Shown piece after piece: positions 1 through 64,000 of a stretch of 64,000 nucleotides of DNA. The number at the start of each line of letters is the position of its first letter. Position 1 is the stretch's first letter. The position numbers and the translations under genes are program-made. The stretch comes from a virus. Location of the stretch: positions 29,499-93,498 of IMG/VR virus record IMGVR_UViG_3300025030_000064; one strand, 5' to 3'. Under the pieces are notes generated by a model that was given only the letters and a program-made list of their open reading frames with translations, was not told where the DNA came from and did not search any database.

Positions 1-115
1 AATTACACATGGGACAGAAGTGGTTTAATGAATTTATAGGAATTGTAAATAGGAAAAAATACGAATTTATTAAATGACCTTTACTCAAATACAAAACATA
101 AAATAGAATGATGAA

Positions 116-676
116 ATGGCAAAAACAGACACTATAAATAGTAAAAGAAATTTACTGGATCTTTTAAAAAATAAAAAGACCTGGAAAACAATATTTATAA
201 GTTTAACAAGTGCTTTACTCGTTGCTTTTTTTATATATATTGCACCTTCTTCGTTAACGTTCGTTAAAAATATTTTTACTATAAATAACTTGGTTAATGA
301 AGTTGATTCATTAAAAACAAAAATAAGTGGTAAAGCGACATTAGATTTTGTGAAAACACAAGTTGATTTTACTTTAAAACATCAAGAAGATATTAATCAG
401 ACCATGTGGAAAGTAAGAGATGAAGATAGACAAGCAGATAAACTAGAACGAGAAATGAATAAAAAAGAACACTTGTTAATTCTTTCAGCGTTAAGTAAGG
501 TATTAAAGGCAACCGATAAAGATAGATTATTTGAAGAATGGCTTAAACGTCAAGGTTCTGAAAAAATGTCTAAACCTTTTATAATAGAAGATAATTTACT
601 GCAATGTGATACCTTAGTAAAAGTAGATTCAAATGTAGTTTTATTAAATAGTAATTTAATCTTAAATAATAATTAA
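116..676 (+). CDS. Membrane-anchored protein, possibly lysis-associated
   Basis: One N-terminal hydrophobic helix (IFISLTSALLVAFFIYIA) then a coiled-coil-like region; directly upstream of holin and lysin. Confidence 0.5.
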   Translation: MAKTDTINSKRNLLDLLKNKKTWKTIFISLTSALLVAFFIYIAPSSLTFVKNIFTINNLVNEVDSLKTKISGKATLDFVKTQVDFTLKHQEDINQTMWKVRDEDRQADKLEREMNKKEHLLILSALSKVLKATDKDRLFEEWLKRQGSEKMSKPFIIEDNLLQCDTLVKVDSNVVLLNSNLILNNN

Positions 677-677
677 T

Positions 678-977
678 ATGATACCAATTATTAACCTAGT
701 AAGAGAACTCTTAATTAGAATTAAACTTAAAAGTCCTAAATTATTTATTCAGATCCAATGGTGGTCCGGTGCTATAGGTACTATTATCACAGCAACCTTA
801 TTACTTAACTCAACATTTGATTGGGAATTTGAATTGATAGGCATTTTAAACATACCTTTTACAACTATTCTTTCAGGCATAGTAACATTCTTAGGTGGGT
901 TATTTGTAACGGCTAATCTAACCGTACAGGATACTAAAAGACTTGAAACTAAGTTAGACGAGAAGAGAAATGTTTAA
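678..977 (+). CDS. Putative holin
   Basis: 99 aa, two hydrophobic helices, charged C-terminal tail, overlaps the lysin start. Confidence 0.65.
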   Translation: MIPIINLVRELLIRIKLKSPKLFIQIQWWSGAIGTIITATLLLNSTFDWEFELIGILNIPFTTILSGIVTFLGGLFVTANLTVQDTKRLETKLDEKRNV

Positions 978-1551
978 CTATTCACAGATAGAATCAGTCT
1001 TAAAAGAAAAGGAATACTCACTTGATAAACGAGTGGGTTATCCTAATTTTATAGGAGTACGTTTCTTTTCTAAGATGAATGCTTTCGATGATGAGTTGTA
1101 TATCATTACCTATGGTACTAAGACAAATGATTCAGAAAACAATATAACCATGTCTATTTATCCTTTCTCTACTGATCCGGGACTATATGCATTACATCAT
1201 CCTATCAATGCTAAGGGAACATTTATAATGGCACCAGGTTATTATAAAGACCTTTGGACATTTGGACTACATAAAGGAAAGTATAAAGCATTTGTTCAGC
1301 TTAATCCATGTACAGGATATAGGGATAATAATAAAGATGACAAGTATGACTTGTTACCTAAGACATTAACTACAGGTATTAATGGTATCAATATGCATAA
1401 ATCAGGTATTGATTCAGTGACAGTCGACAACTACAGTTACGGCTGCCAAATTTTCAAGAAGAGTCCAGATTTTGCTAAAGTATTAAAGCAAGCAGAACAG
1501 TCAGGTTATACTAAATTCAATTACATCTTAATAAATTCTTATGAAATATAG
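970..1551 (+). CDS. Putative endolysin, L,D-transpeptidase (YkuD)-like cysteine peptidase
   Basis: GINMH...NYSYGCQ resembles the YkuD H...SxGC motif; no signal peptide; lies between holin and spanin candidates. Confidence 0.6.
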   Translation: MFNYSQIESVLKEKEYSLDKRVGYPNFIGVRFFSKMNAFDDELYIITYGTKTNDSENNITMSIYPFSTDPGLYALHHPINAKGTFIMAPGYYKDLWTFGLHKGKYKAFVQLNPCTGYRDNNKDDKYDLLPKTLTTGINGINMHKSGIDSVTVDNYSYGCQIFKKSPDFAKVLKQAEQSGYTKFNYILINSYEI

Positions 1552-2062
1552 CATCATTATATTACTCGTAATACTTCTATCAGGTTGTGATATCCTTAAG
1601 AGTCATAGTAAGTATATACTTGAACATGCTGATGAGATACGATTGACCTTGTGCGATAAAGCTATTGATACTACTTCTCATGTTTCTATTATTGATACAG
1701 TTTATGAAATAGTTCAATCTGAAATGCAAGAAGTAGATAGTATGACTTTAATGTTATTTCTTTATTGTGATAGTAATAATCAAGTAATGATTAAAAATAG
1801 TGAATTGCTTCAATCTAAAAATGGAAAATTACTTTACGAACTGAATAAAAACAAGTTGTTGATAAGGTCATTACACGATAGTATAGAAGTTAAAGATAAG
1901 ATAATTTACAATACAAAAACCAAAACAATAACTAATACTATTGCGGTTCCTATTTGGACTAAAGGAGATACTGAGTATAAAATATGGTGGTGGGAATATA
2001 TAGTATGGACATTGTCTGGAATAATTATTATATATTTATTCATTAAAAAAAGGTTTATATAA
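1541..2062 (+). CDS. Unimolecular spanin-like lipoprotein
   Basis: Lipoprotein signal MKYSIIILLVILLSG-C plus a C-terminal TM helix (WWWEYIVWTLSGIIIIYLF-KKR). Confidence 0.7.
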   Translation: MKYSIIILLVILLSGCDILKSHSKYILEHADEIRLTLCDKAIDTTSHVSIIDTVYEIVQSEMQEVDSMTLMLFLYCDSNNQVMIKNSELLQSKNGKLLYELNKNKLLIRSLHDSIEVKDKIIYNTKTKTITNTIAVPIWTKGDTEYKIWWWEYIVWTLSGIIIIYLFIKKRFI

Positions 2063-2761
2063 ATGGCTACTTACGATAAGATAGTTTTTGATCTCATGAA
2101 CATTAAAAGAGGGCAACTTTCTGATGATGATATAGGAGATGAAAGACAATATGAATTTTGGTTAAATAATACCAGAGCATTACTTATCAGACAAGATAAT
2201 AATAAAGGACGTTCTCTTACAGAAAATATTATTCAGGATTTAGGATGTGTAGAAATAGAAACTGCAGACGTGGCAGAATGTTGTGATATGGAATATGGTT
2301 GTATGATAAAAAGGACTAAGTTACAATTACCAAGACCAATCGAATTATCACAACAAGATGCTATACTAAGAGTAGGAACAATTGATAAGACTTCAAAAGC
2401 ATTTACATTTGTTCCATACGAACAATTTATTTTTTCTGGGAATGGAAGATTTAATAAGTATATTATATTTGTTACATATAGAAATGGAAGATTATATTTA
2501 TCATCGTCAAATAACCTTACTTTAAAAGGAATGAAATGGATTAACGTAAGAGGTATATTTGAAGATCCAAGATCAGTAAAAGATTTTACAAGATGTGATG
2601 GCACTCCATGTTATACCGGAGATAGCGAATATCCTATGTCTAATTGGATGATAGAAGTAGTAAAAAAAATGATTCTTGATACAAATATTAAAACTATGTT
2701 AACAATACCTGCAGATACAACTAATGATGCTTCTGGAGATCCACAAACACAAGTAAAATAA
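2063..2761 (+). CDS. crAss-like tail ring protein
   Basis: Motifs RALLIRQD, INVRGIFEDP and EYPMS typical of crAss ring proteins; synteny. Confidence 0.7.
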   Translation: MATYDKIVFDLMNIKRGQLSDDDIGDERQYEFWLNNTRALLIRQDNNKGRSLTENIIQDLGCVEIETADVAECCDMEYGCMIKRTKLQLPRPIELSQQDAILRVGTIDKTSKAFTFVPYEQFIFSGNGRFNKYIIFVTYRNGRLYLSSSNNLTLKGMKWINVRGIFEDPRSVKDFTRCDGTPCYTGDSEYPMSNWMIEVVKKMILDTNIKTMLTIPADTTNDASGDPQTQVK

Positions 2762-2762
2762 T

Positions 2763-3419
2763 ATGAGAGTAGCACACATAATACATGCTGGCATAAATGC
2801 TCAATATAATTATTATATACGTTCATTAACAGATAAGCAGAAAGAGTTATTGTGTAAAAAGGATGAGAATGGAGATAGTCAATTATTCTATTATCTATTT
2901 TCAAGAAAAGAATATTCTGATATTGTAAAAGTATTAAATGAGAATATAGGAGAAAAGATTACACAGGGAAACAAAATGAATCTTGGCAGATGTGGAGATA
3001 TATATATTGCAGGAGCAAGAAGAAATGTAGAGGTTAATAAAGATGGTAAATTCATTAAGAAATGTATGGGGGTTAACTGGAAGGAAAGTATAGAATTATG
3101 GAAAGAGTTATATCCAGATGTAGAACAGAAGATGAAGAAAGGTGCAAATATATCATATAAACATATAAAAGCAAAGCCTAAAGTATATTATGATAATAAG
3201 TACCAGTATAAACTTATTTGGAACAAAGGAAGATCAAAGTTAAAACCTACAGGCCAACCATATTTCAATATGTTTACTAATGATAACTTTAAGAAAAGAA
3301 TAACTAAAGCTATAGGAGACACTGAAGGAACTCAGGTAGCTGCTGTAATTTATGATATTAAAGATTATCGTAATAAAAGGTTAAATGATATAGTAAAGCA
3401 CATGTATAAAATCGATTAA
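2763..3419 (+). CDS. crAss-like IHF/HU-like protein
   Basis: Basic; HU-like core (IVKVLNENIGEKITQGNKMNLGRCGDIYI) followed by VNWKES; sits between ring genes. Confidence 0.6.
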   Translation: MRVAHIIHAGINAQYNYYIRSLTDKQKELLCKKDENGDSQLFYYLFSRKEYSDIVKVLNENIGEKITQGNKMNLGRCGDIYIAGARRNVEVNKDGKFIKKCMGVNWKESIELWKELYPDVEQKMKKGANISYKHIKAKPKVYYDNKYQYKLIWNKGRSKLKPTGQPYFNMFTNDNFKKRITKAIGDTEGTQVAAVIYDIKDYRNKRLNDIVKHMYKID

Positions 3420-3420
3420 T

Positions 3421-3717
3421 ATGTATATAGAAAGTTCGATATTCTCAGCAACAGAATCTTCTACTGAAAATGGAGTTAAGACAACCATAGAAGTAGTAAA
3501 GATTGAAAATGGTTATATCAATAAGGTAGAGAAAAGAAATGTATCTACAACAGGAGAATACCTTTCTTCTGAAAAAGAAGAACGCTCAGAGAAGATATAT
3601 TATTCTAAAGAGAATATATTAACTAAAGATAAGGAAGATGATCTTGATGAAACAAACGAAGAACCTAAGAAAGAAAGCATGAGTTTAGCTATAACTAAAC
3701 TATTAAATAGAGAATAA
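3421..3717 (+). CDS. Hypothetical protein
   Basis: Tightly packed ORF in the structural operon. Confidence 0.7.
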   Translation: MYIESSIFSATESSTENGVKTTIEVVKIENGYINKVEKRNVSTTGEYLSSEKEERSEKIYYSKENILTKDKEDDLDETNEEPKKESMSLAITKLLNRE

Positions 3718-3718
3718 G

Positions 3719-4447
3719 ATGTTAAACGGAAAATATGTATCATATAAGCGTATTATCGAAAAGCTATTTCAGAAGTATGGTTTTAAAGATAAAGTAGAGT
3801 GGTCAGTCATTCTTGAATGGATTGGTGACGGTATGGATCTGATAGGTGCAAATGATACTTATATTAATAAGGTGACAGGAATGGACCCTTTAACTCCTAC
3901 GATTAAGATAGTCGATTATAGAGGTGATCTTCCTTGTGACATATACAAATGTATTCAGGTAAGAGAATACTGTTCTAAGATACCTATGAGATATTCTACA
4001 GATAGTTTTCATAGGACAAATAATAGTGAACGTAATCCAAACCCTAACTCCAATCCAGACTATACATATCAATTAACCGATAGTCATATCTTCACTAACT
4101 TTTCAGAAGGTGAAGTAGAGATGAGTTATACAGCTTTCCCAATAGATGAGCAAGGTTATCCTATGATTCCAGATGATGTGAAGTTTATAAGAGCCATGGT
4201 AGATTACATAGCCTCTCAATTATCTATTAAGTTATGGATTGAAGGTTCTATAGATGATAAGAAGTTCCAATGGATACAACAAGAGAGTGGGTTCAGTACA
4301 GGTGCAGCACATACAAGGGCATCATTACAGAATCTCGATCAGGCAGAATCATTTAAGAATGCAATACTAAGACTTGTTCCTACAATAAATCAGCATGGTG
4401 ATGGTTTTGTTTATTTAGGACAGGCAGAAGAAAGACCTATATTATAA
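3719..4447 (+). CDS. Tail tubular / ring protein (P22 gp4-like, crAss type)
   Basis: YRGDLPCD, IFTNFSEGEVEMSY and GYPMIPD motifs; immediately before the muzzle gene. Confidence 0.75.
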   Translation: MLNGKYVSYKRIIEKLFQKYGFKDKVEWSVILEWIGDGMDLIGANDTYINKVTGMDPLTPTIKIVDYRGDLPCDIYKCIQVREYCSKIPMRYSTDSFHRTNNSERNPNPNSNPDYTYQLTDSHIFTNFSEGEVEMSYTAFPIDEQGYPMIPDDVKFIRAMVDYIASQLSIKLWIEGSIDDKKFQWIQQESGFSTGAAHTRASLQNLDQAESFKNAILRLVPTINQHGDGFVYLGQAEERPIL

Positions 4448-7400
4448 TGAAAGTTAAGAATAGTTATTTAGGTGGACTAAATCAAGATATTTCAAAACAG
4501 TTATATCCTAATAATAAAATATATGATTGCTTTGATTATAGGGTATTAACAGATGAAGGATTATCTACTGGTGCTTTAGAGAATGTAAAAGGCAACTTAT
4601 TAACTTATGATATTATTTCAAGTGCTTTAACTCAATTAGTAAATTATACTAATGTAGGAATTATAATATCAGATGCCACTAAAGTTATAGGAAGTTGTTT
4701 AGTAAGAGAAGAAAATGTTTTATTTGCCGTTAACGAGACTCCTGATTTAGATTATGCTGGAAGTACAGGAATAGATTATATAATTAAATTATATACAGAA
4801 TCAGGAGTAAGAAAATCAAAAGTTATATGGTATTCAAATGCTAATACAGGAAGATTAAATTTTGCATTACAATATCCTATTAATGCTACGGTACCAAGAT
4901 ATGAAAATAGCAGTTTAAGAAAAGTATATTTTTCAGATAATTATAATACATTACGTTATCTTAATATAAAGACATTAGAAGCAGATATAGATGCTAATAT
5001 AAATATAAGTACTATTGTATCAACTTTATTTGATATTGTTCCAGTAAGCAATTTAAAAGCACCACGGTTTGTAGAAATCATAACAGGTGGATCAAGAACA
5101 TCTGGAATGATAAAGTATTATTATCAAGTTTATACTCCTAATGGTAGTATAAGTAATATTTCTCCTTCTACAGGATTAATACATTTAACAACTTCATCTG
5201 AACAAATAATAGTCACTCCATGGTCACAAGAATATTATGGTGAAGATCCTGGAGTGGATACTGGAAAAGCAGTAAAGATAAAAATAACAAATGTAAATTC
5301 TGAATTTACGAGAATAAGAATAATATCAGCTCATCAATCTACTTATTTTGATTCTCCTATTATAGAAATAATATATGAAGGAACTATTGCAAATGGTTCA
5401 ATAGAATTTATAGATACTGGGAATACGGTATTGGGAAACTATACTCTTGAAGAACTTGTAGCATTAGAAAAAGGAGAATTTACATGTAAATCACTTACAA
5501 CTAAAAATAATTATCTTATTGCTGGAAATATCAAAGAAATGATATTGGATAATGATGATATTAGAAATTTTGATTCTCGTGTATATAGATATGATACTTC
5601 TGGCTATTCACAAGTATATGAAGAAAATGGTGATTATTATAGAATAAATAATGTTGGAGATTGGGATTTTTTTCAATCAGGTATAGTCACGGAATCTTCA
5701 ATTAGTCCTTGGGATTTACCTGTAGATGCTGATTGCATAAATTTTTATAATAATAATGCTAATGATGCTGGAGGTTTATATAGATATTTTTACAAGTCTG
5801 ATGGAGTTACTATAGGAGCATCAGGAAAAAATCTATCATTAGAATTAGGAATTAAACAATTAAAAGAAGCTGAATTATCAGGCCCTTCACAATGGTATGT
5901 TACACCAGATAATATATCTCATGCACTTAATGGAGTTAATTATATAAACAATTCATATCCTAATTATGCTAGTCCGATGATAAGGGAATTGTTTATGGGA
6001 TATAGACGAGGAGAAGTATATAGGATAGGTATTAGATTTTATGATAGTAAAGGAAGAAAAGGATTTACTAAATGGGTTTGTGATTTTAGAATGCCTTTAT
6101 GTGGAGATATTAATTCTACATCAACATATCCAACAGAAGCAGGAACATTAAGATATGATTATCTTCTTACTAATAATTGGAATGGAGATGGATTACCAGA
6201 TGAAAATGAATTTAAAGTAAATATTTTACATTTAAAATTATGGGTTGATATAACTAATGTTCCTAATGATTCTTTTGTTCCTTCTCAGAAATGTGGAATA
6301 GAAATAGTAAGAGCAAAAAGGACAGAATTAGATAAAACTATTTTATGTTCTGGATATTTAAATTCTATTTATGAAACTGCAGGATATTCAGATTTTCATG
6401 TTTTTAATAGTTTAATACATATTGACGTTCCAACAGCACAAGGAAGACTTTTAATGGGTAGTTATCCATGGGGAGGAACAAATACTTCACCATACTATCA
6501 ATTTTATTCTCCTGAAGTATCTTACTTTAATAATATAACTTTAAAAGATGATGACAGAATATGGATACAACAACTTTATCAAAAAGGTGTAACAAGTCCA
6601 TCAGTTGTGCTTACGGAGTTACAGTGTAGAAAAAGTTTATATTCATCAGACTTACAATATGCTTCTCAATCTGAAAGAACCATTATGGATTCTGTTTATT
6701 GTCCATGGAAAAAAGATAGTCATAGTGCAACTGGAAATACTTTTACTGTATCTGGAAGTTATAGAGGAAATAATTCTAATGGTGGTAATATGTGGGCAGA
6801 AGCAGGAAGTCATATAATTTTAAATTTAGATAATCCTATCTATGCCTATACAGATATTGGAAGTTATGCATATTTAGAAGACAGGGCTATAGCATATGTA
6901 GATATTAGAAGAAGTCTTCCTAAACAGTATGGAGGTAATAGTTATGACAATAGAAATATAACTCCTTATATAACAACTAATTCTTTGGTAGTTCTTTCTT
7001 CATCAGGATGGATAGATGTATTTGGAGGAGATACTTTTTTAGGATTATATGAATTCATGTCTTCTATGTGGACGGACGAAGCACACGCAGGAGAAGGTTA
7101 TACTTGTTCAATGATGGGAGTAGTAGAATCATCTATTAACGGAAACATACAAAGTAGTGAATATACTTTTAAAAAAGCAGCTAATGTACTTATTCAGGAA
7201 AAAGCAGGAACGTATTCATGGATAAATTTAAATGGTAGTGCAGTTTCTTATACTCAGGTAGAAGATATCTTTTTATATAACTCAGCCTATTCGAGAGAAA
7301 ATGATACTTTTATTTCATACGAACTTCCTATAGATTTTAATTCGGATGAAAGAAATGATGTTATGGTTAAAATATCCGAAAAAAAATATAATGGAGAATT

Positions 7401-8496
7401 ATTTGACTCGTGGTCAATATTTTTAGTTAATGATTTTATCGAAGTCGATACTCAATATGGACCTATTACAGAAACAAATATATGTTTTGATAGAATATTT
7501 GCAATACAGGAAAAAGGAGTATCTGTAATTACTTTAGTAGAAGAACAATCAACTTTAACGTTATCATTAGGTGCTGGGATTAAATTAAATAAATATGATT
7601 ATATTTCTACCACGTCAGGAAGTAAACATCAAAAATCTGTTATTGTAGGGAAAAAAGGTTTATATTATTATGATGTTCTTAATAATTCAATATGTCTTAT
7701 AGGTAGTCTTAATATAGAATCTGAAATAACTAATATAGATGGATTATCTTCTTTCTTAGCATATAATACTCCACAGTCTATATATGATTATGATAATCCT
7801 TTTCTTACCGGACAAGGAAGTGTATTAGCAGTAAAAGATACTTCTTTTGAAGAAATATTATTTACATTTAGAGATAATGATGATACTACTTTAGATAATC
7901 AAGTACAATGTTTTACACTCGCAGTAAGTGAAAAGACAGGATTGTTTCATCATAGATATGGTTGTTATCCTGATTTATGGATATCTGGCAATGGAGAATA
8001 TTTTTCCATGTTTCAAGAATATATTTCAAGTCTTAAAGGAAAAGTGTTTGTTCATAATAAAGGATTGAGAGGAGTGTGGTATGATAAAACAGCTACAAAT
8101 TCATATGTTGTAATCCTTATTAATCCTTTACAAGGTTCAGTAGCTATATTTAATAATCTTACATGGTTTACAGAGGTAACTCAAAAGATAGCAGGTATAG
8201 TAACAGATGTTTATGACTTAACTCTTACATCATATAGAGCATGGAATGACTATCAGAATACAGGAACTATTACTCTTAATAATAATAATATAGACTCAGT
8301 AGGAGCAGAACAAAGGATAATGAGACAATGGAAGACTGATATAGAAAGAGATGCTTCAGTAGGTGCTCTTGACGAACCAAGGATGAGAGATACCTATATA
8401 CTCTTACAACTCAACTTTACCAATCAACAAAGTGGTATAGATTATAGGATGGTATTACATGATGTAATTACAAGTATCACACCTTCTTCTTTTTAA
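4447..8496 (+). CDS. Muzzle / tail stabilisation protein (P22 gp10-like, crAss type)
   Basis: 1349 aa; N-terminal NSYLGGLNQD, GYRRGEVYRIGIRF, QYGGNSY, GGDTF and C-terminal RMRD motifs. Confidence 0.8.
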   Translation: MKVKNSYLGGLNQDISKQLYPNNKIYDCFDYRVLTDEGLSTGALENVKGNLLTYDIISSALTQLVNYTNVGIIISDATKVIGSCLVREENVLFAVNETPDLDYAGSTGIDYIIKLYTESGVRKSKVIWYSNANTGRLNFALQYPINATVPRYENSSLRKVYFSDNYNTLRYLNIKTLEADIDANINISTIVSTLFDIVPVSNLKAPRFVEIITGGSRTSGMIKYYYQVYTPNGSISNISPSTGLIHLTTSSEQIIVTPWSQEYYGEDPGVDTGKAVKIKITNVNSEFTRIRIISAHQSTYFDSPIIEIIYEGTIANGSIEFIDTGNTVLGNYTLEELVALEKGEFTCKSLTTKNNYLIAGNIKEMILDNDDIRNFDSRVYRYDTSGYSQVYEENGDYYRINNVGDWDFFQSGIVTESSISPWDLPVDADCINFYNNNANDAGGLYRYFYKSDGVTIGASGKNLSLELGIKQLKEAELSGPSQWYVTPDNISHALNGVNYINNSYPNYASPMIRELFMGYRRGEVYRIGIRFYDSKGRKGFTKWVCDFRMPLCGDINSTSTYPTEAGTLRYDYLLTNNWNGDGLPDENEFKVNILHLKLWVDITNVPNDSFVPSQKCGIEIVRAKRTELDKTILCSGYLNSIYETAGYSDFHVFNSLIHIDVPTAQGRLLMGSYPWGGTNTSPYYQFYSPEVSYFNNITLKDDDRIWIQQLYQKGVTSPSVVLTELQCRKSLYSSDLQYASQSERTIMDSVYCPWKKDSHSATGNTFTVSGSYRGNNSNGGNMWAEAGSHIILNLDNPIYAYTDIGSYAYLEDRAIAYVDIRRSLPKQYGGNSYDNRNITPYITTNSLVVLSSSGWIDVFGGDTFLGLYEFMSSMWTDEAHAGEGYTCSMMGVVESSINGNIQSSEYTFKKAANVLIQEKAGTYSWINLNGSAVSYTQVEDIFLYNSAYSRENDTFISYELPIDFNSDERNDVMVKISEKKYNGELFDSWSIFLVNDFIEVDTQYGPITETNICFDRIFAIQEKGVSVITLVEEQSTLTLSLGAGIKLNKYDYISTTSGSKHQKSVIVGKKGLYYYDVLNNSICLIGSLNIESEITNIDGLSSFLAYNTPQSIYDYDNPFLTGQGSVLAVKDTSFEEILFTFRDNDDTTLDNQVQCFTLAVSEKTGLFHHRYGCYPDLWISGNGEYFSMFQEYISSLKGKVFVHNKGLRGVWYDKTATNSYVVILINPLQGSVAIFNNLTWFTEVTQKIAGIVTDVYDLTLTSYRAWNDYQNTGTITLNNNNIDSVGAEQRIMRQWKTDIERDASVGALDEPRMRDTYILLQLNFTNQQSGIDYRMVLHDVITSITPSSF

Positions 8497-8504
8497 TATT
8501 TATA

Positions 8505-8535
8505 TTTGATTATATAATATATCTTATTATATTTG
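8505..8535 (+). promoter_or_regulatory. Bacteroidota sigmaA-type promoter
   Basis: TTTG (8505-8508), 19-bp spacer, TATATTTG (8528-8535); matches the -33/-7 consensus TTTG...TAnnTTTG. Confidence 0.75.
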
Positions 8536-8569
8536 CATAGAAGAAGTATTAATTAAAAACAAATAATTT

Positions 8570-9577
8570 ATGATAGCGTATATTGTAGATACTAAACAAG
8601 GATTCAATAAAAATGAATTTCGTAGAATAGGAATATATTTAATTTCAAAACAACAAGATTGTTGTGGAAAGAAAGTAAGTACAATTATTGTCACAAAAGA
8701 TGGATTATCGAATCCTCAATATAAGACTATAGTAGAAGAGTTAGTAGTACATAATAGACCAGATAATACTAATGTGATATATCTTTGTCATGAAAAATCT
8801 CATACAGAGAAACGGAAAAAAGAAGATGAAGATAAAGATTATGAATTAACATCAGAAAATAAATCATCTTATGAAGATAAGTTACGTGAGATGGCTGGAC
8901 ATTCAGAATGTGGAGAAGTAGAATTCTATAGAAGAAGAGAAGAGGCAATAAAGATATATGAAGAATACATTAAAGATCTTGCAATAAACTTAAATATATC
9001 AGAAGAAGAGTCAAGAAAAAAAATAGAACAGTTATATGCTGCTGCTGATGGTGTTTCATTAGAAGAATGGTGTAAGAAATTTCCTATTGAAACATCAAAT
9101 ATAAGTATGGGTTATCCTTTATGTAAAGAAGATGAATATAAGTTACCTGAAGAATATAATGATATTAATATTATTCCAGATGAACTTTTACCAAAAGAAT
9201 TAGATAAATATATTACAAGAGAAGATGTAGAATCATTAGGATTCAGTAGAGATAGAGTAATGAGTAAGGTAATGATAGAGTTGTCAGGTCCATACAATAA
9301 ACACAATAAAGAAATACGTGATATAAATAAAAATGATATGAGATTAACATATTGGATATGTTTTGAGCCATATGATTATAATAATTTTATGTTAAGTAAA
9401 GGTAAAAAAAAGACAGAACCTAAACTACCATATGTAAGGCTTATGAAGAGGATAAGTGAAAAAGAATTAACTACGAAATATAAAAATACTGGCTTAGTAT
9501 GGAAACCTATTTTTGAAGGACATATAAGAACAAAAGAAGATTTAGAACTTATCATGCAGCAAGTAAGAATTGAATAA
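8570..9577 (+). CDS. Moron-like hypothetical protein
   Basis: 335-aa ORF with its own host-type promoter, flanked by direct repeats. Confidence 0.7.
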   Translation: MIAYIVDTKQGFNKNEFRRIGIYLISKQQDCCGKKVSTIIVTKDGLSNPQYKTIVEELVVHNRPDNTNVIYLCHEKSHTEKRKKEDEDKDYELTSENKSSYEDKLREMAGHSECGEVEFYRRREEAIKIYEEYIKDLAINLNISEEESRKKIEQLYAAADGVSLEEWCKKFPIETSNISMGYPLCKEDEYKLPEEYNDINIIPDELLPKELDKYITREDVESLGFSRDRVMSKVMIELSGPYNKHNKEIRDINKNDMRLTYWICFEPYDYNNFMLSKGKKKTEPKLPYVRLMKRISEKELTTKYKNTGLVWKPIFEGHIRTKEDLELIMQQVRIE

Positions 9578-9698
9578 TAGCCTATATCACACCTTCTTCA
9601 TTCTGATATAATAAACCATCTTATAAAATAACTTCTTATTTATTAGGAGTAATAACTCATTCCTTGTTATATTTACCTTATAATAAAACATCATTATA

Positions 9699-12600
9699 AT
9701 GCCACGTCTTATAAAGAGTAAAAGGAAATATTTATTAGGTGGTCCTAAGAAGAGAAGTCAGTTAGATTCAAATCAAGATAATAGAACTGTATTAACTTCT
9801 GATGAAGAATATGTGTATCAAAAATGGTATGCTTCATTACCAAAACAATATCAAACTCCAGGAACAAAAGAGAATTACGAAACTCCATCTTCTTATGATA
9901 TAAGAGGTAACTGGAGAGATAATGAGGGAGAATATGAAATGAATCCTGATGGATTTTATCACATGCCATCATTTAGTGGTGCTACAGGAAAGTTTTTAAA
10001 GACACCAGATAATAGTGAATCATTTATTAATGGATTAAATGGAATGCCTAAATGGTCATATCCGGGTATTGATATAGGTACAGGTCAGTTACAATTAAAA
10101 AGAAAAGATGAAGTTCCTGAAAGTAATCAAAGTAAATTAAAGTCTAAGAATAAATACGGTGGTAACACAGACAACGATATGAAAAGATACTTATTAAAAA
10201 GAAAGAGAAAATATGTAATGGCAGGATTAGAAGATCCTGATGTTGTAAATTCTGTATCGTATGGAGATAAAGAAATAGAAGCTATCTTAGCGAATAAACA
10301 ACGAAATTTAAATCCAAATTATACTAATGCTATTGCTTCTGGTACAGGGTTAATTACAGGTATTGGAACAGATATTTACGAGAATAAAAATCAAAATACT
10401 GCTAATGTAGGTGCTCATGCTATTAAGGGAATGGGCTCAGGGTTTAGTTCAGGTGCAATGGTAGGAACTATGTTAGGTGGTCCTGCTGGAACATTAATAG
10501 GTGGTGGAATAGGAGCTGGATTAGGATTAGTAGAAGGACTGTATAGTGGATTTTCTGAAAAAAAACAAATGAAACAAGATGATATTGAAAATAAACAAGA
10601 AGAATATAATAAGTCATCTCAAGATTTAATTGAAAAGAATCAACACTTTGGTTTAAACCAAGGATTTTTATATGGAGGTTTTGCTATGGGTGGTGGAAAT
10701 AATGAAAATATGGTAAACTTTAATGGTGGTGATGGAACGCAAGATAGTGTAGAGTTAGGAAATAAGTTTGTAGATAACGGAGAGACAGAGACAAAGAAGA
10801 TGAACGAAAAGATTATTCATTCTAATGCTTTTGTTATCACTCCTGAGATGGCACAACAATATAATATCCCTTCTAAATATATTGGTAAGACACCTGCTGA
10901 TGTATCAAAACTGATGATGGATACAAATTTAAGAATGGTATTTGGTGGAACAAAAGAAACTTTAGATATGACAAAGAGATTTTTAAAGAAAAGTGATATG
11001 TTTGCTAAAGGAGCAGACAGGGCAGATAAAAGAAATGGAGTAGGTCTATATGCTTTAGAACAACTATCTACTGACATGGGTGAGATGATGAGAGCACAGG
11101 AAGAAGGTATACAACAACCTATGGCTAAGTTTGGTGGTAAGATGAAGTATGCAGGTGGTGGTGGAGAACCTATACCAATACCAGAAGATTATGCAAATAA
11201 GGCAGAATATATACAGGCTATGTATGAATATACACAGAAGTATGGTACTAAAGGAATGGTTCCTCAGTCAGAAGCAATGCAATCTAATGAGATGATGGCA
11301 GATATTAATGACCTAAAAGCAAATCCTAATAATATAAGACCAGAAGTAGATAATAGAGTCAAGGCAAATATCAATGATTTAAAATCAAGACCAAAATCAA
11401 GATTCCTAAAGATAGATATTAATAATTTAAAAGCAAAACAAAGACAGACTAAAGGACCATCTGAACAATCTTTCCATAAAGAAGGATATGACGAATATGG
11501 CAAGAAGAGGTATATGGGTAATGCTGCTCAGTTCTTAGAAGGAGTATATAATCCAGAAGGTATTGTTCCAGAAAGAAAAAATATGAAAATGATGGAATCA
11601 AAAACATTAGTTCCTGAAGTGGTACGACCTACAATGGTAGAAAAAGGAATAAAAGAAAAAGAAGGTACTTTTAATGAAGAGTTTAAGAAAGCAAGAGAAT
11701 CTGGACAAAAGACTTTTAAATGGCATGGTAAACTTTATGGTACTGAATTAAAAAAATCAGGTAATACGATGTTAGGAAGAAATACTACAGAAGGATTGCC
11801 ATTAGGTAAAGGTAAATTTCATGTAGGTGGTGGAGAACCTCATACTCATTCAGGAAGTGTTGATGGTGCGATAAGTGGTAGTGGTAATGCAGCAGAATGG
11901 GGAGATTTATTTAGTACTATAGGAGACATGGGAAGTGCAGGATATGATTATATTATAAATGATCCAGCAAGAGGACCCGGACAACCTATACAGTCTAAAT
12001 TCAATAATGGTCCATCAGTTCGTAGTGTTCGTCCTACATTAACTACTACAGTTCCTAAGACTACAAAGGTAATTACCAATCCAAGGACAGGAAAGAAAGA
12101 AGTAGTACAAAGTAATTCTACATCTGCTGTTGCTACTGATTATAGTGGTACTCCATTTACAAGTTATAATGGAATTCCTTTTGTTGATGGCAGTTCTATA
12201 GGTTCATCTAACACTACAACTCCATTATATAATTGGCAGAATAAAGAACAAGACTTTTCAAATACAGTTACCGGAAGTGATAATGTATCTACAGTTAATC
12301 CTGATGGCACTATAGAAACAAAGGCTGGTACTGAATCTCCTGATAGTATAGATGAAAATGGCAATGGAATAGGAATTGATGGATTACAAGCAGCAGGATA
12401 TTTAGGACAGATGGCTACAATGCTACGTAATGCATGGTTAGATAAACAACCTTTAGAGGTGGAATCGCCTGAACAGTTAGAGGCAAGATTAATAAATTTG
12501 TCAGAACAAAGAAGACAAGCAAGTAAACTAGCTGACAAGACACGTAACATAGGTTTACTACGTTCAAGAAGTACAGGTAATACGAAAGGTGCATTCATGT

Positions 12601-13079
12601 CTAATGCCAATGTACAAGATGCAAGTGTTCAAGATACATTAGGTAATCAATTAGGGCAGTCATATTTAACAGAAGAAACTACTAACAAAGGAATACAGTC
12701 AGCAACAGATAGAGCAAATGCAGCAGAGAGAGTACGTGCAAGAGATGTCAATGCTCAACGATTAGCAGCTAGAACAAACATTGGAACAAAAGCATATAAG
12801 AATCTTGGAGATTTTAGTAGTCAGGTAGCACAAGATGCAATAGCTAATAAGACACAGAATACTATTATTAGAGATATGATTAAGACAGATATGTTGGAAA
12901 TGTATCAAGATTCAAAAGGAAGATGGAAGATGAGAGCAACAGGGAAAGAACCAACTAATGCAGCAGAAAAATCTTTTCTTGCTTCTTTAGAGACAGAAGA
13001 TTATTCTGTATCTGAAAAGAAAAAAGTAAAAAAGATGTATGGTGGTAAGCTATTAAGTAAATATAATTTAGGAATATAA
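9699..13079 (+). CDS. Virion cargo / ejection protein
   Basis: Follows the muzzle; Gly-zipper TM-like segment; repeated K(Y/F)xxGG motifs; low-complexity regions. Confidence 0.65.
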   Translation: MPRLIKSKRKYLLGGPKKRSQLDSNQDNRTVLTSDEEYVYQKWYASLPKQYQTPGTKENYETPSSYDIRGNWRDNEGEYEMNPDGFYHMPSFSGATGKFLKTPDNSESFINGLNGMPKWSYPGIDIGTGQLQLKRKDEVPESNQSKLKSKNKYGGNTDNDMKRYLLKRKRKYVMAGLEDPDVVNSVSYGDKEIEAILANKQRNLNPNYTNAIASGTGLITGIGTDIYENKNQNTANVGAHAIKGMGSGFSSGAMVGTMLGGPAGTLIGGGIGAGLGLVEGLYSGFSEKKQMKQDDIENKQEEYNKSSQDLIEKNQHFGLNQGFLYGGFAMGGGNNENMVNFNGGDGTQDSVELGNKFVDNGETETKKMNEKIIHSNAFVITPEMAQQYNIPSKYIGKTPADVSKLMMDTNLRMVFGGTKETLDMTKRFLKKSDMFAKGADRADKRNGVGLYALEQLSTDMGEMMRAQEEGIQQPMAKFGGKMKYAGGGGEPIPIPEDYANKAEYIQAMYEYTQKYGTKGMVPQSEAMQSNEMMADINDLKANPNNIRPEVDNRVKANINDLKSRPKSRFLKIDINNLKAKQRQTKGPSEQSFHKEGYDEYGKKRYMGNAAQFLEGVYNPEGIVPERKNMKMMESKTLVPEVVRPTMVEKGIKEKEGTFNEEFKKARESGQKTFKWHGKLYGTELKKSGNTMLGRNTTEGLPLGKGKFHVGGGEPHTHSGSVDGAISGSGNAAEWGDLFSTIGDMGSAGYDYIINDPARGPGQPIQSKFNNGPSVRSVRPTLTTTVPKTTKVITNPRTGKKEVVQSNSTSAVATDYSGTPFTSYNGIPFVDGSSIGSSNTTTPLYNWQNKEQDFSNTVTGSDNVSTVNPDGTIETKAGTESPDSIDENGNGIGIDGLQAAGYLGQMATMLRNAWLDKQPLEVESPEQLEARLINLSEQRRQASKLADKTRNIGLLRSRSTGNTKGAFMSNANVQDASVQDTLGNQLGQSYLTEETTNKGIQSATDRANAAERVRARDVNAQRLAARTNIGTKAYKNLGDFSSQVAQDAIANKTQNTIIRDMIKTDMLEMYQDSKGRWKMRATGKEPTNAAEKSFLASLETEDYSVSEKKKVKKMYGGKLLSKYNLGI

Positions 13080-13082
13080 GAT

Positions 13083-15452
13083 ATGCCAAACATAAATCAA
13101 TACATGACTCCTGCGGAGTATACTCCCAAGTCAATGTTCGCTGCGTTACCTTTAGAGTTAATGCAACAGAACTTACAAAGGAAACAAGAAGAGATAGACA
13201 GTACTCTTGCTGCAGCCTATAAGATAGGTAAAGGTTTTGATGCTGCAGGTGTATCTAGTATGAAAGGTATAGATTATGAGAAAGATGCTAATGGACAATA
13301 TGTAGATTATAATCCTGATCCAAATAAAAATGTTCCCGGATATCAACCAATGTATAAAGCAGTATATAAAGATTTTAATGTAGCTCCTGCAAGTTCTCAA
13401 TATACAGATATGATTAACGAAGATATAGATACACAAACATCTGATATAGTAAATAAGATAATGGCAGATAAGTTAAATGCAAGTAAGTATATGGGAGATA
13501 TACAGAATCTATATCAAAAGAAAAAGAAATATAGTTCTTCTATAGATAAAATTAAACTTCAAGAAGAGAGGTATAATAATACTATTAAGCAGATGCAAGA
13601 GAAGGAAGCAGATCCTACTCAATGGCAAAGAGCATATCAAGATATAGGAGATTGGGGAAATATTGCAGAGAAGGTCTCAGGCATGAGTAAAGAAGAAAAG
13701 ATGAATTATCTTTCTAATTTACCAGATCTTAATATAAGTGGTGCTACAAAATATTATGATTATAAAAAAGAGACATTAGATCAAGCAAAAGGATTTCAAG
13801 AGTCTGGACAATCAATAGGCTTATCTGTTAATCCTGTTACTGGCTTTTATAGTTATGGAAGTGTTAAAGGAGTAAAAGATTCAAGAGTACGAAATTTTGT
13901 ACAAAATACGTTATCTACAAAAGATGCAGTAGATCAAATGAAGAAAGGATATACTCAGTCTATGCTAGATTACGGAATGAGTCCTGTAGATTTTAAATAC
14001 GAAGATGTTATTGAAAGAGATAAAAGTGGTAAACCAACAAAGACAAAGACATATAATGGTTTTCAAGCATATTATTTAAATGAAGTAGATAAGATTTCTG
14101 ATGCTGCAGTATCAAGAGAAGCAGGAGAATTACCAGATATGCATTATGCTCATTTTAATGCTAAAGCAGAGAAGTTAGCTGGTATGATGATTGATGAAAT
14201 GGAGAAGCCACAAGGTATGCCATCATTTGCTGATGAGGCTTCTACTAATTCAAGTACTTTATCAAGTTCGTATAAAGAGAATAGTCCATTAAAAGTAAAG
14301 TTTGATCCTAAGACAGGAGAAATAATTGGATATGATAACGAATATGCACAATCATTAATGGATGGTAAATCATATACTGGTTCAGAGAATCCGGGATTAT
14401 GGGGTACTGCTGGTGGAGCAATAGGATTATGGTTAGAGACAAAGACAGATAAATATAAATATGAAAAAGGTAAAGAGCAAATTGCTATGAAAGCATATTT
14501 ATTAGATGTAAAGAAAAAAGCTAAAGACATACAAAGTCAATATTATCAAAAGACAGGAACAAATATTACTCCAAAACAAGCTATGGAAGTTCTTGCACAA
14601 AAGAATGGTATTCAAGAAGCAATAACTAATAGAGGATGGGATTTAGTTGGTGATGCTCCTATGCAATATAAGAAAGATTTTATTCAACATGCTAATGAAA
14701 GAAATATCTTTGAATTTAAAGATGGTATGTGGGTAGAAGTATCAGATCCGGGAAACAAAGAAGATATTATTTCTGAAATGAGAGTTGATATGACAGCAGA
14801 AGGAAGTACAAATAAAGCACCATCAAAATTATATTTTAATAATGGTCTTGGTAATATAGGAAATAATGGAGTTAATGTAATAGCAGAATATCAGATGGGA
14901 GATAAGAGATATGGTTATACATTATCACAAGAAGAAAATCAAGATGCTCAGATGGGAAAATATTATGGTGAGTTGATGAAACAATCACAAAATAATCCAT
15001 CTGCAAGATTAATAAGAGTAAAAGATCCAAATGGTCAAAGAGGAGATTTGTTTATCGTAGCAAAAAATGCACAAGATCAAGAACAACAATTAATGAATGC
15101 TTTTGGAATTAAAGATAAAAAACAACTAGAAAATATAAAAGCATTTACTACAGTTACTACTTTTGATGATTTTGGAAATACTCATATAGATAAAAAATCA
15201 GGCAAGGTAATAGATTACTCTCAGAATTTTAATGAAGAAGATTATATCTATGACAATAAGACAAAAAAATTCATATCTAATAAATCAACCAGACCTTATA
15301 TGGATGTTATGTATGATGTGTCAGGAAGATTGCAAGATCCGGGAGTACAGACACCAAATGTGGAACAAGGTTTATTTAAAGGTTCAGATAAGTCATATGG
15401 ATTAGATCCTAAATGGTTAATGAAACAACAGTTATTATTAGGAACTGAATAA
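13083..15452 (+). CDS. Virion cargo protein
   Basis: Located between the first cargo gene and the RNAP; N-terminal coiled coil. Confidence 0.55.
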   Translation: MPNINQYMTPAEYTPKSMFAALPLELMQQNLQRKQEEIDSTLAAAYKIGKGFDAAGVSSMKGIDYEKDANGQYVDYNPDPNKNVPGYQPMYKAVYKDFNVAPASSQYTDMINEDIDTQTSDIVNKIMADKLNASKYMGDIQNLYQKKKKYSSSIDKIKLQEERYNNTIKQMQEKEADPTQWQRAYQDIGDWGNIAEKVSGMSKEEKMNYLSNLPDLNISGATKYYDYKKETLDQAKGFQESGQSIGLSVNPVTGFYSYGSVKGVKDSRVRNFVQNTLSTKDAVDQMKKGYTQSMLDYGMSPVDFKYEDVIERDKSGKPTKTKTYNGFQAYYLNEVDKISDAAVSREAGELPDMHYAHFNAKAEKLAGMMIDEMEKPQGMPSFADEASTNSSTLSSSYKENSPLKVKFDPKTGEIIGYDNEYAQSLMDGKSYTGSENPGLWGTAGGAIGLWLETKTDKYKYEKGKEQIAMKAYLLDVKKKAKDIQSQYYQKTGTNITPKQAMEVLAQKNGIQEAITNRGWDLVGDAPMQYKKDFIQHANERNIFEFKDGMWVEVSDPGNKEDIISEMRVDMTAEGSTNKAPSKLYFNNGLGNIGNNGVNVIAEYQMGDKRYGYTLSQEENQDAQMGKYYGELMKQSQNNPSARLIRVKDPNGQRGDLFIVAKNAQDQEQQLMNAFGIKDKKQLENIKAFTTVTTFDDFGNTHIDKKSGKVIDYSQNFNEEDYIYDNKTKKFISNKSTRPYMDVMYDVSGRLQDPGVQTPNVEQGLFKGSDKSYGLDPKWLMKQQLLLGTE

Positions 15453-15464
15453 TAAAATTTATTT

Positions 15465-18400
15465 ATGAGAAAAGATTTATATCAGTCTATATTAAATGCA
15501 CAAAAAAATAATGTAGATACTGAATCTGGAATACCTACTCAAAGCAGAAGAGTTTATGGAAGAAGTTTTGTAGGTGATTTGGTTGGAAAATCTCAATATG
15601 ATAAAGGGTTTATATCACAAGATTGGTATGAAACTACTCCATCTGACATAAACGAATATAGAGGACAAAATCAACCTTGGTATGACCAATTAGGCAATGC
15701 AGGTATGAGAACTCTTAGTGAGTTATCAGTAGGCACAATAAAAGGGATGACAGATATTCCTGATATGCTTAAAATGTTATTCTCTGAAGATGGTATGGCT
15801 GATGTAGCGACTAAAGAATTTCAGAATGAAATATCAAGAAGTCTAGGCGAAACGGAAGAACAAGTTAACGAAGCTTTTCCTATTTATAGAACTCAGCATA
15901 ATAAAGGTTTCAGTCCATTACATTTCTCATGGTGGATGGAGGGGGTACCTTCTGCAGCATCTACAGCAAGTATGTTTATTCCTATTTTTGGTTCAGGTAA
16001 GATAGCATCTATGATAGGCAGATATGGAACAAAGATGTTTACCGGAATAAAGATGGCTAAAAATGCAGAAGCTATATTATCTACTTTCGTAGGTACTACT
16101 TTTGGTAATCAGATAGAAACATATCAACAATGGCAACCACAGGCAATAGAACTTAGAGATAAGATGATCCAGAATGGCATGTCAGAAGAAGAAGCAGATG
16201 TTAAAATAAAAGAAGAAGGATGGAAGAATCTTGTTGGTAATTTAGCTAATATCCCATTAGATATGATAGGTGCTTATCATATGTTTAAGCCTATTGGTGG
16301 TATCTCTCCACTTAAAAAAGACTTTTGGAAAATGTCTGGTTCGGGACCGAGAACTATATATGAGAAACCATCTGTTTTAGGTACGGTAAGAAAGGAAATG
16401 ATTCCTGAAGCTATACAGGAAAGTAATAACTATTATAATCAAGAAAGAGCAAATAGAAATGTAGATATTTCTTTAGGTTTATCTACAAAAGATTATACTT
16501 TATCAGAGGCTATGACTGATCCTGAATTTTGGACAGCAACAGCATATGGTGGATTAGGTTCTTTAGCTTTCACAGGTGCAAGTAATATAGGAAGACAGGT
16601 TTCTGATAATGCAAGTTATCTTATGGATAGCGAAAAGATGAAGGAGTTATCAAAAGAACAGAAAGCAAAAGGATTAAATATATTTAGTAATGTAGGCAAG
16701 GCTTTTATTACCGGAGAGACTTCTACTGAAACTTCTATTTATCAGAAACAACAAGAGATATTAAAGCCAATAATGGATAATATCATTAAGTTATCTGACA
16801 TAAAGAATGTAGCAGATATGACTGGTGATATGGCTGTTTATGATCAATCAAGAGCGGCATTAGAGACTGAACATGTTTTACTACATATGCATAGAGGTAC
16901 ATTTGGAAAGTATATGGAGAATGTAGATAAAATGCAAAGTGTACTTAATGAACAAGAAGATTATGTAAAAAAACAATTAGAACAAACTCCTGATGATGTA
17001 AATCTTCAACAGTATTTAAATAATATTAAAGAAACAAAACAATTAGTAGATAAATCTAAACCTGAATTATTATTAAAGGAACAAGATTTTATATCTGCTA
17101 TTAATAATCATAATATTAATGACTCGTCACGTATTGGAGAATTTGTAAGAACAAAGAGTGAGATAAGACAAGTAAAGAAAGATATGAATGATGCATTAGG
17201 TCATGCTAATGCTATTTATGATTATGATGATACTACTAAATATCTCGTAGGTACTACAGAGAGAATGCGTGAGATACAGAATGAGATAGAAGGATTACAA
17301 AAGAAGGTAGAGGAAAGTACTAAGTCAGTATTGACATTCTTTGATAAGAAGAAGATAAGAAGTTTACAGGATAAGTTATCTAACCTGGGGAAAAAGAAAG
17401 ACGGAACATTTGATGTTAATATAAAAGAAGATGAGTTAAGGGTATTGGCAAAGAAGACTCTTAAGCTATTATCTCTTGAAGATAATGTAAAGGATATTAT
17501 TAATGGTAAAGCAAGTGAGAAGATAGGTATAGAGGACCAGATACTAAAAGAAAAGAAGCATGAAGGATTAAAGAATTATATGTTTGGTAATACTACCAAT
17601 AAAGGTATCTATGATAAGGTAGAAGAACAATATAATGAAGAACGTCTTATTAATATGCAACCTCTCAATGATAAGATTATTGAGAATCAATTAGAGAATG
17701 GTATTACAATAAAGGATATATCTTCACAGGCTGTAGCAAATAATGCTACAGTATCAGAATCAGCAAAGACATCATTAAGAGATAAGATAACTAATGATGT
17801 AGATGCTGCAGTTAATAGCGTATTACCTCTTCTTCCTAATGAGACATTAGAAGGATTAAAGAGTGCATTAAGAGATAAAGAGACATTAGAGAGTGTAATG
17901 CAAGATGAGTTTAGTAATTCTATTCCTAATGCTTCCAAGATAATAAAAACCTTATCTCCATTTATAGGATATAAACAAACTATAGAAAAAATTAATTCCT
18001 TAGACTCAAAAGAGAAAGAGATAAGAAGTGAAGAAGATATTTTAACAGATATATTAAAGAGTGATATCTCTGCAATAAAATCTATTGTTTCTAATATAGA
18101 GAATGATAGTAATAATGCAGATGAATCTTTACTGAGAACAGTACACAATAACCTTGTTAACATACATAACTTTCTTATTAATGATAAGAGATATGAAGAT
18201 GTTGATAAGACAAAGCTTATTGAGAGCGTAGAGAAGTTAGAGAAAAAGATTGAAGGATTGTTTCAAGAAATGAATAAGAGAAGAGATAATGAAGAAGCAA
18301 GACAGATAGAAGCATATAACTCATGGATGAGATCCATCTCTTCAGGATTAAAAGAATTAGGGTTAAAAGAAGTTACTAATACTAAAGAACTCTATGAAGC

Positions 18401-21400
18401 ATTAGAATCCTTAAAGAAAGATGACAAGCTAAAATCTGATTTAGAGATATGGTTAAAAGAAGGATTATCTGAATTAAATAAATTGTCAGGTCTTGAAGGA
18501 ACTAAAGACATGGTTAACCTGGATGCATTTATTAATTCTTCAAAACTATTAGGTGGCAATCCTGTTATAGCTGAAACATCTTCATTTGCTAAATATAAAA
18601 TATCTCTTAATGTAAATGACATAGATGTATCAGAATTTCCAGACCGAACAATACAACAACGTCAACAGGCAGCAGAGATAATTAACCAATATAAAAAGGT
18701 TAAAGGACTACAAGTATTATCTGGGATGGTAAATAGTACTATCACAATTAAAGATGTAGTAAGTGATATTAATAAATGGTTAGATAAGAATCCTTCCGTT
18801 GCTCCATTTACTGAACAGGATGTAGTTATTAGAACAGCATTATTATATCTTTTTAATGAGGATATAGATATAGTTAATCTACAAGGTATAGGAGGCACTG
18901 GTAAATCTAAATTAGTTACTAAAATAGTATCTGATATCTTTAGAGAAAGAAATGGTAATGAAAGTGTAGTTGCTTTTGGAGAAGGTTTCAGAGCTAATGA
19001 GATTATTAATGAATCATTGTTCGGTGATCAAGGCAAAGACTTATTGTCATTTAATAGAGATGGTAGTCTTAAAGATGAAAAAGCTTTTGAAGAAGCTATA
19101 CGTGGTAAAAAGCTATTAGTTATAGATGAGATAGGAAGACTTAATAAAGAAAAGTATATTACTATTTCAAGATTATTATTAAAGATACAAAGAGAGAATA
19201 AAGGTTTTAAGATATTACTTACCGGAGATCAGAATCAATTATCAGGACATAAGTTTCCTACTATGAGAATTGATAACCCGGGATTTGACCTTACTAAATA
19301 TATTATTCAGTTACCTGCTCTTGCTATACCACAAAGAACTAACAATACAGAAGTACAAAGATTACAAGATGTATTTAATGGTGCTGGTGGAAGAAATGTA
19401 TTTGAAGATACATTAAACTACATGCATGATTCAAGAGATACTAATGGAGTGGCACATGTAACAGGACCATTAGAATTCGAAAATACTATTGCCAGTAAAA
19501 CATTATTAGATGATAAAAAGAAAAGAGCAATAATAACTACTGACGATAAGGTACAATATTATAAAGGAAAGTTTCCAACTACTGAGGTTCTTACTGTAGG
19601 AGAAGTTGAAGGTAATAAGACTGGTAATGCTCATGGAGTAGAATATAATGAAGTCTTTGTAGATGTAGAATATTCTGCAAAGTATATGATGGGAGTAGCA
19701 AGTTATGATAAAGTTAATACTATGATGTATCAGACTCTATCAAGAGCAACAGATTATATTATGGTACTTAGTGATAGTTGGAAAGGAAGTGATAGTATAA
19801 CGAGTATAGATAATTCTTCTATAGCAGAAGAAAAGAAAAAGAAGTTTGCTGCTAATAGAATAGCTTATGAGACATGGATAAAAGAAGAACTATCTGAGAT
19901 GTCAGATGGTAAAGAAGAGTTCGTTAAACAAGAGGAAACAGGTGTTGTAATTCCAGAAGAAGAAATAATTGTTGATATCATAGATGAAGAAGATAGAGAA
20001 GATGGAGATGTATTAGTTGAACAACCCATTGCAGAAGAAGAAAAGAATGAAGTTGAGAATACAGATGCATTATCATTACATAAACAAGTACTTCATGGAA
20101 CAGAATATAAATATGAAGGAGTAAGTGCAGTAGAAGAAGGAAGTATAGTAGAATCATATTATAGAAGTAACGCAGAGAATGATGGAATACATAAAGTATA
20201 TGTATATAAAAAAGTTGATGATAATTACGTAGAGGTGCTTACTAAAAATGCTACTATAAGTAAAGAAGAAGCAAAGAAACAAGGGTTCTTTATATTACCT
20301 AAAGAAGCAAGAGTAACACCACAAGGCAAATCTATATCTACTGCAAGAGTAACATATAAACATAAACTATCATTAAATTATAGTAAAGAAGGACTGCCTT
20401 TAAATGACACTACTGTAAAGAAGAATGAAAAGATAGTTAAGACCAGGCTAAATGCTAAAAAGATTATAGGCAGTGATATCATTACTGTTGATAATAAGTT
20501 TATAGAAAAGAATACTAAGTCAGACAAAAATCCTAATGCTATTATTCCAAATGGTTTTACATTAGATAAAGGTAAGATATATCAGATAGTTACTTACGAT
20601 ACTAAAGCAGATAAGAGAAAATATGCTTTTATTCCTATGGACACAAATAAGATGTCATTAGATAGTGTAGAAGTAGATATGCATGGTAACGTAACCGAAG
20701 GATCATTATCTGTATTAAGCAATTTTGCCAATACTATTTCTGATTTTGAAAACCAGATAGAACAACTCACAGGATTAGAGATAGTCTATGGAAGCAATAA
20801 CCCTACAGAGGAAAAGATAGGAGATAGTTTTATTCCTGAAGGTAGAGTGTTTATGGATATCCTAGATAACACTTCTATTAAAGAGGATGGAACTATAATA
20901 TTAAAAAGTAAGTTAAAGAGTTCTAATGCAGTTATAGAGGAACTAAATAAGTTAGATGTAGAGATAAAAAAAGATATAGTAAGTCAGATTAATGACATTA
21001 GAAATAGTCTTTACGAAAGAAAGAAAGAGACTCTGGTAAATATAGAGAATGCAAAGAAAGTTGATGGTAGTGATAATAAGTATTTAGTACAAGGTGATTC
21101 TACAAGAAAGCCATTAGGACATAATTGGAGATTGATAGAAGGAGTAACGTCATTAGGTCATGTAAGTGAAGATGTATTTAAAGACTATTCTATTGTAGAA
21201 GTAGGAAAGAAAGATAAGCATTATGAACTAAGACGTACATTTGAATTTGAAGGAACAGAACCATTAAAAGGCACACCTATATTATATCATGTGCTAATAG
21301 CTCAGAACCTATCTTCTAATGCAGGAGTATTAGAATTTGATGGTAAGCCAGAGATAGAGATATTCCTTGTAGCAGACACTAAGGATGGTGTATCTGAATA

Positions 21401-24400
21401 CCATAATGATAAGACAAGTCAACTTACTATAAGACAAAGAAAGATTAGTAATCTTGTTTTCAGAAATAATAAATACAATATCTCAGACATAAGAGATAAT
21501 GATATTGCAAATATAGATTCGTTCAATGCTGATATTATAACTGCAGCAAATGATGGTATCAATAAGAGGGTAAGAGGACCAGTTCAGACAGCATTTAATA
21601 GAATAGCAAAAGCCAACAGAAAAATCTATTTAGGTACTGCAGATGTAAATAAAGAAGGTTTATATTTCGAAACAAGAAAACAAATCTCTAAGAGAGACGG
21701 TAAAGAATCAACTAACTTTATTTCCCTAACAAGTTTTGATGGAGAAGATATCTTTAATAAGTCAGACAATAAAGAAGGTTTATTGCCATTAAGAGATGTT
21801 GTGCAAACATTAATAGGTACAGATGAGAATGGAGTAAGTACTGTTAATGGTTCGATGGGTTTAAAAGAACAGGTAAGAAGTAACTTAGTTAAGAAAGCTT
21901 TTCATCCTAAAGACGATGCTAACCAAACAGAAGTAAGCAATATAAAAGAAGCGTTATCTAATAAGATAACTTCTAAGTTTAATGATGTGGTACCTACCTT
22001 TGTATTATTAGAAGAAGAGCAGGAACAGATTAGTCAGGAAGAAATATCTAAACCGGAAGTAACTTCAAATGTATTAATATCGATAAACAATATCCTATCA
22101 CAAAGCATTTCTGATAATGATAAGATATTAAAGCTATCAGACTTATTAATAGCTAATGAAGATTCTGCGGTAGTTATTGGAAAGTATATTGACATGCTAG
22201 AGAATAAGGCTAACGATTCTACTACCGATACAGAAGAGATAGATCCTAATGATATTATAGATAGAGATTATATACCTAAGAGAATAACTACTTCAAGAAC
22301 TGTTAATGCATCTCAGGTGTTTAATATTGCTAAGACATATATTAAAGACTTATCAAAAGAAGAAGTGGTAGTATTATCTGCTTTAGATTTTGAAGACCAG
22401 TTTGGTAAGATGCCAATAGGTAAGTTCGTTAATGGTATTATATATTTAAAAGAGAATAGTGATAATACCTTTGATAAGGAGACATTAAAGCATGAAGTAT
22501 TCCATAAGATATTTAATCAATATCTTACTCCGGAAGCAAAAAATGCTATCCTTACGGTAGTACGTTACTCTTCTGAATTCTCTTATGTGGCAGAGAATGA
22601 AAACAGGGATGTTCAATCTTATTCAGATATAGAACTTGAAGAGTATATAAGTTTATTATATCAGAAATATGACAGAGGAGAAAGAAAGACTTCTGACAAT
22701 CCTCTTATGCAATTTATCTATGACATCTTAGGGTGGTTATCTGACATTATAGACACCTTTTATAATACTATTAAGGGTAATGATAAGAATAGTCTTTATA
22801 AGTTATTCAGAGACATTAATAGTGGCAAGGTTAATACAAGGATGGTTAACAATGGAGAAGTAGGAAGAAGCAGTAATTTACTATTAGTGACAAAACATTT
22901 TCCTGCTAATACCGAAAGATCATTAGAGATGTATCAACAGGCAAAAGAATTTGTTAAAGGGTTACTATATAAATACTCTGTTCTTAATCTTGATAAACCA
23001 TATTCTTTTATTGATGAGGATGGAATATTACAATCTAATGATATAGGATTACATGAAGCATTAGAAAGTGTTAAATATCTTTCCAAAGCAAAAGCTAAAA
23101 AAGCAAAGGTTCAACCTTCTTCAGAAAATAAATTTCTTGAACATCTTACAATAGAAAAGAATGGAAGATATCCTGTAATCGAATGGGTAATGTCTGAAGT
23201 ATCTAATATAGATAAGGAGATGCTTTTAGAGATGAAGAAACTTAATGCAGAGAAGATAAGATCAGAAGTAGCAGATATAACATCAGCAACTCTTGATGAT
23301 GAGATAATGGATAATGCATTAAAGAATTGGGAGAAGAATATCTCCCAGGAACTAAAAGAGATGTTATCATTTATTAAAATAAATAGAATTAATTATAAAG
23401 GCATTTCATTAGGACTTGATAATAAGGGTGATTGGTATGATATTTTACTTGATGGAAATATTATTGGAGAATATAAGTTATATTTAGCTAAAGGGAATGA
23501 TGATAATTATTCAATATCTATTAAAATAAATGAAAAATATCAAAATAAAGGTTATGGTCAAATTGTACATATTTTAGTAGCAGATAAAATTAGCATAAAA
23601 TATAATAAATCTCTTTATTCAGATTGGACCAATAGCATAAAAGAAATAAATGCATTAAATGCTTTAATTAAAAAAAGATATGCAGAAAAAATATCTGATT
23701 ATGGTGAATTAAAGGATGGTGTATATAGTTCAGATAAAAGATCTGTAAGAATAAAAACAAGTTTAGAATTATCTAAATTTATTAATTCACGTAGAGCATT
23801 TATCCTTGTTCTTAATAATCTTAGAAAACTTGATTTTAGAACATACAATAAAGACTGGACAACTATTCTTCAACAGATAACAGAGGCTAAAGAAGGAATG
23901 GTAGAAGGTAGTTACGACTATGTTGCTATGTCAGCTATAGAAGACTTAATTAAAAAGGCTAATGAGTTATATAAGCTAGGAGATAGGTCTTACTCATGGG
24001 TTGATGGATTCTCTATTATAGGTAATAACGCTTATGTAGATGGTAAGGTTATAGAAAAAGGTCTTAATAGTAAACAATGGTTTGAAGATATTCTAAAGGC
24101 GATAAAGAAAAGTGATAACGTAATGTCTGGATTAAAAGAATTTGTTACTAAACCAACAGATAATTTTATAGTAGGATATATTTCCAGATATTACAGAAAA
24201 GCACAAGCTGAAGATATAGTAGGTAAACTTTATCATCAACTGTATTCTTTAGTAGAGAATAATCCTTATACCTTATTAGAATCTCTAAAGTCATATGATG
24301 GTAATGTAACAGGAGATATAAAGTTAGTAAGAAGAAATCCTAATGGCATCTTAGATGCTACTATGATGGATATATGGAGTGCATTATATAATCTTCATGT

Positions 24401-27400
24401 AAGCGCCAAGAATAATGATAAAGCAGTTAAATCAAAATATGATGAGATTGTTAATATTATTGTTAATAAGAAGTACGGTAAAGCATATAAGAAAAAAGGT
24501 GGTGGTCTTAATGCAGAAGGATTAAAACATGTATTTAATCTTATGAATTATCCTTTTGATGCTACAGGATATAAAGAAACAGAATTAACTTCTATAATCA
24601 CTCAATTAGGTCATATCTTTAATTATGATTCATCAACGATTATGAATGATGATTTTGATGTAGCCTTATCAAATAGTTCAAATAGGATCAGAAATATTGC
24701 TTCTATCTTAATAAAGAATTCAGAGTTAGTAAGAGCACAGAACTATCTTAACTTTGAAGGAAAGAAGATATACCTTAACGTATCAGGTTCATGGTTTTTC
24801 GATGTCATGACAAGTATATTAAAAGGATATAATAGCAGACCTGATTACCTGAAAGCTGATAACTATATTACAAGAAATAATATCTTTGATCAGAAGTCAA
24901 AGAATCCTATTAATACGATATATGAGTATAATAATGTAGATGGTTATACTAATACTGATAAAGACTATAGTATAGGGATAAATAAATATACTGACAGGAC
25001 ATATCATTTAACCAGGTTCCTTGGTAATTTCATCTCTACAGTATCGTTACAGAATGATCAAACCAACTTAACTTACTTTCAGAGCACCCAGACACAGGCT
25101 GACCGTAAAGATATGGCCGCTGTACGAGTTAATATATTAAGTAAATATGATTTATTAAAAGGCATTAAAAAGGCAACTGAATTTGAATCAGAAAGAGATA
25201 AAGTTCTTAAAGACACAAGAACAAATGCAAATAACTTATCTGCTAAAAAATTCAATCAGTCTCCTGACGATATTTATAAAAGGTTAGAGAAAGAAGCGGA
25301 AGAAGATTTTAATGAATTTATGGAGTCTATTTCTTATACTAATAAGCAAGGTAAGGAAGTAGATGAATTGTATAAATGGGAAGGAAAGATTAATACTGCA
25401 TTTAATAAAGTGTTTGGTAGTGATTATAAGGGAATAGAAAACCTTACTTTAAAAGATAAGGCTAAACTATTATTTAATACTTTCTCATTAAATAACTATG
25501 TTAACGGTTTTCATCTTGACATGTTGCTTACTGGTGATCCTGCATTATTAGGAAAGTCAGGTAACCTCGTTAAGAGGATGAAGATGTTAAAGGCTTCTGG
25601 AAACAAGATGATGATAGGTAAAGATTATGCTAGTCCTACATCAGACTATGTAGTATTTAACGACCATGAAGAGTTCTATACTCAGTTAAGAGATATAGAT
25701 AAAAGCTTTGGTGGATTATATGATAAGAAGATAGATACTACAGATGGAGTTACCTTCGTTCTTCCTGAGACCATGGATGAAATACGCAAAGGAACCAGAG
25801 ATGAGAGTATCGGACCACTATTAAAGAACGTGATAGCTTATGTAGATAATAATGGAATACCTTATTATATAAAGACTGCTACAGTAGAGTTGACAGATGC
25901 ATTAGTGACTATGATGCCTGAGTTAAATAAACAAAGGGATATAATGCGTAATGCTGGTATTAAACATTTAATAGCTAAGTCGTCAATGAAGATGGCAATG
26001 CCTATAAAAGAAGATATAGTAAATTGGGGAGATAATATATTAGATAACCATAAAAGAGTATTAGATAATCAATATTACAGAGTACAGTCTAATCCATTAT
26101 CAGAAGCAGAGTATATTACTAATCCTTCACAGATGATGTATTGGCTTAACACTAATGGATTATCAAATGATGAAGCAGCAATAGCATATCAGGCTGATGC
26201 AGATATAATGAGTTTACAATGGAAAGTATATAATGCAAAGAGAAAGATTATAGATGAGAATGGTATTGTCAATGAGGATAATCTAAGAAAAGCTATTATA
26301 GCTAACTTGGGGCCGGATAATGAAAAGATAACAGATATGTTATTTAATGGTTTATCTTTAAACTATCCTGCTATAACAGGTAAGATGACTATACAGATAG
26401 CTTCTATATTATCTAAACAGAGATCAACAATTAAACATTCCGGAAATAAGTTTGTTCTTGCTCCAGCTATAGGAAACTATGTATATCAAATAGGTGATGA
26501 AGTATTATCTTATGATAAGTTAAAAGATAAGAGTACTGCAGATATGTTTTTTGAGATACCATCTTTTCAAGTAAGAAATGCACTTATTGATACAGTAGAT
26601 TTACTTACAAGACCCGAAGGAAAAGAATGGGTTGGTAAATATCTTAATGAGTTTGATTGGGTAAAAGACTTATCTGAAGAGAATAGAAAAATATTTGATG
26701 AGCACTTGGCACATTATAAAGATGGCAAGATGCTTATACCACGTAAACTTAGGATGAGAGATAGTAAAGGATTTACTGAGGTTATCATGCCAAGAGAATT
26801 TGCACAGAAATATGATCTTAAGACAGGAGAAAAAGTTATTCTTAATGCTAAGATAAGTAAGTTACTTGCAGAGGCTATTGGTGTTCGTATTCCAACAACA
26901 GGAATACATTCTACCATTGCTATTAAGGTAATAGGTATCAATGAAAGCACAAATAGAATTATTGCTCCTGATGAATTGGTAGCTATTCACGGATCTGACT
27001 TTGACGTTGACTCACTCTTTATTATGAAGAGAGAAGTAGATGAGTTAGGTTATCCTATTGGATATACTAAAGAAGGTGTATGGAATGAAGCTTATGAGAT
27101 AGAAGTTAATGCTATGGAAGAAGGTAAGGATAAATGGAAACTACAGATAGCATTGGCAAAGAATAAAAAATTTGATGCTATACAGAATGTTCTTACTAAA
27201 GAAGAGAATAGAGAAGATATGAATAAACCTATCTCTCTTGATCCGATAAAGAATGATATATTTAAAGGTATATCGAAGAATGATTATCAGCAATGGTTAG
27301 AAATGCTTAATGATACTATTGAAAACTTTAAAGAATTCTTTAATGAACAGTTAGAACAAAATGTATCTATTGAAATAAGAGAACAGTTACCTACCCTATT

Positions 27401-30332
27401 TGATAATAAGGGTAAAGTTCATAATGTAGATTATGATGCATTATATGAAGGTATAAAGAACGATAAGCTTGTACTGTCTGATGAGATCATAGAACAGATG
27501 ATGAAGTCTGACGTAGGAGTAGTGACTGTCCTTAAAGCTGCAAAAGGAAAATATGACATACAAGAGAATAGGGATATGAATAGATATTCCTCACAGTGGA
27601 AGAGTCATAAAGAGAATATGGATGGAAAAGAAGGAGTAGGTATCCAGGCAGCTATAATGAGAAACTTTGCTTATGCTATATATGCTAATGAAGGAAACAA
27701 CATAGCTATTACTAAAGGTAATAAAGGAGCAAGTAAATCATTTACTGTAATGGGAAAAACTTATGGTCCTATTAAAGGTGGAAGTAAGGTTTTTGATAAT
27801 GGTGATACTCTTATTAATAGTTATGTAGATAACTCAAAGGAACAGACTACTGAATATCTTAATGCTACAGGAGTAACGATGAATTATATTGCTGCAAATG
27901 TTCAGAAAGAGATGGGATTAAAAGATGTGTCATTCCTTACTAATCAACCTATCTTAAGAACTATTGGTGCTATATCATTATATACTGATGCTGCAATAAA
28001 GAGATATGTAAAACAGATAGACGATATCACAGGAGAGGTATCAGATGGTGAACTTTCATTTAAAGAACTATTAGAAGGAATAAGAGATACACGTACTGTT
28101 GATCAGATGATAAAAGCAAAAGATAAGAATGCTCTTACCACACAGAGAAAAGTATTACGTCTTTTTATAAGCAACAAACAAGATGTTGGTACTCTTAGAA
28201 AGATAGGTAATGTTCTTAGTTCATTAAGAGAAGTTCCAGTATCTTTTACAGAGATACAAGACTTATTGAATGATGCTATTTATATCAATGGAGATAACTC
28301 TTCAGTAAAGACAAAGAATAAGATTACTGACATTCCACATATTAAAGAATCAGTAGAAACAGTAAGTCTTGCACAGAAGATACTATCTCAGGTAATGGGT
28401 AAGTATAATCCTAAAGTTACTGCTATAGTAAATGAGGCTATGGCTGTTGGTGGACTTGATGAAGATATGTTAGAGGAACAGTCAGGAATAAGTCAGCAAG
28501 AGGAATATGTCAGAAATGAGTTTGAAGGATTTGTGATGTCCTCTATCTTAGAAAGACTAGAAAAAGATGGTGAGATAGAGAGGTTAGATAAGATAGGGAT
28601 AAGTTATAATGGTAAACTTGTCAATAGTAACGAGGTAAAGGCACTAGATAATAACATAACTTTCCTATCTAATAATGAGATAATGATACAAGAACAGATA
28701 GATAAGATAAAAGAGATATTGAAAGATAATACAGTAAGACAAAATAATATCTTTCTTATGATGTTCAATATATCTATTAGTTCTAAGCCTTGGAATAAAG
28801 GAGTACAGTCATTAAGATACGATGCTGGTACTTCATTAGATCCTGATTTTGATATAGCATTACAGAAAGGATTCATGGCTTTACCTGATGACTATAAGAA
28901 AGCATTTAGATTATATGATCTTCTTGTTAACAAGTCAAGGTTTGGCTTTAAAGGTTATTCTACAGTAGTTCCTGTAATAGGAGATGAGATAGGAGATGCT
29001 AAGACAACGAGTAAATGGGATAATCTTAAATACTTTGATACTTTATACAATGAGAAATTAAAGAGCATACTTGCATTAGAAGATATGTCTGCTATAACAA
29101 GTAACTTTATCCATCAACATATCTTTAATAATTCAGATAAGTTATTTAATGACCTTGCTAATGGATTAGAGGTAAAAGAAAAGGAAAATATTCTGACTGG
29201 CATGGGGAATATCTCTAAAGATGTATATGACTTATATGAAGTGTTAAATGGAGAAAGGTCATTATATGCTAAAAAGAATGACAGTATTTATGAATCACAA
29301 GGAATATACACTACTAATGAAAAGGTTTATACTATCTATAAGATGGTAGGAAAGAGAAATAAGATAGGAACCTATACTTATAATAGTGCATTTGAAACAG
29401 AGAAGTATGTCCCTGGAGAAATCGATACTGTTCTTATACCTAAAATATTCAATAAACTTAAAGAAGGAAGTATAAGAGAAACTAATTCATATTCTTATAC
29501 TAAAAAAGAAGGTATTAATCCAGCTAAGACAATTTCAGAGAACGAAAGAGTAGTAGCTAATTCCATTACCGGAGAGAAGATGAAGATAACCTATGAGAGA
29601 AAGGTAGTTGTTAATGATAATGAGGTTAAAGTAACAGAGGTATATACTAATCCAAGAATACAGTATCAATATGTTGCTGACGAAATACCTTATACAGACA
29701 TACAAATAATTGAGTTGTTAGAACTATTATCTGACAAGTATGGTAATATAGAAACAAGCTCAGATAAGTTCGTAGAAGTACTTAATAAGACTTTAGGATA
29801 TAGTGTGCCAAGGAATAACTATCCTGCAGCTTTTATCTATAGAAATAAGGTTTATATTAACACTACTGGATATGGTAAGAAGATAAGTCTTGATACACCT
29901 ATTCATGAGATAGCACATATCTATATTAATGATCTTAAAGAATCCAATCCTCAACTATACAGAGAACTTGTAAAAGAGTTAAAGAATAGTAATGAAGGTA
30001 ATGCTATTATAGAAAAGATAAGAGTAGCCAGAGAGTCTAACGAAGAGTTTAGAAACAGTGTAGGATTAGAGAGAGATATAATAGAAGAGGCTGTAGTTAC
30101 TTATATCGGAAGGATAGGGGCCAAGATAATTAATGGTACCGTAACGAAAGTAGAACAGTCTTTATGGGATAAGATAATGGCATTTATAAAAGCTTTTTTT
30201 AGTATTAATAAAAACAACTTAACTTTACAGAATATAGCAAAAGACATTCTTGATCCTAATAAAAAGATAAGATTGTATTTATCAAAAGAAGAAAGAGAAA
30301 GTATCATGGAAGAATTCAAACATTGTTTTTAA
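15465..30332 (+). CDS. Giant virion RNA polymerase polyprotein with SF1-helicase-like, zincin and GNAT-like domains
   Basis: GSDFDVD (26997-27011) and GVRIP crAss RNAP motifs; Walker A GIGGTGKS, VIDE, GDQNQL; HEVFH (22491-22505) and HEIAH (29904-29918). Confidence 0.85.
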   Translation: MRKDLYQSILNAQKNNVDTESGIPTQSRRVYGRSFVGDLVGKSQYDKGFISQDWYETTPSDINEYRGQNQPWYDQLGNAGMRTLSELSVGTIKGMTDIPDMLKMLFSEDGMADVATKEFQNEISRSLGETEEQVNEAFPIYRTQHNKGFSPLHFSWWMEGVPSAASTASMFIPIFGSGKIASMIGRYGTKMFTGIKMAKNAEAILSTFVGTTFGNQIETYQQWQPQAIELRDKMIQNGMSEEEADVKIKEEGWKNLVGNLANIPLDMIGAYHMFKPIGGISPLKKDFWKMSGSGPRTIYEKPSVLGTVRKEMIPEAIQESNNYYNQERANRNVDISLGLSTKDYTLSEAMTDPEFWTATAYGGLGSLAFTGASNIGRQVSDNASYLMDSEKMKELSKEQKAKGLNIFSNVGKAFITGETSTETSIYQKQQEILKPIMDNIIKLSDIKNVADMTGDMAVYDQSRAALETEHVLLHMHRGTFGKYMENVDKMQSVLNEQEDYVKKQLEQTPDDVNLQQYLNNIKETKQLVDKSKPELLLKEQDFISAINNHNINDSSRIGEFVRTKSEIRQVKKDMNDALGHANAIYDYDDTTKYLVGTTERMREIQNEIEGLQKKVEESTKSVLTFFDKKKIRSLQDKLSNLGKKKDGTFDVNIKEDELRVLAKKTLKLLSLEDNVKDIINGKASEKIGIEDQILKEKKHEGLKNYMFGNTTNKGIYDKVEEQYNEERLINMQPLNDKIIENQLENGITIKDISSQAVANNATVSESAKTSLRDKITNDVDAAVNSVLPLLPNETLEGLKSALRDKETLESVMQDEFSNSIPNASKIIKTLSPFIGYKQTIEKINSLDSKEKEIRSEEDILTDILKSDISAIKSIVSNIENDSNNADESLLRTVHNNLVNIHNFLINDKRYEDVDKTKLIESVEKLEKKIEGLFQEMNKRRDNEEARQIEAYNSWMRSISSGLKELGLKEVTNTKELYEALESLKKDDKLKSDLEIWLKEGLSELNKLSGLEGTKDMVNLDAFINSSKLLGGNPVIAETSSFAKYKISLNVNDIDVSEFPDRTIQQRQQAAEIINQYKKVKGLQVLSGMVNSTITIKDVVSDINKWLDKNPSVAPFTEQDVVIRTALLYLFNEDIDIVNLQGIGGTGKSKLVTKIVSDIFRERNGNESVVAFGEGFRANEIINESLFGDQGKDLLSFNRDGSLKDEKAFEEAIRGKKLLVIDEIGRLNKEKYITISRLLLKIQRENKGFKILLTGDQNQLSGHKFPTMRIDNPGFDLTKYIIQLPALAIPQRTNNTEVQRLQDVFNGAGGRNVFEDTLNYMHDSRDTNGVAHVTGPLEFENTIASKTLLDDKKKRAIITTDDKVQYYKGKFPTTEVLTVGEVEGNKTGNAHGVEYNEVFVDVEYSAKYMMGVASYDKVNTMMYQTLSRATDYIMVLSDSWKGSDSITSIDNSSIAEEKKKKFAANRIAYETWIKEELSEMSDGKEEFVKQEETGVVIPEEEIIVDIIDEEDREDGDVLVEQPIAEEEKNEVENTDALSLHKQVLHGTEYKYEGVSAVEEGSIVESYYRSNAENDGIHKVYVYKKVDDNYVEVLTKNATISKEEAKKQGFFILPKEARVTPQGKSISTARVTYKHKLSLNYSKEGLPLNDTTVKKNEKIVKTRLNAKKIIGSDIITVDNKFIEKNTKSDKNPNAIIPNGFTLDKGKIYQIVTYDTKADKRKYAFIPMDTNKMSLDSVEVDMHGNVTEGSLSVLSNFANTISDFENQIEQLTGLEIVYGSNNPTEEKIGDSFIPEGRVFMDILDNTSIKEDGTIILKSKLKSSNAVIEELNKLDVEIKKDIVSQINDIRNSLYERKKETLVNIENAKKVDGSDNKYLVQGDSTRKPLGHNWRLIEGVTSLGHVSEDVFKDYSIVEVGKKDKHYELRRTFEFEGTEPLKGTPILYHVLIAQNLSSNAGVLEFDGKPEIEIFLVADTKDGVSEYHNDKTSQLTIRQRKISNLVFRNNKYNISDIRDNDIANIDSFNADIITAANDGINKRVRGPVQTAFNRIAKANRKIYLGTADVNKEGLYFETRKQISKRDGKESTNFISLTSFDGEDIFNKSDNKEGLLPLRDVVQTLIGTDENGVSTVNGSMGLKEQVRSNLVKKAFHPKDDANQTEVSNIKEALSNKITSKFNDVVPTFVLLEEEQEQISQEEISKPEVTSNVLISINNILSQSISDNDKILKLSDLLIANEDSAVVIGKYIDMLENKANDSTTDTEEIDPNDIIDRDYIPKRITTSRTVNASQVFNIAKTYIKDLSKEEVVVLSALDFEDQFGKMPIGKFVNGIIYLKENSDNTFDKETLKHEVFHKIFNQYLTPEAKNAILTVVRYSSEFSYVAENENRDVQSYSDIELEEYISLLYQKYDRGERKTSDNPLMQFIYDILGWLSDIIDTFYNTIKGNDKNSLYKLFRDINSGKVNTRMVNNGEVGRSSNLLLVTKHFPANTERSLEMYQQAKEFVKGLLYKYSVLNLDKPYSFIDEDGILQSNDIGLHEALESVKYLSKAKAKKAKVQPSSENKFLEHLTIEKNGRYPVIEWVMSEVSNIDKEMLLEMKKLNAEKIRSEVADITSATLDDEIMDNALKNWEKNISQELKEMLSFIKINRINYKGISLGLDNKGDWYDILLDGNIIGEYKLYLAKGNDDNYSISIKINEKYQNKGYGQIVHILVADKISIKYNKSLYSDWTNSIKEINALNALIKKRYAEKISDYGELKDGVYSSDKRSVRIKTSLELSKFINSRRAFILVLNNLRKLDFRTYNKDWTTILQQITEAKEGMVEGSYDYVAMSAIEDLIKKANELYKLGDRSYSWVDGFSIIGNNAYVDGKVIEKGLNSKQWFEDILKAIKKSDNVMSGLKEFVTKPTDNFIVGYISRYYRKAQAEDIVGKLYHQLYSLVENNPYTLLESLKSYDGNVTGDIKLVRRNPNGILDATMMDIWSALYNLHVSAKNNDKAVKSKYDEIVNIIVNKKYGKAYKKKGGGLNAEGLKHVFNLMNYPFDATGYKETELTSIITQLGHIFNYDSSTIMNDDFDVALSNSSNRIRNIASILIKNSELVRAQNYLNFEGKKIYLNVSGSWFFDVMTSILKGYNSRPDYLKADNYITRNNIFDQKSKNPINTIYEYNNVDGYTNTDKDYSIGINKYTDRTYHLTRFLGNFISTVSLQNDQTNLTYFQSTQTQADRKDMAAVRVNILSKYDLLKGIKKATEFESERDKVLKDTRTNANNLSAKKFNQSPDDIYKRLEKEAEEDFNEFMESISYTNKQGKEVDELYKWEGKINTAFNKVFGSDYKGIENLTLKDKAKLLFNTFSLNNYVNGFHLDMLLTGDPALLGKSGNLVKRMKMLKASGNKMMIGKDYASPTSDYVVFNDHEEFYTQLRDIDKSFGGLYDKKIDTTDGVTFVLPETMDEIRKGTRDESIGPLLKNVIAYVDNNGIPYYIKTATVELTDALVTMMPELNKQRDIMRNAGIKHLIAKSSMKMAMPIKEDIVNWGDNILDNHKRVLDNQYYRVQSNPLSEAEYITNPSQMMYWLNTNGLSNDEAAIAYQADADIMSLQWKVYNAKRKIIDENGIVNEDNLRKAIIANLGPDNEKITDMLFNGLSLNYPAITGKMTIQIASILSKQRSTIKHSGNKFVLAPAIGNYVYQIGDEVLSYDKLKDKSTADMFFEIPSFQVRNALIDTVDLLTRPEGKEWVGKYLNEFDWVKDLSEENRKIFDEHLAHYKDGKMLIPRKLRMRDSKGFTEVIMPREFAQKYDLKTGEKVILNAKISKLLAEAIGVRIPTTGIHSTIAIKVIGINESTNRIIAPDELVAIHGSDFDVDSLFIMKREVDELGYPIGYTKEGVWNEAYEIEVNAMEEGKDKWKLQIALAKNKKFDAIQNVLTKEENREDMNKPISLDPIKNDIFKGISKNDYQQWLEMLNDTIENFKEFFNEQLEQNVSIEIREQLPTLFDNKGKVHNVDYDALYEGIKNDKLVLSDEIIEQMMKSDVGVVTVLKAAKGKYDIQENRDMNRYSSQWKSHKENMDGKEGVGIQAAIMRNFAYAIYANEGNNIAITKGNKGASKSFTVMGKTYGPIKGGSKVFDNGDTLINSYVDNSKEQTTEYLNATGVTMNYIAANVQKEMGLKDVSFLTNQPILRTIGAISLYTDAAIKRYVKQIDDITGEVSDGELSFKELLEGIRDTRTVDQMIKAKDKNALTTQRKVLRLFISNKQDVGTLRKIGNVLSSLREVPVSFTEIQDLLNDAIYINGDNSSVKTKNKITDIPHIKESVETVSLAQKILSQVMGKYNPKVTAIVNEAMAVGGLDEDMLEEQSGISQQEEYVRNEFEGFVMSSILERLEKDGEIERLDKIGISYNGKLVNSNEVKALDNNITFLSNNEIMIQEQIDKIKEILKDNTVRQNNIFLMMFNISISSKPWNKGVQSLRYDAGTSLDPDFDIALQKGFMALPDDYKKAFRLYDLLVNKSRFGFKGYSTVVPVIGDEIGDAKTTSKWDNLKYFDTLYNEKLKSILALEDMSAITSNFIHQHIFNNSDKLFNDLANGLEVKEKENILTGMGNISKDVYDLYEVLNGERSLYAKKNDSIYESQGIYTTNEKVYTIYKMVGKRNKIGTYTYNSAFETEKYVPGEIDTVLIPKIFNKLKEGSIRETNSYSYTKKEGINPAKTISENERVVANSITGEKMKITYERKVVVNDNEVKVTEVYTNPRIQYQYVADEIPYTDIQIIELLELLSDKYGNIETSSDKFVEVLNKTLGYSVPRNNYPAAFIYRNKVYINTTGYGKKISLDTPIHEIAHIYINDLKESNPQLYRELVKELKNSNEGNAIIEKIRVARESNEEFRNSVGLERDIIEEAVVTYIGRIGAKIINGTVTKVEQSLWDKIMAFIKAFFSINKNNLTLQNIAKDILDPNKKIRLYLSKEERESIMEEFKHCF

Positions 30333-30341
30333 TTAAGTCAT

Positions 30342-33300
30342 ATGGCAAATCTATGTCCACCATTACACACTTCTGAATGGAAACACTTTCAGAGTAGATT
30401 TAATAATATAGGAGAAGCTCTTCATGTATGGAAAACACATGATTTTAGAATACCTTCTAATATTGAATTAGCAAGAGAATATGGTATGATGGCTAGACTT
30501 AAGAGACAGCCAGATACTAAAGAAGAAAAAGAGAAAAAGGATATTGAGTTTAATAAACAGTATGATGACTATATTTCAACTAATGATAATGTTTATTATT
30601 TATCTGAAGAAGATGCTATAAATAACTATAATGAGTTAAAAGATAAATATCCTAGTTTATATTTCGAACTAACAAGTAAGTTTCATCTTAAACCAAATAC
30701 TGTAGGAGAGAAAGCTTATTTTACTTTATGGAAGTTAGAAGCTAGAGATGTTCGGTTTTTCCCAGGTATTAAGTTCCATTATACAGGTAATGATAATAAG
30801 ACTGATGAGAATAGTAAGTTTTATATTAATGGACTAGGAAAGAAGTCAGAGAGAAATAGTTCTTATATAGAAGATTTTATATTGCCAGAGAAAGACAATA
30901 ATGATATTGATCCTTCATATAGAAGAGCAAGAATAAGTGCAGAGAATTATCTTAGAAATAATGGTATAGATATAGGTTTTAAAGACTATAAAGAATATGT
31001 AGTAGATAGCAGACCTAATGACAAACTTACTTTTGATGAATATGTACAACATATAAAAAATAGTGGAGAAAAAGGAAGATTAATAGGTAAGGTATTTCAT
31101 AAACATCAAGAGATAGGTGCAACACCTACGGTAGAGAATAAAAAAGAGTTATCTATATTAGAATCAAGATATGGTAATACTGATAAGGATATTAAAGAAT
31201 TAGAGAAGTTACAAGAGATATCAGAGAAGTATTATGAGAATCATGTAAAGCCAATGGTTACTGGAGCTTTAGATTTTGATTTCGAATTGCCGGTATCAAT
31301 AACAGGACTTGACTATACCTTTAATGATGGATTATCAGAAGTGAAGTCTGATACTGTTACAGGAGCTATAGATGCAGTATTTAAATATGATAAACATAAG
31401 TATAGGATTATAGATTTTAAAACAGGATATATCAATCCTGATGAACCTGGGCCATTATTAAGAAAAGATTCTAAGTTAAGAAGTAATAACTATACTCATG
31501 GTATGCTTAAGATTGTTCTTAATGCTATACAGTTTAAATCTTCTGTAGATAGAAATGCTAAGTTTGATGATATAGCATTATATAATGCAGATTTAAAGAA
31601 TGGAAACAACTATATCTATTCTATCATGGGTAGTGAGAGTAGAATGTCAGAGTTGCAATTATTCCTTGATGAATGGGCTTATCATTTTAGGACTACACAG
31701 TCAGAATGGTATAAGAACAATAAAGACCTTTTCTCTTCAAATAATTATATAGCAGTTCCGGAAGAAGATAAAAAATTAATAGATAATCAACAGGCTATTG
31801 ATGATCTTATGGTATCATTAAATAACCTTGTAGAAAGAAGAATGTCTAAAGGATTAACAGAAGCTGAAGAAGATCAAGTAAGAAGTATTATCGATTCTAT
31901 TTCTTTTCTTACAACTAAATCTACTCCTTTATCACAGGGTACCTTTGTTAGCAATAAAGGATCTATAGAGAGTAAAGGTATGCACTTCTTAGAAACATGG
32001 ACATTAGGTATAAAAGACAAGAGTAATCCTTTAGTTCAGGTAATCAATAAGCTTCATTCAGAGAGGTCATTTAAATATAATAAGGAATATCTTTCCATGA
32101 TACAGGAATACCAAAGAAGATTAACTAAGTTATCAAAAAAGACAGCAGTACATGTAGGAGTAAGCTATAAGGATATTTATGACTTTATGTGGGTAAAGAA
32201 AGAAGATAGTGAAGATGGTATTATAAAAGGTGGAGAATATCTTACTACCTGGAGAGAAGAAGAGAAATGGAAGAGTCTTACTGCAGAACAGAAAGACTTT
32301 GTTAATTATCATAGATGGTTTATAAGATATAATCTCTTTGCTACTATGGACCCAAGAGAAGGTGTAAAATATATCAATAGTGAGTTAAGAGATAGAAAAG
32401 ATTTAAGTGAAGATGATATAAAGTATTTAAAGAATCAGATTGATGAATTAAATAAGTTACCTGATCTTAATAAATTTGCAACAGCTGGAATGAAATGGTT
32501 TACATATTATGAAGGATGGACACCAAGAGTAATACGTCAACCAGAAGAAGAACAGAATATCCAAAAACATTTAGGTAATATCTTTAAAAATACATGGAGA
32601 TTCAATCAGGATGATCTTGCTTCAGTTATTAAAGATAGAGATAGTCAAAACTACATAGGTTTACTAATAAAGTATATGGGTAAAGCTAATGCTCCACAGT
32701 TACAGGAAACAGATTATACATACAACCCTGAGATAATAGCAGTATCTTTTTATGATAATATGTCAAAGAAAAGACATTTTGATGATGTACATAATCTATC
32801 TAATGCTATAGTACATATTCTTACTGAGATAAATCATAAAGCTAATTCTAAAGAGATAAAGAATATTATCAATTATACTAGTGAGTTTGCTAATCAGATA
32901 GCTGACATGAAAGCTAATGAGCTTAATGAGACAACAAAGAGAATAGTATCATTAAAGAACTTAGTAGGCTTTACTTCATTAGCATTACGATTCTTATCTC
33001 CTATGAGAACAGGTGTTACTCAACAGATAGGATTAACTAATCGTGCAGTAGCAGGAACTATATCACGTTTATTAGCTGATAAGATGGGTATAGATAAGAA
33101 GAATATAGATTTCTCCGGAAGGAATGTTGCAAAGGTTACCAGTATCACTTCTCGATTAATGAAAGATATGGTATGGGGAAGAGATAAGTTGAATAAGAAT
33201 AAGATGCACTTCTTTAATAATATCTTTGGTAATACAGTAGAGTCTTATACTAATATGGCTTATAATAAAAGTAAGATGGTATCTGCTATGTCATTCTTAT

Positions 33301-34427
33301 TAGGAAAAAAAATAACTCTTAATGGACTATATTTCATGTATAGAATATGGGATATAATAACCTATTCACAATACCTATCTGATCAGTTATTAGACATGAA
33401 GGTTCCTTCTAAGGATGGTAAGACTATGATATCAATGTATGATGCCTATGAATTTAATGAAGAGAAACAAGCATTTGAATATGTAGGAGGAGCAAGAGGA
33501 AAGACAGTTGACGGTAGAATACTAACAGATATTACTTTTAAAGAAGTAGAGACAATGAAGACTGTTGGTAGGAAGTCATTAGGAGAAATGAGAAATGAAG
33601 AAAGATCTATAGCGGAGAATACTTTATTAGGATTATTATTCTTTCAATTCAAATGGTTCTATCCAGGCATGATGAATTCAGCATGGAAATCAAAACAGAA
33701 AAGTGCTTCATTGACAAAATGGATGGAGAATGGAGAATACTTTGTATCTGATGAAAATCACGTAGACTATAATAAGAATTTCAGTAGATATACAGATGAT
33801 ACTAAGACTACAGAAACTGAATTATATAAAAAATATAAAGAATCAGGAACCCAGATACTACCAGTACTTATAGCTACTCAGATGACAGATGAAGGATATA
33901 TGAGGACATTAGGTACTGTAGGAATGATGTTAAAACTATATGCTAAGAATCCTCAGAAGTTCAAAGACGAATGGAGTAACCTCTCAGACTATCAAAAACA
34001 GAATATCATATTAGCAGGAGTTAAGTTAGCACAATGGATAAGTCTTGGTGTATTAGTTGGTCTTGCATTTGGTGGTGGTGGAGATGATGATAAAGGAAAT
34101 AAGTGGTCATATAATCTATCAGCATTACAGAAAGAAACAGGATTTGAATTTATCTTTACAGACTTACAAGGACATGCTAATACTCTTACTTCATCAGCAA
34201 CAATAAAAACTACGGCTGACTTCTTAGGAGCTTTATATGAGTTCTCAGGAGCATTAATAACAGGAGATAAGATTGAGACAGGTCCACATGCTGGATGGTA
34301 CAGAGGTCTTCCTATGACATTAAAGAAAGCGCCAGGTACTTCTATCTTCTATGATGTATGGAGAACAAAGTATGACTATGATGAATTTGAGAAGACATTA
34401 AGTAAGTGGGAGAGAGAGTACCATTAA
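30342..34427 (+). CDS. Cargo protein with a PD-(D/E)xK nuclease domain
   Basis: GAIDAVF...IIDFKTG; hydrophobic segment near the C-terminus; last gene of the late block. Confidence 0.65.
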   Translation: MANLCPPLHTSEWKHFQSRFNNIGEALHVWKTHDFRIPSNIELAREYGMMARLKRQPDTKEEKEKKDIEFNKQYDDYISTNDNVYYLSEEDAINNYNELKDKYPSLYFELTSKFHLKPNTVGEKAYFTLWKLEARDVRFFPGIKFHYTGNDNKTDENSKFYINGLGKKSERNSSYIEDFILPEKDNNDIDPSYRRARISAENYLRNNGIDIGFKDYKEYVVDSRPNDKLTFDEYVQHIKNSGEKGRLIGKVFHKHQEIGATPTVENKKELSILESRYGNTDKDIKELEKLQEISEKYYENHVKPMVTGALDFDFELPVSITGLDYTFNDGLSEVKSDTVTGAIDAVFKYDKHKYRIIDFKTGYINPDEPGPLLRKDSKLRSNNYTHGMLKIVLNAIQFKSSVDRNAKFDDIALYNADLKNGNNYIYSIMGSESRMSELQLFLDEWAYHFRTTQSEWYKNNKDLFSSNNYIAVPEEDKKLIDNQQAIDDLMVSLNNLVERRMSKGLTEAEEDQVRSIIDSISFLTTKSTPLSQGTFVSNKGSIESKGMHFLETWTLGIKDKSNPLVQVINKLHSERSFKYNKEYLSMIQEYQRRLTKLSKKTAVHVGVSYKDIYDFMWVKKEDSEDGIIKGGEYLTTWREEEKWKSLTAEQKDFVNYHRWFIRYNLFATMDPREGVKYINSELRDRKDLSEDDIKYLKNQIDELNKLPDLNKFATAGMKWFTYYEGWTPRVIRQPEEEQNIQKHLGNIFKNTWRFNQDDLASVIKDRDSQNYIGLLIKYMGKANAPQLQETDYTYNPEIIAVSFYDNMSKKRHFDDVHNLSNAIVHILTEINHKANSKEIKNIINYTSEFANQIADMKANELNETTKRIVSLKNLVGFTSLALRFLSPMRTGVTQQIGLTNRAVAGTISRLLADKMGIDKKNIDFSGRNVAKVTSITSRLMKDMVWGRDKLNKNKMHFFNNIFGNTVESYTNMAYNKSKMVSAMSFLLGKKITLNGLYFMYRIWDIITYSQYLSDQLLDMKVPSKDGKTMISMYDAYEFNEEKQAFEYVGGARGKTVDGRILTDITFKEVETMKTVGRKSLGEMRNEERSIAENTLLGLLFFQFKWFYPGMMNSAWKSKQKSASLTKWMENGEYFVSDENHVDYNKNFSRYTDDTKTTETELYKKYKESGTQILPVLIATQMTDEGYMRTLGTVGMMLKLYAKNPQKFKDEWSNLSDYQKQNIILAGVKLAQWISLGVLVGLAFGGGGDDDKGNKWSYNLSALQKETGFEFIFTDLQGHANTLTSSATIKTTADFLGALYEFSGALITGDKIETGPHAGWYRGLPMTLKKAPGTSIFYDVWRTKYDYDEFEKTLSKWEREYH

Positions 34428-34465
34428 AAAAAAAATAGGGCAAAGCATTTCTGCCTCACCCTATT
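34426..34465 (-). terminator. Rho-independent terminator at the convergence of the late and early blocks
   Basis: Stem AATAGGG...CCCTATT followed by a long T run on the - strand. Confidence 0.75.
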
Positions 34466-34487
34466 CAACCTATTTATAAAAACTAAA

Positions 34488-34754
34488 CTAATCTATTTCA
34501 TCATTATGATGTTCTGCTAATGATGCTGGGTCCATACCTTTTGCACTATTTAATAATTGTCTCTTAAAATGCTCACTTCTTATGTCTTTGAATATTTCTT
34601 CTGGTATCTCTACACCAGTTTCTATATTATGTTTTGCTAATATATCAAATGCCATGTCATCTAATAAATATATTCTAGGAATATTATCTATTACAAAAGT
34701 TATCTCTGTCAGTTTTGTCTTTTCGTTGTAATATATCTTCTCTACTATTATCAT
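34488..34754 (-). CDS. Hypothetical protein
   Basis: Packed ORF. Confidence 0.65.
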   Translation of the reverse strand: MIIVEKIYYNEKTKLTEITFVIDNIPRIYLLDDMAFDILAKHNIETGVEIPEEIFKDIRSEHFKRQLLNSAKGMDPASLAEHHNDEID

Positions 34755-35131
34755 TATTCTAAAAATTTACATAGGTAGGACCAGGCATAGTTGTCATTGT
34801 TTACTACAAACATACATTGATTATCTTTATTTATATTAAGATATATGTTTATCTGCTTACCTGTTTCGTCTATACATTCATAAAACACCCATTCATCACC
34901 ATCATTATCTACCACTCTACTACTTATGGCATCATATATTTGTTTAGTATTACTATAAATAATAAATCTCATTCCCTTTATAGTAATTAGTATATCTACT
35001 GGCTTCATAGATGGAACAGATTCTTCTATCTTTGAAAAGGTAAAGCCATAAGCATTCATTTTTATTATCTCTTGACTATACCCTAACATAGAATATAGTA
35101 TTATCACTATTATTAATATTATTTTTTTCAT
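34754..35131 (-). CDS. Secreted hypothetical protein
   Basis: Signal peptide MKKIILIIVIILYSMLGYS-Q (Bacteroidota-style +1 Gln). Confidence 0.65.
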   Translation of the reverse strand: MKKIILIIVIILYSMLGYSQEIIKMNAYGFTFSKIEESVPSMKPVDILITIKGMRFIIYSNTKQIYDAISSRVVDNDGDEWVFYECIDETGKQINIYLNINKDNQCMFVVNNDNYAWSYLCKFLE

Positions 35132-35622
35132 TCTTTTATTTTAATTAATAGTATGTCATCAAATGCTTTATTTAATTTTTCATCTGCATCTAATGAATTT
35201 AATCCAGCTCCATGATTTCTTGTTTTAATTATTATCAACTCAGTTATCCAATACTTAAGCCATACATCTTCACTTATTAGAAGAGATTTAAGACTGTCTT
35301 TAGCTATTATATAAGGAACATCTTTTTTAAAGACATGTTCTTCGTTATAGTCAGGATAGAAAGTAGTAATCATTACTGCATTTTCTATTGAACCCGGATA
35401 TGGATCAATACCACCTTCATATATTTTATCTACATATTCACTACATGCTTGTTCAGATAGTTCAGTAAACCTCATAGGAGGAAATACTAATTTAATATCT
35501 TTAGGTAGCTTACTACTATCTATTTCCCATAATACACTACCATCATCATTATCTATTCTTTTTACCTCATCAATACTTACTACAAGAAAAGGTATTTTAC
35601 CTTTAGTTATTATTTTTATCAT
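35128..35622 (-). CDS. Hypothetical protein
   Basis: Packed ORF with ATGA overlaps. Confidence 0.65.
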   Translation of the reverse strand: MIKIITKGKIPFLVVSIDEVKRIDNDDGSVLWEIDSSKLPKDIKLVFPPMRFTELSEQACSEYVDKIYEGGIDPYPGSIENAVMITTFYPDYNEEHVFKKDVPYIIAKDSLKSLLISEDVWLKYWITELIIIKTRNHGAGLNSLDADEKLNKAFDDILLIKIKE

Positions 35623-36287
35623 TTTAATAATCTTTCTAAATTAGTTTTTTTATCTATTACTGTAAACATCTTTAATCTTCCTATTAAAGCAAGTAGTTTT
35701 TCTTTACTTGGTTCAGGTAAATGGTTATTGCCTGAATCAGCTCCTATATTCACCTGTAATGGTTCACATTCTTCTATCATTGTAATAAATTCATCTAAAT
35801 CAAAATCCATGATAGGTTCTATGGTAATATAAAGAGGATGTCTTATTAATAGCATTTGCTCTATTCTGTCAATAGGTTTTGGTGATTTCTTCATATGTTC
35901 AGGATACCACCTATTTGTTTCTAAAGTAACGCAAATACTTGAATTCATTGGCAATATCCTACGTGCATTTTCAGGATTTTTTGTTTGAAATAAATATTTA
36001 TTATCATATTTGCCACAATGAACTATAATTTGTTTAATAAATTTTTCTGGAACATCCGCAGCAAATAAATCATTTTGAGCAACCACAAATATATTATTTC
36101 CAGAACCTAAATTCTCTTCCATTGCTTTTGCATCAAGTCTAAGTTCTCCTGAATACTTCTGTTTAATTACAGGATATCTCATTAGCTTATTAGTGCTGCA
36201 ATAACTACATTCATGTAGGCATTTCCCAGCTAAGGGATTCCATGTATGTGTTATCCATGAATACATATTACCATTACTCTTATTCAT
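35619..36287 (-). CDS. DUF5131 / phage Gp37-Gp68-like radical-SAM-type protein
   Basis: TWNPLAGKCLHECSYC (CxxxCxxC), QTKNP, IEPI. Confidence 0.75.
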   Translation of the reverse strand: MNKSNGNMYSWITHTWNPLAGKCLHECSYCSTNKLMRYPVIKQKYSGELRLDAKAMEENLGSGNNIFVVAQNDLFAADVPEKFIKQIIVHCGKYDNKYLFQTKNPENARRILPMNSSICVTLETNRWYPEHMKKSPKPIDRIEQMLLIRHPLYITIEPIMDFDLDEFITMIEECEPLQVNIGADSGNNHLPEPSKEKLLALIGRLKMFTVIDKKTNLERLLK

Positions 36288-36559
36288 TTTTCATCTATTA
36301 TCTTATGACATTTACTACAATATAATATAAGGTACTGTAAATAGTCAAGTTCTTTACCGACTATATTAACTCCATCAACATTATAAGTTATATGGTGTAC
36401 CTCTAAGTAAAGTATAGAAGAGCAGAAAGAGCCATTAACGACTCTCCTGCATGATCTATCTCTGGCAAGAATCCTTTTACGTACTTCTTTCCAGTAGGGT
36501 GTGTTAAGTGCTTTAACATAATTAGACTTTCGTCCTCTCTTATGTTGTAGTCTACTCAT
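36284..36559 (-). CDS. HNH endonuclease
   Basis: RD..C...LEVHHITY...CSKCH. Confidence 0.75.
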   Translation of the reverse strand: MSRLQHKRGRKSNYVKALNTPYWKEVRKRILARDRSCRRVVNGSFCSSILYLEVHHITYNVDGVNIVGKELDYLQYLILYCSKCHKIIDEK

Positions 36560-37262
36560 CCTGTTTTTTTACAGTACTCTCTGATGGTGGATTACATTGT
36601 GGAATATCTTCTGGCTTTAAATCTAAGGCAGGTTCATCTTTTCCTTTATCAATTACCTTAATGAACTTAGTCTTAGGTTTAGTTTTCCATGCTTTAATCT
36701 CTTCTGATGTACCAAAGTTACCATGGAAAAACTCTTCATTAGTTGTCATTGAATTATACAGATCAGTCTTTTCATAATCTGGTATGATAGATACTTTAGC
36801 TAACTTAAGTTGTAAGTCCATGAAAGTATAGAAATAATATTTACCTTCAAAAGGAACTCTCCAGGTATAGTTATCATCTAAGGTAATATCCTTAATGCCT
36901 AACTTAACTTCATTAGCTAATGCTTTTACTGTATTAGTAGTGGCATTAACCATCTCCTTAGCATCTGCCAAAGCTTTCTTAGCTTTCTCATATTCGTAAC
37001 TTGCCTGTTGTAGTTCTTTCTCTACTAATGGCATCTTAAGCTCTAAAATATCCTGATATTCTTTTCTTAGGTCTGTCTTCTCTCTGTTATCCATAAAACG
37101 TGATACGGTAATCTTTTGATTGATTCCTACCATATTCTTATTGATAAACTCTAATGCTTCTTTAGCATCTTTAAACTTCCCTAAGTTATCAGGAACGATA
37201 GAACTATTAGCTACATCGAACTCAATACTTGCTGGTCTGTACATCTCTTTGTTTGTCTCCAT
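36552..37262 (-). CDS. Hypothetical coiled-coil protein
   Basis: Intact 236-aa ORF. Confidence 0.7.
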   Translation of the reverse strand: METNKEMYRPASIEFDVANSSIVPDNLGKFKDAKEALEFINKNMVGINQKITVSRFMDNREKTDLRKEYQDILELKMPLVEKELQQASYEYEKAKKALADAKEMVNATTNTVKALANEVKLGIKDITLDDNYTWRVPFEGKYYFYTFMDLQLKLAKVSIIPDYEKTDLYNSMTTNEEFFHGNFGTSEEIKAWKTKPKTKFIKVIDKGKDEPALDLKPEDIPQCNPPSESTVKKQDE

Positions 37263-37331
37263 ACACTTTTTTTATTTATTAAATTAATACTAAAAACTTA
37301 TTCTCTCTTAATCTGTAGATAACTATACCTA

Positions 37332-37339
37332 CAAATATA
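37332..37339 (-). promoter_or_regulatory. Bacteroidota -7 promoter box
   Basis: TATATTTG on the - strand upstream of the ORF starting at 37262; no clear -33 box. Confidence 0.4.
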
Positions 37340-37458
37340 TTAAAACATATTGTAGCTACCTATTAGCTGCAATTTAATTTTAATTGCCATCGCACCGCAG
37401 TTTTTCAAACTGTTATTATTAAATCTAATTTTTTTTGCAAATTCAGCAGCCATACCAC

Positions 37459-38133
37459 TTAAAAAACCCTTTCTTTTTCCATTCGTTTCAAGCAATCCAA
37501 AGGCTCTTCATTAGGCAGTAAATTATAACCACAACCAAGCGTTCCTCCTTTCCAACTGCCTTTTCTCTTTCCAACTTCTTTTGAAAAATGTATATCTATT
37601 CCTCTGCTTGTCTTAGCAAATAAACTTGTCCACTTCAATCCTTTTGGTCGCCACTCTCTTTCATCAACATAAATCGTAGTTGGTATTATTGTTCCATCAT
37701 ATTTATCTGTAAAGTCATAAGTCCAAGATTTTTGTTTTGCCTTCCATTCATCATTATAAAAACTTTTACAACTACCTTTCGTTTCATGCTCCCAAGTATC
37801 ATCTTTCAATAATATTGAAGTCCTTACCCAATCTTTTGTAATAAATGGAAAATACCATGTCCACCATTTATTACCGCCATTACCGTTGCCTTTTCCACCT
37901 TTATAAATCCAAAAGGTATTATTATGTATTTTTATTCCCCAACATGGTGGGTCGCATTCATCTGTCCATTTATTTCTAAATGGTAAAACAAAAGTCAAAC
38001 TGAAAAATATCAAGTCTAAGTTTATTCGTGGTCGGTTATCAAAATAACCACACACTTCGTAGCTTAAATCAAAGTGCCATCCAAAATAAAAATACATCCA
38101 ATTGTTTTCAAAAATCCATTTTTCTTTTTTCAT
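37459..38133 (-). CDS. Trp-rich hypothetical cassette protein
   Basis: Likely ATG at 38133 (MKKEKW); the longer ORF call starts inside the cassette end. Confidence 0.7.
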   Translation of the reverse strand: MKKEKWIFENNWMYFYFGWHFDLSYEVCGYFDNRPRINLDLIFFSLTFVLPFRNKWTDECDPPCWGIKIHNNTFWIYKGGKGNGNGGNKWWTWYFPFITKDWVRTSILLKDDTWEHETKGSCKSFYNDEWKAKQKSWTYDFTDKYDGTIIPTTIYVDEREWRPKGLKWTSLFAKTSRGIDIHFSKEVGKRKGSWKGGTLGCGYNLLPNEEPLDCLKRMEKERVF

Positions 38134-38182
38134 ATAAATTATTATTAAAATTAAACAGACCACACACACAAGCCACCGCACC

Positions 38183-38236
38183 AGCTAACACATGCTTAAA
38201 ACCATTAAAACAGGTTTCAAGCATCATTCGTTAGCA
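38183..38236 (+). repeat. attC-like site
   Basis: AGCTAAC-ac-ATGCTTAAAACC...GGTTTCAAGCAT-cattc-GTTAGCA. Confidence 0.8.
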
Positions 38237-38365
38237 AACATTAAAACGACACTTCGTTTTTGCTAACATGTCCTTATGGCTATATTGTTCGTGTTTCATC
38301 TTTTGTTTCATAGGTTAATAATAAAAAAGAAAAGCCAACCCTCGTCAGCTTTTCAAGCTGTTATT

Positions 38366-38587
38366 TTAATGTCCGTTTAATTTAACTTCTTTTGAAGTTT
38401 TTTCACAACTGTCATACAAATCAGTTAAATAACTCTCGCTAATATTTTTCAATTCTTCATTTACTTCATTTAGCGAGGTTTTCTTTAATTTATTTAATTC
38501 ATTTTCAGTAAAATCTTCTTTTTTAGATTCACCAAAAAGAGCCAGATTCAATAATCTGATTCGCATTAATTTTCCGTTTGTTTTCAT
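38366..38587 (-). CDS. Hypothetical cassette protein
   Basis: ORF inside array 1, likely ATG at 38587. Confidence 0.55.
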   Translation of the reverse strand: MKTNGKLMRIRLLNLALFGESKKEDFTENELNKLKKTSLNEVNEELKNISESYLTDLYDSCEKTSKEVKLNGH

Positions 38588-38606
38588 TTTTTTTTTTAGT
38601 TTTAAT

Positions 38607-38849
38607 TTATAATTTTTCAAATGTTTTACCGCTTTCCATCATAATAAAATATTTTTTATGATTTAATAAGGGTAAAATAAATTTACCATCATTACCTACA
38701 AGAATAGCATAGGTATTTTCATTTGCGACAACCATCGTTTCAAGTTTTTCATAAACTTCAGCAACTTCTTTAGTTGTTACAGAATAATTATCACCTAAAT
38801 AGTGATTCATAATCTGTCCGTCTTTTTCAACGATTCTTAATGTATACAT
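38607..38849 (-). CDS. Hypothetical cassette protein
   Basis: ORF inside array 1. Confidence 0.65.
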   Translation of the reverse strand: MYTLRIVEKDGQIMNHYLGDNYSVTTKEVAEVYEKLETMVVANENTYAILVGNDGKFILPLLNHKKYFIMMESGKTFEKL

Positions 38850-38975
38850 ATATTTATTTATTAAATTTGGGTACTCTAAAAGATTTTCCCCTTCCTCTTT
38901 TTCTTTTTTACTCAGTTTTTCAATTTACTTTCTGCAAGTTAATGCACTTTGCAAAGCCCAGTTCATTAGCAACCA

Positions 38976-39422
38976 TTAACCGCCATATTTAATGTAGTCT
39001 TTTAATATCCTTTCGGGTATTTTAAAAGTTGTATGATAACCATCAAGCCATTCGTTAAAGGCGGTTAACGTAACCTCCGCACTATCCTCGCTCTTGCTAA
39101 CATCAACTAAGGGTGCATTTTTTGCAGTTTCAATCGAAGTTTTACCGCCGCACCTTTTTAAAATACTTTCTACGTCTATATCTTTTGGCATCACTGGCTC
39201 TATTGGATAACACCATTCAAACATTTTCACTTCTTCTTCGGTCATCGGAAATCGTCCTGCAAATGCTGGCTCCCAAACATATCCAAGTGAGTTTTCGTCA
39301 ACATACATTCGGTTAGATGCCCTTGCCTGTGCAATTAATTCATGGTGTAAATCATTACTGCTAATTATTTTTCCTCCATGTATTGCCAAAAATTCAAGTA
39401 ATCTTTTTAAATCATTTTCCAT
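38976..39422 (-). CDS. Hypothetical protein starting inside an attC loop
   Basis: Peptide NAPLVDVSK is encoded by the left attC arm and core. Confidence 0.7.
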   Translation of the reverse strand: MENDLKRLLEFLAIHGGKIISSNDLHHELIAQARASNRMYVDENSLGYVWEPAFAGRFPMTEEEVKMFEWCYPIEPVMPKDIDVESILKRCGGKTSIETAKNAPLVDVSKSEDSAEVTLTAFNEWLDGYHTTFKIPERILKDYIKYGG

Positions 39423-39492
39423 CGCTCAAAGTTTATATTGTTATTATTTAAAATTGATTTCATTTAACGCACCTTAGTTGTGTTCATTAGAA
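39095..39492 (+). repeat. attC-like site with a coding loop of about 350 bp
   Basis: TGCTAAC-at-CAACTAAGGGTGC (39104-39116) pairs with GCACCTTAGTTG (39469-39480) with one extra G; right core is ATTAGAA. Confidence 0.7.
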
Positions 39493-39511
39493 GACATCCC
39501 TTCGGGCTGTC

Positions 39512-39613
39512 TTCTAATGAGAGGCTTGAAACCGTTTCGAATGCCGCCCTTCGGGACGACCTTCTAACAATGGCTAAGAAGCCATTTAAACGGCTCCAAG
39601 CCTCTCGTTAGTG
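39512..39613 (+). repeat. attC-like site
   Basis: TTCTAAT-GAGAGGCTTGAAACCGTTT...AAACGGCTCCAAGCCTCTC-GTTAGTG. Confidence 0.7.
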
Positions 39614-39631
39614 GCAATTGTTTTGTTTAAA

Positions 39632-40291
39632 TTAAAAAGCCAACGCACTCTGCAAATTTTTCAAATTTGTAAAAGGTTTTGTCCATTGCTCTGCCATAGC
39701 TTTTGCCAATCCATCAGGTGTTTTACTTCTCAATCGCCTGGCAACTTCATTATTATTACTTGTACTTGTTTGTCCCATATAACTGTATTTTGATTTTCCG
39801 CTTTTTGTTTTTTTAGAGTTGTATTCAATAAATACAGGCTCAACCATTTGTGTAGGTTCTAAGTTTGGTAAGTTTTTCAGCCACAAACAAGTTGATTTTT
39901 TATAAGCATCTCCAAACCAAAACGGCTGTACAATTTGGTCTGGCTTTCTAAATTCACTACTCATTATACCTATTGGGTTCTCAACTGCAATTTTCGGTAT
40001 CTCACAATGTGCTAATGCTAAAAAGAAACTAATTGATTTTTGTTGCCTTCCATCTTTTCGCTTCTGTTCAAAATGTGCTGCACCACTTACAGCTAAATCC
40101 GTACAAGGCGGAAAAAATATTCCCATCTCCCAATTGCCTCCGTATATTACATCAAAAATATTTTCCTTAAAATGCCACTCAGGATGTCCGCCACTACATT
40201 CTTGTATATCGCAACTAAAGGCTTCATGTCCTAATTTTCGCAACTCAATTGTTACCGCTTGTGATTCTTCGCAACCAACTAATATTTTCAT
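39632..40291 (-). CDS. Phage DNA cytosine methyltransferase (cassette gene)
   Basis: ILVGCEES, SCDI, FPPCT, VENP, KSTCLW and RSKT motifs. Confidence 0.8.
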   Translation of the reverse strand: MKILVGCEESQAVTIELRKLGHEAFSCDIQECSGGHPEWHFKENIFDVIYGGNWEMGIFFPPCTDLAVSGAAHFEQKRKDGRQQKSISFFLALAHCEIPKIAVENPIGIMSSEFRKPDQIVQPFWFGDAYKKSTCLWLKNLPNLEPTQMVEPVFIEYNSKKTKSGKSKYSYMGQTSTSNNNEVARRLRSKTPDGLAKAMAEQWTKPFTNLKNLQSALAF

Positions 40292-40367
40292 CTTCTATGT
40301 TTTTAAATGGCTTACACACGCCACCCTTTTTTTAATTTAAACAAAACAATTGTAAAGGCTAAAGCCC

Positions 40368-40429
40368 CACTAACACAGGCTAAAACAACATTGCGAAAAG
40401 CAACGATTGTTTAGCCTCATCCGTTATTT
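40368..40429 (+). repeat. attC-like site, last in array 1
   Basis: CACTAAC-ac-AGGCTAAAACAA...TTGTTTAGCCT-catcc-GTTATTT, with an extra base in the left arm. Confidence 0.8.
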
Positions 40430-40561
40430 ACAAATCCAAATCTTTTTCTGATCTTTCATTATCTGCTTTATTATCTAAGGCATTATATTTCTCTTCTAAC
40501 TCTTCATCTGATAGTTCAGATAAGTAGTTATTAAGGTTGTCATCTTCTTTACCAAGTATTA

Positions 40562-40813
40562 TCATAGCATTGCTCCATCTAATCCATAACTAATAGCATC
40601 TTTAATGTTACATCTTTGTACAATAGTATCACAAGCTGCTCCACCATCAAAATGATATATCTCAACATTCCAATGAGGATTCTCGCCTGGCACTTCTTTA
40701 AAAAGATGTACTTCTATATAATGCTTTCTATATGTAGCTGAGAAGTTATACTTATCATTTTTAGTGATATTCTTATTTTGGATTATTCTTAATCTATCGC
40801 CTCCTATTTTCAT
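40562..40813 (-). CDS. Hypothetical protein
   Basis: Packed ORF. Confidence 0.65.
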   Translation of the reverse strand: MKIGGDRLRIIQNKNITKNDKYNFSATYRKHYIEVHLFKEVPGENPHWNVEIYHFDGGAACDTIVQRCNIKDAISYGLDGAML

Positions 40814-40814
40814 A

Positions 40815-41117
40815 TTAAAATGGTAGATCGTTAGGATTAGGATTAAGGTCGCTTATTATATTCTCATTAGATATAGGTTCTTCTTTAACTATTGGAACAG
40901 GTTCAAGCATTTCGTCAATAGCAACAGTTGTTTTATTCCATCCATCTACCTTACCTCCAAAATATTTTTGTCCATTACCTTGCTTGATCCATAATGCCAT
41001 ATCTCTCTCTATTCCATTAAGCATTATTTTTCCTCTAAAGTCAGGATGATTTTCTTCTCTTTTATGATCATTCTTAAAGATAACAAAATTACCTTCACTT
41101 AATCTATTTGCTTCCAT
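40815..41117 (-). CDS. DUF736-like putative ssDNA-binding protein
   Basis: FKND..HPDFRG...ALW motif and an SSB-like C-terminal DLPF. Confidence 0.55.
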   Translation of the reverse strand: MEANRLSEGNFVIFKNDHKREENHPDFRGKIMLNGIERDMALWIKQGNGQKYFGGKVDGWNKTTVAIDEMLEPVPIVKEEPISNENIISDLNPNPNDLPF

Positions 41118-41268
41118 TATTCTTCCATTATTAATTGTTCTAATTCATCTACATGTCCACAGTTTTGACAATACATTGCAGATTGTGTAATATAAACACT
41201 ATCACTTTTACATTCACTACAACGAGGAACGTCTTTTGCTTCATCATTTAGTACTGATTCTATTTTAC

Positions 41269-41577
41269 TCATAGTTCTTTAGGTTTAGGAGTATTAAACA
41301 TAGGATTCTCTGGCATTGGCAATGCATCTGAAAACTCTCTTCTATCTACTATATTACCATTAGATAGCATCCCAGCATAACCACTTTTACAAAGTTCTAT
41401 TGTTTTTAATAGTTTTATTTCCTTTTCAAATTGAAATCTCCAATACTCTTTAGCTATCTTAGATTTAACTGCATCTATAAATATTTTAGTAGTAATTAAA
41501 TCTTTAATCTTAATTGATTTATCGTATGCATCTGCTGCTTCTTGAAGTCGCAATTCAAGATTTTCAATTTTATTCAT
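41269..41577 (-). CDS. Hypothetical protein
   Basis: Packed ORF. Confidence 0.6.
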   Translation of the reverse strand: MNKIENLELRLQEAADAYDKSIKIKDLITTKIFIDAVKSKIAKEYWRFQFEKEIKLLKTIELCKSGYAGMLSNGNIVDRREFSDALPMPENPMFNTPKPKEL

Positions 41578-41789
41578 ATTAATCCTTTTATATCTTTAAT
41601 TCGTATTATTGCTTTTTCAGCCCATTCAGGAACTTTATCTTTTCCACTTTGCAAGCATTCTATAACCCATTCAGCATTCTCATCTGACATCATATCAATA
41701 CTAGTTTTAGTAAAGTAATCCTTATCATGAATCCAACATCTATCTAATATAGAAGAGAAATATTCTTTTGATTCAATCTCTTTATTCAT
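41574..41789 (-). CDS. Hypothetical protein
   Basis: Packed ORF. Confidence 0.6.
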   Translation of the reverse strand: MNKEIESKEYFSSILDRCWIHDKDYFTKTSIDMMSDENAEWVIECLQSGKDKVPEWAEKAIIRIKDIKGLI

Positions 41790-41971
41790 TATGCTTCTCT
41801 ATCTACATTTAAAGTACATACAACAATTTCCATAGTGTCATCTTCTAATCCACCTAATTCTGTTTCTTCACATGATGTAACTTCTTCAAAGTGTTCTTCT
41901 GTAGTAGGAACATAAACTGTTAAGTCCTGATTAACTTTTTGCAACTGTTCAATTAATTCTGATACTCTCAT
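41789..41971 (-). CDS. Hypothetical small phage protein
   Basis: MRVSELIEQL N-terminus common in small phage proteins. Confidence 0.6.
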   Translation of the reverse strand: MRVSELIEQLQKVNQDLTVYVPTTEEHFEEVTSCEETELGGLEDDTMEIVVCTLNVDREA

Positions 41972-42320
41972 TTTGATTCTTTTTTAAGTTTAAAATTATA
42001 TTTTTTTGTTTTACGTTCAACATCTTTATATTTCCATTTAAAACCCCATGCATTTAATCTTTTTTCATTTAAAACATTTACTATATTAGAAGAAGAAGAA
42101 TGACCTAATTCTTTTGCAGCAGCCGTAGCAGACTCCCATTCTTTAACAAAATTATCATCTAAATCATATTGTATTATAGGAATCATTATTTTTAGTAAAG
42201 TTTCTGTTGTGATTTACATTTTCCATTTTTATATTGTTTCCATCTATTTATAATATCATTAGATTGTCCAATGTAAATCTTTTTTGAAGGACTAGTGATT
42301 TTGTAGATACCTATTATCAT
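41968..42320 (-). pseudogene. Split GIY-YIG / NUMOD1 homing endonuclease
   Basis: 42192-42320 translates MIIGIYKITSPSKKIYIGQS...KLY*; 41968-42186 is a NUMOD1 domain (IIQYDLD..VKEWESA..AA...GFKWKY). Confidence 0.75.
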
Positions 42321-42439
42321 AATATAAAAACCAGTAGTCTAACAAAGGCTTGTCCGTTTGAGGAGATTCCTCTTTGGCATTGTTAAAGCTACTGGATTTT
42401 TTAATGTTTTCATACGAACAAGCACTACAAAAATAATAC

Positions 42440-42922
42440 TTACTTATGAATAATCCTAATAATTTTACCAAACCCTTGTGGCATATCTTTAAACTTCATA
42501 TCTATCGGTTCGAGAATATCAATATGTTTACTCCCTTGTACTATATCCTTAACCACTAACACACGAACAACACTATCTAAGACAAGATAAATACTATCAC
42601 CAAAGTTTACCTTAGTATAGAGTAAATCTTTACTTATAGCACACCATACACCGTAAGAATAATCTTTGATATGATCTCCACTTGCTGTAATGAATGGACT
42701 TGAATCGCATTGTGCTATTGTAGGCTGGTATGAAGTAACCTTCACGTTAATATCTACTATCCTTGTATTAGCCATTCTAAAAATACTATCTTGTGATAAA
42801 GTATCTAACGGTTCCTTATGACTACATTGACTGATATATGCTCCTGTAGATAATACCATACAACCAAACAAGGTCATAAAGGCTATCTTAGCTATTATAC
42901 TTATACCATCATTTGCACTCAT
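42440..42922 (-). CDS. 3D-domain (MltA-like) cell-wall enzyme, membrane anchored
   Basis: VTSY..QCD..PFITASG, CAIS.DL, KD and HIDIL motifs; N-terminal TM. Confidence 0.7.
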   Translation of the reverse strand: MSANDGISIIAKIAFMTLFGCMVLSTGAYISQCSHKEPLDTLSQDSIFRMANTRIVDINVKVTSYQPTIAQCDSSPFITASGDHIKDYSYGVWCAISKDLLYTKVNFGDSIYLVLDSVVRVLVVKDIVQGSKHIDILEPIDMKFKDMPQGFGKIIRIIHK

Positions 42923-43118
42923 CTACTAATTCTTTTGGTTTATGTACTTCTGTCTGTAATCCTTTACTTCTTAGTTTCATCTCCATAAGTTGTCTTGCAT
43001 GTTTAGACTTCCAATTATCAAAAGCACAACCATCCCATGCATGAGGTAAGCTAAAGGTTAATTTACCATCAATAGCTGCTACATATACATCATCTATCTT
43101 TACTGATTCTTTTCCCAT
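42909..43118 (-). CDS. Hypothetical protein
   Basis: Packed ORF. Confidence 0.55.
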   Translation of the reverse strand: MGKESVKIDDVYVAAIDGKLTFSLPHAWDGCAFDNWKSKHARQLMEMKLRSKGLQTEVHKPKELVDECK

Positions 43119-43119
43119 G

Positions 43120-43407
43120 TTAATTCATTATTATTGTTTGATTATTAATTCTCCAGAATAACTTATCTGATTCTTTCTTTAACTCTATAACATAACTACC
43201 ACTAACCTTTCTTATCTCTATTACTCTTAATGGTTCCATTATAGCAGTTAGCATATCTAAGTTAAGCATATCTCCTACATGTATCTTTATATTATCTACA
43301 TTCAATCCAGTAACCTTATCTTCACTATTGACTATTACTCCTACTTCGGTAATACCATCACCATAAATAAATAATTTATCCCCTGCTATGAATTGAAAAC
43401 TAATCAT
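43120..43407 (-). CDS. Hypothetical protein
   Basis: Packed ORF. Confidence 0.6.
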   Translation of the reverse strand: MISFQFIAGDKLFIYGDGITEVGVIVNSEDKVTGLNVDNIKIHVGDMLNLDMLTAIMEPLRVIEIRKVSGSYVIELKKESDKLFWRINNQTIIMN

Positions 43408-43904
43408 AAACCATATTTAACTATAAAGTCAGCCACTTCAGTATTATTCTTAGCTACTATAACTTTCCAACCTTCCATACAGTTATCATGAAGATATTTA
43501 TGGAATAGTTTTAGCTTAACCGGAAAAACATCATTTGGGAAACCTTTTGTTTCAAGAATCACCTTAAGATTATTGAATACAAAATCTGGTGTCCATGTTA
43601 TAGGCAAATAGGTTTTATTACCATATTTAAATCCTGATATGATTATAAATGTCTTATGGAATATAAATTCTTCCTTACCGTATTTAAGTCTCTTATATGT
43701 ATCCATTTCAAGCTTAGAATCGAATACTATACCATTCCATTCGTGTTTAGAAGCATTCCTGATTTTCTTATTCCCTTTAACTACCTTCCTTAGCGGTTCA
43801 GATAGTTCATTACTCTTTAATCTACCTTTCTTATCTTGTACTATAGATGTACTTCTTATCATCTCCTGAAATTCTTTAGCTGACATTTTCTGCTGCTCGC
43901 TCAT
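43404..43904 (-). CDS. DUF1064-like PD-(D/E)xK endonuclease
   Basis: FDSKLE, WTPDF, ILETKG. Confidence 0.75.
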   Translation of the reverse strand: MSEQQKMSAKEFQEMIRSTSIVQDKKGRLKSNELSEPLRKVVKGNKKIRNASKHEWNGIVFDSKLEMDTYKRLKYGKEEFIFHKTFIIISGFKYGNKTYLPITWTPDFVFNNLKVILETKGFPNDVFPVKLKLFHKYLHDNCMEGWKVIVAKNNTEVADFIVKYGL

Positions 43905-44064
43905 CTTTAAACGATATATAGTTAAGTTTTACTTTATCACAGGCAATGATAATATCATCCATTTGCGATTGTGTTAGTATTATCTCATGTTCATTATACA
44001 TCAAGTCAAATAATGGTTGATATAATTCTGCTATTTCTTTTTGATTATTACTTTTACAAGCCAT
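43876..44064 (-). CDS. Hypothetical protein
   Basis: Packed ORF. Confidence 0.55.
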   Translation of the reverse strand: MACKSNNQKEIAELYQPLFDLMYNEHEIILTQSQMDDIIIACDKVKLNYISFKDERAAENVS

Positions 44065-44278
44065 CTTTAAATAGTTTTTCTAATAATTTACTATTATATC
44101 CTTTCATTGCTCCACCAGTACCAAAAAATATTATACTGCTACATTTATTCTTTTTAGATAATTTAGGTTTAGCATCTTTCATTATTTTTAATACTACTTC
44201 ATCTGGGAAATCAGAAGCACATTCATCTTGCCAGAAGAATAATTTTGGAGGTTTGCCACCTTTACTTATTTCATCCAT
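44054..44278 (-). CDS. Small protein resembling a fragment of the crAss terminase ATPase
   Basis: FFWQDE...P.L...IIFFGTGG. Confidence 0.35.
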   Translation of the reverse strand: MDEISKGGKPPKLFFWQDECASDFPDEVVLKIMKDAKPKLSKKNKCSSIIFFGTGGAMKGYNSKLLEKLFKDGL

Positions 44279-44577
44279 TAGAATTTGAGGTTATGTAAAT
44301 TATTAACCCATTCATTAAACATAAGTTTTATAAATGGTAAAAATGGTTCATAATTATCTAACTGTTCGTCAAAGTATCTATTATCATTTTCGCTACACCA
44401 TAATACTTTATCTCCGAATCCAACCATATCAACATTCCCATCTGTAGAATAGAAAAACTGTGATTCTAATTCTTCTTGCTTATCAAATAATTCTTCGTTA
44501 AGCTTAATTACTGTATCTAAATATTCATTAGTATTGTCCTTAAAAGGACTTAAATCTACTCCTTTGTCATCAAACAT
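44278..44577 (-). CDS. Hypothetical protein
   Basis: Packed ORF. Confidence 0.6.
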   Translation of the reverse strand: MFDDKGVDLSPFKDNTNEYLDTVIKLNEELFDKQEELESQFFYSTDGNVDMVGFGDKVLWCSENDNRYFDEQLDNYEPFLPFIKLMFNEWVNNLHNLKF

Positions 44578-44677
44578 AATTTTATACTTTTTTATTTATA
44601 AAAGTAAAGGAGAGTATTACCTCTCCTCTACCAAATCCAATTATTAATCCCAAAACAAATAACTATGAAAAACATTG

Positions 44678-44709
44678 TAAATATAAATCACTTTCATAGT
44701 AAAAGCAAA
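44678..44709 (-). promoter_or_regulatory. Bacteroidota-like promoter
   Basis: TTTG, 20-bp spacer, TATATTTA on the - strand in an intergenic gap. Confidence 0.45.
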
Positions 44710-44710
44710 T

Positions 44711-44932
44711 TTATCTTTCTAATACTTGATCTGCTATAGTATCAAGACTTGACCAAAATAGTTGTCCTATATAATCATCTCCAAGTTGCCTGGCTATCTT
44801 TTTCATATCATCATCACTAATTTCCATTAACTGTTTTTTAGTGAATTTAGGGTTGCCGTCCATATTTTCTAATTGAAGAAGGTCTTCTCTACATACAGAA
44901 GTTACTTCAAAAGGTTCTGATAAGTTATTCAT
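44711..44932 (-). CDS. Hypothetical protein
   Basis: Packed ORF. Confidence 0.6.
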   Translation of the reverse strand: MNNLSEPFEVTSVCREDLLQLENMDGNPKFTKKQLMEISDDDMKKIARQLGDDYIGQLFWSSLDTIADQVLER

Positions 44933-45279
44933 GGTTTAGTTGCATTAGCTATTAACTCAAATAATGATTCTTTAGGTTCTTCTGTTTGTATTGGTCCATC
45001 AAGCAAGTATGCATGAACATAACCACTACTATACAGATTAAACCATGTTATCTTTTCATTAGGCTTCATAAGATGGCTTTCTCTTATCTTACCACATGTT
45101 ATCTCATCTAAGTCATTAATATGTTCCATAGGCTTTAAAAACCATACTCCATTAGTGCTTATCTCTATATAAAGTTGTAAGGCATCTGAGAAGTATATCT
45201 CAGCTTTTACTTCTGGTGGAAAGTTACCAAACGCATTCGGTAGGTAGCTCTCTCCAATTAGTTCAAATAGGTTATTCAT
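44929..45279 (-). CDS. Hypothetical protein
   Basis: Packed ORF. Confidence 0.6.
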   Translation of the reverse strand: MNNLFELIGESYLPNAFGNFPPEVKAEIYFSDALQLYIEISTNGVWFLKPMEHINDLDEITCGKIRESHLMKPNEKITWFNLYSSGYVHAYLLDGPIQTEEPKESLFELIANATKP

Positions 45280-45656
45280 AAGTTATCGTAAAAAATTTTT
45301 ATTGCTCTTTGAATATTGTAGTAATCTCTTTTACTATCTTCTGATAATGCTGAGAAAAATAAATTAGTTCCTTGACTTGACTTTATCTCATCCATTACTT
45401 GCATTAGCTTTATTACTTTATTTTTTAATCTTTTCATTTTCTATTTTGTTTTAATCCTTCGTAATTAATTTTAATAAAATGTTTTGTTTCGCAAGTAAAT
45501 GACTCTCCATTTAATTAAGTCCATGATGTACATCATAGTCATACCATAATTTACTTACTGCTTCTTCTAATGATTCACATTTATAGTCTTGTTTAATATC
45601 ATAGTAAATACCTATTGCTCCTGACTGTCTTCCGTGAAATGAAAATAAATATGTCT

Positions 45657-45875
45657 TCATAAATGTTTTTGAATTAATCTATTTTTATTATTAATGTAAT
45701 ATCCTGAACCATCAATTACTTCCCATAGCTTCTCTTTAGCATCATTAAGAGTCGTTAATGCTTGACATGAGTTAAATTCTACGCTTACACTTGAAAGTGT
45801 CATATAAGCATTCTTAATGTCATTCAATACAGCTTTTTTCCCTCTACAATTAGCAATTATTATATACTCGCTCAT
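45657..45875 (-). CDS. Hypothetical protein
   Basis: Packed ORF. Confidence 0.55.
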   Translation of the reverse strand: MSEYIIIANCRGKKAVLNDIKNAYMTLSSVSVEFNSCQALTTLNDAKEKLWEVIDGSGYYINNKNRLIQKHL

Positions 45876-46119
45876 TATTTATTCCTTTCTTTAATTTACA
45901 AATCCCATGAACTTCTACTAACTTTAAATCACCTTTCCATCTACATATCCATCGTTTATTTGCAGCAATTAAAACATTTTTTGCTTGTGGAGTTAAAAAT
46001 GGACTTTGTTCCATTATAGGATCATATAAAGACATTATATTAAATGCTTCTTTCATTTCATCTTCTGTTCTTGAATGAATAACTCCATTATCATCTATTA
46101 TTTCCCAATTTATTTTCAT
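45850..46119 (-). CDS. Hypothetical protein
   Basis: Packed ORF. Confidence 0.55.
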   Translation of the reverse strand: MKINWEIIDDNGVIHSRTEDEMKEAFNIMSLYDPIMEQSPFLTPQAKNVLIAANKRWICRWKGDLKLVEVHGICKLKKGINNERVYNNC

Positions 46120-46265
46120 ATTTTAATGTTTACATTGTGTGTACATATACTTACTAAATCTCATAAATGATTCAGCATATCGTAACGTTTCATTTCCAAA
46201 CATATCACTAATATAACTTTGATGTAAGTCTATTAATGTTTTGCGATGTTGTTTAATCCAATTTT

Positions 46266-46754
46266 TTACCATATATAAATGAAATTATGGAATTCTTCTT
46301 TATGTAACTTAACATACTTTCTTAAAACTTTACAAATCTGAAACAAAGTAATCCTTTTTGCTTTTTTATTATAAGGTTCACAATTCTTAATCAATACTTG
46401 AATATAATTCGATTCAGCTTGTTTTATCTCTTTAGCTTTCTTATTGGATATTCTTTGTCTTGAATAATTAGGATATACTGTATATTTACCAGTATTCCAT
46501 TCAATAGGTTGATAGTTTTTAGCTATATCAAGAAGAGCCATTAAGTCATTCTGTTCAATCTCTTTAATATCTATAATCCTTCTTTCTCTTCCATCATCAG
46601 CAGGTCTATTAACAAAGCCATTTACATATACATTAAATAACTCATCATCTTGCCTTAAACATAGCTGTCGTTGAATGCCTTTATAATTAGCATTAGGTCG
46701 ATAACAATCTGTGTCAGTATAACACAAAATTGTCTTTTTGTTTATATCAATCAT
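46266..46754 (-). CDS. Hypothetical protein
   Basis: Packed ORF. Confidence 0.65.
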   Translation of the reverse strand: MIDINKKTILCYTDTDCYRPNANYKGIQRQLCLRQDDELFNVYVNGFVNRPADDGRERRIIDIKEIEQNDLMALLDIAKNYQPIEWNTGKYTVYPNYSRQRISNKKAKEIKQAESNYIQVLIKNCEPYNKKAKRITLFQICKVLRKYVKLHKEEFHNFIYIW

Positions 46755-46922
46755 TTAATTTTATTGTTTTAAATGAATATTGCTCATCATCGTTCCCGGC
46801 AAATCCTTCAATACATCCAGTCTTAATATGCCTTACTGCTTCATCAATAGAGTTGTCAAAACTACTTTGGTCATCTTCTATACAGGTAATCTCTATTTCT
46901 ATTTTAAATGTTTCAAATGTTT

Positions 46923-47132
46923 TCATATTTCTTTAATTATACAATAAAATGCTTGTGGGTCCATCTTCTTTATCAACTTACCAAGAGTATCATTCTGATA
47001 TGCTTTTCTTATAGTACCAATACTACATCTATCCTTACGTTGAACAGAGGTGAAGTATATAAGTTGCTCCACCACCTGTTCTTCAGTATAGACAGACTTG
47101 TAATATTCATTTACCTTGTCTGTATCTTTCAT
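46923..47132 (-). CDS. Hypothetical protein
   Basis: Packed ORF. Confidence 0.55.
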   Translation of the reverse strand: MKDTDKVNEYYKSVYTEEQVVEQLIYFTSVQRKDRCSIGTIRKAYQNDTLGKLIKKMDPQAFYCIIKEI

Positions 47133-47133
47133 G

Positions 47134-48030
47134 TTAGTCTTTATCTAAATCAACTACATCAATAGTAGGCATAACTTTATATTCTTCTACCATCATTTCT
47201 CCAATAGCTGCTATATCTGTAATAAGGGTTGTGATGTCTGCTTTATTTGCCTTCATTACTGCCGTCATAAAATTGTAGAACTCCCATAAGGTACAATCTG
47301 GACCTTCGTAGAACTTCTCACCTTTCTTAGCAATTATACCTCTTACTACTTCATTAACCTGAGATACATTTAAAGGAGCAATACATTTAATACCTATGTT
47401 TGATGATACTGCATTAACCAATAGCTTACCTGTAAATCTTAGCATTTCAAATCCAGTAATATTAATTCTTTTCATTGACTCAATAATAGTTAAATCTTTA
47501 TTTCTTAATGCTACTAAGTTACCTGACCATTCTTTGAATACTTGAAGCATTCTTTCATAGTTAACATCTTTCTTCGAACCATAGGTATGCATGATATTAC
47601 TACCAAAGATGCACATATTCTGACAGTCATGAACATTACTGCCAAAGGCTAAGTCTAATCCTTTATCATGATAGCTAAAAGCTATTGCTCCTTGTGTTTC
47701 TTCTCCCTGTAATGAAGGAATAAGTATCTTTCCTGTTACCTTATCAATTATCCATGCTTCAAGTACTTTCTCAACACCATATTGTTCTTCTATCTTAGGA
47801 ATGATTTTAGTTCCTGATGATTTAGCACAATATATATGGTCTAATACAGGAGCCTGACCAGCTTCATTTAATATCCTCATTAAGTCTTCAATAAATTGAA
47901 AGTGTGATACAGGTCTTGTCTTACTATTATAACCCATATCCTTAGCACTTACGGTCTGTTTGAGTTCTTCAATGGTTAATATCTCTACTTTTTCTGTTAT
48001 GAATAATTGTCTATTTGTTGTTGTTTCCAT
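47134..48030 (-). CDS. DUF932/DUF3871-like protein
   Basis: PVSHFQFI, AFGSNVHDCQNMCIF and TLWEFYN motifs. Confidence 0.55.
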   Translation of the reverse strand: METTTNRQLFITEKVEILTIEELKQTVSAKDMGYNSKTRPVSHFQFIEDLMRILNEAGQAPVLDHIYCAKSSGTKIIPKIEEQYGVEKVLEAWIIDKVTGKILIPSLQGEETQGAIAFSYHDKGLDLAFGSNVHDCQNMCIFGSNIMHTYGSKKDVNYERMLQVFKEWSGNLVALRNKDLTIIESMKRINITGFEMLRFTGKLLVNAVSSNIGIKCIAPLNVSQVNEVVRGIIAKKGEKFYEGPDCTLWEFYNFMTAVMKANKADITTLITDIAAIGEMMVEEYKVMPTIDVVDLDKD

Positions 48031-48201
48031 TTTAATGATATTTAAGTATTAGTTCATCTGTACACATATAATGACAATCACTTTTTTTATGTCCATAGTC
48101 TTCTATTATCTCTTCTGTACTTCTTGAGTCATTATCTTTATATTTATAAATGTGGATTTCACCTGTTTGGTAATCCATTACTATTAAAAAATGTTCTTCC
48201 A

Positions 48202-48393
48202 TTATATATTAGTTTTATGTAACCCATAACCTTGTTGTGTAAGTATATTTATTAAGAATTTGACTTCATAATAAAATGTCTCTTTTGCCAATGCCTTATC
48301 TAAAGCATATTTAAGTACAAGTTCTTTTTCTCCTTGACTTATGTCTATCACAGCCATCTTCTTTGGTTCTTCTGTTATCCAATGATTTTCCAT
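48202..48393 (-). CDS. Hypothetical protein
   Basis: Packed ORF. Confidence 0.55.
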   Translation of the reverse strand: MENHWITEEPKKMAVIDISQGEKELVLKYALDKALAKETFYYEVKFLINILTQQGYGLHKTNI

Positions 48394-48395
48394 AA

Positions 48396-48740
48396 TTAAA
48401 TTGTATGTTTAACTCTTTCCCATAATGTACTCGTTGCTCTTATCATCCTATCTAATTGTTCATCGGTATAGTAATGTTTATAATATGATTTACTCTTTAA
48501 TTTAAGAGACTGCAGATAATCTATAAATCCATTTGGTGTAAGATTCTTCTTTATCTTATTACATCGTGAACAACTTCTTACTTTTAACCTTCCTCTCATT
48601 GATTTAGGCCAGAAATGGTCTGCGTTAGTAAAACCATCATTACCACAATACCAACATTTAAGTCTATTTCCTAATGTTCTACCTTCATAAACATTTAATT
48701 TATTACTTAGAATAGGTTCTAACTTATCATCTTCTTTCAT
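48396..48740 (-). CDS. HNH endonuclease
   Basis: CWYCG...DHFWPKS.G...SCSRCN.IK. Confidence 0.8.
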   Translation of the reverse strand: MKEDDKLEPILSNKLNVYEGRTLGNRLKCWYCGNDGFTNADHFWPKSMRGRLKVRSCSRCNKIKKNLTPNGFIDYLQSLKLKSKSYYKHYYTDEQLDRMIRATSTLWERVKHTI

Positions 48741-48775
48741 ATAGATAATAAAGCCGGAATTACCCGGCTCTCAGT

Positions 48776-48994
48776 TTAAAATAATAAATTATTATTAGGT
48801 TTTTCTTCAGATATTTTCGTCTCAGGTAATTCTTGTTCTTCTTCATGTATCTCCTGAGAAGTCATCTGTATCTTAGGTTGAAAAATTGGAGAACCTGTAG
48901 ATCCTTTTAAAAGTTTTTTCAATCTTATATTTTCTGCTTCAGTTATTTCTATTTGGTCTATTAACTGTTTTAATAATTCTACGACTTTACTCAT
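48776..48994 (-). CDS. Hypothetical protein
   Basis: Packed ORF. Confidence 0.55.
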   Translation of the reverse strand: MSKVVELLKQLIDQIEITEAENIRLKKLLKGSTGSPIFQPKIQMTSQEIHEEEQELPETKISEEKPNNNLLF

Positions 48995-49289
48995 TTTCTT
49001 TATAAATTAATTTAGCTTGTTCAACATGTTTTAAAATATCTTCATTAACAACTTCGTTCTCTCTTCTTATAGCCTTAACGAGTCCTTGTCTTAAGATAGG
49101 CAAGTTCTTTACTATTGAGATAGTAGAAAACTCTTTTTCTATAATAACATTAAAACCTTGCTTATCTTTATTACCTATCTTAAGATAGAGAGTTGTTCCA
49201 GTAATCTTGAATTCTCTAAGATAGAACTTGTATTTATAACATGTTCGTCTTATATTATCTCTAATAAGTAAAAACAATCTCTCTTTCAT
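48987..49289 (-). CDS. Hypothetical protein
   Basis: Packed ORF. Confidence 0.6.
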   Translation of the reverse strand: MKERLFLLIRDNIRRTCYKYKFYLREFKITGTTLYLKIGNKDKQGFNVIIEKEFSTISIVKNLPILRQGLVKAIRRENEVVNEDILKHVEQAKLIYKENE

Positions 49290-49291
49290 AA

Positions 49292-50203
49292 TTAAATAAA
49301 TTGATATGTTTTTCTGTCTTTACACTCTTTTACTGGACATGTCTTACATCTTTCAAAGTCAGGGTTAGTTATCCATCCATTAACAGGATAATAATCATTA
49401 ACAGCATTATTAGTCTTTCTGATAGCCTCAAACAGTTCTTTCTGTTTAGTTGCATCATACGAACTAAAAACCCATTTATTCTCTGACTTATCTTTATAAT
49501 CAAATACCCAGTATGCAAACCAAAAATCTCCCCTGTCTAACATTAACTTTGTCTCTTCTGATATCTTACCTACTAAATGAGGATTAAGTTCAAAGTCAAT
49601 ATCCTTTACTAACTCATTATACATATCTGCTTGTATATGGTCCATCCTCTCAGGATCACCCCAACCAAACTCAGCAGGATAAGTGCCATTGATATCTTTA
49701 GTAAGTTTAAGGTCAATAATCATTAGCTTAGGAGTACCACCAAAGTCTACAAAACAAGGAAAGATGTCTAAAGTACCTTTACAAAGTATGCCGTTTATCC
49801 ATTTAAAGATAGTCAACTGTACATTGTCTTTAGATATAGCTATCATTCTATCCATTGCTTCTTTCTTAAATACAGCTACTTGATTATCTATTCTTACTTG
49901 GTCAATAGTTGGCTCACCTACATGTATTATCCCTTGTCCTTGAAGCTCTGCTATCCTATTTTCTTTCTCTTGTTTCTTAGAGATAGACTTCCTTGGTAGG
50001 TCATAAATCTTATTACCATATACACCAGATCCAATACTTGCTGTTTCAAAGTACTGTCCTTTAAGCATAGATAGAGTAGTCTCAGAGTATTTCTTAAGTA
50101 TATCTACCTGTTGTAGTCTTAAGGGGCATAGCGGTCTGCTCTCCCCCTTAAAATACAACTTCTTTACTAGGGATGCGTTAATAGCTACTGGTACATCAAT
50201 CAT
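49292..50203 (-). CDS. Cas4/AddB-like PD-(D/E)xK exonuclease
   Basis: LCP...GTLD...IIDLK...QADMY...CKTCPVKEC (four Cys for an Fe-S cluster). Confidence 0.75.
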   Translation of the reverse strand: MIDVPVAINASLVKKLYFKGESRPLCPLRLQQVDILKKYSETTLSMLKGQYFETASIGSGVYGNKIYDLPRKSISKKQEKENRIAELQGQGIIHVGEPTIDQVRIDNQVAVFKKEAMDRMIAISKDNVQLTIFKWINGILCKGTLDIFPCFVDFGGTPKLMIIDLKLTKDINGTYPAEFGWGDPERMDHIQADMYNELVKDIDFELNPHLVGKISEETKLMLDRGDFWFAYWVFDYKDKSENKWVFSSYDATKQKELFEAIRKTNNAVNDYYPVNGWITNPDFERCKTCPVKECKDRKTYQFI

Positions 50204-50820
50204 TATGATGGTAATTGATTAAGATACTTTTCTATTTCCTTACTGCGTTCCAAAACCTTCATGGAACTTACAATTTGAAAGATAGGAATATCTGCTTGCT
50301 CTACTGCACGTTTTAATGCATTCTGACGAGTTATTCTTACTTGTTTAGGAGAAATACCACTTGGCATTGAACTAATGTCAAAGATATACTCTGCAAACAG
50401 ATTAGCCACACTAATAAGATTAGTCTTAACAGGTATAGCATCTGTAAACTGTGTTTGATCTAACTTCAAGAAGAAGTCAGTAGCAGCTTCCATACCTACC
50501 ATCTTAGCAATAAAGAAATCCTTATTAGGATCTTCTGGTTCCCAGGCTTTCTTTTTATCTCCACCATTATATTCTTTACCTACTTCTTTCATTCCTTTGA
50601 TAGCATTACCATACTGTCCTGATTCAATGTTATAGGTATATTCTGCATTTAATGACCATTTAGGTACAGGAGAAGTACTACCTGCTTCACCAGTATCATT
50701 ATTTTCAAAAACCACCACTTGATAGTAAAGTGTTTTACCACCTGAAGGAGTATATGTTCTTTGTTGTCCGTCTTTACCCATTTTAGGAGTAAAAGATATT
50801 AATTTACTTTTCTTTTCCAT
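50203..50820 (-). CDS. Putative ssDNA-binding / recombination protein
   Basis: Beta-rich N-terminal domain, next to the exonuclease; function inferred only. Confidence 0.35.
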   Translation of the reverse strand: MEKKSKLISFTPKMGKDGQQRTYTPSGGKTLYYQVVVFENNDTGEAGSTSPVPKWSLNAEYTYNIESGQYGNAIKGMKEVGKEYNGGDKKKAWEPEDPNKDFFIAKMVGMEAATDFFLKLDQTQFTDAIPVKTNLISVANLFAEYIFDISSMPSGISPKQVRITRQNALKRAVEQADIPIFQIVSSMKVLERSKEIEKYLNQLPS

Positions 50821-50859
50821 TACTTAATTATTAAATTATTAATTAAAGATACTATTTAC

Positions 50860-51096
50860 TTATTGAATAACAAAAACCTGATTCATGAGTTTAATATACA
50901 TAACTTTACCACTTGCTATTCTTACCTTTGCTCCTTTATAGGTTATCTTTTCTTTCTTAGCATATTCTTATATTGTCATAAGTCCAAACTTTGATACTAA
51001 ATGTTCAAGTATTTCAAGTTCTTCGTTCATTAGAATATGATTCTCATTTGATGCTTTTATGTACCTAATAGATACATTTTCATATAGTTTACTCAT
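50860..51096 (-). pseudogene. Paralog of the 58601-58837 wHTH gene with an in-frame TAA at codon 43
   Basis: MSKLYENVSIRYIKAS...GLMTI*EYAKKEKITYKGAKVRIASGKVMYIKLMNQVFVIQ; stop at 50968-50970. Confidence 0.85.
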
Positions 51097-51130
51097 TGGT
51101 CTTATTTATTATACTATGAGTAGCGGAATG

Positions 51131-51496
51131 TTAGCCAAAAGAAATTTTCGGGCATAAGTGCTTAATTGACGCTCCCATCATCTTAATAAATTTATCTGCA
51201 ACTTTTTCATTTGGAAATCTAAACATTCCTGTTGCTGTATTGATTGTTGTTGGTTCGTGGCATACGGTATAAAAATGCGGTTTTGGATTTTCAGCTAATG
51301 CCACATAATTATTTTGGTTCAATCCGTAATCAAACGTCCATTTAGGTTCTTTAGATAAAAGTTGCTTCCAAATTTTAAATGCCTTTCGTTGTGCGGTTAT
51401 AAATTCTTGCTCTGTAACCGAAAATTTCTTTTGGCTAACAAGTGCTTTATTCAATGCCTTACTTTTCGGCTTCGTATTAACTTTTTTCTTTTCCAT
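51131..51496 (-). CDS. Cassette protein starting in an attC loop
   Basis: ATG in the loop, KALNKALVSQ encoded by the arm, stop is the TTA of the core. Confidence 0.75.
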   Translation of the reverse strand: MEKKKVNTKPKSKALNKALVSQKKFSVTEQEFITAQRKAFKIWKQLLSKEPKWTFDYGLNQNNYVALAENPKPHFYTVCHEPTTINTATGMFRFPNEKVADKFIKMMGASIKHLCPKISFG

Positions 51497-51563
51497 AATA
51501 TTTGTATCTCTAATTAAGTTTTGTCTGTTAAGTCGGTACTAAATAAAGCCCCGTTCGTTACCG
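51433..51563 (+). repeat. attC-like site
   Basis: GGCTAAC-aa-GTGCTTTATTCAATGCC...GGTACTAAATAAAGCCC-cgttc-GTTACCG. Confidence 0.8.
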
Positions 51564-51749
51564 CCAATTTTAAGACGGCATTTTCCAACTGTTCGAACTT
51601 GTTTTTATCCACCCTGCATTTATTCGCCCTAATTCAACTAATCCGTGCATATATTCGTACATAAGTTCATCATTTTCATACATTTCAACTAACCTATTCC
51701 AATTTTCTATAAATGGTTTCCAAATAGGACACATTAGTTTTATTTTATT

Positions 51750-52040
51750 TTATTTTTCCAAATTAAAACAATCGTCTAGTTCTATTTGTACGTTCCAATT
51801 AAGGTTGCTCACATCAACTTCGATAGATTCTTTTACGGTTATTTTTTCGAGTTTTGACAACGTGTAAAAATGTCTGTCAATCCAATAACCATAAGAACCT
51901 CCATTCGCTTGTAGCGGCTTAAAATTAGGAATAAAACTAATGTCAAATAGATTCTTTTTACGGAAGGCAAAAGTTTTATTTCCAATCTTAAAATGGTTCG
52001 AATAAGTGATGATGTATTTTTCTTGTAAAAGACTATCCAT
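51750..52040 (-). CDS. Hypothetical protein to the left of a second attI-like junction
   Basis: Intact 96-aa ORF with NGGSYGYWI. Confidence 0.65.
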   Translation of the reverse strand: MDSLLQEKYIITYSNHFKIGNKTFAFRKKNLFDISFIPNFKPLQANGGSYGYWIDRHFYTLSKLEKITVKESIEVDVSNLNWNVQIELDDCFNLEK

Positions 52041-52084
52041 TTGATTATCAGTTTAAAATATGGGTGGCTGTGGTATATAAGATG

Positions 52085-52342
52085 TTATAAGTCAGTTTGC
52101 CCATAAAGGTATCCGCATCCATCAGGGCAGTACCATCTAACATCGTTTGCTACTTTGTATTTAAGTGGGTGCTGGCAAACCGAACTTATAACATGGGCTT
52201 TATTCAATAATTTAATTTTTAGTAACTCTCTCATTTCATGATGCACTTCAATCAATTTTGTTCCATCAAGCGCACATTTCTTCGGCACAGCTTTGTATGC
52301 TATTTTCAAAATTTCGTTTATTAAGTCGTTATCTATTGTCAT
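52085..52342 (-). CDS. Cassette protein with a C-terminal Cys/His (Zn-finger-like) module
   Basis: Likely ATG at 52342 in the attC loop; LLNKAHVISS encoded by the arm; CQHP...CPDGC. Confidence 0.7.
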   Translation of the reverse strand: MTIDNDLINEILKIAYKAVPKKCALDGTKLIEVHHEMRELLKIKLLNKAHVISSVCQHPLKYKVANDVRWYCPDGCGYLYGQTDL

Positions 52343-52386
52343 ATCGTATAAAATTAAATTACTAAATAAAGCCCCAACCGTTAGCT
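52186..52386 (+). repeat. attC-like site with a coding loop
   Basis: TTATAAC-at-GGGCTTTATTCAATAATTTAATTTT...AAAATTAAATTACTAAATAAAGCCC-caacc-GTTAGCT. Confidence 0.8.
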
Positions 52387-52455
52387 GCAAGCACTACATT
52401 TGTACTTCGATTATAGTTCATAGTTGAAAATTTTTAATATTTTTTGCCTACGCTT

Positions 52456-52746
52456 CTAATCATTGTGTTTAGACAAGTTTCCTACAAGTTGGCATAATCC
52501 ACCAAGCCCGTCATCAAGTTTGTGATGTATAAAATCACTTTCATTGGTTTTGCCTTCTAAAAAACTTATTATTAGTTGTAATTCTTGCAATCTATCAATA
52601 TACCAGTTTTTTCTTGGTACGTGTGAATTATTCAAACGAATTGACCGTGATTTGTATTTCAGTCTTTCGATTTGCAAATCCTCGTCCTTAATAAGTTTTT
52701 TAAATACTTTAACTCGTTTTTTTAGAGTTGTTATTGTTTTTTCCAT
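52456..52746 (-). CDS. Hypothetical cassette protein
   Basis: Flanked by a perfect 20-bp inverted repeat. Confidence 0.65.
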   Translation of the reverse strand: MEKTITTLKKRVKVFKKLIKDEDLQIERLKYKSRSIRLNNSHVPRKNWYIDRLQELQLIISFLEGKTNESDFIHHKLDDGLGGLCQLVGNLSKHND

Positions 52747-52828
52747 CCTTAAAAAATATTAAAAATTTTCTTTCGTATTTCAATCATAGTTCAGTTCTTA
52801 ATAATGGCACGTTTCATAGCCCCAACCG

Positions 52829-53008
52829 TTATAAAACAGTTTGCTTTGGAACTGTCTTACAGCATTTATAACAAAATCTTTTATTGCCTCCTGCATCGAT
52901 ACAATATTGCCAAGGATGACTACAAACCGATTTTATAACATCAGATAATAACAATTTTTCAGTGCTATTATCAATCTTTTTTACTTGTTTTTTGCTTTTG
53001 TTTTTCAT
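52829..53008 (-). CDS. 59-aa cassette protein with a Zn-finger-like module (absent from the ORF track)
   Basis: MKNKSKKQVKKIDNSTEKLLLSDVIKSVCSHPWQYCIDAGGNKRFCYKCCKTVPKQTVL*. Confidence 0.7.
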   Translation of the reverse strand: MKNKSKKQVKKIDNSTEKLLLSDVIKSVCSHPWQYCIDAGGNKRFCYKCCKTVPKQTVL

Positions 53009-53050
53009 ATTAAATTTATTTAAACTGTTGTTATCTGCGTACCGTTATAG
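52933..53050 (+). repeat. attC-like site
   Basis: TTATAAC-at-CAGATAATAACAATTT...AAACTGTTGTTATCTG-cgtacc-GTTATAG. Confidence 0.8.
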
Positions 53051-53245
53051 GGCATTTGGATTGAACAACCTAATAGCCTTTAAAGGTGCTTTCATTGTCA
53101 AATCACTCATTACATCATCCACATCATTTAAAATAGTATGATGAACTGTGCCTTTTAATTTCATTGATATTTTAACCCTTGCATCCATCAATTCTTTGTG
53201 GAGCAATTCGTATAGTTCGGTTTCTTTTTTCTTACTGATTTTCAT
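53045..53245 (-). CDS. Hypothetical cassette protein
   Basis: Stop codon is the TTA of the core site. Confidence 0.7.
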   Translation of the reverse strand: MKISKKKETELYELLHKELMDARVKISMKLKGTVHHTILNDVDDVMSDLTMKAPLKAIRLFNPNAL

Positions 53246-53257
53246 AAAACAAACGCC

Positions 53258-53351
53258 CTATAACATTACATACACAAAAGCGGGGGCGAAGTGCTAAAAT
53301 GTATGTTCGGGTTAAAGAAGCCCCGCCTTCGTGTATGCTTTACCGTTATAA
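53258..53351 (+). repeat. attC-like site
   Basis: CTATAAC-atta-CATACACAAAAGCGGGG...CCCCGCCTTCGTGTATG-ctttacc-GTTATAA. Confidence 0.85.
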
Positions 53352-53361
53352 ACAATAAAAA

Positions 53362-53589
53362 TTATTCTCTCCGTTTTAAATATGGATGTTTTCTATAAAA
53401 CAGCCATTGCTTAAATCGTAATCTCGGCATTTTCCAACCAGATTTTACGGCATCCAATGTCAGCCATTCGGAAATAAAATTCATTAGGCGGTATCTAAAT
53501 TTTAACCACTTTGGAAAGTCATGCCAATTCTTTCCTTCTTGTGTGTATATTTTATTTCCTTCGATTAATGTGTTTTCACGCCAACCCAT
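53362..53589 (-). CDS. Hypothetical cassette protein
   Basis: ORF inside array 2. Confidence 0.65.
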   Translation of the reverse strand: MGWRENTLIEGNKIYTQEGKNWHDFPKWLKFRYRLMNFISEWLTLDAVKSGWKMPRLRFKQWLFYRKHPYLKRRE

Positions 53590-53656
53590 AATTTTTACTG
53601 TGTTTTATATCAAGTTTTCGTTTAAAACAGTGCTTATTTCCACCGTTAGACAACAT

Positions 53657-53881
53657 TTAATCCGTCACCTCTGGAATGTTCCCATTTAATATATCCGTGA
53701 ATGATATTACCTTGAAATGACCACCATCAATAGCAATCCAATCCTCACACATATCCGACCAACGAACATGATAACATAGTCTTGGCTCTAAATCATCACT
53801 TGGTTTTACCATTTCAACTCCAACTATTTCTGCTAGAACTCCTGTTTTATAAGAGTATCTATGAACTCCTACTAAATATAC
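53657..53881 (-). pseudogene. 5'-truncated cassette ORF
   Basis: Open frame VYLVGVHRYSYKTG...IPEVTD* preceded directly by TAA, with no start at its 5' end. Confidence 0.45.
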
Positions 53882-53902
53882 TTAACGTTAGGACTTAATT
53901 CG

Positions 53903-55231
53903 TTATTTACTTTGGTCATAAGCAACAACTTTTAATTCACTTTCCTCTCTTTCTACAAAATCCATCAACATTGTTTTACCGTACTCTTTAGCTATCGCTT
54001 CCATCTCTTTAAGTGACTCATTATCAAGGTCATTAGCACATCCAATAACAATTAAAGGACTATCATTAATGGCACACTGTATTCTTGCTCCTGTGAGTAT
54101 AGCTTTAGACTTACATACCTGATTCTCTTTAAAGGATAGTTCGCCAAGCATTAGACCATCATCTGTTAGTCTTAGGTCTTTTACTGGGTTCTTACTATTC
54201 TTAATGATATCATCTTGTTTGTCTCTTTCTAACTGTACTGCAGCATCAGTCTTTTCCCATTCATCATGATTAACTACTCTCTTAGCCTTTACTTCATCAT
54301 ATGACTTCTTTTTAAGTACAAGAGCATCTATCTCAGCTATCTTCTCTTTACCTGTCTGAATACGTTGCTTTAACACATCAGCATTAGGAACATCAGATGT
54401 CTGTAGCTTCACTAACTCTTCTCTACTCTTATTTAGTTCTTCAGTAGCTTTATTAAGAATCTTGATATGGTCTTGTAGTTGTTTAATCTGTTGTTCAGAC
54501 TTTGCTATATCAGAAATATTTGTTTCTATACTCTTATCTGCATGAGCGATCTTCTCTGCTATACCTTTCTGTTTTTCTATAGCTACTGCGATACCTGAAT
54601 ACTCTTCTTCTAATTCTTTTAGCTTATCGAAGTTTACTTGTCTGACAGAAATAAGGTACATCTGATCATCTGTGAGCTCATAACCCTTTTCTATCTCCGT
54701 TAATTGCTTAACAGTGGCATTAAGGTTTGTTCTTTTATCGTAGTACTGCTTTTCTAATAGAGTAGATAGTTCATAGGCTTTAGCTTGTTCTTCATCTAAT
54801 AGAGAAAGGAATATCTTCTTAGCTTCTTCTTTACCTTTAGCAGACATGCTCATCTGCATGAATTCTTCAGCAGTAAAAGTGTTGTACTTAAAGATATTTC
54901 TAATCTGGTTGACAGACTTTACAATCTTTCCTTCTTCATCAATAGCTACAAACTTAGCATCTCCTGACTTATCAAATGTTGCTCTTACTATGTATCTCTT
55001 TCCATCTGCTCCTACAAGGTTAATAGCTTCAATAGAGCCATTCTCTTCTCCTATTGTTACTGGTTGGTCAATATCGAGCTTTGCAGTGTGTAAGGCTTTA
55101 ATCGCCTGTAAAAAGCTCGATTTCCCTTTATCGTTAGAACCTGATATGAAGTAGATATAGTTATCAGCTAAGTCTATTTCTTTGTTTTTTAACTTTTTGT
55201 AGTTTTTGAAAATTAATTTAATTTCTGGCAT
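53903..55231 (-). CDS. SbcC/SMC-like AAA ATPase
   Basis: N-terminal Walker A GSNDKGKSS and a long coiled coil. Confidence 0.75.
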   Translation of the reverse strand: MPEIKLIFKNYKKLKNKEIDLADNYIYFISGSNDKGKSSFLQAIKALHTAKLDIDQPVTIGEENGSIEAINLVGADGKRYIVRATFDKSGDAKFVAIDEEGKIVKSVNQIRNIFKYNTFTAEEFMQMSMSAKGKEEAKKIFLSLLDEEQAKAYELSTLLEKQYYDKRTNLNATVKQLTEIEKGYELTDDQMYLISVRQVNFDKLKELEEEYSGIAVAIEKQKGIAEKIAHADKSIETNISDIAKSEQQIKQLQDHIKILNKATEELNKSREELVKLQTSDVPNADVLKQRIQTGKEKIAEIDALVLKKKSYDEVKAKRVVNHDEWEKTDAAVQLERDKQDDIIKNSKNPVKDLRLTDDGLMLGELSFKENQVCKSKAILTGARIQCAINDSPLIVIGCANDLDNESLKEMEAIAKEYGKTMLMDFVEREESELKVVAYDQSK

Positions 55232-55252
55232 ATTATTTTATTTTAGTTAATT

Positions 55253-57067
55253 TCATACCTCAATAAATTCATTTTTATCTAGGTCACATACATATCTTAT
55301 AACCTTATCTTCTCCTTGTCCAGCATCTCTTATCTTCACTCCTTCAATAATAAACATCTTCTTTAATAGTTCATATTGTTCCTTTGCTGTCAAATCTCTA
55401 TCTCCAAAAAGATATAGGTCACGTTTATCTCTTACTTTCTTCTCTTTGTACTTACCATTATGTAACCATGTATAAATAGCCATTATTCCTCTCTTATACT
55501 TATCTTCTTCTGTAGAGTCATTAATACTCTGCATTAGTCTGTAATAAGCAGTATAGGCTATAAAAAGGCTATTCATTGTTGCTTCTGTACCATCAGCCAT
55601 ATGTTCCCTACCCATGATAACATCTCTTACCTTATCCCATGTAGCTTGTTTAAGGTTTACAATAGGATTCTTAAAGTTAGTAGTAAAGCTATCACTATTA
55701 GGATTTAGTTTCCAAAAAGACTTCTCAAAGTCCTGGTCGGTAAACTTCAATTCTTCAGTAGGCATACCTAACGCTCTTTGTTTATACACATCCATAAGGT
55801 CAGGATATCTACTTGGGAGATTAGCTAATGCAACAGAATTAGCATAGTTAACGAAAGTACCACTACCCTTAATAGTTGTCTCTCTTGGTCTGTAACCGTC
55901 TTTAAGATTATACTTTGAACCATGTTCTTTAGTGACATGATGAAGAGCATATATACATGCATTTGTTTCAGTTCTTATTTCTACAAGAACATCCATGATA
56001 TACATATCCTTTTCTGTCTGGTCCTTGAATCTTATCGTACTACCTATTAAACCAATATTATCAACTACTATGATAAGCTCTTTTTTATTAGCTTTTGCTT
56101 GTTCATTAACCTTACGAGAGAATTTCTTTAACTCTTTCTCTGTTATCTTAACATCAACAAATTTGATATTAAATCCTTTCTTACTTAATCGTATTAATGA
56201 ATTAGCAATAGTCTGTTTCTCTTCTACACATAGCTTATTGTCTTTAGATAATAGTTTCCTATCTCTATAGCCAGTATCCATAGATATCATTCTTCTCACA
56301 ATCTTTTCTTTTGGATCTTCCATTGATACCCATAGTACATCAATATCTTTATTGTTTTCACACACATGATACATAATAGCTATAGTGGCTGCGGTTTTTG
56401 CTGATTCTTTATCTGCTGCAAGCATGAAAATAGAGGACTTAGATAAGCCAAAGAGATTATCAAACTTAGGAAATTGTTTAGTAGCATAGATATTTGATTC
56501 TCTATTACTATTATCTTCAATCTCATTAGCTGCTGATTCAATACATTTTTCCATCTCTACCATCTCCTTGCTTCTTGTAAAGGCTAATAGAGAAGATATA
56601 CCATCAATATGATTATGTATCACATCATCTATATCTATATCATCAGTAAAACAATCTTGTTGTACTTGTTCGCTCAATCGTATTACTTCTCTTAGGATAT
56701 ACTTCTGTTGTATAATCCTCATGTGGAACATAGCATGAGAAGAAGAAGCTACTTTACCTGTTAATGTAGTAAGATAAAAGGCTCCTCCTACATCTTCAAG
56801 CTTTTGTCTATCTATTAGCTTATTCTTCACAGTAAAGATGTCTATAGGCTCATTCTTTTCATAGAGAGAATGAATAGCTTCATAGATAATCTTATTCTCA
56901 GGAGAATAAAACCAATCAGCTTTACATACGTCTAATACTCCTTTTGCCTGTTTCGGATCAATCATTATAGCTCCTAGAATTGTTTGTTCTATATCTATAT
57001 TTTGAGGCGGTATCTTAGATAGTACATCTACTGCTTTCTTTCTCTTATCTGTTTTATCTTTTTCCAT
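55253..57067 (-). CDS. dnaB: DnaB-like replicative helicase
   Basis: PPQNIDIEQTILGA N-terminal domain, SMED, IVVDNI, KGSG; degenerate P-loop. Confidence 0.85.
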   Translation of the reverse strand: MEKDKTDKRKKAVDVLSKIPPQNIDIEQTILGAIMIDPKQAKGVLDVCKADWFYSPENKIIYEAIHSLYEKNEPIDIFTVKNKLIDRQKLEDVGGAFYLTTLTGKVASSSHAMFHMRIIQQKYILREVIRLSEQVQQDCFTDDIDIDDVIHNHIDGISSLLAFTRSKEMVEMEKCIESAANEIEDNSNRESNIYATKQFPKFDNLFGLSKSSIFMLAADKESAKTAATIAIMYHVCENNKDIDVLWVSMEDPKEKIVRRMISMDTGYRDRKLLSKDNKLCVEEKQTIANSLIRLSKKGFNIKFVDVKITEKELKKFSRKVNEQAKANKKELIIVVDNIGLIGSTIRFKDQTEKDMYIMDVLVEIRTETNACIYALHHVTKEHGSKYNLKDGYRPRETTIKGSGTFVNYANSVALANLPSRYPDLMDVYKQRALGMPTEELKFTDQDFEKSFWKLNPNSDSFTTNFKNPIVNLKQATWDKVRDVIMGREHMADGTEATMNSLFIAYTAYYRLMQSINDSTEEDKYKRGIMAIYTWLHNGKYKEKKVRDKRDLYLFGDRDLTAKEQYELLKKMFIIEGVKIRDAGQGEDKVIRYVCDLDKNEFIEV

Positions 57068-57078
57068 TGTTGAATTTA

Positions 57079-57534
57079 TTATAAAATTCCTTCATCAGCA
57101 AAGCTATAGTATTTCTTTAAATCACCTGCTATAATTAAATGTTCAAGTAAGGAAATCTCAAAATACCTTGCTCCTTCTTTAATCTTCTTTGTTATATCAA
57201 TATCTTGGTCAGAAGGTTTTAAGTTACAACTTGGATGATTATGAATAAGTATTAATGCACTTGCTCCACAAAGAATAGCTTTTTGAAATATTAATCTTGG
57301 GTCCATTATTGTTCCAGCTATACCTCCTTGACTTATTCTTGTCCATCCTATCGTATTATGTGCTTTGTTTAAGTAAAGACATAAAGATTCTTCTGATAAT
57401 TCAACTGTATCTAGATTAAGTAGCTCTTTAGCTATTGTAAATACATCCGAGGATTGCTTAATCTGATATTTCTTTACATCTCCTGATTTATACTTTAAAG
57501 TAATCTCAGGCATTGTTGATTTATATTCTTTCAT
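57079..57534 (-). CDS. radC: RadC-like JAB-domain protein
   Basis: ISQGG...DPR, HNHPS..LKPS..D, LLEHLII. Confidence 0.9.
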   Translation of the reverse strand: MKEYKSTMPEITLKYKSGDVKKYQIKQSSDVFTIAKELLNLDTVELSEESLCLYLNKAHNTIGWTRISQGGIAGTIMDPRLIFQKAILCGASALILIHNHPSCNLKPSDQDIDITKKIKEGARYFEISLLEHLIIAGDLKKYYSFADEGIL

Positions 57535-57669
57535 AAGCCTCCTTCTGCATCTGAATAACTAATATCTCCATGTCCAGTACCACCTTGATCATTATCCATG
57601 TTACACTCTTCGTCTATGAGCATATCACAATCATCACAACTTCTATTATCGTTATAAGGGCAATTAGGG

Positions 57670-57855
57670 TTATTCATCTTCTATTTCTTCTTTTTCGTTA
57701 TTACATATCCATAAAGAAGTGTCTTCTTTGTTAGGATCTAATCCATATTCTCTTGTTAAAATAAATATTAAATCTTTAGCTTCTTGATAATTATTAGCTT
57801 GTATATTTAACAATACTTCATTATGCCAACTATGAATAAAAGTAAATGTTTTCAT
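57670..57855 (-). CDS. Hypothetical protein
   Basis: Packed ORF. Confidence 0.55.
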   Translation of the reverse strand: MKTFTFIHSWHNEVLLNIQANNYQEAKDLIFILTREYGLDPNKEDTSLWICNNEKEEIEDE

Positions 57856-57860
57856 TTGTT

Positions 57861-58379
57861 TTATTGTTTTAATTGTTGATATTCTAGTTTCAATTCTTCC
57901 TGTAGTAATGTAATCTTAGACCAACTAAATCCCTTCTCTTCTGCTAATCGTTCTCTTTGTATTTCAGTACCAAAATCATAAGCCAAATGCTCCCTAGCTG
58001 TTAACATTACGATATTCTTAGGGTTTAGTTTAAACTTATAATATTTATTCTGAGCTTTGGAAAGTACATGAGCAAATTGATTATAGTAGAAAGGACTATC
58101 CTTATCTACTAGCTTATCTCCTGATAGGAATGAGATATGAGGCATTGTGTTCCATATATGTTCAAACATCTCTTTCTCTGAATCAAATCCCCATAAGGAA
58201 TACTTATCTATATTTCTTTTAAGTACCTTACTATTATTCTTAACTATCTTTGAACAGTTATATCTTTTAGGTTTTATTATAGCTTTCTTTATTGGTTTAC
58301 CATGTTCCTTAGCCCAACATCACTTGCAGAGTTGTAAAGCAAACACTGGTCTATCATCATTAAGACATGTCTTAGCCAT
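57861..58379 (-). pseudogene. HNH-like protein with an in-frame TGA at codon 20
   Basis: MAKTCLNDDRPVFALQLCK*CWAKEH... continues in frame into 57861-58169 (FAHVLSK...NIVMLTAREH). Confidence 0.65.
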
Positions 58380-58382
58380 TAA

Positions 58383-58604
58383 TTATAAATACTTTTTGGA
58401 AAATTGTTTATATAATAAAGCCCAATATTCATGACCTTCTTTTGTCTTAGCCCAATGAAATCCATGACTAGGATTAAGTAAGTTTATACGATTATAGCCA
58501 TTTTGTTTTTGTACATTACAAAGATACTTATCTAATGCTTTATTTTTTTCTAAGAACTCTTTTAGTTCTCTTGTTAATACTATTAAAATAGGTTTGTCTT
58601 TCAT
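58383..58604 (-). CDS. Hypothetical protein
   Basis: Packed ORF. Confidence 0.6.
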   Translation of the reverse strand: MKDKPILIVLTRELKEFLEKNKALDKYLCNVQKQNGYNRINLLNPSHGFHWAKTKEGHEYWALLYKQFSKKYL

Positions 58605-58837
58605 TGTATTATAAATTTTTGGTTCATTAGTTCAATATACATAACCTTACCACTATTTATTCTCTTCTTAGCTCCATTATAGCTTATATTCTGCTCTTTA
58701 GCAAAGTCTGATAATGATGTTAGTTTATATCTTTGAACCAAATACTCTAATATTCTTAGTTCTTCATCCATTGTTATATGACCTTCTTCTGAAGATTTTA
58801 TATACCTATTTGCTACATTTTCATACAGTTTACTCAT
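58601..58837 (-). CDS. Small winged-HTH, excisionase-like DNA-binding protein
   Basis: SLSDFAKEQNISYNGAKKRINSGKV..IEL resembles HTH_17/Xis; next to the attI-like site. Confidence 0.6.
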   Translation of the reverse strand: MSKLYENVANRYIKSSEEGHITMDEELRILEYLVQRYKLTSLSDFAKEQNISYNGAKKRINSGKVMYIELMNQKFIIQ

Positions 58838-58891
58838 TGGTTCAATTTATTGTATTACGAGTAGTATGATGTTACCAAACATTGTATTAAT

Positions 58892-59263
58892 TTAAAAATT
58901 ATTTGCCATCGCACGTTCATAATCATCGTCAATTATTACAGTATCTTTTCCTATTGCATCGCATAACGGTATTGTTTCTCCATCTTCGGGGTGTCTATAA
59001 ACTGAAACAAACATTCCGTCCTGAAACTCCACCGTAGAAGAATATCCTGCACATACAAATAATTGGTCGCCTTCATAAATTTCTTTCCCATTACTGTCTT
59101 TCAGTCCTGTATATTGCCCAACATTATCAACCGTCCAAGATGTTTCTCCATTGGTTATTTCCCAATTACCATTTGTCTGTTTAACCAAATAGCCATACGC
59201 CCAATATTCTTGTCCGTTTATTCCTTGAAACCATCCTCTAAATTTAATTTCTCTATTTTCCAT
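58892..59263 (-). CDS. YopX-family protein (cassette gene)
   Basis: REIKFRG...GQYTGLKDSNGKEIYEGD. Confidence 0.9.
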   Translation of the reverse strand: MENREIKFRGWFQGINGQEYWAYGYLVKQTNGNWEITNGETSWTVDNVGQYTGLKDSNGKEIYEGDQLFVCAGYSSTVEFQDGMFVSVYRHPEDGETIPLCDAIGKDTVIIDDDYERAMANNF

Positions 59264-59321
59264 CGCTTAAATAATTTTTAAATTAATACAACGAGCCTAC
59301 GCTCAAATTCCTTACGCACTT

Positions 59322-59394
59322 TGGTAACATCACCTTTGCGCTATTCTCCAGCCGCACTATCCAACGCACAACAGACGCAAAGCTGCGGTTAGTG
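59322..59394 (+). repeat. attC-like site
   Basis: TGGTAAC-at-CACCTTTGCGCTATT...AACAGACGCAAAGCTG-cg-GTTAGTG. Confidence 0.75.
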
Positions 59395-59400
59395 GCAAGC

Positions 59401-59913
59401 TCAAAGAACCACTATCGTACTTTTGATGTCTTTTGTTACTTCTTTCCATCCTTGCGTTCCTTTCCAAATTATTGGTTTTATTTGCCTTACATCTTCGTAA
59501 ACATGGCAATACAAATCTTCCCGCCACTTCACAAAACACTTGTCGGCATCTTTTGGCTTCATTTTCCTACTATCAACTAATTTACCTATTGCAATTCCGT
59601 AACCATTCAAATCAAGGGTTCCGCTATCCCGATTCATCGCACTAAGCATTTTATAATATAAATCTGTTCCGCAAAGTTTGTGCTCAATATCTTCACTATA
59701 TGCTTTCAAACTTGTACATATCAATACCCACCCACGCACATTTGTATTCCATGTTCGAGTTTCAATTTTACCATAAAGCATTGCGGTTGCAAATGGTTGT
59801 TTCCAAGATAAAGCCAATAATTTTTGGTCTACAGGAAATGAGCCAGCCACTAACACAGGCTCAACCGCAATAGCGGGTTTAGTGGGTAAGTCAAATAAAG
59901 TGCCTTGTATCAT
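59401..59913 (-). CDS. ASCH-domain protein (cassette gene, starts in the attC loop)
   Basis: ALSWKQPFA...GKIETR.W..NVRG.VLI...KGTQGW. Confidence 0.85.
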   Translation of the reverse strand: MIQGTLFDLPTKPAIAVEPVLVAGSFPVDQKLLALSWKQPFATAMLYGKIETRTWNTNVRGWVLICTSLKAYSEDIEHKLCGTDLYYKMLSAMNRDSGTLDLNGYGIAIGKLVDSRKMKPKDADKCFVKWREDLYCHVYEDVRQIKPIIWKGTQGWKEVTKDIKSTIVVL

Positions 59914-60157
59914 ATTCGTTGTATTTTGATTGTCCTAATTGTATTTTTATAATTTTAGAATTATCGTTACACGAAAAAATTAAACAGCAAGCAATAATGA
60001 AATATAATTTTTTAATGTGTTTTATTAATTTTCGTAAATTATTAAAATATTTTCTATCATTTCTATAAAATGTATTTTCCTCTAAAATTATATTTCTTTC
60101 ATGGTTTATGTTAATAGCATTTGATTGTCCTTGTATTATAATTATTTTATCTTTCAT
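59891..60157 (-). CDS. Hypothetical protein within a composite attC loop
   Basis: ORF between the arms at 59848 and 60241. Confidence 0.45.
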   Translation of the reverse strand: MKDKIIIIQGQSNAININHERNIILEENTFYRNDRKYFNNLRKLIKHIKKLYFIIACCLIFSCNDNSKIIKIQLGQSKYNEYDTRHFI

Positions 60158-60241
60158 AAACCCTCCTCATTTTTTAAACTTTTTATTTATTTCAAATTTA
60201 ATTTATTACAAATTAATACGCACGTTTACAAGCCCTGTTCG

Positions 60242-60499
60242 TTAGCGTTCATTTACCAACACACTCTGATACATCTCTTCAAGGTCTTTAAAAAACCTAT
60301 CTCCTTGAATAATCACCATTGATGGATTATTTTTATTTACATATCTGATATAACCACTTTCAATCCTTTCATAACACTCATGAGCATCTCTACCTTTTTC
60401 TGTATTAAACCAGTGTAAATATGTTCTTGTTTGTATTATTGTTGTTATTTTTAAATCTGAAATTTGATGTTTAAAATCCATTTTAATTTTATTTTGCAT
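60242..60499 (-). CDS. Hypothetical cassette protein
   Basis: Stop codon is the TTA of the core at 60242; start may be 60481. Confidence 0.65.
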   Translation of the reverse strand: MQNKIKMDFKHQISDLKITTIIQTRTYLHWFNTEKGRDAHECYERIESGYIRYVNKNNPSMVIIQGDRFFKDLEEMYQSVLVNER

Positions 60500-60533
60500 T
60501 GCCAGCCGTTAGACAAAATTACGCTTCGTTTCA

Positions 60534-60576
60534 CAAATATACAAAGAAAGCAGATTGTTAGTCTGCTATTCTTTGT
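60534..60576 (-). promoter_or_regulatory. -7 promoter box and hairpin at the distal end of array 3
   Basis: TATATTTG (- strand, 60534-60541) pointing into the array; inverted repeat ACAAAGAAAGCAGA...TCTGCTATTCTTTGT. Confidence 0.4.
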
Positions 60577-60577
60577 T

Positions 60578-61141
60578 TTATTTAGTTAAGATTGAGAACT
60601 CAGCATAATTATAGAATATGCATATCTTATCATTATCCAATACTTGTATAGCAATAGAATTAATATCTGTTATTTTATATTTCTTACCTAAAGATAATCC
60701 ATTCCATTTATCATTAAAGATAACTGTTCCTAATTCAGTATTAAGATGTGTATAATACACTTCATCGTTTATTTTAAGAGTAGATAGTATCTCAGGTGTT
60801 ATCTGAGTATATTTGTCTTGAATTATCTCTTTAAATCCTTCCGTATTGAGTTCTTCAGCTACTTCTAATGATAGGTATTGCCTTTCTTTGTACTTTGAAC
60901 CTCTGAAGTCTTTATTATGTTGTTATAGATGTTGTCTACAACGTCTTATTGATTCAAAGTTAGTAAGTGATCCATTAGCAAGTAAATCAAAAAAGGTAGA
61001 TATAGTTTCTTCGTAGCTATTTATTGTTCTATTTTCCATATCCTCTTGCCATATCATTGACACAAGTAAATTATCGTTGTCCTTACAATCCGGTACTGAC
61101 TCTAACATTATTCTTATACGAGTTTTTAGTTCTTTAATCAT
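60578..61141 (-). pseudogene. Hypothetical protein split by an in-frame TAA (60923-60925)
   Basis: ...RRCRQHL*QHNKDFRG... stays open and in frame into ORF 60578-60760. Confidence 0.65.
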
Positions 61142-61410
61142 GACGGTTTAGGATAAAAGTTTAAACAATAATATTCTGCATGTTCTGTATGTTTTCTTTT
61201 CATCATATCTTTTTTATGAACTAAAGTAATATCTTCCCTATGATTAGAAATATGATAAAAACAATCACGTTTTAATGCACATTGACTACAATTACATAGT
61301 TCAATATTTGTTTGTTTATTCTTATTTACATTCATTAGAAAACAAACAAGAGCAAATAGGGCTGCTATAGCTAATAACAACCCTATAATATAATATTTAT
61401 ATGTTTCCAT
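61138..61410 (-). CDS. Membrane-anchored Cys-rich protein
   Basis: N-terminal TM, C.C..C....C motif. Confidence 0.6.
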   Translation of the reverse strand: METYKYYIIGLLLAIAALFALVCFLMNVNKNKQTNIELCNCSQCALKRDCFYHISNHREDITLVHKKDMMKRKHTEHAEYYCLNFYPKPS

Positions 61411-61412
61411 TG

Positions 61413-61901
61413 TTAGTGTGATGTATAATTAAGTTCTTTTAATAAACCATATTGTTCAGCTTGTATGGCCTTTTCTATCATTTCTGTTACATTTATTTCT
61501 TCTGAGCCTAACTTAGCTATTAAATTAGATACAAGTCTGCCAGAGGTCTTAGAATGAACGAATCCTTTCTTTAGGATTATATTCTTGCCATTGTCAAGCC
61601 ATAGATAACATTTCTTATTAGCATTATCAAAGTTAAGGAAGTAACCCAGGTACTTAAGACTTCTTATCTTAGCTATGTCATATCTGTTTAACAGATGTGT
61701 ATAACCAAATTCATTACTTACTTCTGGTGCTTCATGAGCAGTCATAGTTACATTACCTTGTTTATCTCTTGATAAAGATAGTATATTATATACCTTATGA
61801 ACACCATTACGAGCTATGTAAGACTCGATATTTACTTTTACATACTTCTTTTCCTCTTTTAAGCTACTAAGCTGTGTGAGGTCATTTAATACTTGTTTCA
61901 T
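61413..61901 (-). CDS. Hypothetical protein
   Basis: Intact ORF. Confidence 0.65.
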   Translation of the reverse strand: MKQVLNDLTQLSSLKEEKKYVKVNIESYIARNGVHKVYNILSLSRDKQGNVTMTAHEAPEVSNEFGYTHLLNRYDIAKIRSLKYLGYFLNFDNANKKCYLWLDNGKNIILKKGFVHSKTSGRLVSNLIAKLGSEEINVTEMIEKAIQAEQYGLLKELNYTSH

Positions 61902-62609
61902 TTTATTCAGTTTTTAAATAAGTTAATGAATAGCAAAAGAGAGTTAACTAACTCTCTTATATAGGAACTGACTAAACCTACTTGCTATTCAAAATATAAA
62001 AATCTTTTATTGTCAGTATTTTAATGATTAATTTTTAGATTGTTCTTTTATCTCTTCTCTTACATTTGTACTTGTTAGTGCTGCAAATGCTAATAGTAAT
62101 ACAAATCCACTAAGCATAGATAATTCTATCATGTCAAGATATATAGATATTATAAATGCCATTCCTAATAGGAATAAGGTTATTGCGTATTTTATCATAT
62201 AATTATTTTTTATAAAACCTACCAGAAGTTAGATCTTCTGCCAAACGAGTTAATAGATAGATGTACAATGCCATCTAAATAGGTTTAGATTAATGTTAAT
62301 TGAATGATATATCTAATAAAGCCATAAGAGCATTATCAGATTGTATTTGATAGTTAGAATCTATCATTCTCTTTAGATCTCCAAAAGCAATTAGCACATT
62401 CTTTACGTTCAAAGCAACCAAAGTTAGAAGTTGTACAGTTTCGGCAATTTGTTTCGTCAATGTCTTTATGTTTACATAAAGAACATGATTTTATATTATT
62501 ATTCATATTAATTAGTATTAAGAGTAAATCACCCAATAGCCTTATATATCTCCCCAAACAGAAACAAACATTCTATTTCAGATATATAAGAACTATTAGA
62601 TGAAGAATA

Positions 62610-62999
62610 TTAATCTCTAACTTTTTCCCATAGTTTAGAAAAGTGTTTCTTTCTTTTCTGAATACCAATATAAAGAATAGTATTAGGTTTATAAAAGTTA
62701 GGTTTATGATCTGCTATTCGTGTAACTACATTTTTACTCATTACTTCAGGAGTTAGTTCATTAAGTCCTGTATGATTAAGAGTACAACCATCACTACCTA
62801 CTTTAACAAAGAATCCTTCTACTCCTTTTTTTGTAAACATCTCATATTCTCCACATAATACATGAACATGTCCAGATTTTTCAGATTTAGCAATAAACTG
62901 AGGAGTTGTTTTAACACATCCTTCTGGTAATTCGTTCAATTCATAACATTGGACATCTCCATGCATAGAATTTACCCCTAAAAATTTGATCTTTTCCAT
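62610..62999 (-). CDS. Hypothetical protein, HGDV...GHxH type
   Basis: HGDV and SGHVH motifs; directly downstream of the DUF6745-like gene. Confidence 0.6.
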   Translation of the reverse strand: MEKIKFLGVNSMHGDVQCYELNELPEGCVKTTPQFIAKSEKSGHVHVLCGEYEMFTKKGVEGFFVKVGSDGCTLNHTGLNELTPEVMSKNVVTRIADHKPNFYKPNTILYIGIQKRKKHFSKLWEKVRD

Positions 63000-63106
63000 T
63001 TTAATTAAATTTATATTTGTTAATATGTAAATTAAATAACTCTTTTTTTCTTTTCATGAAAATTGTTGCAAGTATGAGGTCTTATTTTAGTTTGATTAAA
63101 GATTAG

Positions 63107-64000
63107 TTAATTTCTTTGTTCCCAAATATAAGGAATTTCTTTAGACACATAATCCGGCCTGTGATATTTAGCAGCATCAATACAATTATCAAAGCTACTA
63201 TCAGAAGGAATAAGATATGTTTGTCCAGTTGAAGGACAAGTCATTTTTAACCACGCTAATTGAGCTGGACATTTACCATTTAAATCCTCTTCTTCGTTAA
63301 ATGATTCTTTTGTTTTATAAAGTATCATTTCTTCTATTTCTCCATTAGAATGAACAAAGGATTGTTTATCAATTTCTATAGCATCAAGAAATGTAAGCAT
63401 AGAACCTTCTCCTTTAGATTCAATAATCTCATACATCCCACCACGAACGTCTTCATTTTCTTCTTTCAAGAATTGTTCTTTTGTAAATCCTTTAAATATC
63501 CATTCTGGCATAAAACGACCATTTATATAATATTGGCTAAATCCATCTTTGAATATTACAGCATGACTAGATGTGTTGTGTAATCTATTTGCATTATCCT
63601 GATAAACTTTTGGTTTACTACAAACAATACAAACATTTTCAAATGTGTATAACTCATAAATCCCCGATTGTAACAATTTTGCAAATTTATCAAAATTAGA
63701 CCAATCATATTCTGTAAAATGGTTAGATGATTGAAAATACTTATAAAAAGCAACCCATCCATAATCGGATATGTTTCCATAATAAGATGATTTTTGATAG
63801 TTAGCCCAGATGTTATCCCTGATGTTAGCCCCGATGTTAGCCCAGATGTTATCCCCGATGTTAGCCCAGATGTTATCCCTGATGTTAACCCCGATGTTAT
63901 CCCCGATGTTATCCCTGATGTTATCCCTGATGTTATCCCTGATGTTATCCCTGATGTTAGCCCAGATGTTATCCCTGATGTTAGCCCCGATGTTAGCCCA
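63107..64000 (-). CDS. DUF6745-like protein, 5' end outside the window
   Basis: Frame is open from 64000: tetrapeptide repeats, YGNISDYGWVAFY, FENVCIVCSKP, NRLH, CPSTG. Confidence 0.8.
   Translation of the reverse strand, partial: WANIGANIRDNIWANIRDNIRDNIRDNIRDNIGDNIGVNIRDNIWANIGDNIWANIGANIRDNIWANYQKSSYYGNISDYGWVAFYKYFQSSNHFTEYDWSNFDKFAKLLQSGIYELYTFENVCIVCSKPKVYQDNANRLHNTSSHAVIFKDGFSQYYINGRFMPEWIFKGFTKEQFLKEENEDVRGGMYEIIESKGEGSMLTFLDAIEIDKQSFVHSNGEIEEMILYKTKESFNEEEDLNGKCPAQLAWLKMTCPSTGQTYLIPSDSSFDNCIDAAKYHRPDYVSKEIPYIWEQRN
63800..64000. repeat. 12-bp coding tandem repeat, about 17 units, truncated by the window end
   Basis: GATGTTA(G/T)CCC(T/C/A) units encoding RDNI, WANI, GANI and GDNI. 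Confidence 0.95.

Follow-up and report, generated by a model that had tools for sequence, protein, structure and literature searches.

Three blocks of small genes in a crAss-like phage genome are divided into units by complementary cores, and the question that they raise is whether this phage carries integron-type gene cassettes. Integrons are a bacterial device for stockpiling and swapping resistance genes, and recently they have been shown to serve in the same way for anti-phage defence genes. The phage comes from groundwater. Its genome of 93.5 kb is 94% complete, with about 6% possibly absent, and the window analysed here is a stretch of 64,000 nucleotides of it. Its designation as crAss-like in the initial annotation is supported by the sequence of a 1349-aa virion protein, whose matches are restricted to crAss-like phages. 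We consider it likely that the three blocks represent cassette arrays of the integron type, in which the mobile gene cassettes each consist of one small gene and one folded-DNA recombination site, and the integron-type architecture that had been read from the sequence by eye is supported by the results below.

Sites and units in the three blocks

We used two covariance models, R1 and R2, which were built solely from the sites of other viral contigs. They matched nine sites in the window, every one on the + strand and within the three blocks, with E values down to 1e-9, and the existence of the blocks is thereby confirmed. Outside the blocks the best E value in the window was 0.37, and the other 29.7 kb of the genome gave zero matches. 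Altogether, the arrays contain ten full attC-like sites on the + strand, as well as about eight bare GTTA cores on the same strand (Table 1); counted by array, the full sites supported by a model or by the scanner are four, five and two in arrays 1, 2 and 3. About half of the unit boundaries are bare cores, and hairpins are absent from two blocks, 38269-39483 and 51558-52084. A loose scan for TAAC...GTTA hairpins gave no excess over shuffled sequence; the signal of the sites lies in the fixed spacer asymmetry, the strand and the cores.

All six complementary core pairs quoted in the initial annotation were located: TTAGCTG (37363-37369) with CAGCTAAC (38182-38189); GTTAGTGG (39607) with CCACTAAC (40367), a pair that recurs at 59388 with 59846; a 22-nt pair at 51130-51151 with 51418-51439; GTTATAAG (52084) with CTTATAAC (52184); GTTATAGGGC (53044) with GCCCTATAAC (53258); and GTTACCAAA (58860) with TTTGGTAAC (59320). 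The first of these pairs shows that the proposed start of array 1, 37352, was about 10 nt off. The full attC proposed for the right end of this array is present, whereas its left end carries a degenerate full site instead of a bare core.

The impression that the arrays are richer in CG than the backbone was quantified by the CpG observed/expected ratio: the arrays have a value of 1.05, compared with 0.34 for the minus-strand backbone and 0.41 for the remaining genome. The arrays occupy 8% of the genome and contain 15 of the 37 genome copies of [CT]CGTTA on the + strand (3.0 expected), with one copy on the - strand. They are compositionally foreign.

Table 1. Features of the three arrays (positions in the window).
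Feature	Position	Strand	Evidence
Site 1.0 at the left end of array 1, full attC-like but degenerate	37314..37371	+	R1 25.9 bits, E 0.0017
R' core of site 1.0, ATTA	37362-37365	+	sequence
Acb3 (CBASS inhibitor) cassette	37363..38230	-	PF25187, E 2.6e-37; start TTAGCTG complements own R'' CAGCTAA
Acb3 ORF, probable ATG at 38133	37459-38181	-	
Site 1.1, short-class attC-like	38180..38239	+	R1 43.1 bits, E 2.4e-7; DNA fold z -5.8 (+), -6.4 (-)
Mini-unit GTTAGCAAAC...TTTGCTAAC flanking conserved loop CATTAAAACGA	38231..38268	+	sequence; similar unit in L002
Block with three small genes, 38366-38620, 38607-38849, 38976-39422	38269..39483	-	no model-supported site inside
Composite site 1.2: 17-bp hairpin (39484-39520) and 24-nt-armed hairpin, R' GTTAGTGG at end	39484..39616	+	fold z -7.0 / -9.9; part 39559-39616, R1 25.2 bits, E 0.0025
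DNA methyltransferase cassette, ORF 39632-40291	39608..40423	-	phrog_757, E 3.5e-61; start TTAGTGG complements own R'' CCACTAA
Site 1.3, short-class attC-like, right end of array 1 (CGTTATTTAC)	40365..40432	+	R1 53.5 bits, E 1.2e-9
Array 2 left junction: broken 78-aa gene copy (in-frame stop), then first GTTA core 51129	50821..51132	-	
Cassette, ORF 51131-51496; ATG within site loop, stop is TAA of core	51130..51557	-	22-nt perfect complement, start vs own R''
Site 2.1, 125-nt class	51430..51566	+	R2 56 bits, E 1.8e-7
823-nt block, three small genes, missing in two other groundwater samples	51537..52359	.	contigs X5, X7
Cassette (ORF 52085-52342, - strand) nested in site 2.2 (52184-52389)	52085..52389	+	25-nt arms (52195-52219, 52350-52375); from the models just a weak partial match (R2, E 6.9 at 52343-52389), explained by the long loop
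Cassette, ORF 52456-52746	52381..52830	-	R' core CCGTTA at 52828; partial site 52762-52830, R2 12.2 bits, E 2
Cassette, ORF 52829-53008 (- strand, stop in core), site 2.3 (52930-53053)	52829..53053	+	9-nt start/R'' complement; R2 39.2 bits, E 9.4e-5
Cassette, ORF 53045-53245 (- strand, stop in core), site 2.4 (53255-53354)	53045..53354	+	10-nt complement; R2 34.3 bits, E 5.6e-4; homologous sites in L002 and L017
Right end of array 2 (CGTTATTTAC): two units with small genes, ORFs 53362-53589, 53657-53812	53346..53905	-	bare cores only: 53645, 53886, 53902
Array 3 left junction: intact 78-aa gene 58601-58837, first GTTA core 58860	58601..58863	-	
YopX cassette, ORF 58892-59263 (- strand), site 3.1 (59319-59397)	58861..59397	+	PF09643, E 1e-10; 9-nt complement; R2 20.7 bits, E 0.085
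Cassette, ORF 59401-59913 (- strand), ATG in site loop, site 3.2 (59845-59975)	59389..59975	+	phrog_3193; 8-nt complement; R2 17.2 bits, E 0.32
Two more units, bare cores at 60241 and 60508	59967..60511	-	ORF 60242-60499, stop in core

Site architecture and gene orientation

Each site runs from YAAC through a spacer of 1-2 nt, an imperfect hairpin with a variable loop and a spacer of 4-6 nt to GTTA, which agrees with the imperfect hairpins, extra left-arm base and longer right spacer described initially. TAAC and GTTA are invariant among 22 aligned members of the family and present in every full site of the window, and the positions following GTTA are looser than RRRY. In the short-class sites, the left arm contains one additional A (GGCTAAA[A]). 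The sites fall into size classes of about 50, 87 and 125 nt, with loops of about 9 to 130 nt and an overall length of ~200 nt for the longest. The stems covary, with double changes at 12 of 16 pairs, and 88% of the stem cells are paired compared with 70% in shuffles and ~30% when slid. No Rfam family matches the sites. As in the attC sites of integrons and of CALINs, those of phages among them (PMC9892861), there is an inverse core of the RYYYAAC type at the 5' end, a GTTRRRY-type core at the 3' end, an L''/L' hairpin that is imperfect and bears an extrahelical base in its left arm, an unpaired R-L spacer and a variable terminal loop; likewise, a unit holds one compact gene, its start complements its own R'', better folding is predicted for the bottom strand and, as in CALINs, an integrase is absent nearby. 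The class-1 attC of locus L038 differs in having spacers of 5 / 6, compared with 1-2 / 4-6 in the phage family, and was undetected by R1 at E <= 1.

In the predicted folds, the bottom strand was the more stable one at 62 of 70 sites in phages and at 10 of 11 in bacteria. As this bias is independent of the gene direction, it argues for folding of DNA and not of mRNA. The unit signature consists of a start, TTAxxxx, that is complementary to xxxxTAA of the unit's own hairpin. Across loci, 46 of 73 units have a start/own-R'' complement of at least 7 nt, compared with 7 of 370 mismatched controls. The units thus have the properties of cassettes, namely G|TT boundaries, a start complementary to their own R'' and breakpoints of homology at the cores.

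The direction of the genes sets these arrays apart. The top strand of a site was assigned by its longer right spacer and the extra base in its left arm, a rule that picks the right strand when applied to a class-1-type attC adjoining a bona fide IntI, and the earlier choice of + as the top strand stands. Integron genes run along the attC top strand, whereas all cassette genes of the window's arrays are antisense to it, with the 5' end of the gene at or inside the hairpin. The inversion noticed in this phage recurs across loci: nearly all phage cassettes (62 of 64) carry their gene antisense to the site, and nine of nine bacterial ones carry it in the sense direction. Hence, the phage cassette pool is distinct. 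The methyltransferase moves together with the site at its 5' side.

Relatives, cargo and recombinases

Arrays with the same site family were found in more than 20 other viral contigs (up to 11 sites) and in bacterial MAG arrays. Three of the latter, L025, L028 and L029, are detected by the phage-derived model R1 and share the core, the spacer geometry, the L-box GGCTAAAAG and the bottom-strand bias, but their sites are ~60 nt long and their genes are the nine sense ones counted above. A narrow site pattern occurs in 19 viral contigs compared with just five places among 185,579 species genomes. Small MAG contigs of 2.6-5.1 kb account for three of the five, and two of these contigs, L026 and L027, carry reversed cassettes.

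The cassettes recur in other phages beside different neighbours. Both ends of the methyltransferase cassette are homologous to L019:3865-5011, and the homology stops at GTTA cores; the protein is also found inside cassettes of L008 and L014. Arrays 2 and 3 share paralogous left flanks, with the homology ending exactly at ..ATGTTA, and the 78-aa gene flanking array 3 has a homologue adjoining the array of L016. Two of the cargo genes named initially, the methyltransferase and YopX, were identified by their profile matches (Table 1), and the cassette ORFs labelled ASCH and Zn-finger had no Pfam match. Together with Acb3, the methyltransferase and YopX point to counter-defence and accessory functions. 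A methyltransferase is also cargo of a phage CALIN, that of Polaribacter phage P12002L.

The 823-nt block missing from two other samples provides a natural variant. The deletion joins 51536 to 52360 through 16 shared letters, and its length equals the spacing of the R' cores at 51557 and 52380. However, because the crossover falls within the L' arm of 16 shared nt, at a distance of 4-20 nt to the left of G|TT, and the spacer of the second site is retained, the deletion looks like homologous recombination or slippage and not like IntI-type cutting. Neither circular cassettes nor site-specific junctions were observed.

The absence of an integrase noted for the window extends to the entire 93.5-kb genome (94% complete), which contains no PF00589 match for a tyrosine recombinase, nothing related to the XerA-like family at E <= 1 and no serine recombinase. 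The intI gene that a complete integron has beside its array, for a tyrosine recombinase with the IntI-specific insertion, is accordingly absent, and the R1/R2 sites, clustered and with no integrase nearby, have the arrangement of a CALIN, a cluster of two or more attC sites; by the rule of Qi et al., the predicted sites of a CALIN lie within 3 kb of another (PMC9892861). The left flanks of the arrays are occupied by a 236-aa gene in array 1, a broken copy of the 78-aa gene in array 2 and the intact gene in array 3, with no XerA-like recombinase. In three other contigs with arrays, a gene for a small XerA-like tyrosine recombinase (~280 aa) is located downstream of the array, 145 nt (L044), ~480 nt (L047) and 5.9 kb (L046) from the sites. 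It is adjacent to the array in two of the three and lies on the left (attI-like) side. The sites of L003/L044, L046 and L047 are of the same family as those of the window, and the recombinase accompanying related arrays is XerA-like and not, as in integrons, IntI. The bacterial locus L025 lies beside a tyrosine-recombinase remnant with an integron integrase as its best match, and intact IntI genes are present elsewhere in that genome. The case for a link with bacterial integrons is based on arrays that adjoin just a recombinase remnant.

Proposed exchange and alternative readings

In the mechanism that we propose, a tyrosine recombinase would act on the bottom (minus) strand in its folded form and cut it at the core, and the cassettes would leave as circles and insert at the left junction of the array, as with IntI. 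Compared with bacterial ones, the cassettes are mirror-built: the gene is antisense to the site, has its 5' end beside or within the hairpin loop and often takes its stop from the TAA of the preceding core, and with this build phage early transcription would read every cassette. Since no recombinase is encoded in the genome, the enzyme is proposed to act in trans. It could be the small XerA-like recombinase of other phages or a host integron integrase; alternatively, the arrays may now be inactive stores. We give about even odds to a wider proposal, in which environmental phages, including Crassvirales, run an integron-like exchange of their own with a distinct, mirror-built cassette pool in which genes begin inside the recombination hairpin, a dedicated small XerA-like enzyme in some phages, its use in trans by others and a cargo mainly of counter-defence genes, Acb3 and methyltransferases among them. 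This phage would then be a recombinase-less client with three arrays.

Such an exchange would suggest that phages trade counter-defence genes as bacteria trade resistance genes. With mirror-image integrons in lytic-type phages, both sides of the arms race would share the cassette logic, and the quick renewal of accessory early genes in crAss-like and other phages would be explained. The sites offer a sequence handle for the discovery of counter-defence genes, as any small cassette gene is a candidate. The evolution of single-strand, structure-specific recombination beyond the IntI family would have a testable case in the reversed build and the XerA-like enzyme. Phage arrays with attC-type sites are already known: small attC clusters (CALINs) in phages have been published (Qi et al. 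2023, PMC9892861). They were the only precedent in our literature search, which found none for a crAss-like phage or for reversed cassettes.

It is improbable, in our view, that these are ordinary bacterial integron cassettes captured via the host IntI during infection and kept as passive cargo (a CALIN), with no phage-specific system. IntI1 does recombine attC sites of virulent phages (Qi et al. 2023, PMC9892861), IntI is reported to be able to insert cassettes at GTT sites outside att sites (10.1101/2022.09.11.507474), and sites of the same type occur in the bacterial MAG arrays next to the integrase-like remnant. The reversed genes (62/64 in phages vs 0/9 in bacteria), the concentration of the narrow pattern in viral contigs and the phage-type cargo (Acb3, YopX and a phage methyltransferase) all argue against this origin.

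Still less probable is that the hairpins regulate early transcripts, as terminators, processing signals or translation-control stems, and that the modules shuffle by homologous recombination between repeats. The minus strand, which folds better, is the mRNA-sense strand, gene starts lie in the hairpins or just past them, and the sole observed polymorphism crossed over within a 16-nt repeat. However, the bacterial arrays share the bottom-strand bias although that strand is antisense to their genes, and recombination between repeats cannot make a complementarity between the start of a unit and its own R''. The invariant cores, the covarying stems, the breakpoints at cores and the lack of an Rfam match also speak against it. 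Promoter-stem-loop (PeSL) cassettes of T4-type phages, for which such shuffling has been proposed, are small early accessory genes in plastic regions, where repeated stem-loops promote shuffling through homologous recombination between near-identical repeats. The arrays resemble them in their small accessory early genes and in the 823-nt variant, which arose within a repeat, but the invariant cores, covarying stems and complementarity of a unit to its own site are a site-specific signature. The pdif modules of Acinetobacter plasmids are genes bounded by sites of Xer-family recombinases and are mobile between replicons; their sites are 28-bp, double-stranded and of alternating orientation, whereas the phage sites are long, folded, co-oriented hairpins with loops of up to ~130 nt.

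Finally, a chance collection of short inverted repeats and AT-rich intergenic hairpins of separate origins, which would fit the equal frequency of loose TAAC...GTTA hairpins in shuffled sequence, is refuted by the start/own-R'' complement counts and by matches to external models that reach E 1e-9 inside the blocks only and on one strand only, and it is further contradicted by the 22-nt perfect complement, the threefold CpG contrast and the cross-contig family.

Sites and cassette units of the three arrays

The three blocks make up a true cassette system of integron type, in a phage variant that is built in mirror image. The integron-type architecture proposed in the initial annotation is supported by the chain signature of the units, by module ends that fall at the cores and by site models built from outside this genome. 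All of the core pairs quoted there are present in the sequence, but TTAGCTG lies at 37363 rather than at 37352. Each attC-like site runs from YAAC (R'') through the hairpin arms L'' and L' to GTTA (the R' core).

A loose scan for TAAC...GTTA hairpins gave no more hits than the shuffled background, and a spacer-constrained scan and covariance models took its place. The array hits show a constant asymmetry, with a left spacer of 1-2 nt versus a right spacer of 4-6 nt. Exact-pattern scans located sites of this type in 3 + 19 further IMG/VR contigs, in which arrays reach 11 sites. Two covariance models, R1 (short class, ~50 nt) and R2 (~125 nt), were built solely from sites foreign to this genome. 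In the R1 alignment, 12 of the 16 pairs carry compensatory changes and 88% of the cells are paired, compared to 70% after shuffling and ~30% after sliding. With filters off, the nine best R1/R2 hits in the window are all on the plus strand and all in the three blocks (E 1e-9 to 0.85), and the remaining 29.7 kb of the genome contain zero R1/R2 sites. A tenth full site is listed in the table, and bare GTTA cores provide ~8 additional boundaries. Furthermore, 15 of the 37 plus-strand copies of [CT]CGTTA lie within the arrays, which make up 8% of the genome, a fivefold enrichment, as against 1 on the minus strand. An Rfam search of the sites returned no relevant family, and the site type is absent beside the intact IntI genes of a metagenome-assembled genome (MAG), G022, and of other contigs.

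Invertons, MITEs with terminal repeats and HUH-transposon hairpins were considered and rejected, as the repeats vary from unit to unit yet stay complementary and a matching enzyme is absent. Over all loci, 46 of 73 units start with bases that pair with the R'' of their own site over 7 nt or more, compared to 7 of 370 mismatched pairs; in the window this complement spans 7 to 22 nt. At both of its ends, the methyltransferase unit (39608-40423) shows homology to positions 3865-5011 of another viral contig, L019. The homology extends from the preceding GTTA to the unit's own GTTA, and hence includes the site on the 5' side of the gene and excludes that on the 3' side. The methyltransferase protein is also found in cassettes of two further viral contigs, L008 and L014. 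The units are real modules.

The impression, gained by eye, that the arrays are richer in CG than the backbone was borne out. The CpG observed/expected ratio of the arrays is 1.05, compared to 0.34 for the early region around them and 0.41 for the rest of the genome, which marks the arrays as foreign to the phage genome. The backbone itself (window 34500-64000 and the whole genome) is strongly depleted in CpG, at 0.34-0.41.

The expected methyltransferase and YopX protein were both recovered as family matches among the cassette genes, along with a CBASS inhibitor. Most cassette proteins have no match in PHROG and Pfam.

Arrays and associated features (window coordinates unless a contig is named)
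Feature	Position	Context	Match or property
Array 1	37352-40429
Array 2	51120-53910
Array 3	58861-60530
Tenth full site	52184-52389		25-nt arms enclosing a long loop
Acb3, CBASS inhibitor		one cassette	PF25187, E 3e-37
DNA methyltransferase		one cassette	phrog_757, E 4e-61
YopX protein		one cassette
78-aa gene	58601-58837	left junction of array 3	helix-turn-helix-like C-terminal half
Copy of 78-aa gene	50821-51096	left junction of array 2	in-frame stop
Homologue of 78-aa gene	L016 (viral contig) 12208-12375	flanks L016 array
4955-aa ORF	15465-30332	after structural genes	no PHROG match

Several smaller structures accompany the sites. In mini-units (window 38231-38268 and ~4037-4065 of a second viral contig, L002), the loop CATTAAAACGA(C) stands between a core and the complementary inverse core, and this loop is conserved across nearly all short-class sites. 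Directly ahead of site 1.2 of array 1 is a hairpin of 17 bp whose loop reads CTTCGG (39484-39520), and the site itself contains a second CCCTTCGGG. Read on the minus strand, both are CGAAG, a motif that forms a very stable DNA mini-hairpin. The contig L014 (IMGVR_UViG_3300008448_013177; 2761 bp) has direct terminal repeats, consists of cassettes only (5-6 sites) and matches a stretch of another contig, L018, almost perfectly. The alternatives are a circular molecule of several cassettes and a repeat array that was misassembled.

Gene orientation and the folding strand

The top strand of a site was assigned by the longer right spacer and the extra base in the left arm. One canonical class-1 attC site, obtained from a search around the IntI genes of G022 and other contigs, served for calibration of orientation only, and the rule is right for a class-1-type attC that follows a sense gene, with a bona fide IntI (447 bits) opposite. 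By the calibrated rule, genes are sense in 9/9 cassettes of the bacterial MAG arrays with the same site type (L025, L028 and L029). In the viral contigs, 62 of 64 cassettes have an antisense gene, and these include every window cassette, as the initial annotation had it. In short-class cassettes, the ATG lies ~30-60 nt past R''. In the 125-nt class, it is usually found within the loop (14 of 56 cassettes overall). The TAA of the preceding core serves as the stop codon for 11 of 56 cassettes.

In folding of the bottom strands, put forward earlier as a check, the complement of the top strand is the more stable in 62 of 70 phage sites and 10 of 11 bacterial-array sites. In the bacterial arrays this strand is antisense to the genes. 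The bias is present there too, which argues that the selected structure is DNA and not mRNA.

Recombinases

The virus record, of which the window covers bases 29499-93498, is linear, 93.5 kb long and an estimated 94% complete. The earlier statement that the window contains no integrase can be extended to the rest of this genome, in which no tyrosine or serine recombinase, or remnant of one, was found. Hence, the phage is without an enzyme of its own, and the mechanism of the cassette system is one that we infer.

Another viral contig, L003, encodes a 276-aa tyrosine recombinase directly at the left end of its array, co-directional with the cassette genes. The enzyme is a member of a family with ~80 metagenomic clusters. 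Its closest solved relatives are archaeal XerA, its match to IntI4 is only partial, and its score against the integron-integrase model is 38 bits, with a cut-off of 265 bits. All three evaluable contigs of the family have sites upstream of the recombinase gene on the opposite strand, at distances of 145 nt, ~480 nt and 5.9 kb. The bacterial array of L025 comes after an 80-aa remnant of a recombinase C terminus, for which integron integrase is the best match but not a discriminating one. Larger tyrosine recombinases occur in two other cases, one of 411 aa ~14 kb from the array of G011 and one of 427 aa ~1.6 kb from the single site of G009. The latter may be an ordinary phage integrase.

Qi et al. 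2023 (PMC9892861) described 17 CALINs, each with at least 2 predicted attC sites, among 10,705 phage genomes and found IntI1 to be active on some of these sites. A literature search turned up no description of crAss-like phages with such arrays, of reversed cassettes or of a Xer-like enzyme, in line with the initial annotation, which was aware of no earlier account for crAss-like phages.

Array ends, population variants and the phage genome

Arrays 2 and 3 have paralogous left flanks, each with a 78-aa gene that is broken in the array-2 copy, and the homology of these flanks ends precisely at ..ATGTTA. This sharp end resembles the attI-cassette junction of integrons. The 78-aa gene, for which PHROG and Pfam gave no family match, could be a regulator or a directionality factor. 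CGTTATTTAC is common to the right ends of arrays 1 and 2 (40422-40431 and 53901-53910), and in both places it includes the stop codon of the backbone gene that follows. An ancestral target site may have had this sequence as its right half.

In contigs of two other samples from different studies, 51536 is joined to 52360, and 823 nt with three small genes are missing. The missing length equals exactly the spacing of the R' cores of two sites. The crossover lies inside the 16-nt identical L' arms, and the spacer of the second site is retained. Given the position of the crossover and the retained spacer, the deletion looks like repeat-mediated recombination rather than an IntI-type cut. The variant shows turnover and is no evidence of mechanism. 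Two other joints were set aside as too weakly supported: one links 43227 to 56564 and has a 21-nt side, and the other links 52845 to 52915, with one run and a 20-nt side.

The crAss-like assignment of the phage stands, as its 1349-aa virion protein has all its matches in crAss-like phages, among them Cellulophaga phage phi14:2 and gut crAss genomes, with ~26% identity. The 4955-aa ORF lies where crAss-like phages encode their giant virion-packaged proteins. Every gene from ~34.4 kb onward is on the minus strand. An IMG/VR search with two backbone proteins, the 236-aa gene product and the helicase, found no close relatives, and the methyltransferase was the sole match in a DNA search against GenBank phages. 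DNA nearly identical to the window occurs in groundwater and one soil metagenome, and nowhere else. Contigs of other groundwater samples part from the window at 41128, 51484, 52428, 52768, 56447, 58283 and 59284. These points fall in backbone and arrays alike, which indicates strain-level mosaicism. A DnaB-like helicase is encoded 0.6-1.9 kb to the right of arrays in the window (53903-57067) and in L002, L005 and L019, four otherwise distant contigs, so that the arrays sit at a comparable point of the replication module.

Follow-up and report, generated by a model that had tools for sequence, protein, structure and literature searches.

How can a small gene begin inside the loop of a hairpin and be read through one of its arms when the same hairpin also marks the junction between gene modules? 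The question arises from a 64,000-nucleotide stretch of a crAss-like phage from groundwater (the window), in which the initial annotation had described five genes with start codons between the arms of attC-like hairpins. The coding strand is the minus strand, along which hairpins bounded by TAACG...TGTTA (here X) alternate with gene bodies that have complementary ends, GTTA-arm...arm-TAAC (here Y; Table 1). All five open reading frames are present on the minus strand, and the peptides and codons encoded by their arms are exactly those described. Four of them read GTT in frame as Val, whereas the core of 59401-59913 is read GTG TTA instead. The genes ending at 51131, 52085, 52829, 53045, and 60242 do use the TAA of the TAAC core as their stop, as does an ATPase gene ending at 53903; a C follows 13 of the 52 TAA stops of the gene block, compared with 12% C in the strand. 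The five-gene observation stands for 51131-51496, 52085-52342, and 52829-53008 and in part for 38976-39422 and 59401-59913.

Table 1. Coordinates of genes, X elements, Y pairings, and the variable block within the window
Feature	Position	Strand	Details
148-aa gene	38976-39422	-	widespread ~90-aa domain, then tail after core GAT GTT AGC (39101-39098)
Intergenic X-type hairpin, then "empty" Y-type hairpin	39484-39611	-	X-type 39514-39611 (CTAAC..ATTAG); Y-type 39484-39520
Short X-type hairpin	40369-40428	-	upstream of DNA methyltransferase gene 39632-40291; R1 16.6 bits
Y pairing of 51131-51496 body	51129-51440	-	arms 51418-51440 and 51129-51151, 23/23 complementary
121-aa gene	51131-51496	-	starts in X loop, stops at TAA of TAAC (51133-51130)
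X element, 129 nt	51434-51562	-	TAACG..TGTTA hairpin, R1 125.9 bits; ATG 51496 in loop
823-bp block	51537-52359	.	genes 52085-52342, 51750-52040, 51570-51734; absent in two groundwater populations
Y pairing around C-module	52082-52194	-	arms 52173-52194 and 52082-52103
85-aa gene	52085-52342	-	N-domain in X loop, linker LLNKAHV (arm and core), Cys-rich C-module in Y
Long X element, 199 nt	52187-52385	-	R1 44.5 bits, E 5e-6
59-aa gene	52829-53008	-	Lys-rich leader, core GAT GTT ATA, Cys-rich body, stop in TAACGG
Weaker X element	52934-53049	-	R1 30.2 bits, E 0.0004-0.004; ATG 53008 in loop
Y pairing around 66-aa gene 53045-53245	53039-53269	-	arms 53250-53269 and 53039-53058, score 25
Short X-type hairpin	53259-53350	-	no ATG inside; R1 16.4 bits
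Y pairing around ASCH-like body	59388-59854	-	arms 59839-59854 and 59388-59403, 14/16, score 22
170-aa ASCH-like gene	59401-59913	-	25-aa leader through core GTG TTA GTG (59856-59848)
85-aa gene	60242-60499	-	TAA stop is TAA of TAACGAAC core

The X element is a conserved hairpin of about 125 bases with a start codon in its loop, and it is found in the window phage and in many related phage contigs; the loci that bear it belong to different kinds of phage. A covariance model, R1, was built on X, and its matches comprise 48 elements across the window and 18 metagenome loci, arranged in same-strand arrays. The consensus consists of a 5-bp closing helix (UAACG/UGUUA, one of its pairs being G.U), a 4-nt bulge confined to the 5′ side, then directly an 18-bp covarying stem, and a loop of about 75 nt that is A-rich (51% A in X loops vs 39.5% in the strand) and contains the ATG together with a short Lys-rich leader. 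The length is 118-134 nt in most of the family and 116 and 199 nt in two window elements. The core helix does not vary, with the TAAC/GTTA pair kept in 43-47 of 47 elements. The arms covary, with compensatory changes at 18 of the 23 pairs. In the alignment of the 48 elements, which was fitted to R1's own structure, 95.5% of the paired cells do pair, while slid controls reach only 35-46%; cells with double changes number 205 as against 48 in shuffles, and none of 500 shuffles attains 205. For each 3′ arm an empirical p was computed for the best partner upstream; in positional order of the five genes, the values were 0.017, 0.014, 0.008, 0.19, and 0.020. An Rfam search of the window returned no match, and a terminator scan made no call on the X hairpins, which are devoid of T-runs.

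Because the start codon sits in the X loop, the small genes begin inside the hairpin and are read in frame through the arm and the GTTA core. In 32 of 47 elements an internal ATG shares its frame with the core GTT, and this frame stays open for at least 25 codons past the core; the same leader precedes 14 or more unrelated bodies, so translation from the loop through the 3′ arm and core is predicted across much of the family. From ATG to core the leaders span 54, 57, or 63 nt, differences of whole codons; the core is read GTT-Axx, and the 3′ arm encodes ..ALNKALV. One example is X 51434-51562, whose own 3′ arm encodes ALNKALV; 16 or more metagenome loci carry it at 72-95% identity, and the similarity begins at TAACG and ends at GTTA. 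The gene that starts in it reads the core GTT at 51439-51437, and its homologues P0001-P0007 retain both leader and body; a 93% identical copy (L065) allows comparison at the DNA level. The arms of this element are shared with those of X 52187-52385 (25 nt each, 23/25 paired), whose loop contains ATG 52342 and an N-terminal domain of 44 codons. In X 52934-53049, the 5′ core TAAC (53047-53044) provides the stop of the upstream gene 53045-53245, and the duplex p is only 0.19. That upstream gene itself begins 12 nt past the GTTA of hairpin 53259-53350.

Starts lie upstream of the core and not downstream of it, as judged from conserved N-terminal domains or leaders in 38976-39422, 52085-52342, 51131-51496, and 59401-59913; for 51131-51496 and 59401-59913, near and distant homologues have N-terminal leaders of equal length. 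Homologous proteins are mosaics that break at the residue encoded by the core. The conserved N-domain of 52085-52342 precedes the core, and this N-part (90-94% identical) is joined elsewhere to at least three other C-modules (18-32% identical), while P0072 fuses a different N-part (13%) to the same C-module (88%). At the core of 59401-59913, P0092 matches at 96% in the leader and 55% in the body, and P0089 at 56% and 94%, respectively. Additionally, the methyltransferase gene 39632-40291 (phrog_757 at 3.5e-61) has a homologue in L050 that is fused in frame to an X leader. Given the 32 open frames among 47 elements, the covarying arms, and the mosaic proteins, the claim of coding through the site holds and the sites are module junctions.

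The Y bodies carry a second layer of pairing. Each pairs its terminal 14-23 nt at one end with those at the other. Many bodies lack their own start codon, and often the TAA of the following TAAC serves as the stop. These complementary ends, cores included, give a stronger signal than the long loops and had been little stressed in the initial annotation. Five Y pairs in the window score at least 22, compared with 0.43 in shuffles. Both arms of Y 51129-51440 lie within coding sequence and score 44 (highest shuffle 30), and two A-to-G changes in the left arm of L065 yield G.T wobbles on the sense strand. Y 52082-52194 and its paralogue 52828-52939, which surrounds the body of 52829-53008 with a score of 23, differ by a compensatory double change, with GT replaced by AA in the left arm and AC by TT in the right, non-synonymous in both. 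L097 and P0069 have the VIKSVC...QTVL arms of 52829-53008 around other interiors. Over 13 distinct bodies the Y arms form 225 Watson-Crick pairs, with 13 G.T pairs on the sense strand vs 1 on the antisense; 7 bases are extra, and every one sits in the left arm.

The long-loop hairpins (loops of about 350 nt) fared less well. At 39098-39490 and 59851-60247, sites of about 390-400 nt, the core and 3′ arm are present, but the 5′ partner is uncertain, with 7-19 bp of pairing, and R1 detects neither site even with filters off. In 38976-39422, the conserved domain of about 90 aa and its start lie upstream of the core; most of its 61 homologues end ahead of the core, and the tail is common to P0008 and P0009 only. 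The proposed 5′ arm, 39466-39490, pairs at -23.1 kcal/mol (p 0.017). For 59401-59913, the 5′ partner at 60247 is weak, and a homologue in L003 (82% identical) is without a patch of about 24 nt that contains the core. These two sites pair modestly (p ~0.02) at positions chosen beforehand because they pair, and the anchored X score exceeds shuffles at one site only, both of which would be expected of chance hairpins and spurious ORFs in AT-rich DNA. As an account of the whole system, chance is extremely unlikely. It is opposed by covariation across 48 elements, 16 or more unrelated contexts in which the element is conserved as a whole, Y pairs far above shuffles, frames open through the core, and conserved protein domains on both sides of it. 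For the three central genes the chance reading is refuted; it stands only for the 5′ partners of sites 39098 and 59851.

The hairpins also have a preferred strand. Window X elements contain 26 G.U pairs on the sense strand vs 7 on the antisense, four G.U pairs are conserved in the X consensus, and R1 scores are 116-142 bits on the sense strand vs about 20 on the antisense. Folding energies are likewise better on the ORF sense strand, as in hairpin 53259-53350 (-36.8 kcal/mol vs -25.4 antisense) and the paired hairpins at 39484-39611 (-74.5 kcal/mol, z -8.8, vs -60.1). The preference of wobble pairs for the sense strand in both X and Y points to RNA, and a fold selected on this strand appears more in keeping with mRNA structure than with attC, whose DNA fold is on the bottom strand. 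In one X subfamily, the loop holds no more than a near-match to the Bacteroidota -7 box.

Natural variation provides one crossover that can be mapped. Contigs of runs X5 and X7, which come from different studies, join 51536 to 52360 and so lack the 823-bp block. At the junction, 16 letters fit both sides and correspond to the arm common to both X elements; the sole mappable crossover therefore falls within these 16 nt, 5 nt from the core and not at it. A false assembly join is not expected, since a 16-nt repeat is shorter than the 31-mer that is presumably Logan's assembly word size. P0004 is the read-through product of this short form and suggests a variant without most of one Y arm, so Y pairing may be non-essential. 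Run X7 contigs also show a rearranged order, and gene 52456-52746, bounded by 20-bp inverted repeats, occurs in another context in run X3 with breakpoints at the repeat ends. The latter would suit DNA inversion switches or MITE-like transposons, in which a recombinase or transposase would act on the inverted repeats to flip or move the segment, as would perfect inverted repeats of 20-23 bp spaced 130-435 bp apart, which is the size of Bacteroidales invertons. We nevertheless judge such a mechanism improbable. The contigs of four runs, which can miss rare forms, contain no strand-changing joints and thus not the two orientations of a Bacteroidales-type inverton, and the flanks in the alternative context are by eye not the inverted reference flanks. 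Flipping would place coding sequence on the wrong strand, the arms vary between modules and so are not the common terminal repeats of one transposon family, and no transposase or invertase was found in the phage.

The sites had been taken as attC sites that double as coding sequence. Their part as coding sequence and module junctions is borne out, but identity with integron attC is not supported: no recombinase of its own, and in particular no tyrosine recombinase or integrase, was found in the phage, and the crossover lies in the arm. A broader integron-like reading is possible but doubtful. Here X would be an attC-type site folded from single-stranded DNA and also translated; a tyrosine recombinase, of the host or unrecognised, would cut the conserved AAC/GTT, a cassette would be a body plus the next X, and the complementary body ends would be an extended R box formed in the excised circle. 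The likeness to attC/CALIN systems is considerable (PMC9892861; PMC5027507). Both have imperfect hairpins with AAC...GTT at an R-box-like base (47 of 48 X elements, with extra bases on one arm), arms that covary but are hardly constrained in sequence outside the core, small accessory ORFs arrayed on one strand, cassettes with ends that are complementary across the core (here in every body, with arm sequences differing between bodies), stops inside the TAAC core, methyltransferase cargo, and phage carriers without an integrase (Qi et al. 2023, PMC9892861). Indeed, attC clusters without integrase are known in virulent phages, some with methyltransferase cassettes, and are recombined by IntI1 (PMC9892861). 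Module boundaries at the cores are sharp, and codons after the core Val begin with A, as GTTA predicts.

There are also differences. In an attC site each arm has a central stretch of 5-6 unpaired nt, and a 6-bp stem separates the 2-3 extrahelical bases (Nivina et al. 2016, PMC5027507); the R box is 7 bp. In X the core helix is instead 5 bp long and always contains one G.T pair, the bulge is one-sided, and the bulged bases form no regular pair. The better-folding strand is the ORF sense strand, opposite to canonical attC. Elements of 197-400 nt exceed the attC range of 57-141 bp (PMC5027507), and body ends are complementary over 14-23 bp rather than 7 bp. X contains a start codon and leader peptide, its bodies are often without their own start, and the entire element including the loop is conserved across unrelated contigs. 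The mapped crossover is at neither core, while the integron integrase exchanges attC between the A and C of AAC. The sole integrase near an X element (L081) is generic and Xer-like, scoring 26 bits against the integron-integrase model cut-off of 265.

Other known systems share part of this arrangement. The PeSLs of T4-type phages are conserved cassettes of promoter and stem-loop through which recombination shuffles modules (Arbiol et al. 2010, PMC2839356). Like X, they are conserved regulatory hairpins repeated between small non-essential genes in hyperplastic regions, where recombination between repeats inserts, deletes, and replaces genes (PMC2839356; PMC4122927); repeated hairpin arrays, the 823-bp indel between X arms, and different bodies behind the same X were all found here. 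PeSLs are, however, intergenic and have a sigma-70 promoter and terminator, whereas X, known here from its sequence, overlaps coding sequence, gives the start codon and leader peptide, sets the frame where it ends on the 3′ side, and comes with cargo whose ends are complementary. Synthetic attC sites placed in coding sequence also make one stretch of DNA both hairpin site and in-frame linker (Nivina et al. 2020, PMC7439510), but those were engineered and tested with IntI1, while X is natural and widespread and was characterized in silico. The join in X lies already in the DNA, and the leader is part of the predicted protein. Both features differ from common-leader RNA systems such as spliced leaders and nidovirus leader-body joining, which likewise place one short conserved leader before many different bodies at a short core.

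The reading we prefer, with about an even chance of being right, is that X/Y chains are self-closing expression modules reshuffled by recombination between repeated hairpins. It builds on four sets of observations: a structure that covaries, frames that continue through the core, proteins of mosaic make-up, and the single arm-homology deletion. Accessory-gene clusters would be chains of X + Y modules read on the coding strand, in which the X loop would supply the translation start and leader peptide and the ORF would continue through the 3′ arm and core into the next module. The helices would act mainly in mRNA, closing each module on itself and so keeping the start region exposed in the loop regardless of neighbours. 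Several observations sit less easily with self-closing modules. The wobble asymmetry could equally reflect folding of single-stranded sense DNA, and the invariant core helix with its strictly kept G.T/G.U pair resembles a protein recognition site. Homologous recombination between X elements leaves the origin of the precise in-frame GTTA junction and the complementary ends unexplained, and an integron-type crossover at G|TT would predict just such cassette ends, complementary and including the core.

No description of a link between gene expression and gene shuffling through such hairpins was found in the literature searched. In these phages, the GTTA core leads in frame into interchangeable gene bodies, and gene expression would thereby be linked to gene shuffling. 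Since X is repeated and conserved among co-infecting phages, ordinary homologous recombination may add, delete, and swap bodies, and the fixed frame at the core would keep each new combination translatable.

The minus strand of this crAss-like phage carries two interleaved kinds of inverted repeat that have their 4-bp cores in common: X, laid out as TAAC-arm...arm-GTTA, and Y, laid out as GTTA-arm...arm-TAAC and enclosing a gene body. A metagenome scan with the shared 3′ arm of X returned 119 loci. Most are chance matches, but at least 16 loci preserve element 51434-51562 over its full length at 72-95% identity, with similarity that starts at TAACG and stops at GTTA between unrelated flanks. 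In the consensus fold, a 5-bp helix, UAACG/UGUUA, contains a G·U pair (14 of 14 sequences) and is followed by an 18-bp stem that carries three further conserved G·U pairs; a bulge of 4 nt sits between the two, on the 5′ side alone. A covariance model built from the conserved sequences (R1) recognizes 48 elements (E<0.01) in the window and 18 metagenome loci, where X elements form same-strand arrays (six or seven in L047, six in L089, and four or five each in L105, L081, and L050). The initial annotation took the arms for those of attC-like hairpins, and the covariation expected of such arms is present in the 48 elements: the core helix is invariant, 18 of 23 pairs have compensatory changes, and double-change cells number 205 versus 48 in shuffles, a count reached by none of 500 shuffles. 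Pairing extends to 95.5% of cells, a value somewhat inflated by fitting the alignment to the model, and slid controls give 35-46%. Switches from T-A to G-C and from T-A to C-G are already visible in a hand-independent MAFFT alignment. Rfam returned no match in the window, and a scan for sigma-70 promoters and terminators was uninformative. A promoter role for X was set aside, with a near -7 box in one subfamily only, and so was a link to early promoters of crAss-like phages, of which none are known (10.1101/2020.03.07.982082).

Five genes had been read as starting inside the loops of these hairpins, and their ORFs, arm-encoded peptides, and codons are as described. Four of the five read the core GTT in frame as Val and the fifth reads the core as GTG TTA, and the five genes said to end at the TAA of TAAC do so, as does the ATPase gene. 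The hairpins themselves held up in part; R1 detects three of them and misses the two sites of ~390 nt, and the best upstream partner of each claimed X 3′ arm has an empirical p of 0.017, 0.014, 0.008, 0.19, and 0.020 at the five sites. As against starts downstream of the core, independent protein conservation puts the true starts upstream of the cores. In 38976-39422 a conserved ~90-aa domain and its start lie wholly upstream of the core, the N-domain of 52085-52342 is kept even in distant homologues with a CxxC...CxxC tail, and the 121-aa and ASCH-like families retain leaders of matching length.

This arrangement recurs through the X family, in which 32 of 47 elements contain an ATG in frame with the core GTT and open for at least 25 codons past it. 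The median X loop is 75 nt long, and A makes up 51% of loop bases. Leaders of the close family begin with M and a Lys-, Asn-, or Glu-rich stretch followed by (K/E)ALNKA(L/H)V, and they differ by whole codons, since the ATG lies 54, 57, or 63 nt from the core. Behind the leader stand bodies of 28-132 codons, of at least 14 unrelated kinds. Because the A of GTTA opens the next codon, the core Val is followed by Met, Ser, Asn, Thr, or Ile. At L050:1462-2230 an X-type leader crosses the core and continues in frame into a homologue of the window methyltransferase, with which it forms a fusion, whereas the window gene begins 80 nt past the core. Just upstream of the Acb3 anti-CBASS gene are an empty Y hairpin and a short X, and a 39-codon ORF that starts in the loop there crosses the core and stops 23 nt beyond the Acb3 ATG (38133) in a different frame, an arrangement that suggests a coupling upstream ORF and not a fusion.

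Y pairs are statistically stronger than X pairs. The best matches 23 of 23 positions, five pairs score at least 22 against 0.43 in shuffles, and shuffles reach 30 at most, compared with 44 for the top pair. Chance pairing as the source of these elements is poorly supported, and we give it next to no credence. Thirteen distinct bodies, drawn from the window and the loci, have their 14-23 nt past GTTA paired with the 14-23 nt before a TAAC that falls at the stop or just after it. Arm sequences vary from body to body. A compensatory double change separates the two paralogous Cys-rich bodies of the window and affects the protein sequence of both, and two A-to-G changes in the left arm at L065 leave G·T wobbles. 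Two "empty" Y hairpins have short loops, and the spacer after the methyltransferase gene has a branched sense-strand fold (-74.5 kcal/mol, z -8.8) that includes two CCCGAAGGG hairpins with GAA triloops. In the homologous protein P0004, a variant of 51131-51496, a 15-codon deletion has removed most of the left Y arm.

Judged from sequence comparison, the X and Y cores are module junctions. Breakpoints of the mosaics are resolved at the level of protein, in Logan and ENA homologues (P0002, P0003, P0069-P0072, P0089, and P0092). Relatives of 52085-52342 are 90-94% identical over residues 1-51 and 18-32% over the remainder, and P0072 has the opposite pattern (13% and 88%). The ASCH-like family breaks at the core, with a leader at 96% and a body at 55% in P0092 and a leader at 56% and a body at 94% in P0089. 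At L003 an ASCH-like homologue (82% identical) has continuous coding and lacks a patch of ~24 nt that includes the core and has a copy in the 3′ arm of the hairpin 40369-40428. In contigs of two groundwater runs from different studies, 51536 is joined to 52360 with the loss of 823 bp and three genes, and neighbouring modules also occur in rearranged order in these runs. The join lies inside 16 nt common to the 5′ arms of two X elements, and the spacer kept in the product is that of the upstream element, which places the crossover within the arm and at neither core. A false join from this repeat is unlikely because 16 nt is shorter than the assembly word of Logan, which we take to be a 31-mer. 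P0004, from a 563-nt contig, is the read-through product of this short form, and its ORF enters from upstream because the TAG of the 5′ arm has become CAG. Our leading explanation, which we hold at about an even chance, is that X is a portable start and leader module, that Y is self-closed, and that X repeats provide homology for the exchange of bodies among phages. The closing helix of X would hold the A-rich start region exposed, Y bodies would likewise close on themselves, repeated X elements would serve as homology for gain, loss, and exchange of bodies, and the reading frame would stay fixed across the X/Y junction. The logic resembles the repeat-mediated shuffling shown for the promoter early stem-loop (PeSL) cassettes of T4-type phages (PMC2839356), to which X adds the fixed frame across the junction.

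The favoured strand bears on what these hairpins are. Wobbles in the X elements of the window number 26 in the sense orientation versus seven antisense, with four conserved in the X family, and the Y arms have 13 versus one, with seven of seven extra bases in the left arm. Folding energies and model scores agree with this bias to the sense strand. Such one-sidedness usually marks a fold under selection in the transcript; the sense DNA strand could be the folding molecule instead. In canonical attC sites it is the strand opposite the ORF that folds (PMC5027507). An integron-like site-specific system acting at X sites is the main, if less likely, alternative. It explains the invariant core, sharp boundaries, and complementary cassette ends better than the portable-start reading does, and integrase-less attC clusters with methyltransferase cargo are on record in virulent phages (PMC9892861). 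However, an integron integrase is absent, the sole integrase encoded close to an X element is of a generic Xer-like type, and the spacer geometry, favoured strand, and single mapped crossover do not match such a system. A phage-borne recombination system of its own kind, distinct from integrons, is a rather unlikely proposal that we nevertheless keep in view. Startless bodies with complementary ends would be inserted at the invariant TAACG/TGTTA core behind the hairpin that donates start and leader, and a putative structure-specific enzyme would assemble proteins in frame from standard parts.

Perfect inverted repeats that lack TAAC cores flank two entire genes of the window. In groundwater run X3 the 52456-52746 unit has other flanks, with breakpoints at most 2 nt from the repeat ends, and in the reference it is also flanked by diverged direct repeats of ~18 nt. 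Inversion of 52426-52770 was rejected, as the flanks in run X3 differ from inverted reference flanks. As explanations of X and Y, inversion switches or MITE-like transposons are poorly supported and very improbable. The phage genome encodes neither a tyrosine recombinase nor a Y1 transposase, and IS200/IS605-type ends were dismissed for want of the latter. The putative resolvase (166 aa; PHROG family match, 9e-20) could in principle cut cruciforms extruded from long inverted repeats.

The 93.5-kb IMG/VR source record encodes a crAss-type major capsid protein, and the phage is present in groundwater metagenomes from six studies; the sequencing runs listed for it include no RNA datasets. A cultured-phage collection holds no near relatives by DNA or protein, and distant matches only for the ATPase. 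Nothing was returned by IMG/VR scans with DnaB, the 121-aa and 148-aa proteins, our alignments A1 and A3, and the 5′ arm motif, by a first metagenome scan with A1, or by a genome scan with A2. Pfam and PHROGs assign no function to most small cassette proteins. Tandem 12-mers (GATGTTATCCCT and variants) that include TGTTA lie at both contig ends, which suggests that the contig was probably truncated within a repeat, which may encode a 4-residue protein repeat. Two paralogous small genes, both starting MSKLYENV.., lie directly downstream of two module clusters. Of the two copies, the one of 78 aa resembles a helix-turn-helix protein, with no significant Pfam match, and the 42-aa copy seems truncated or frameshifted.

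Features of the phage DNA (window positions unless stated)
Feature	Coordinates	Details
X, R1 match	51434-51562	125.9 bits
X, R1 match	52187-52385	44.5 bits
X, R1 match	52934-53049	30.2 bits
Short hairpins	38184-38235 (short X), 40369-40428, 53259-53350	weak R1 scores
Genes read as starting in loops	38976-39422, 51131-51496, 52085-52342, 52829-53008, 59401-59913	
Best Y pair	51418-51440 with 51129-51151	
Empty Y hairpins	39484-39520, 38230-38267	
Spacer with branched fold	39455-39620	
39-codon ORF	38108-38227	upstream of Acb3
Methyltransferase	39632-40291	
Putative Holliday-junction resolvase	43404-43904	
YopX	58892-59263	23-bp perfect inverted repeats (58882-59291)
96-aa gene	52456-52746	20-bp perfect inverted repeats (52426-52770)
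MSKLYENV.. genes	50968-51096, 58601-58837	
Gene block	34.4-64 kb	every gene on minus strand; DnaB-type helicase, RadC-like protein, SMC/SbcC-like ATPase, Acb3 (anti-CBASS), YopX, DNA methyltransferase, Holliday-junction resolvase, many small ORFs
4955-codon single ORF	15465-30332	plus strand; probably the giant virion protein of crAss-like phages
12-mer repeats	G000:C1 1-100, 93400-93498; window 63900-64000	

Clusters of attC-like sites in phages (PMC9892861) and recombination at conserved intergenic hairpins (PMC2839356) are already known, and a recombination-type hairpin encoding a peptide linker has been engineered (PMC7439510). The literature searched contains no conserved natural element with a start codon and leader peptide in its loop, no fixed frame at the 3′ core of such an element, and no startless bodies with complementary ends; X is the first natural hairpin recombination-type site routinely encoding part of a protein that we could find there. 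Phage accessory regions carry anti-defence genes, and the cargo adjoining X and Y elements in the window includes the Acb3 anti-CBASS gene and a DNA methyltransferase. Regions of this kind turn over quickly yet stay expressed, and one conserved structured element would account for both. X would supply any downstream body with a translation start in a fixed frame, and the recurrence of X in different phages would allow bodies, and even domains of proteins, to be swapped without loss of expression. If a dedicated enzyme exists, the system is a possible tool for in-frame DNA assembly; if none does, X would represent a natural case of translation initiation insulated from its context, in bacteria that initiate without Shine-Dalgarno sequences.
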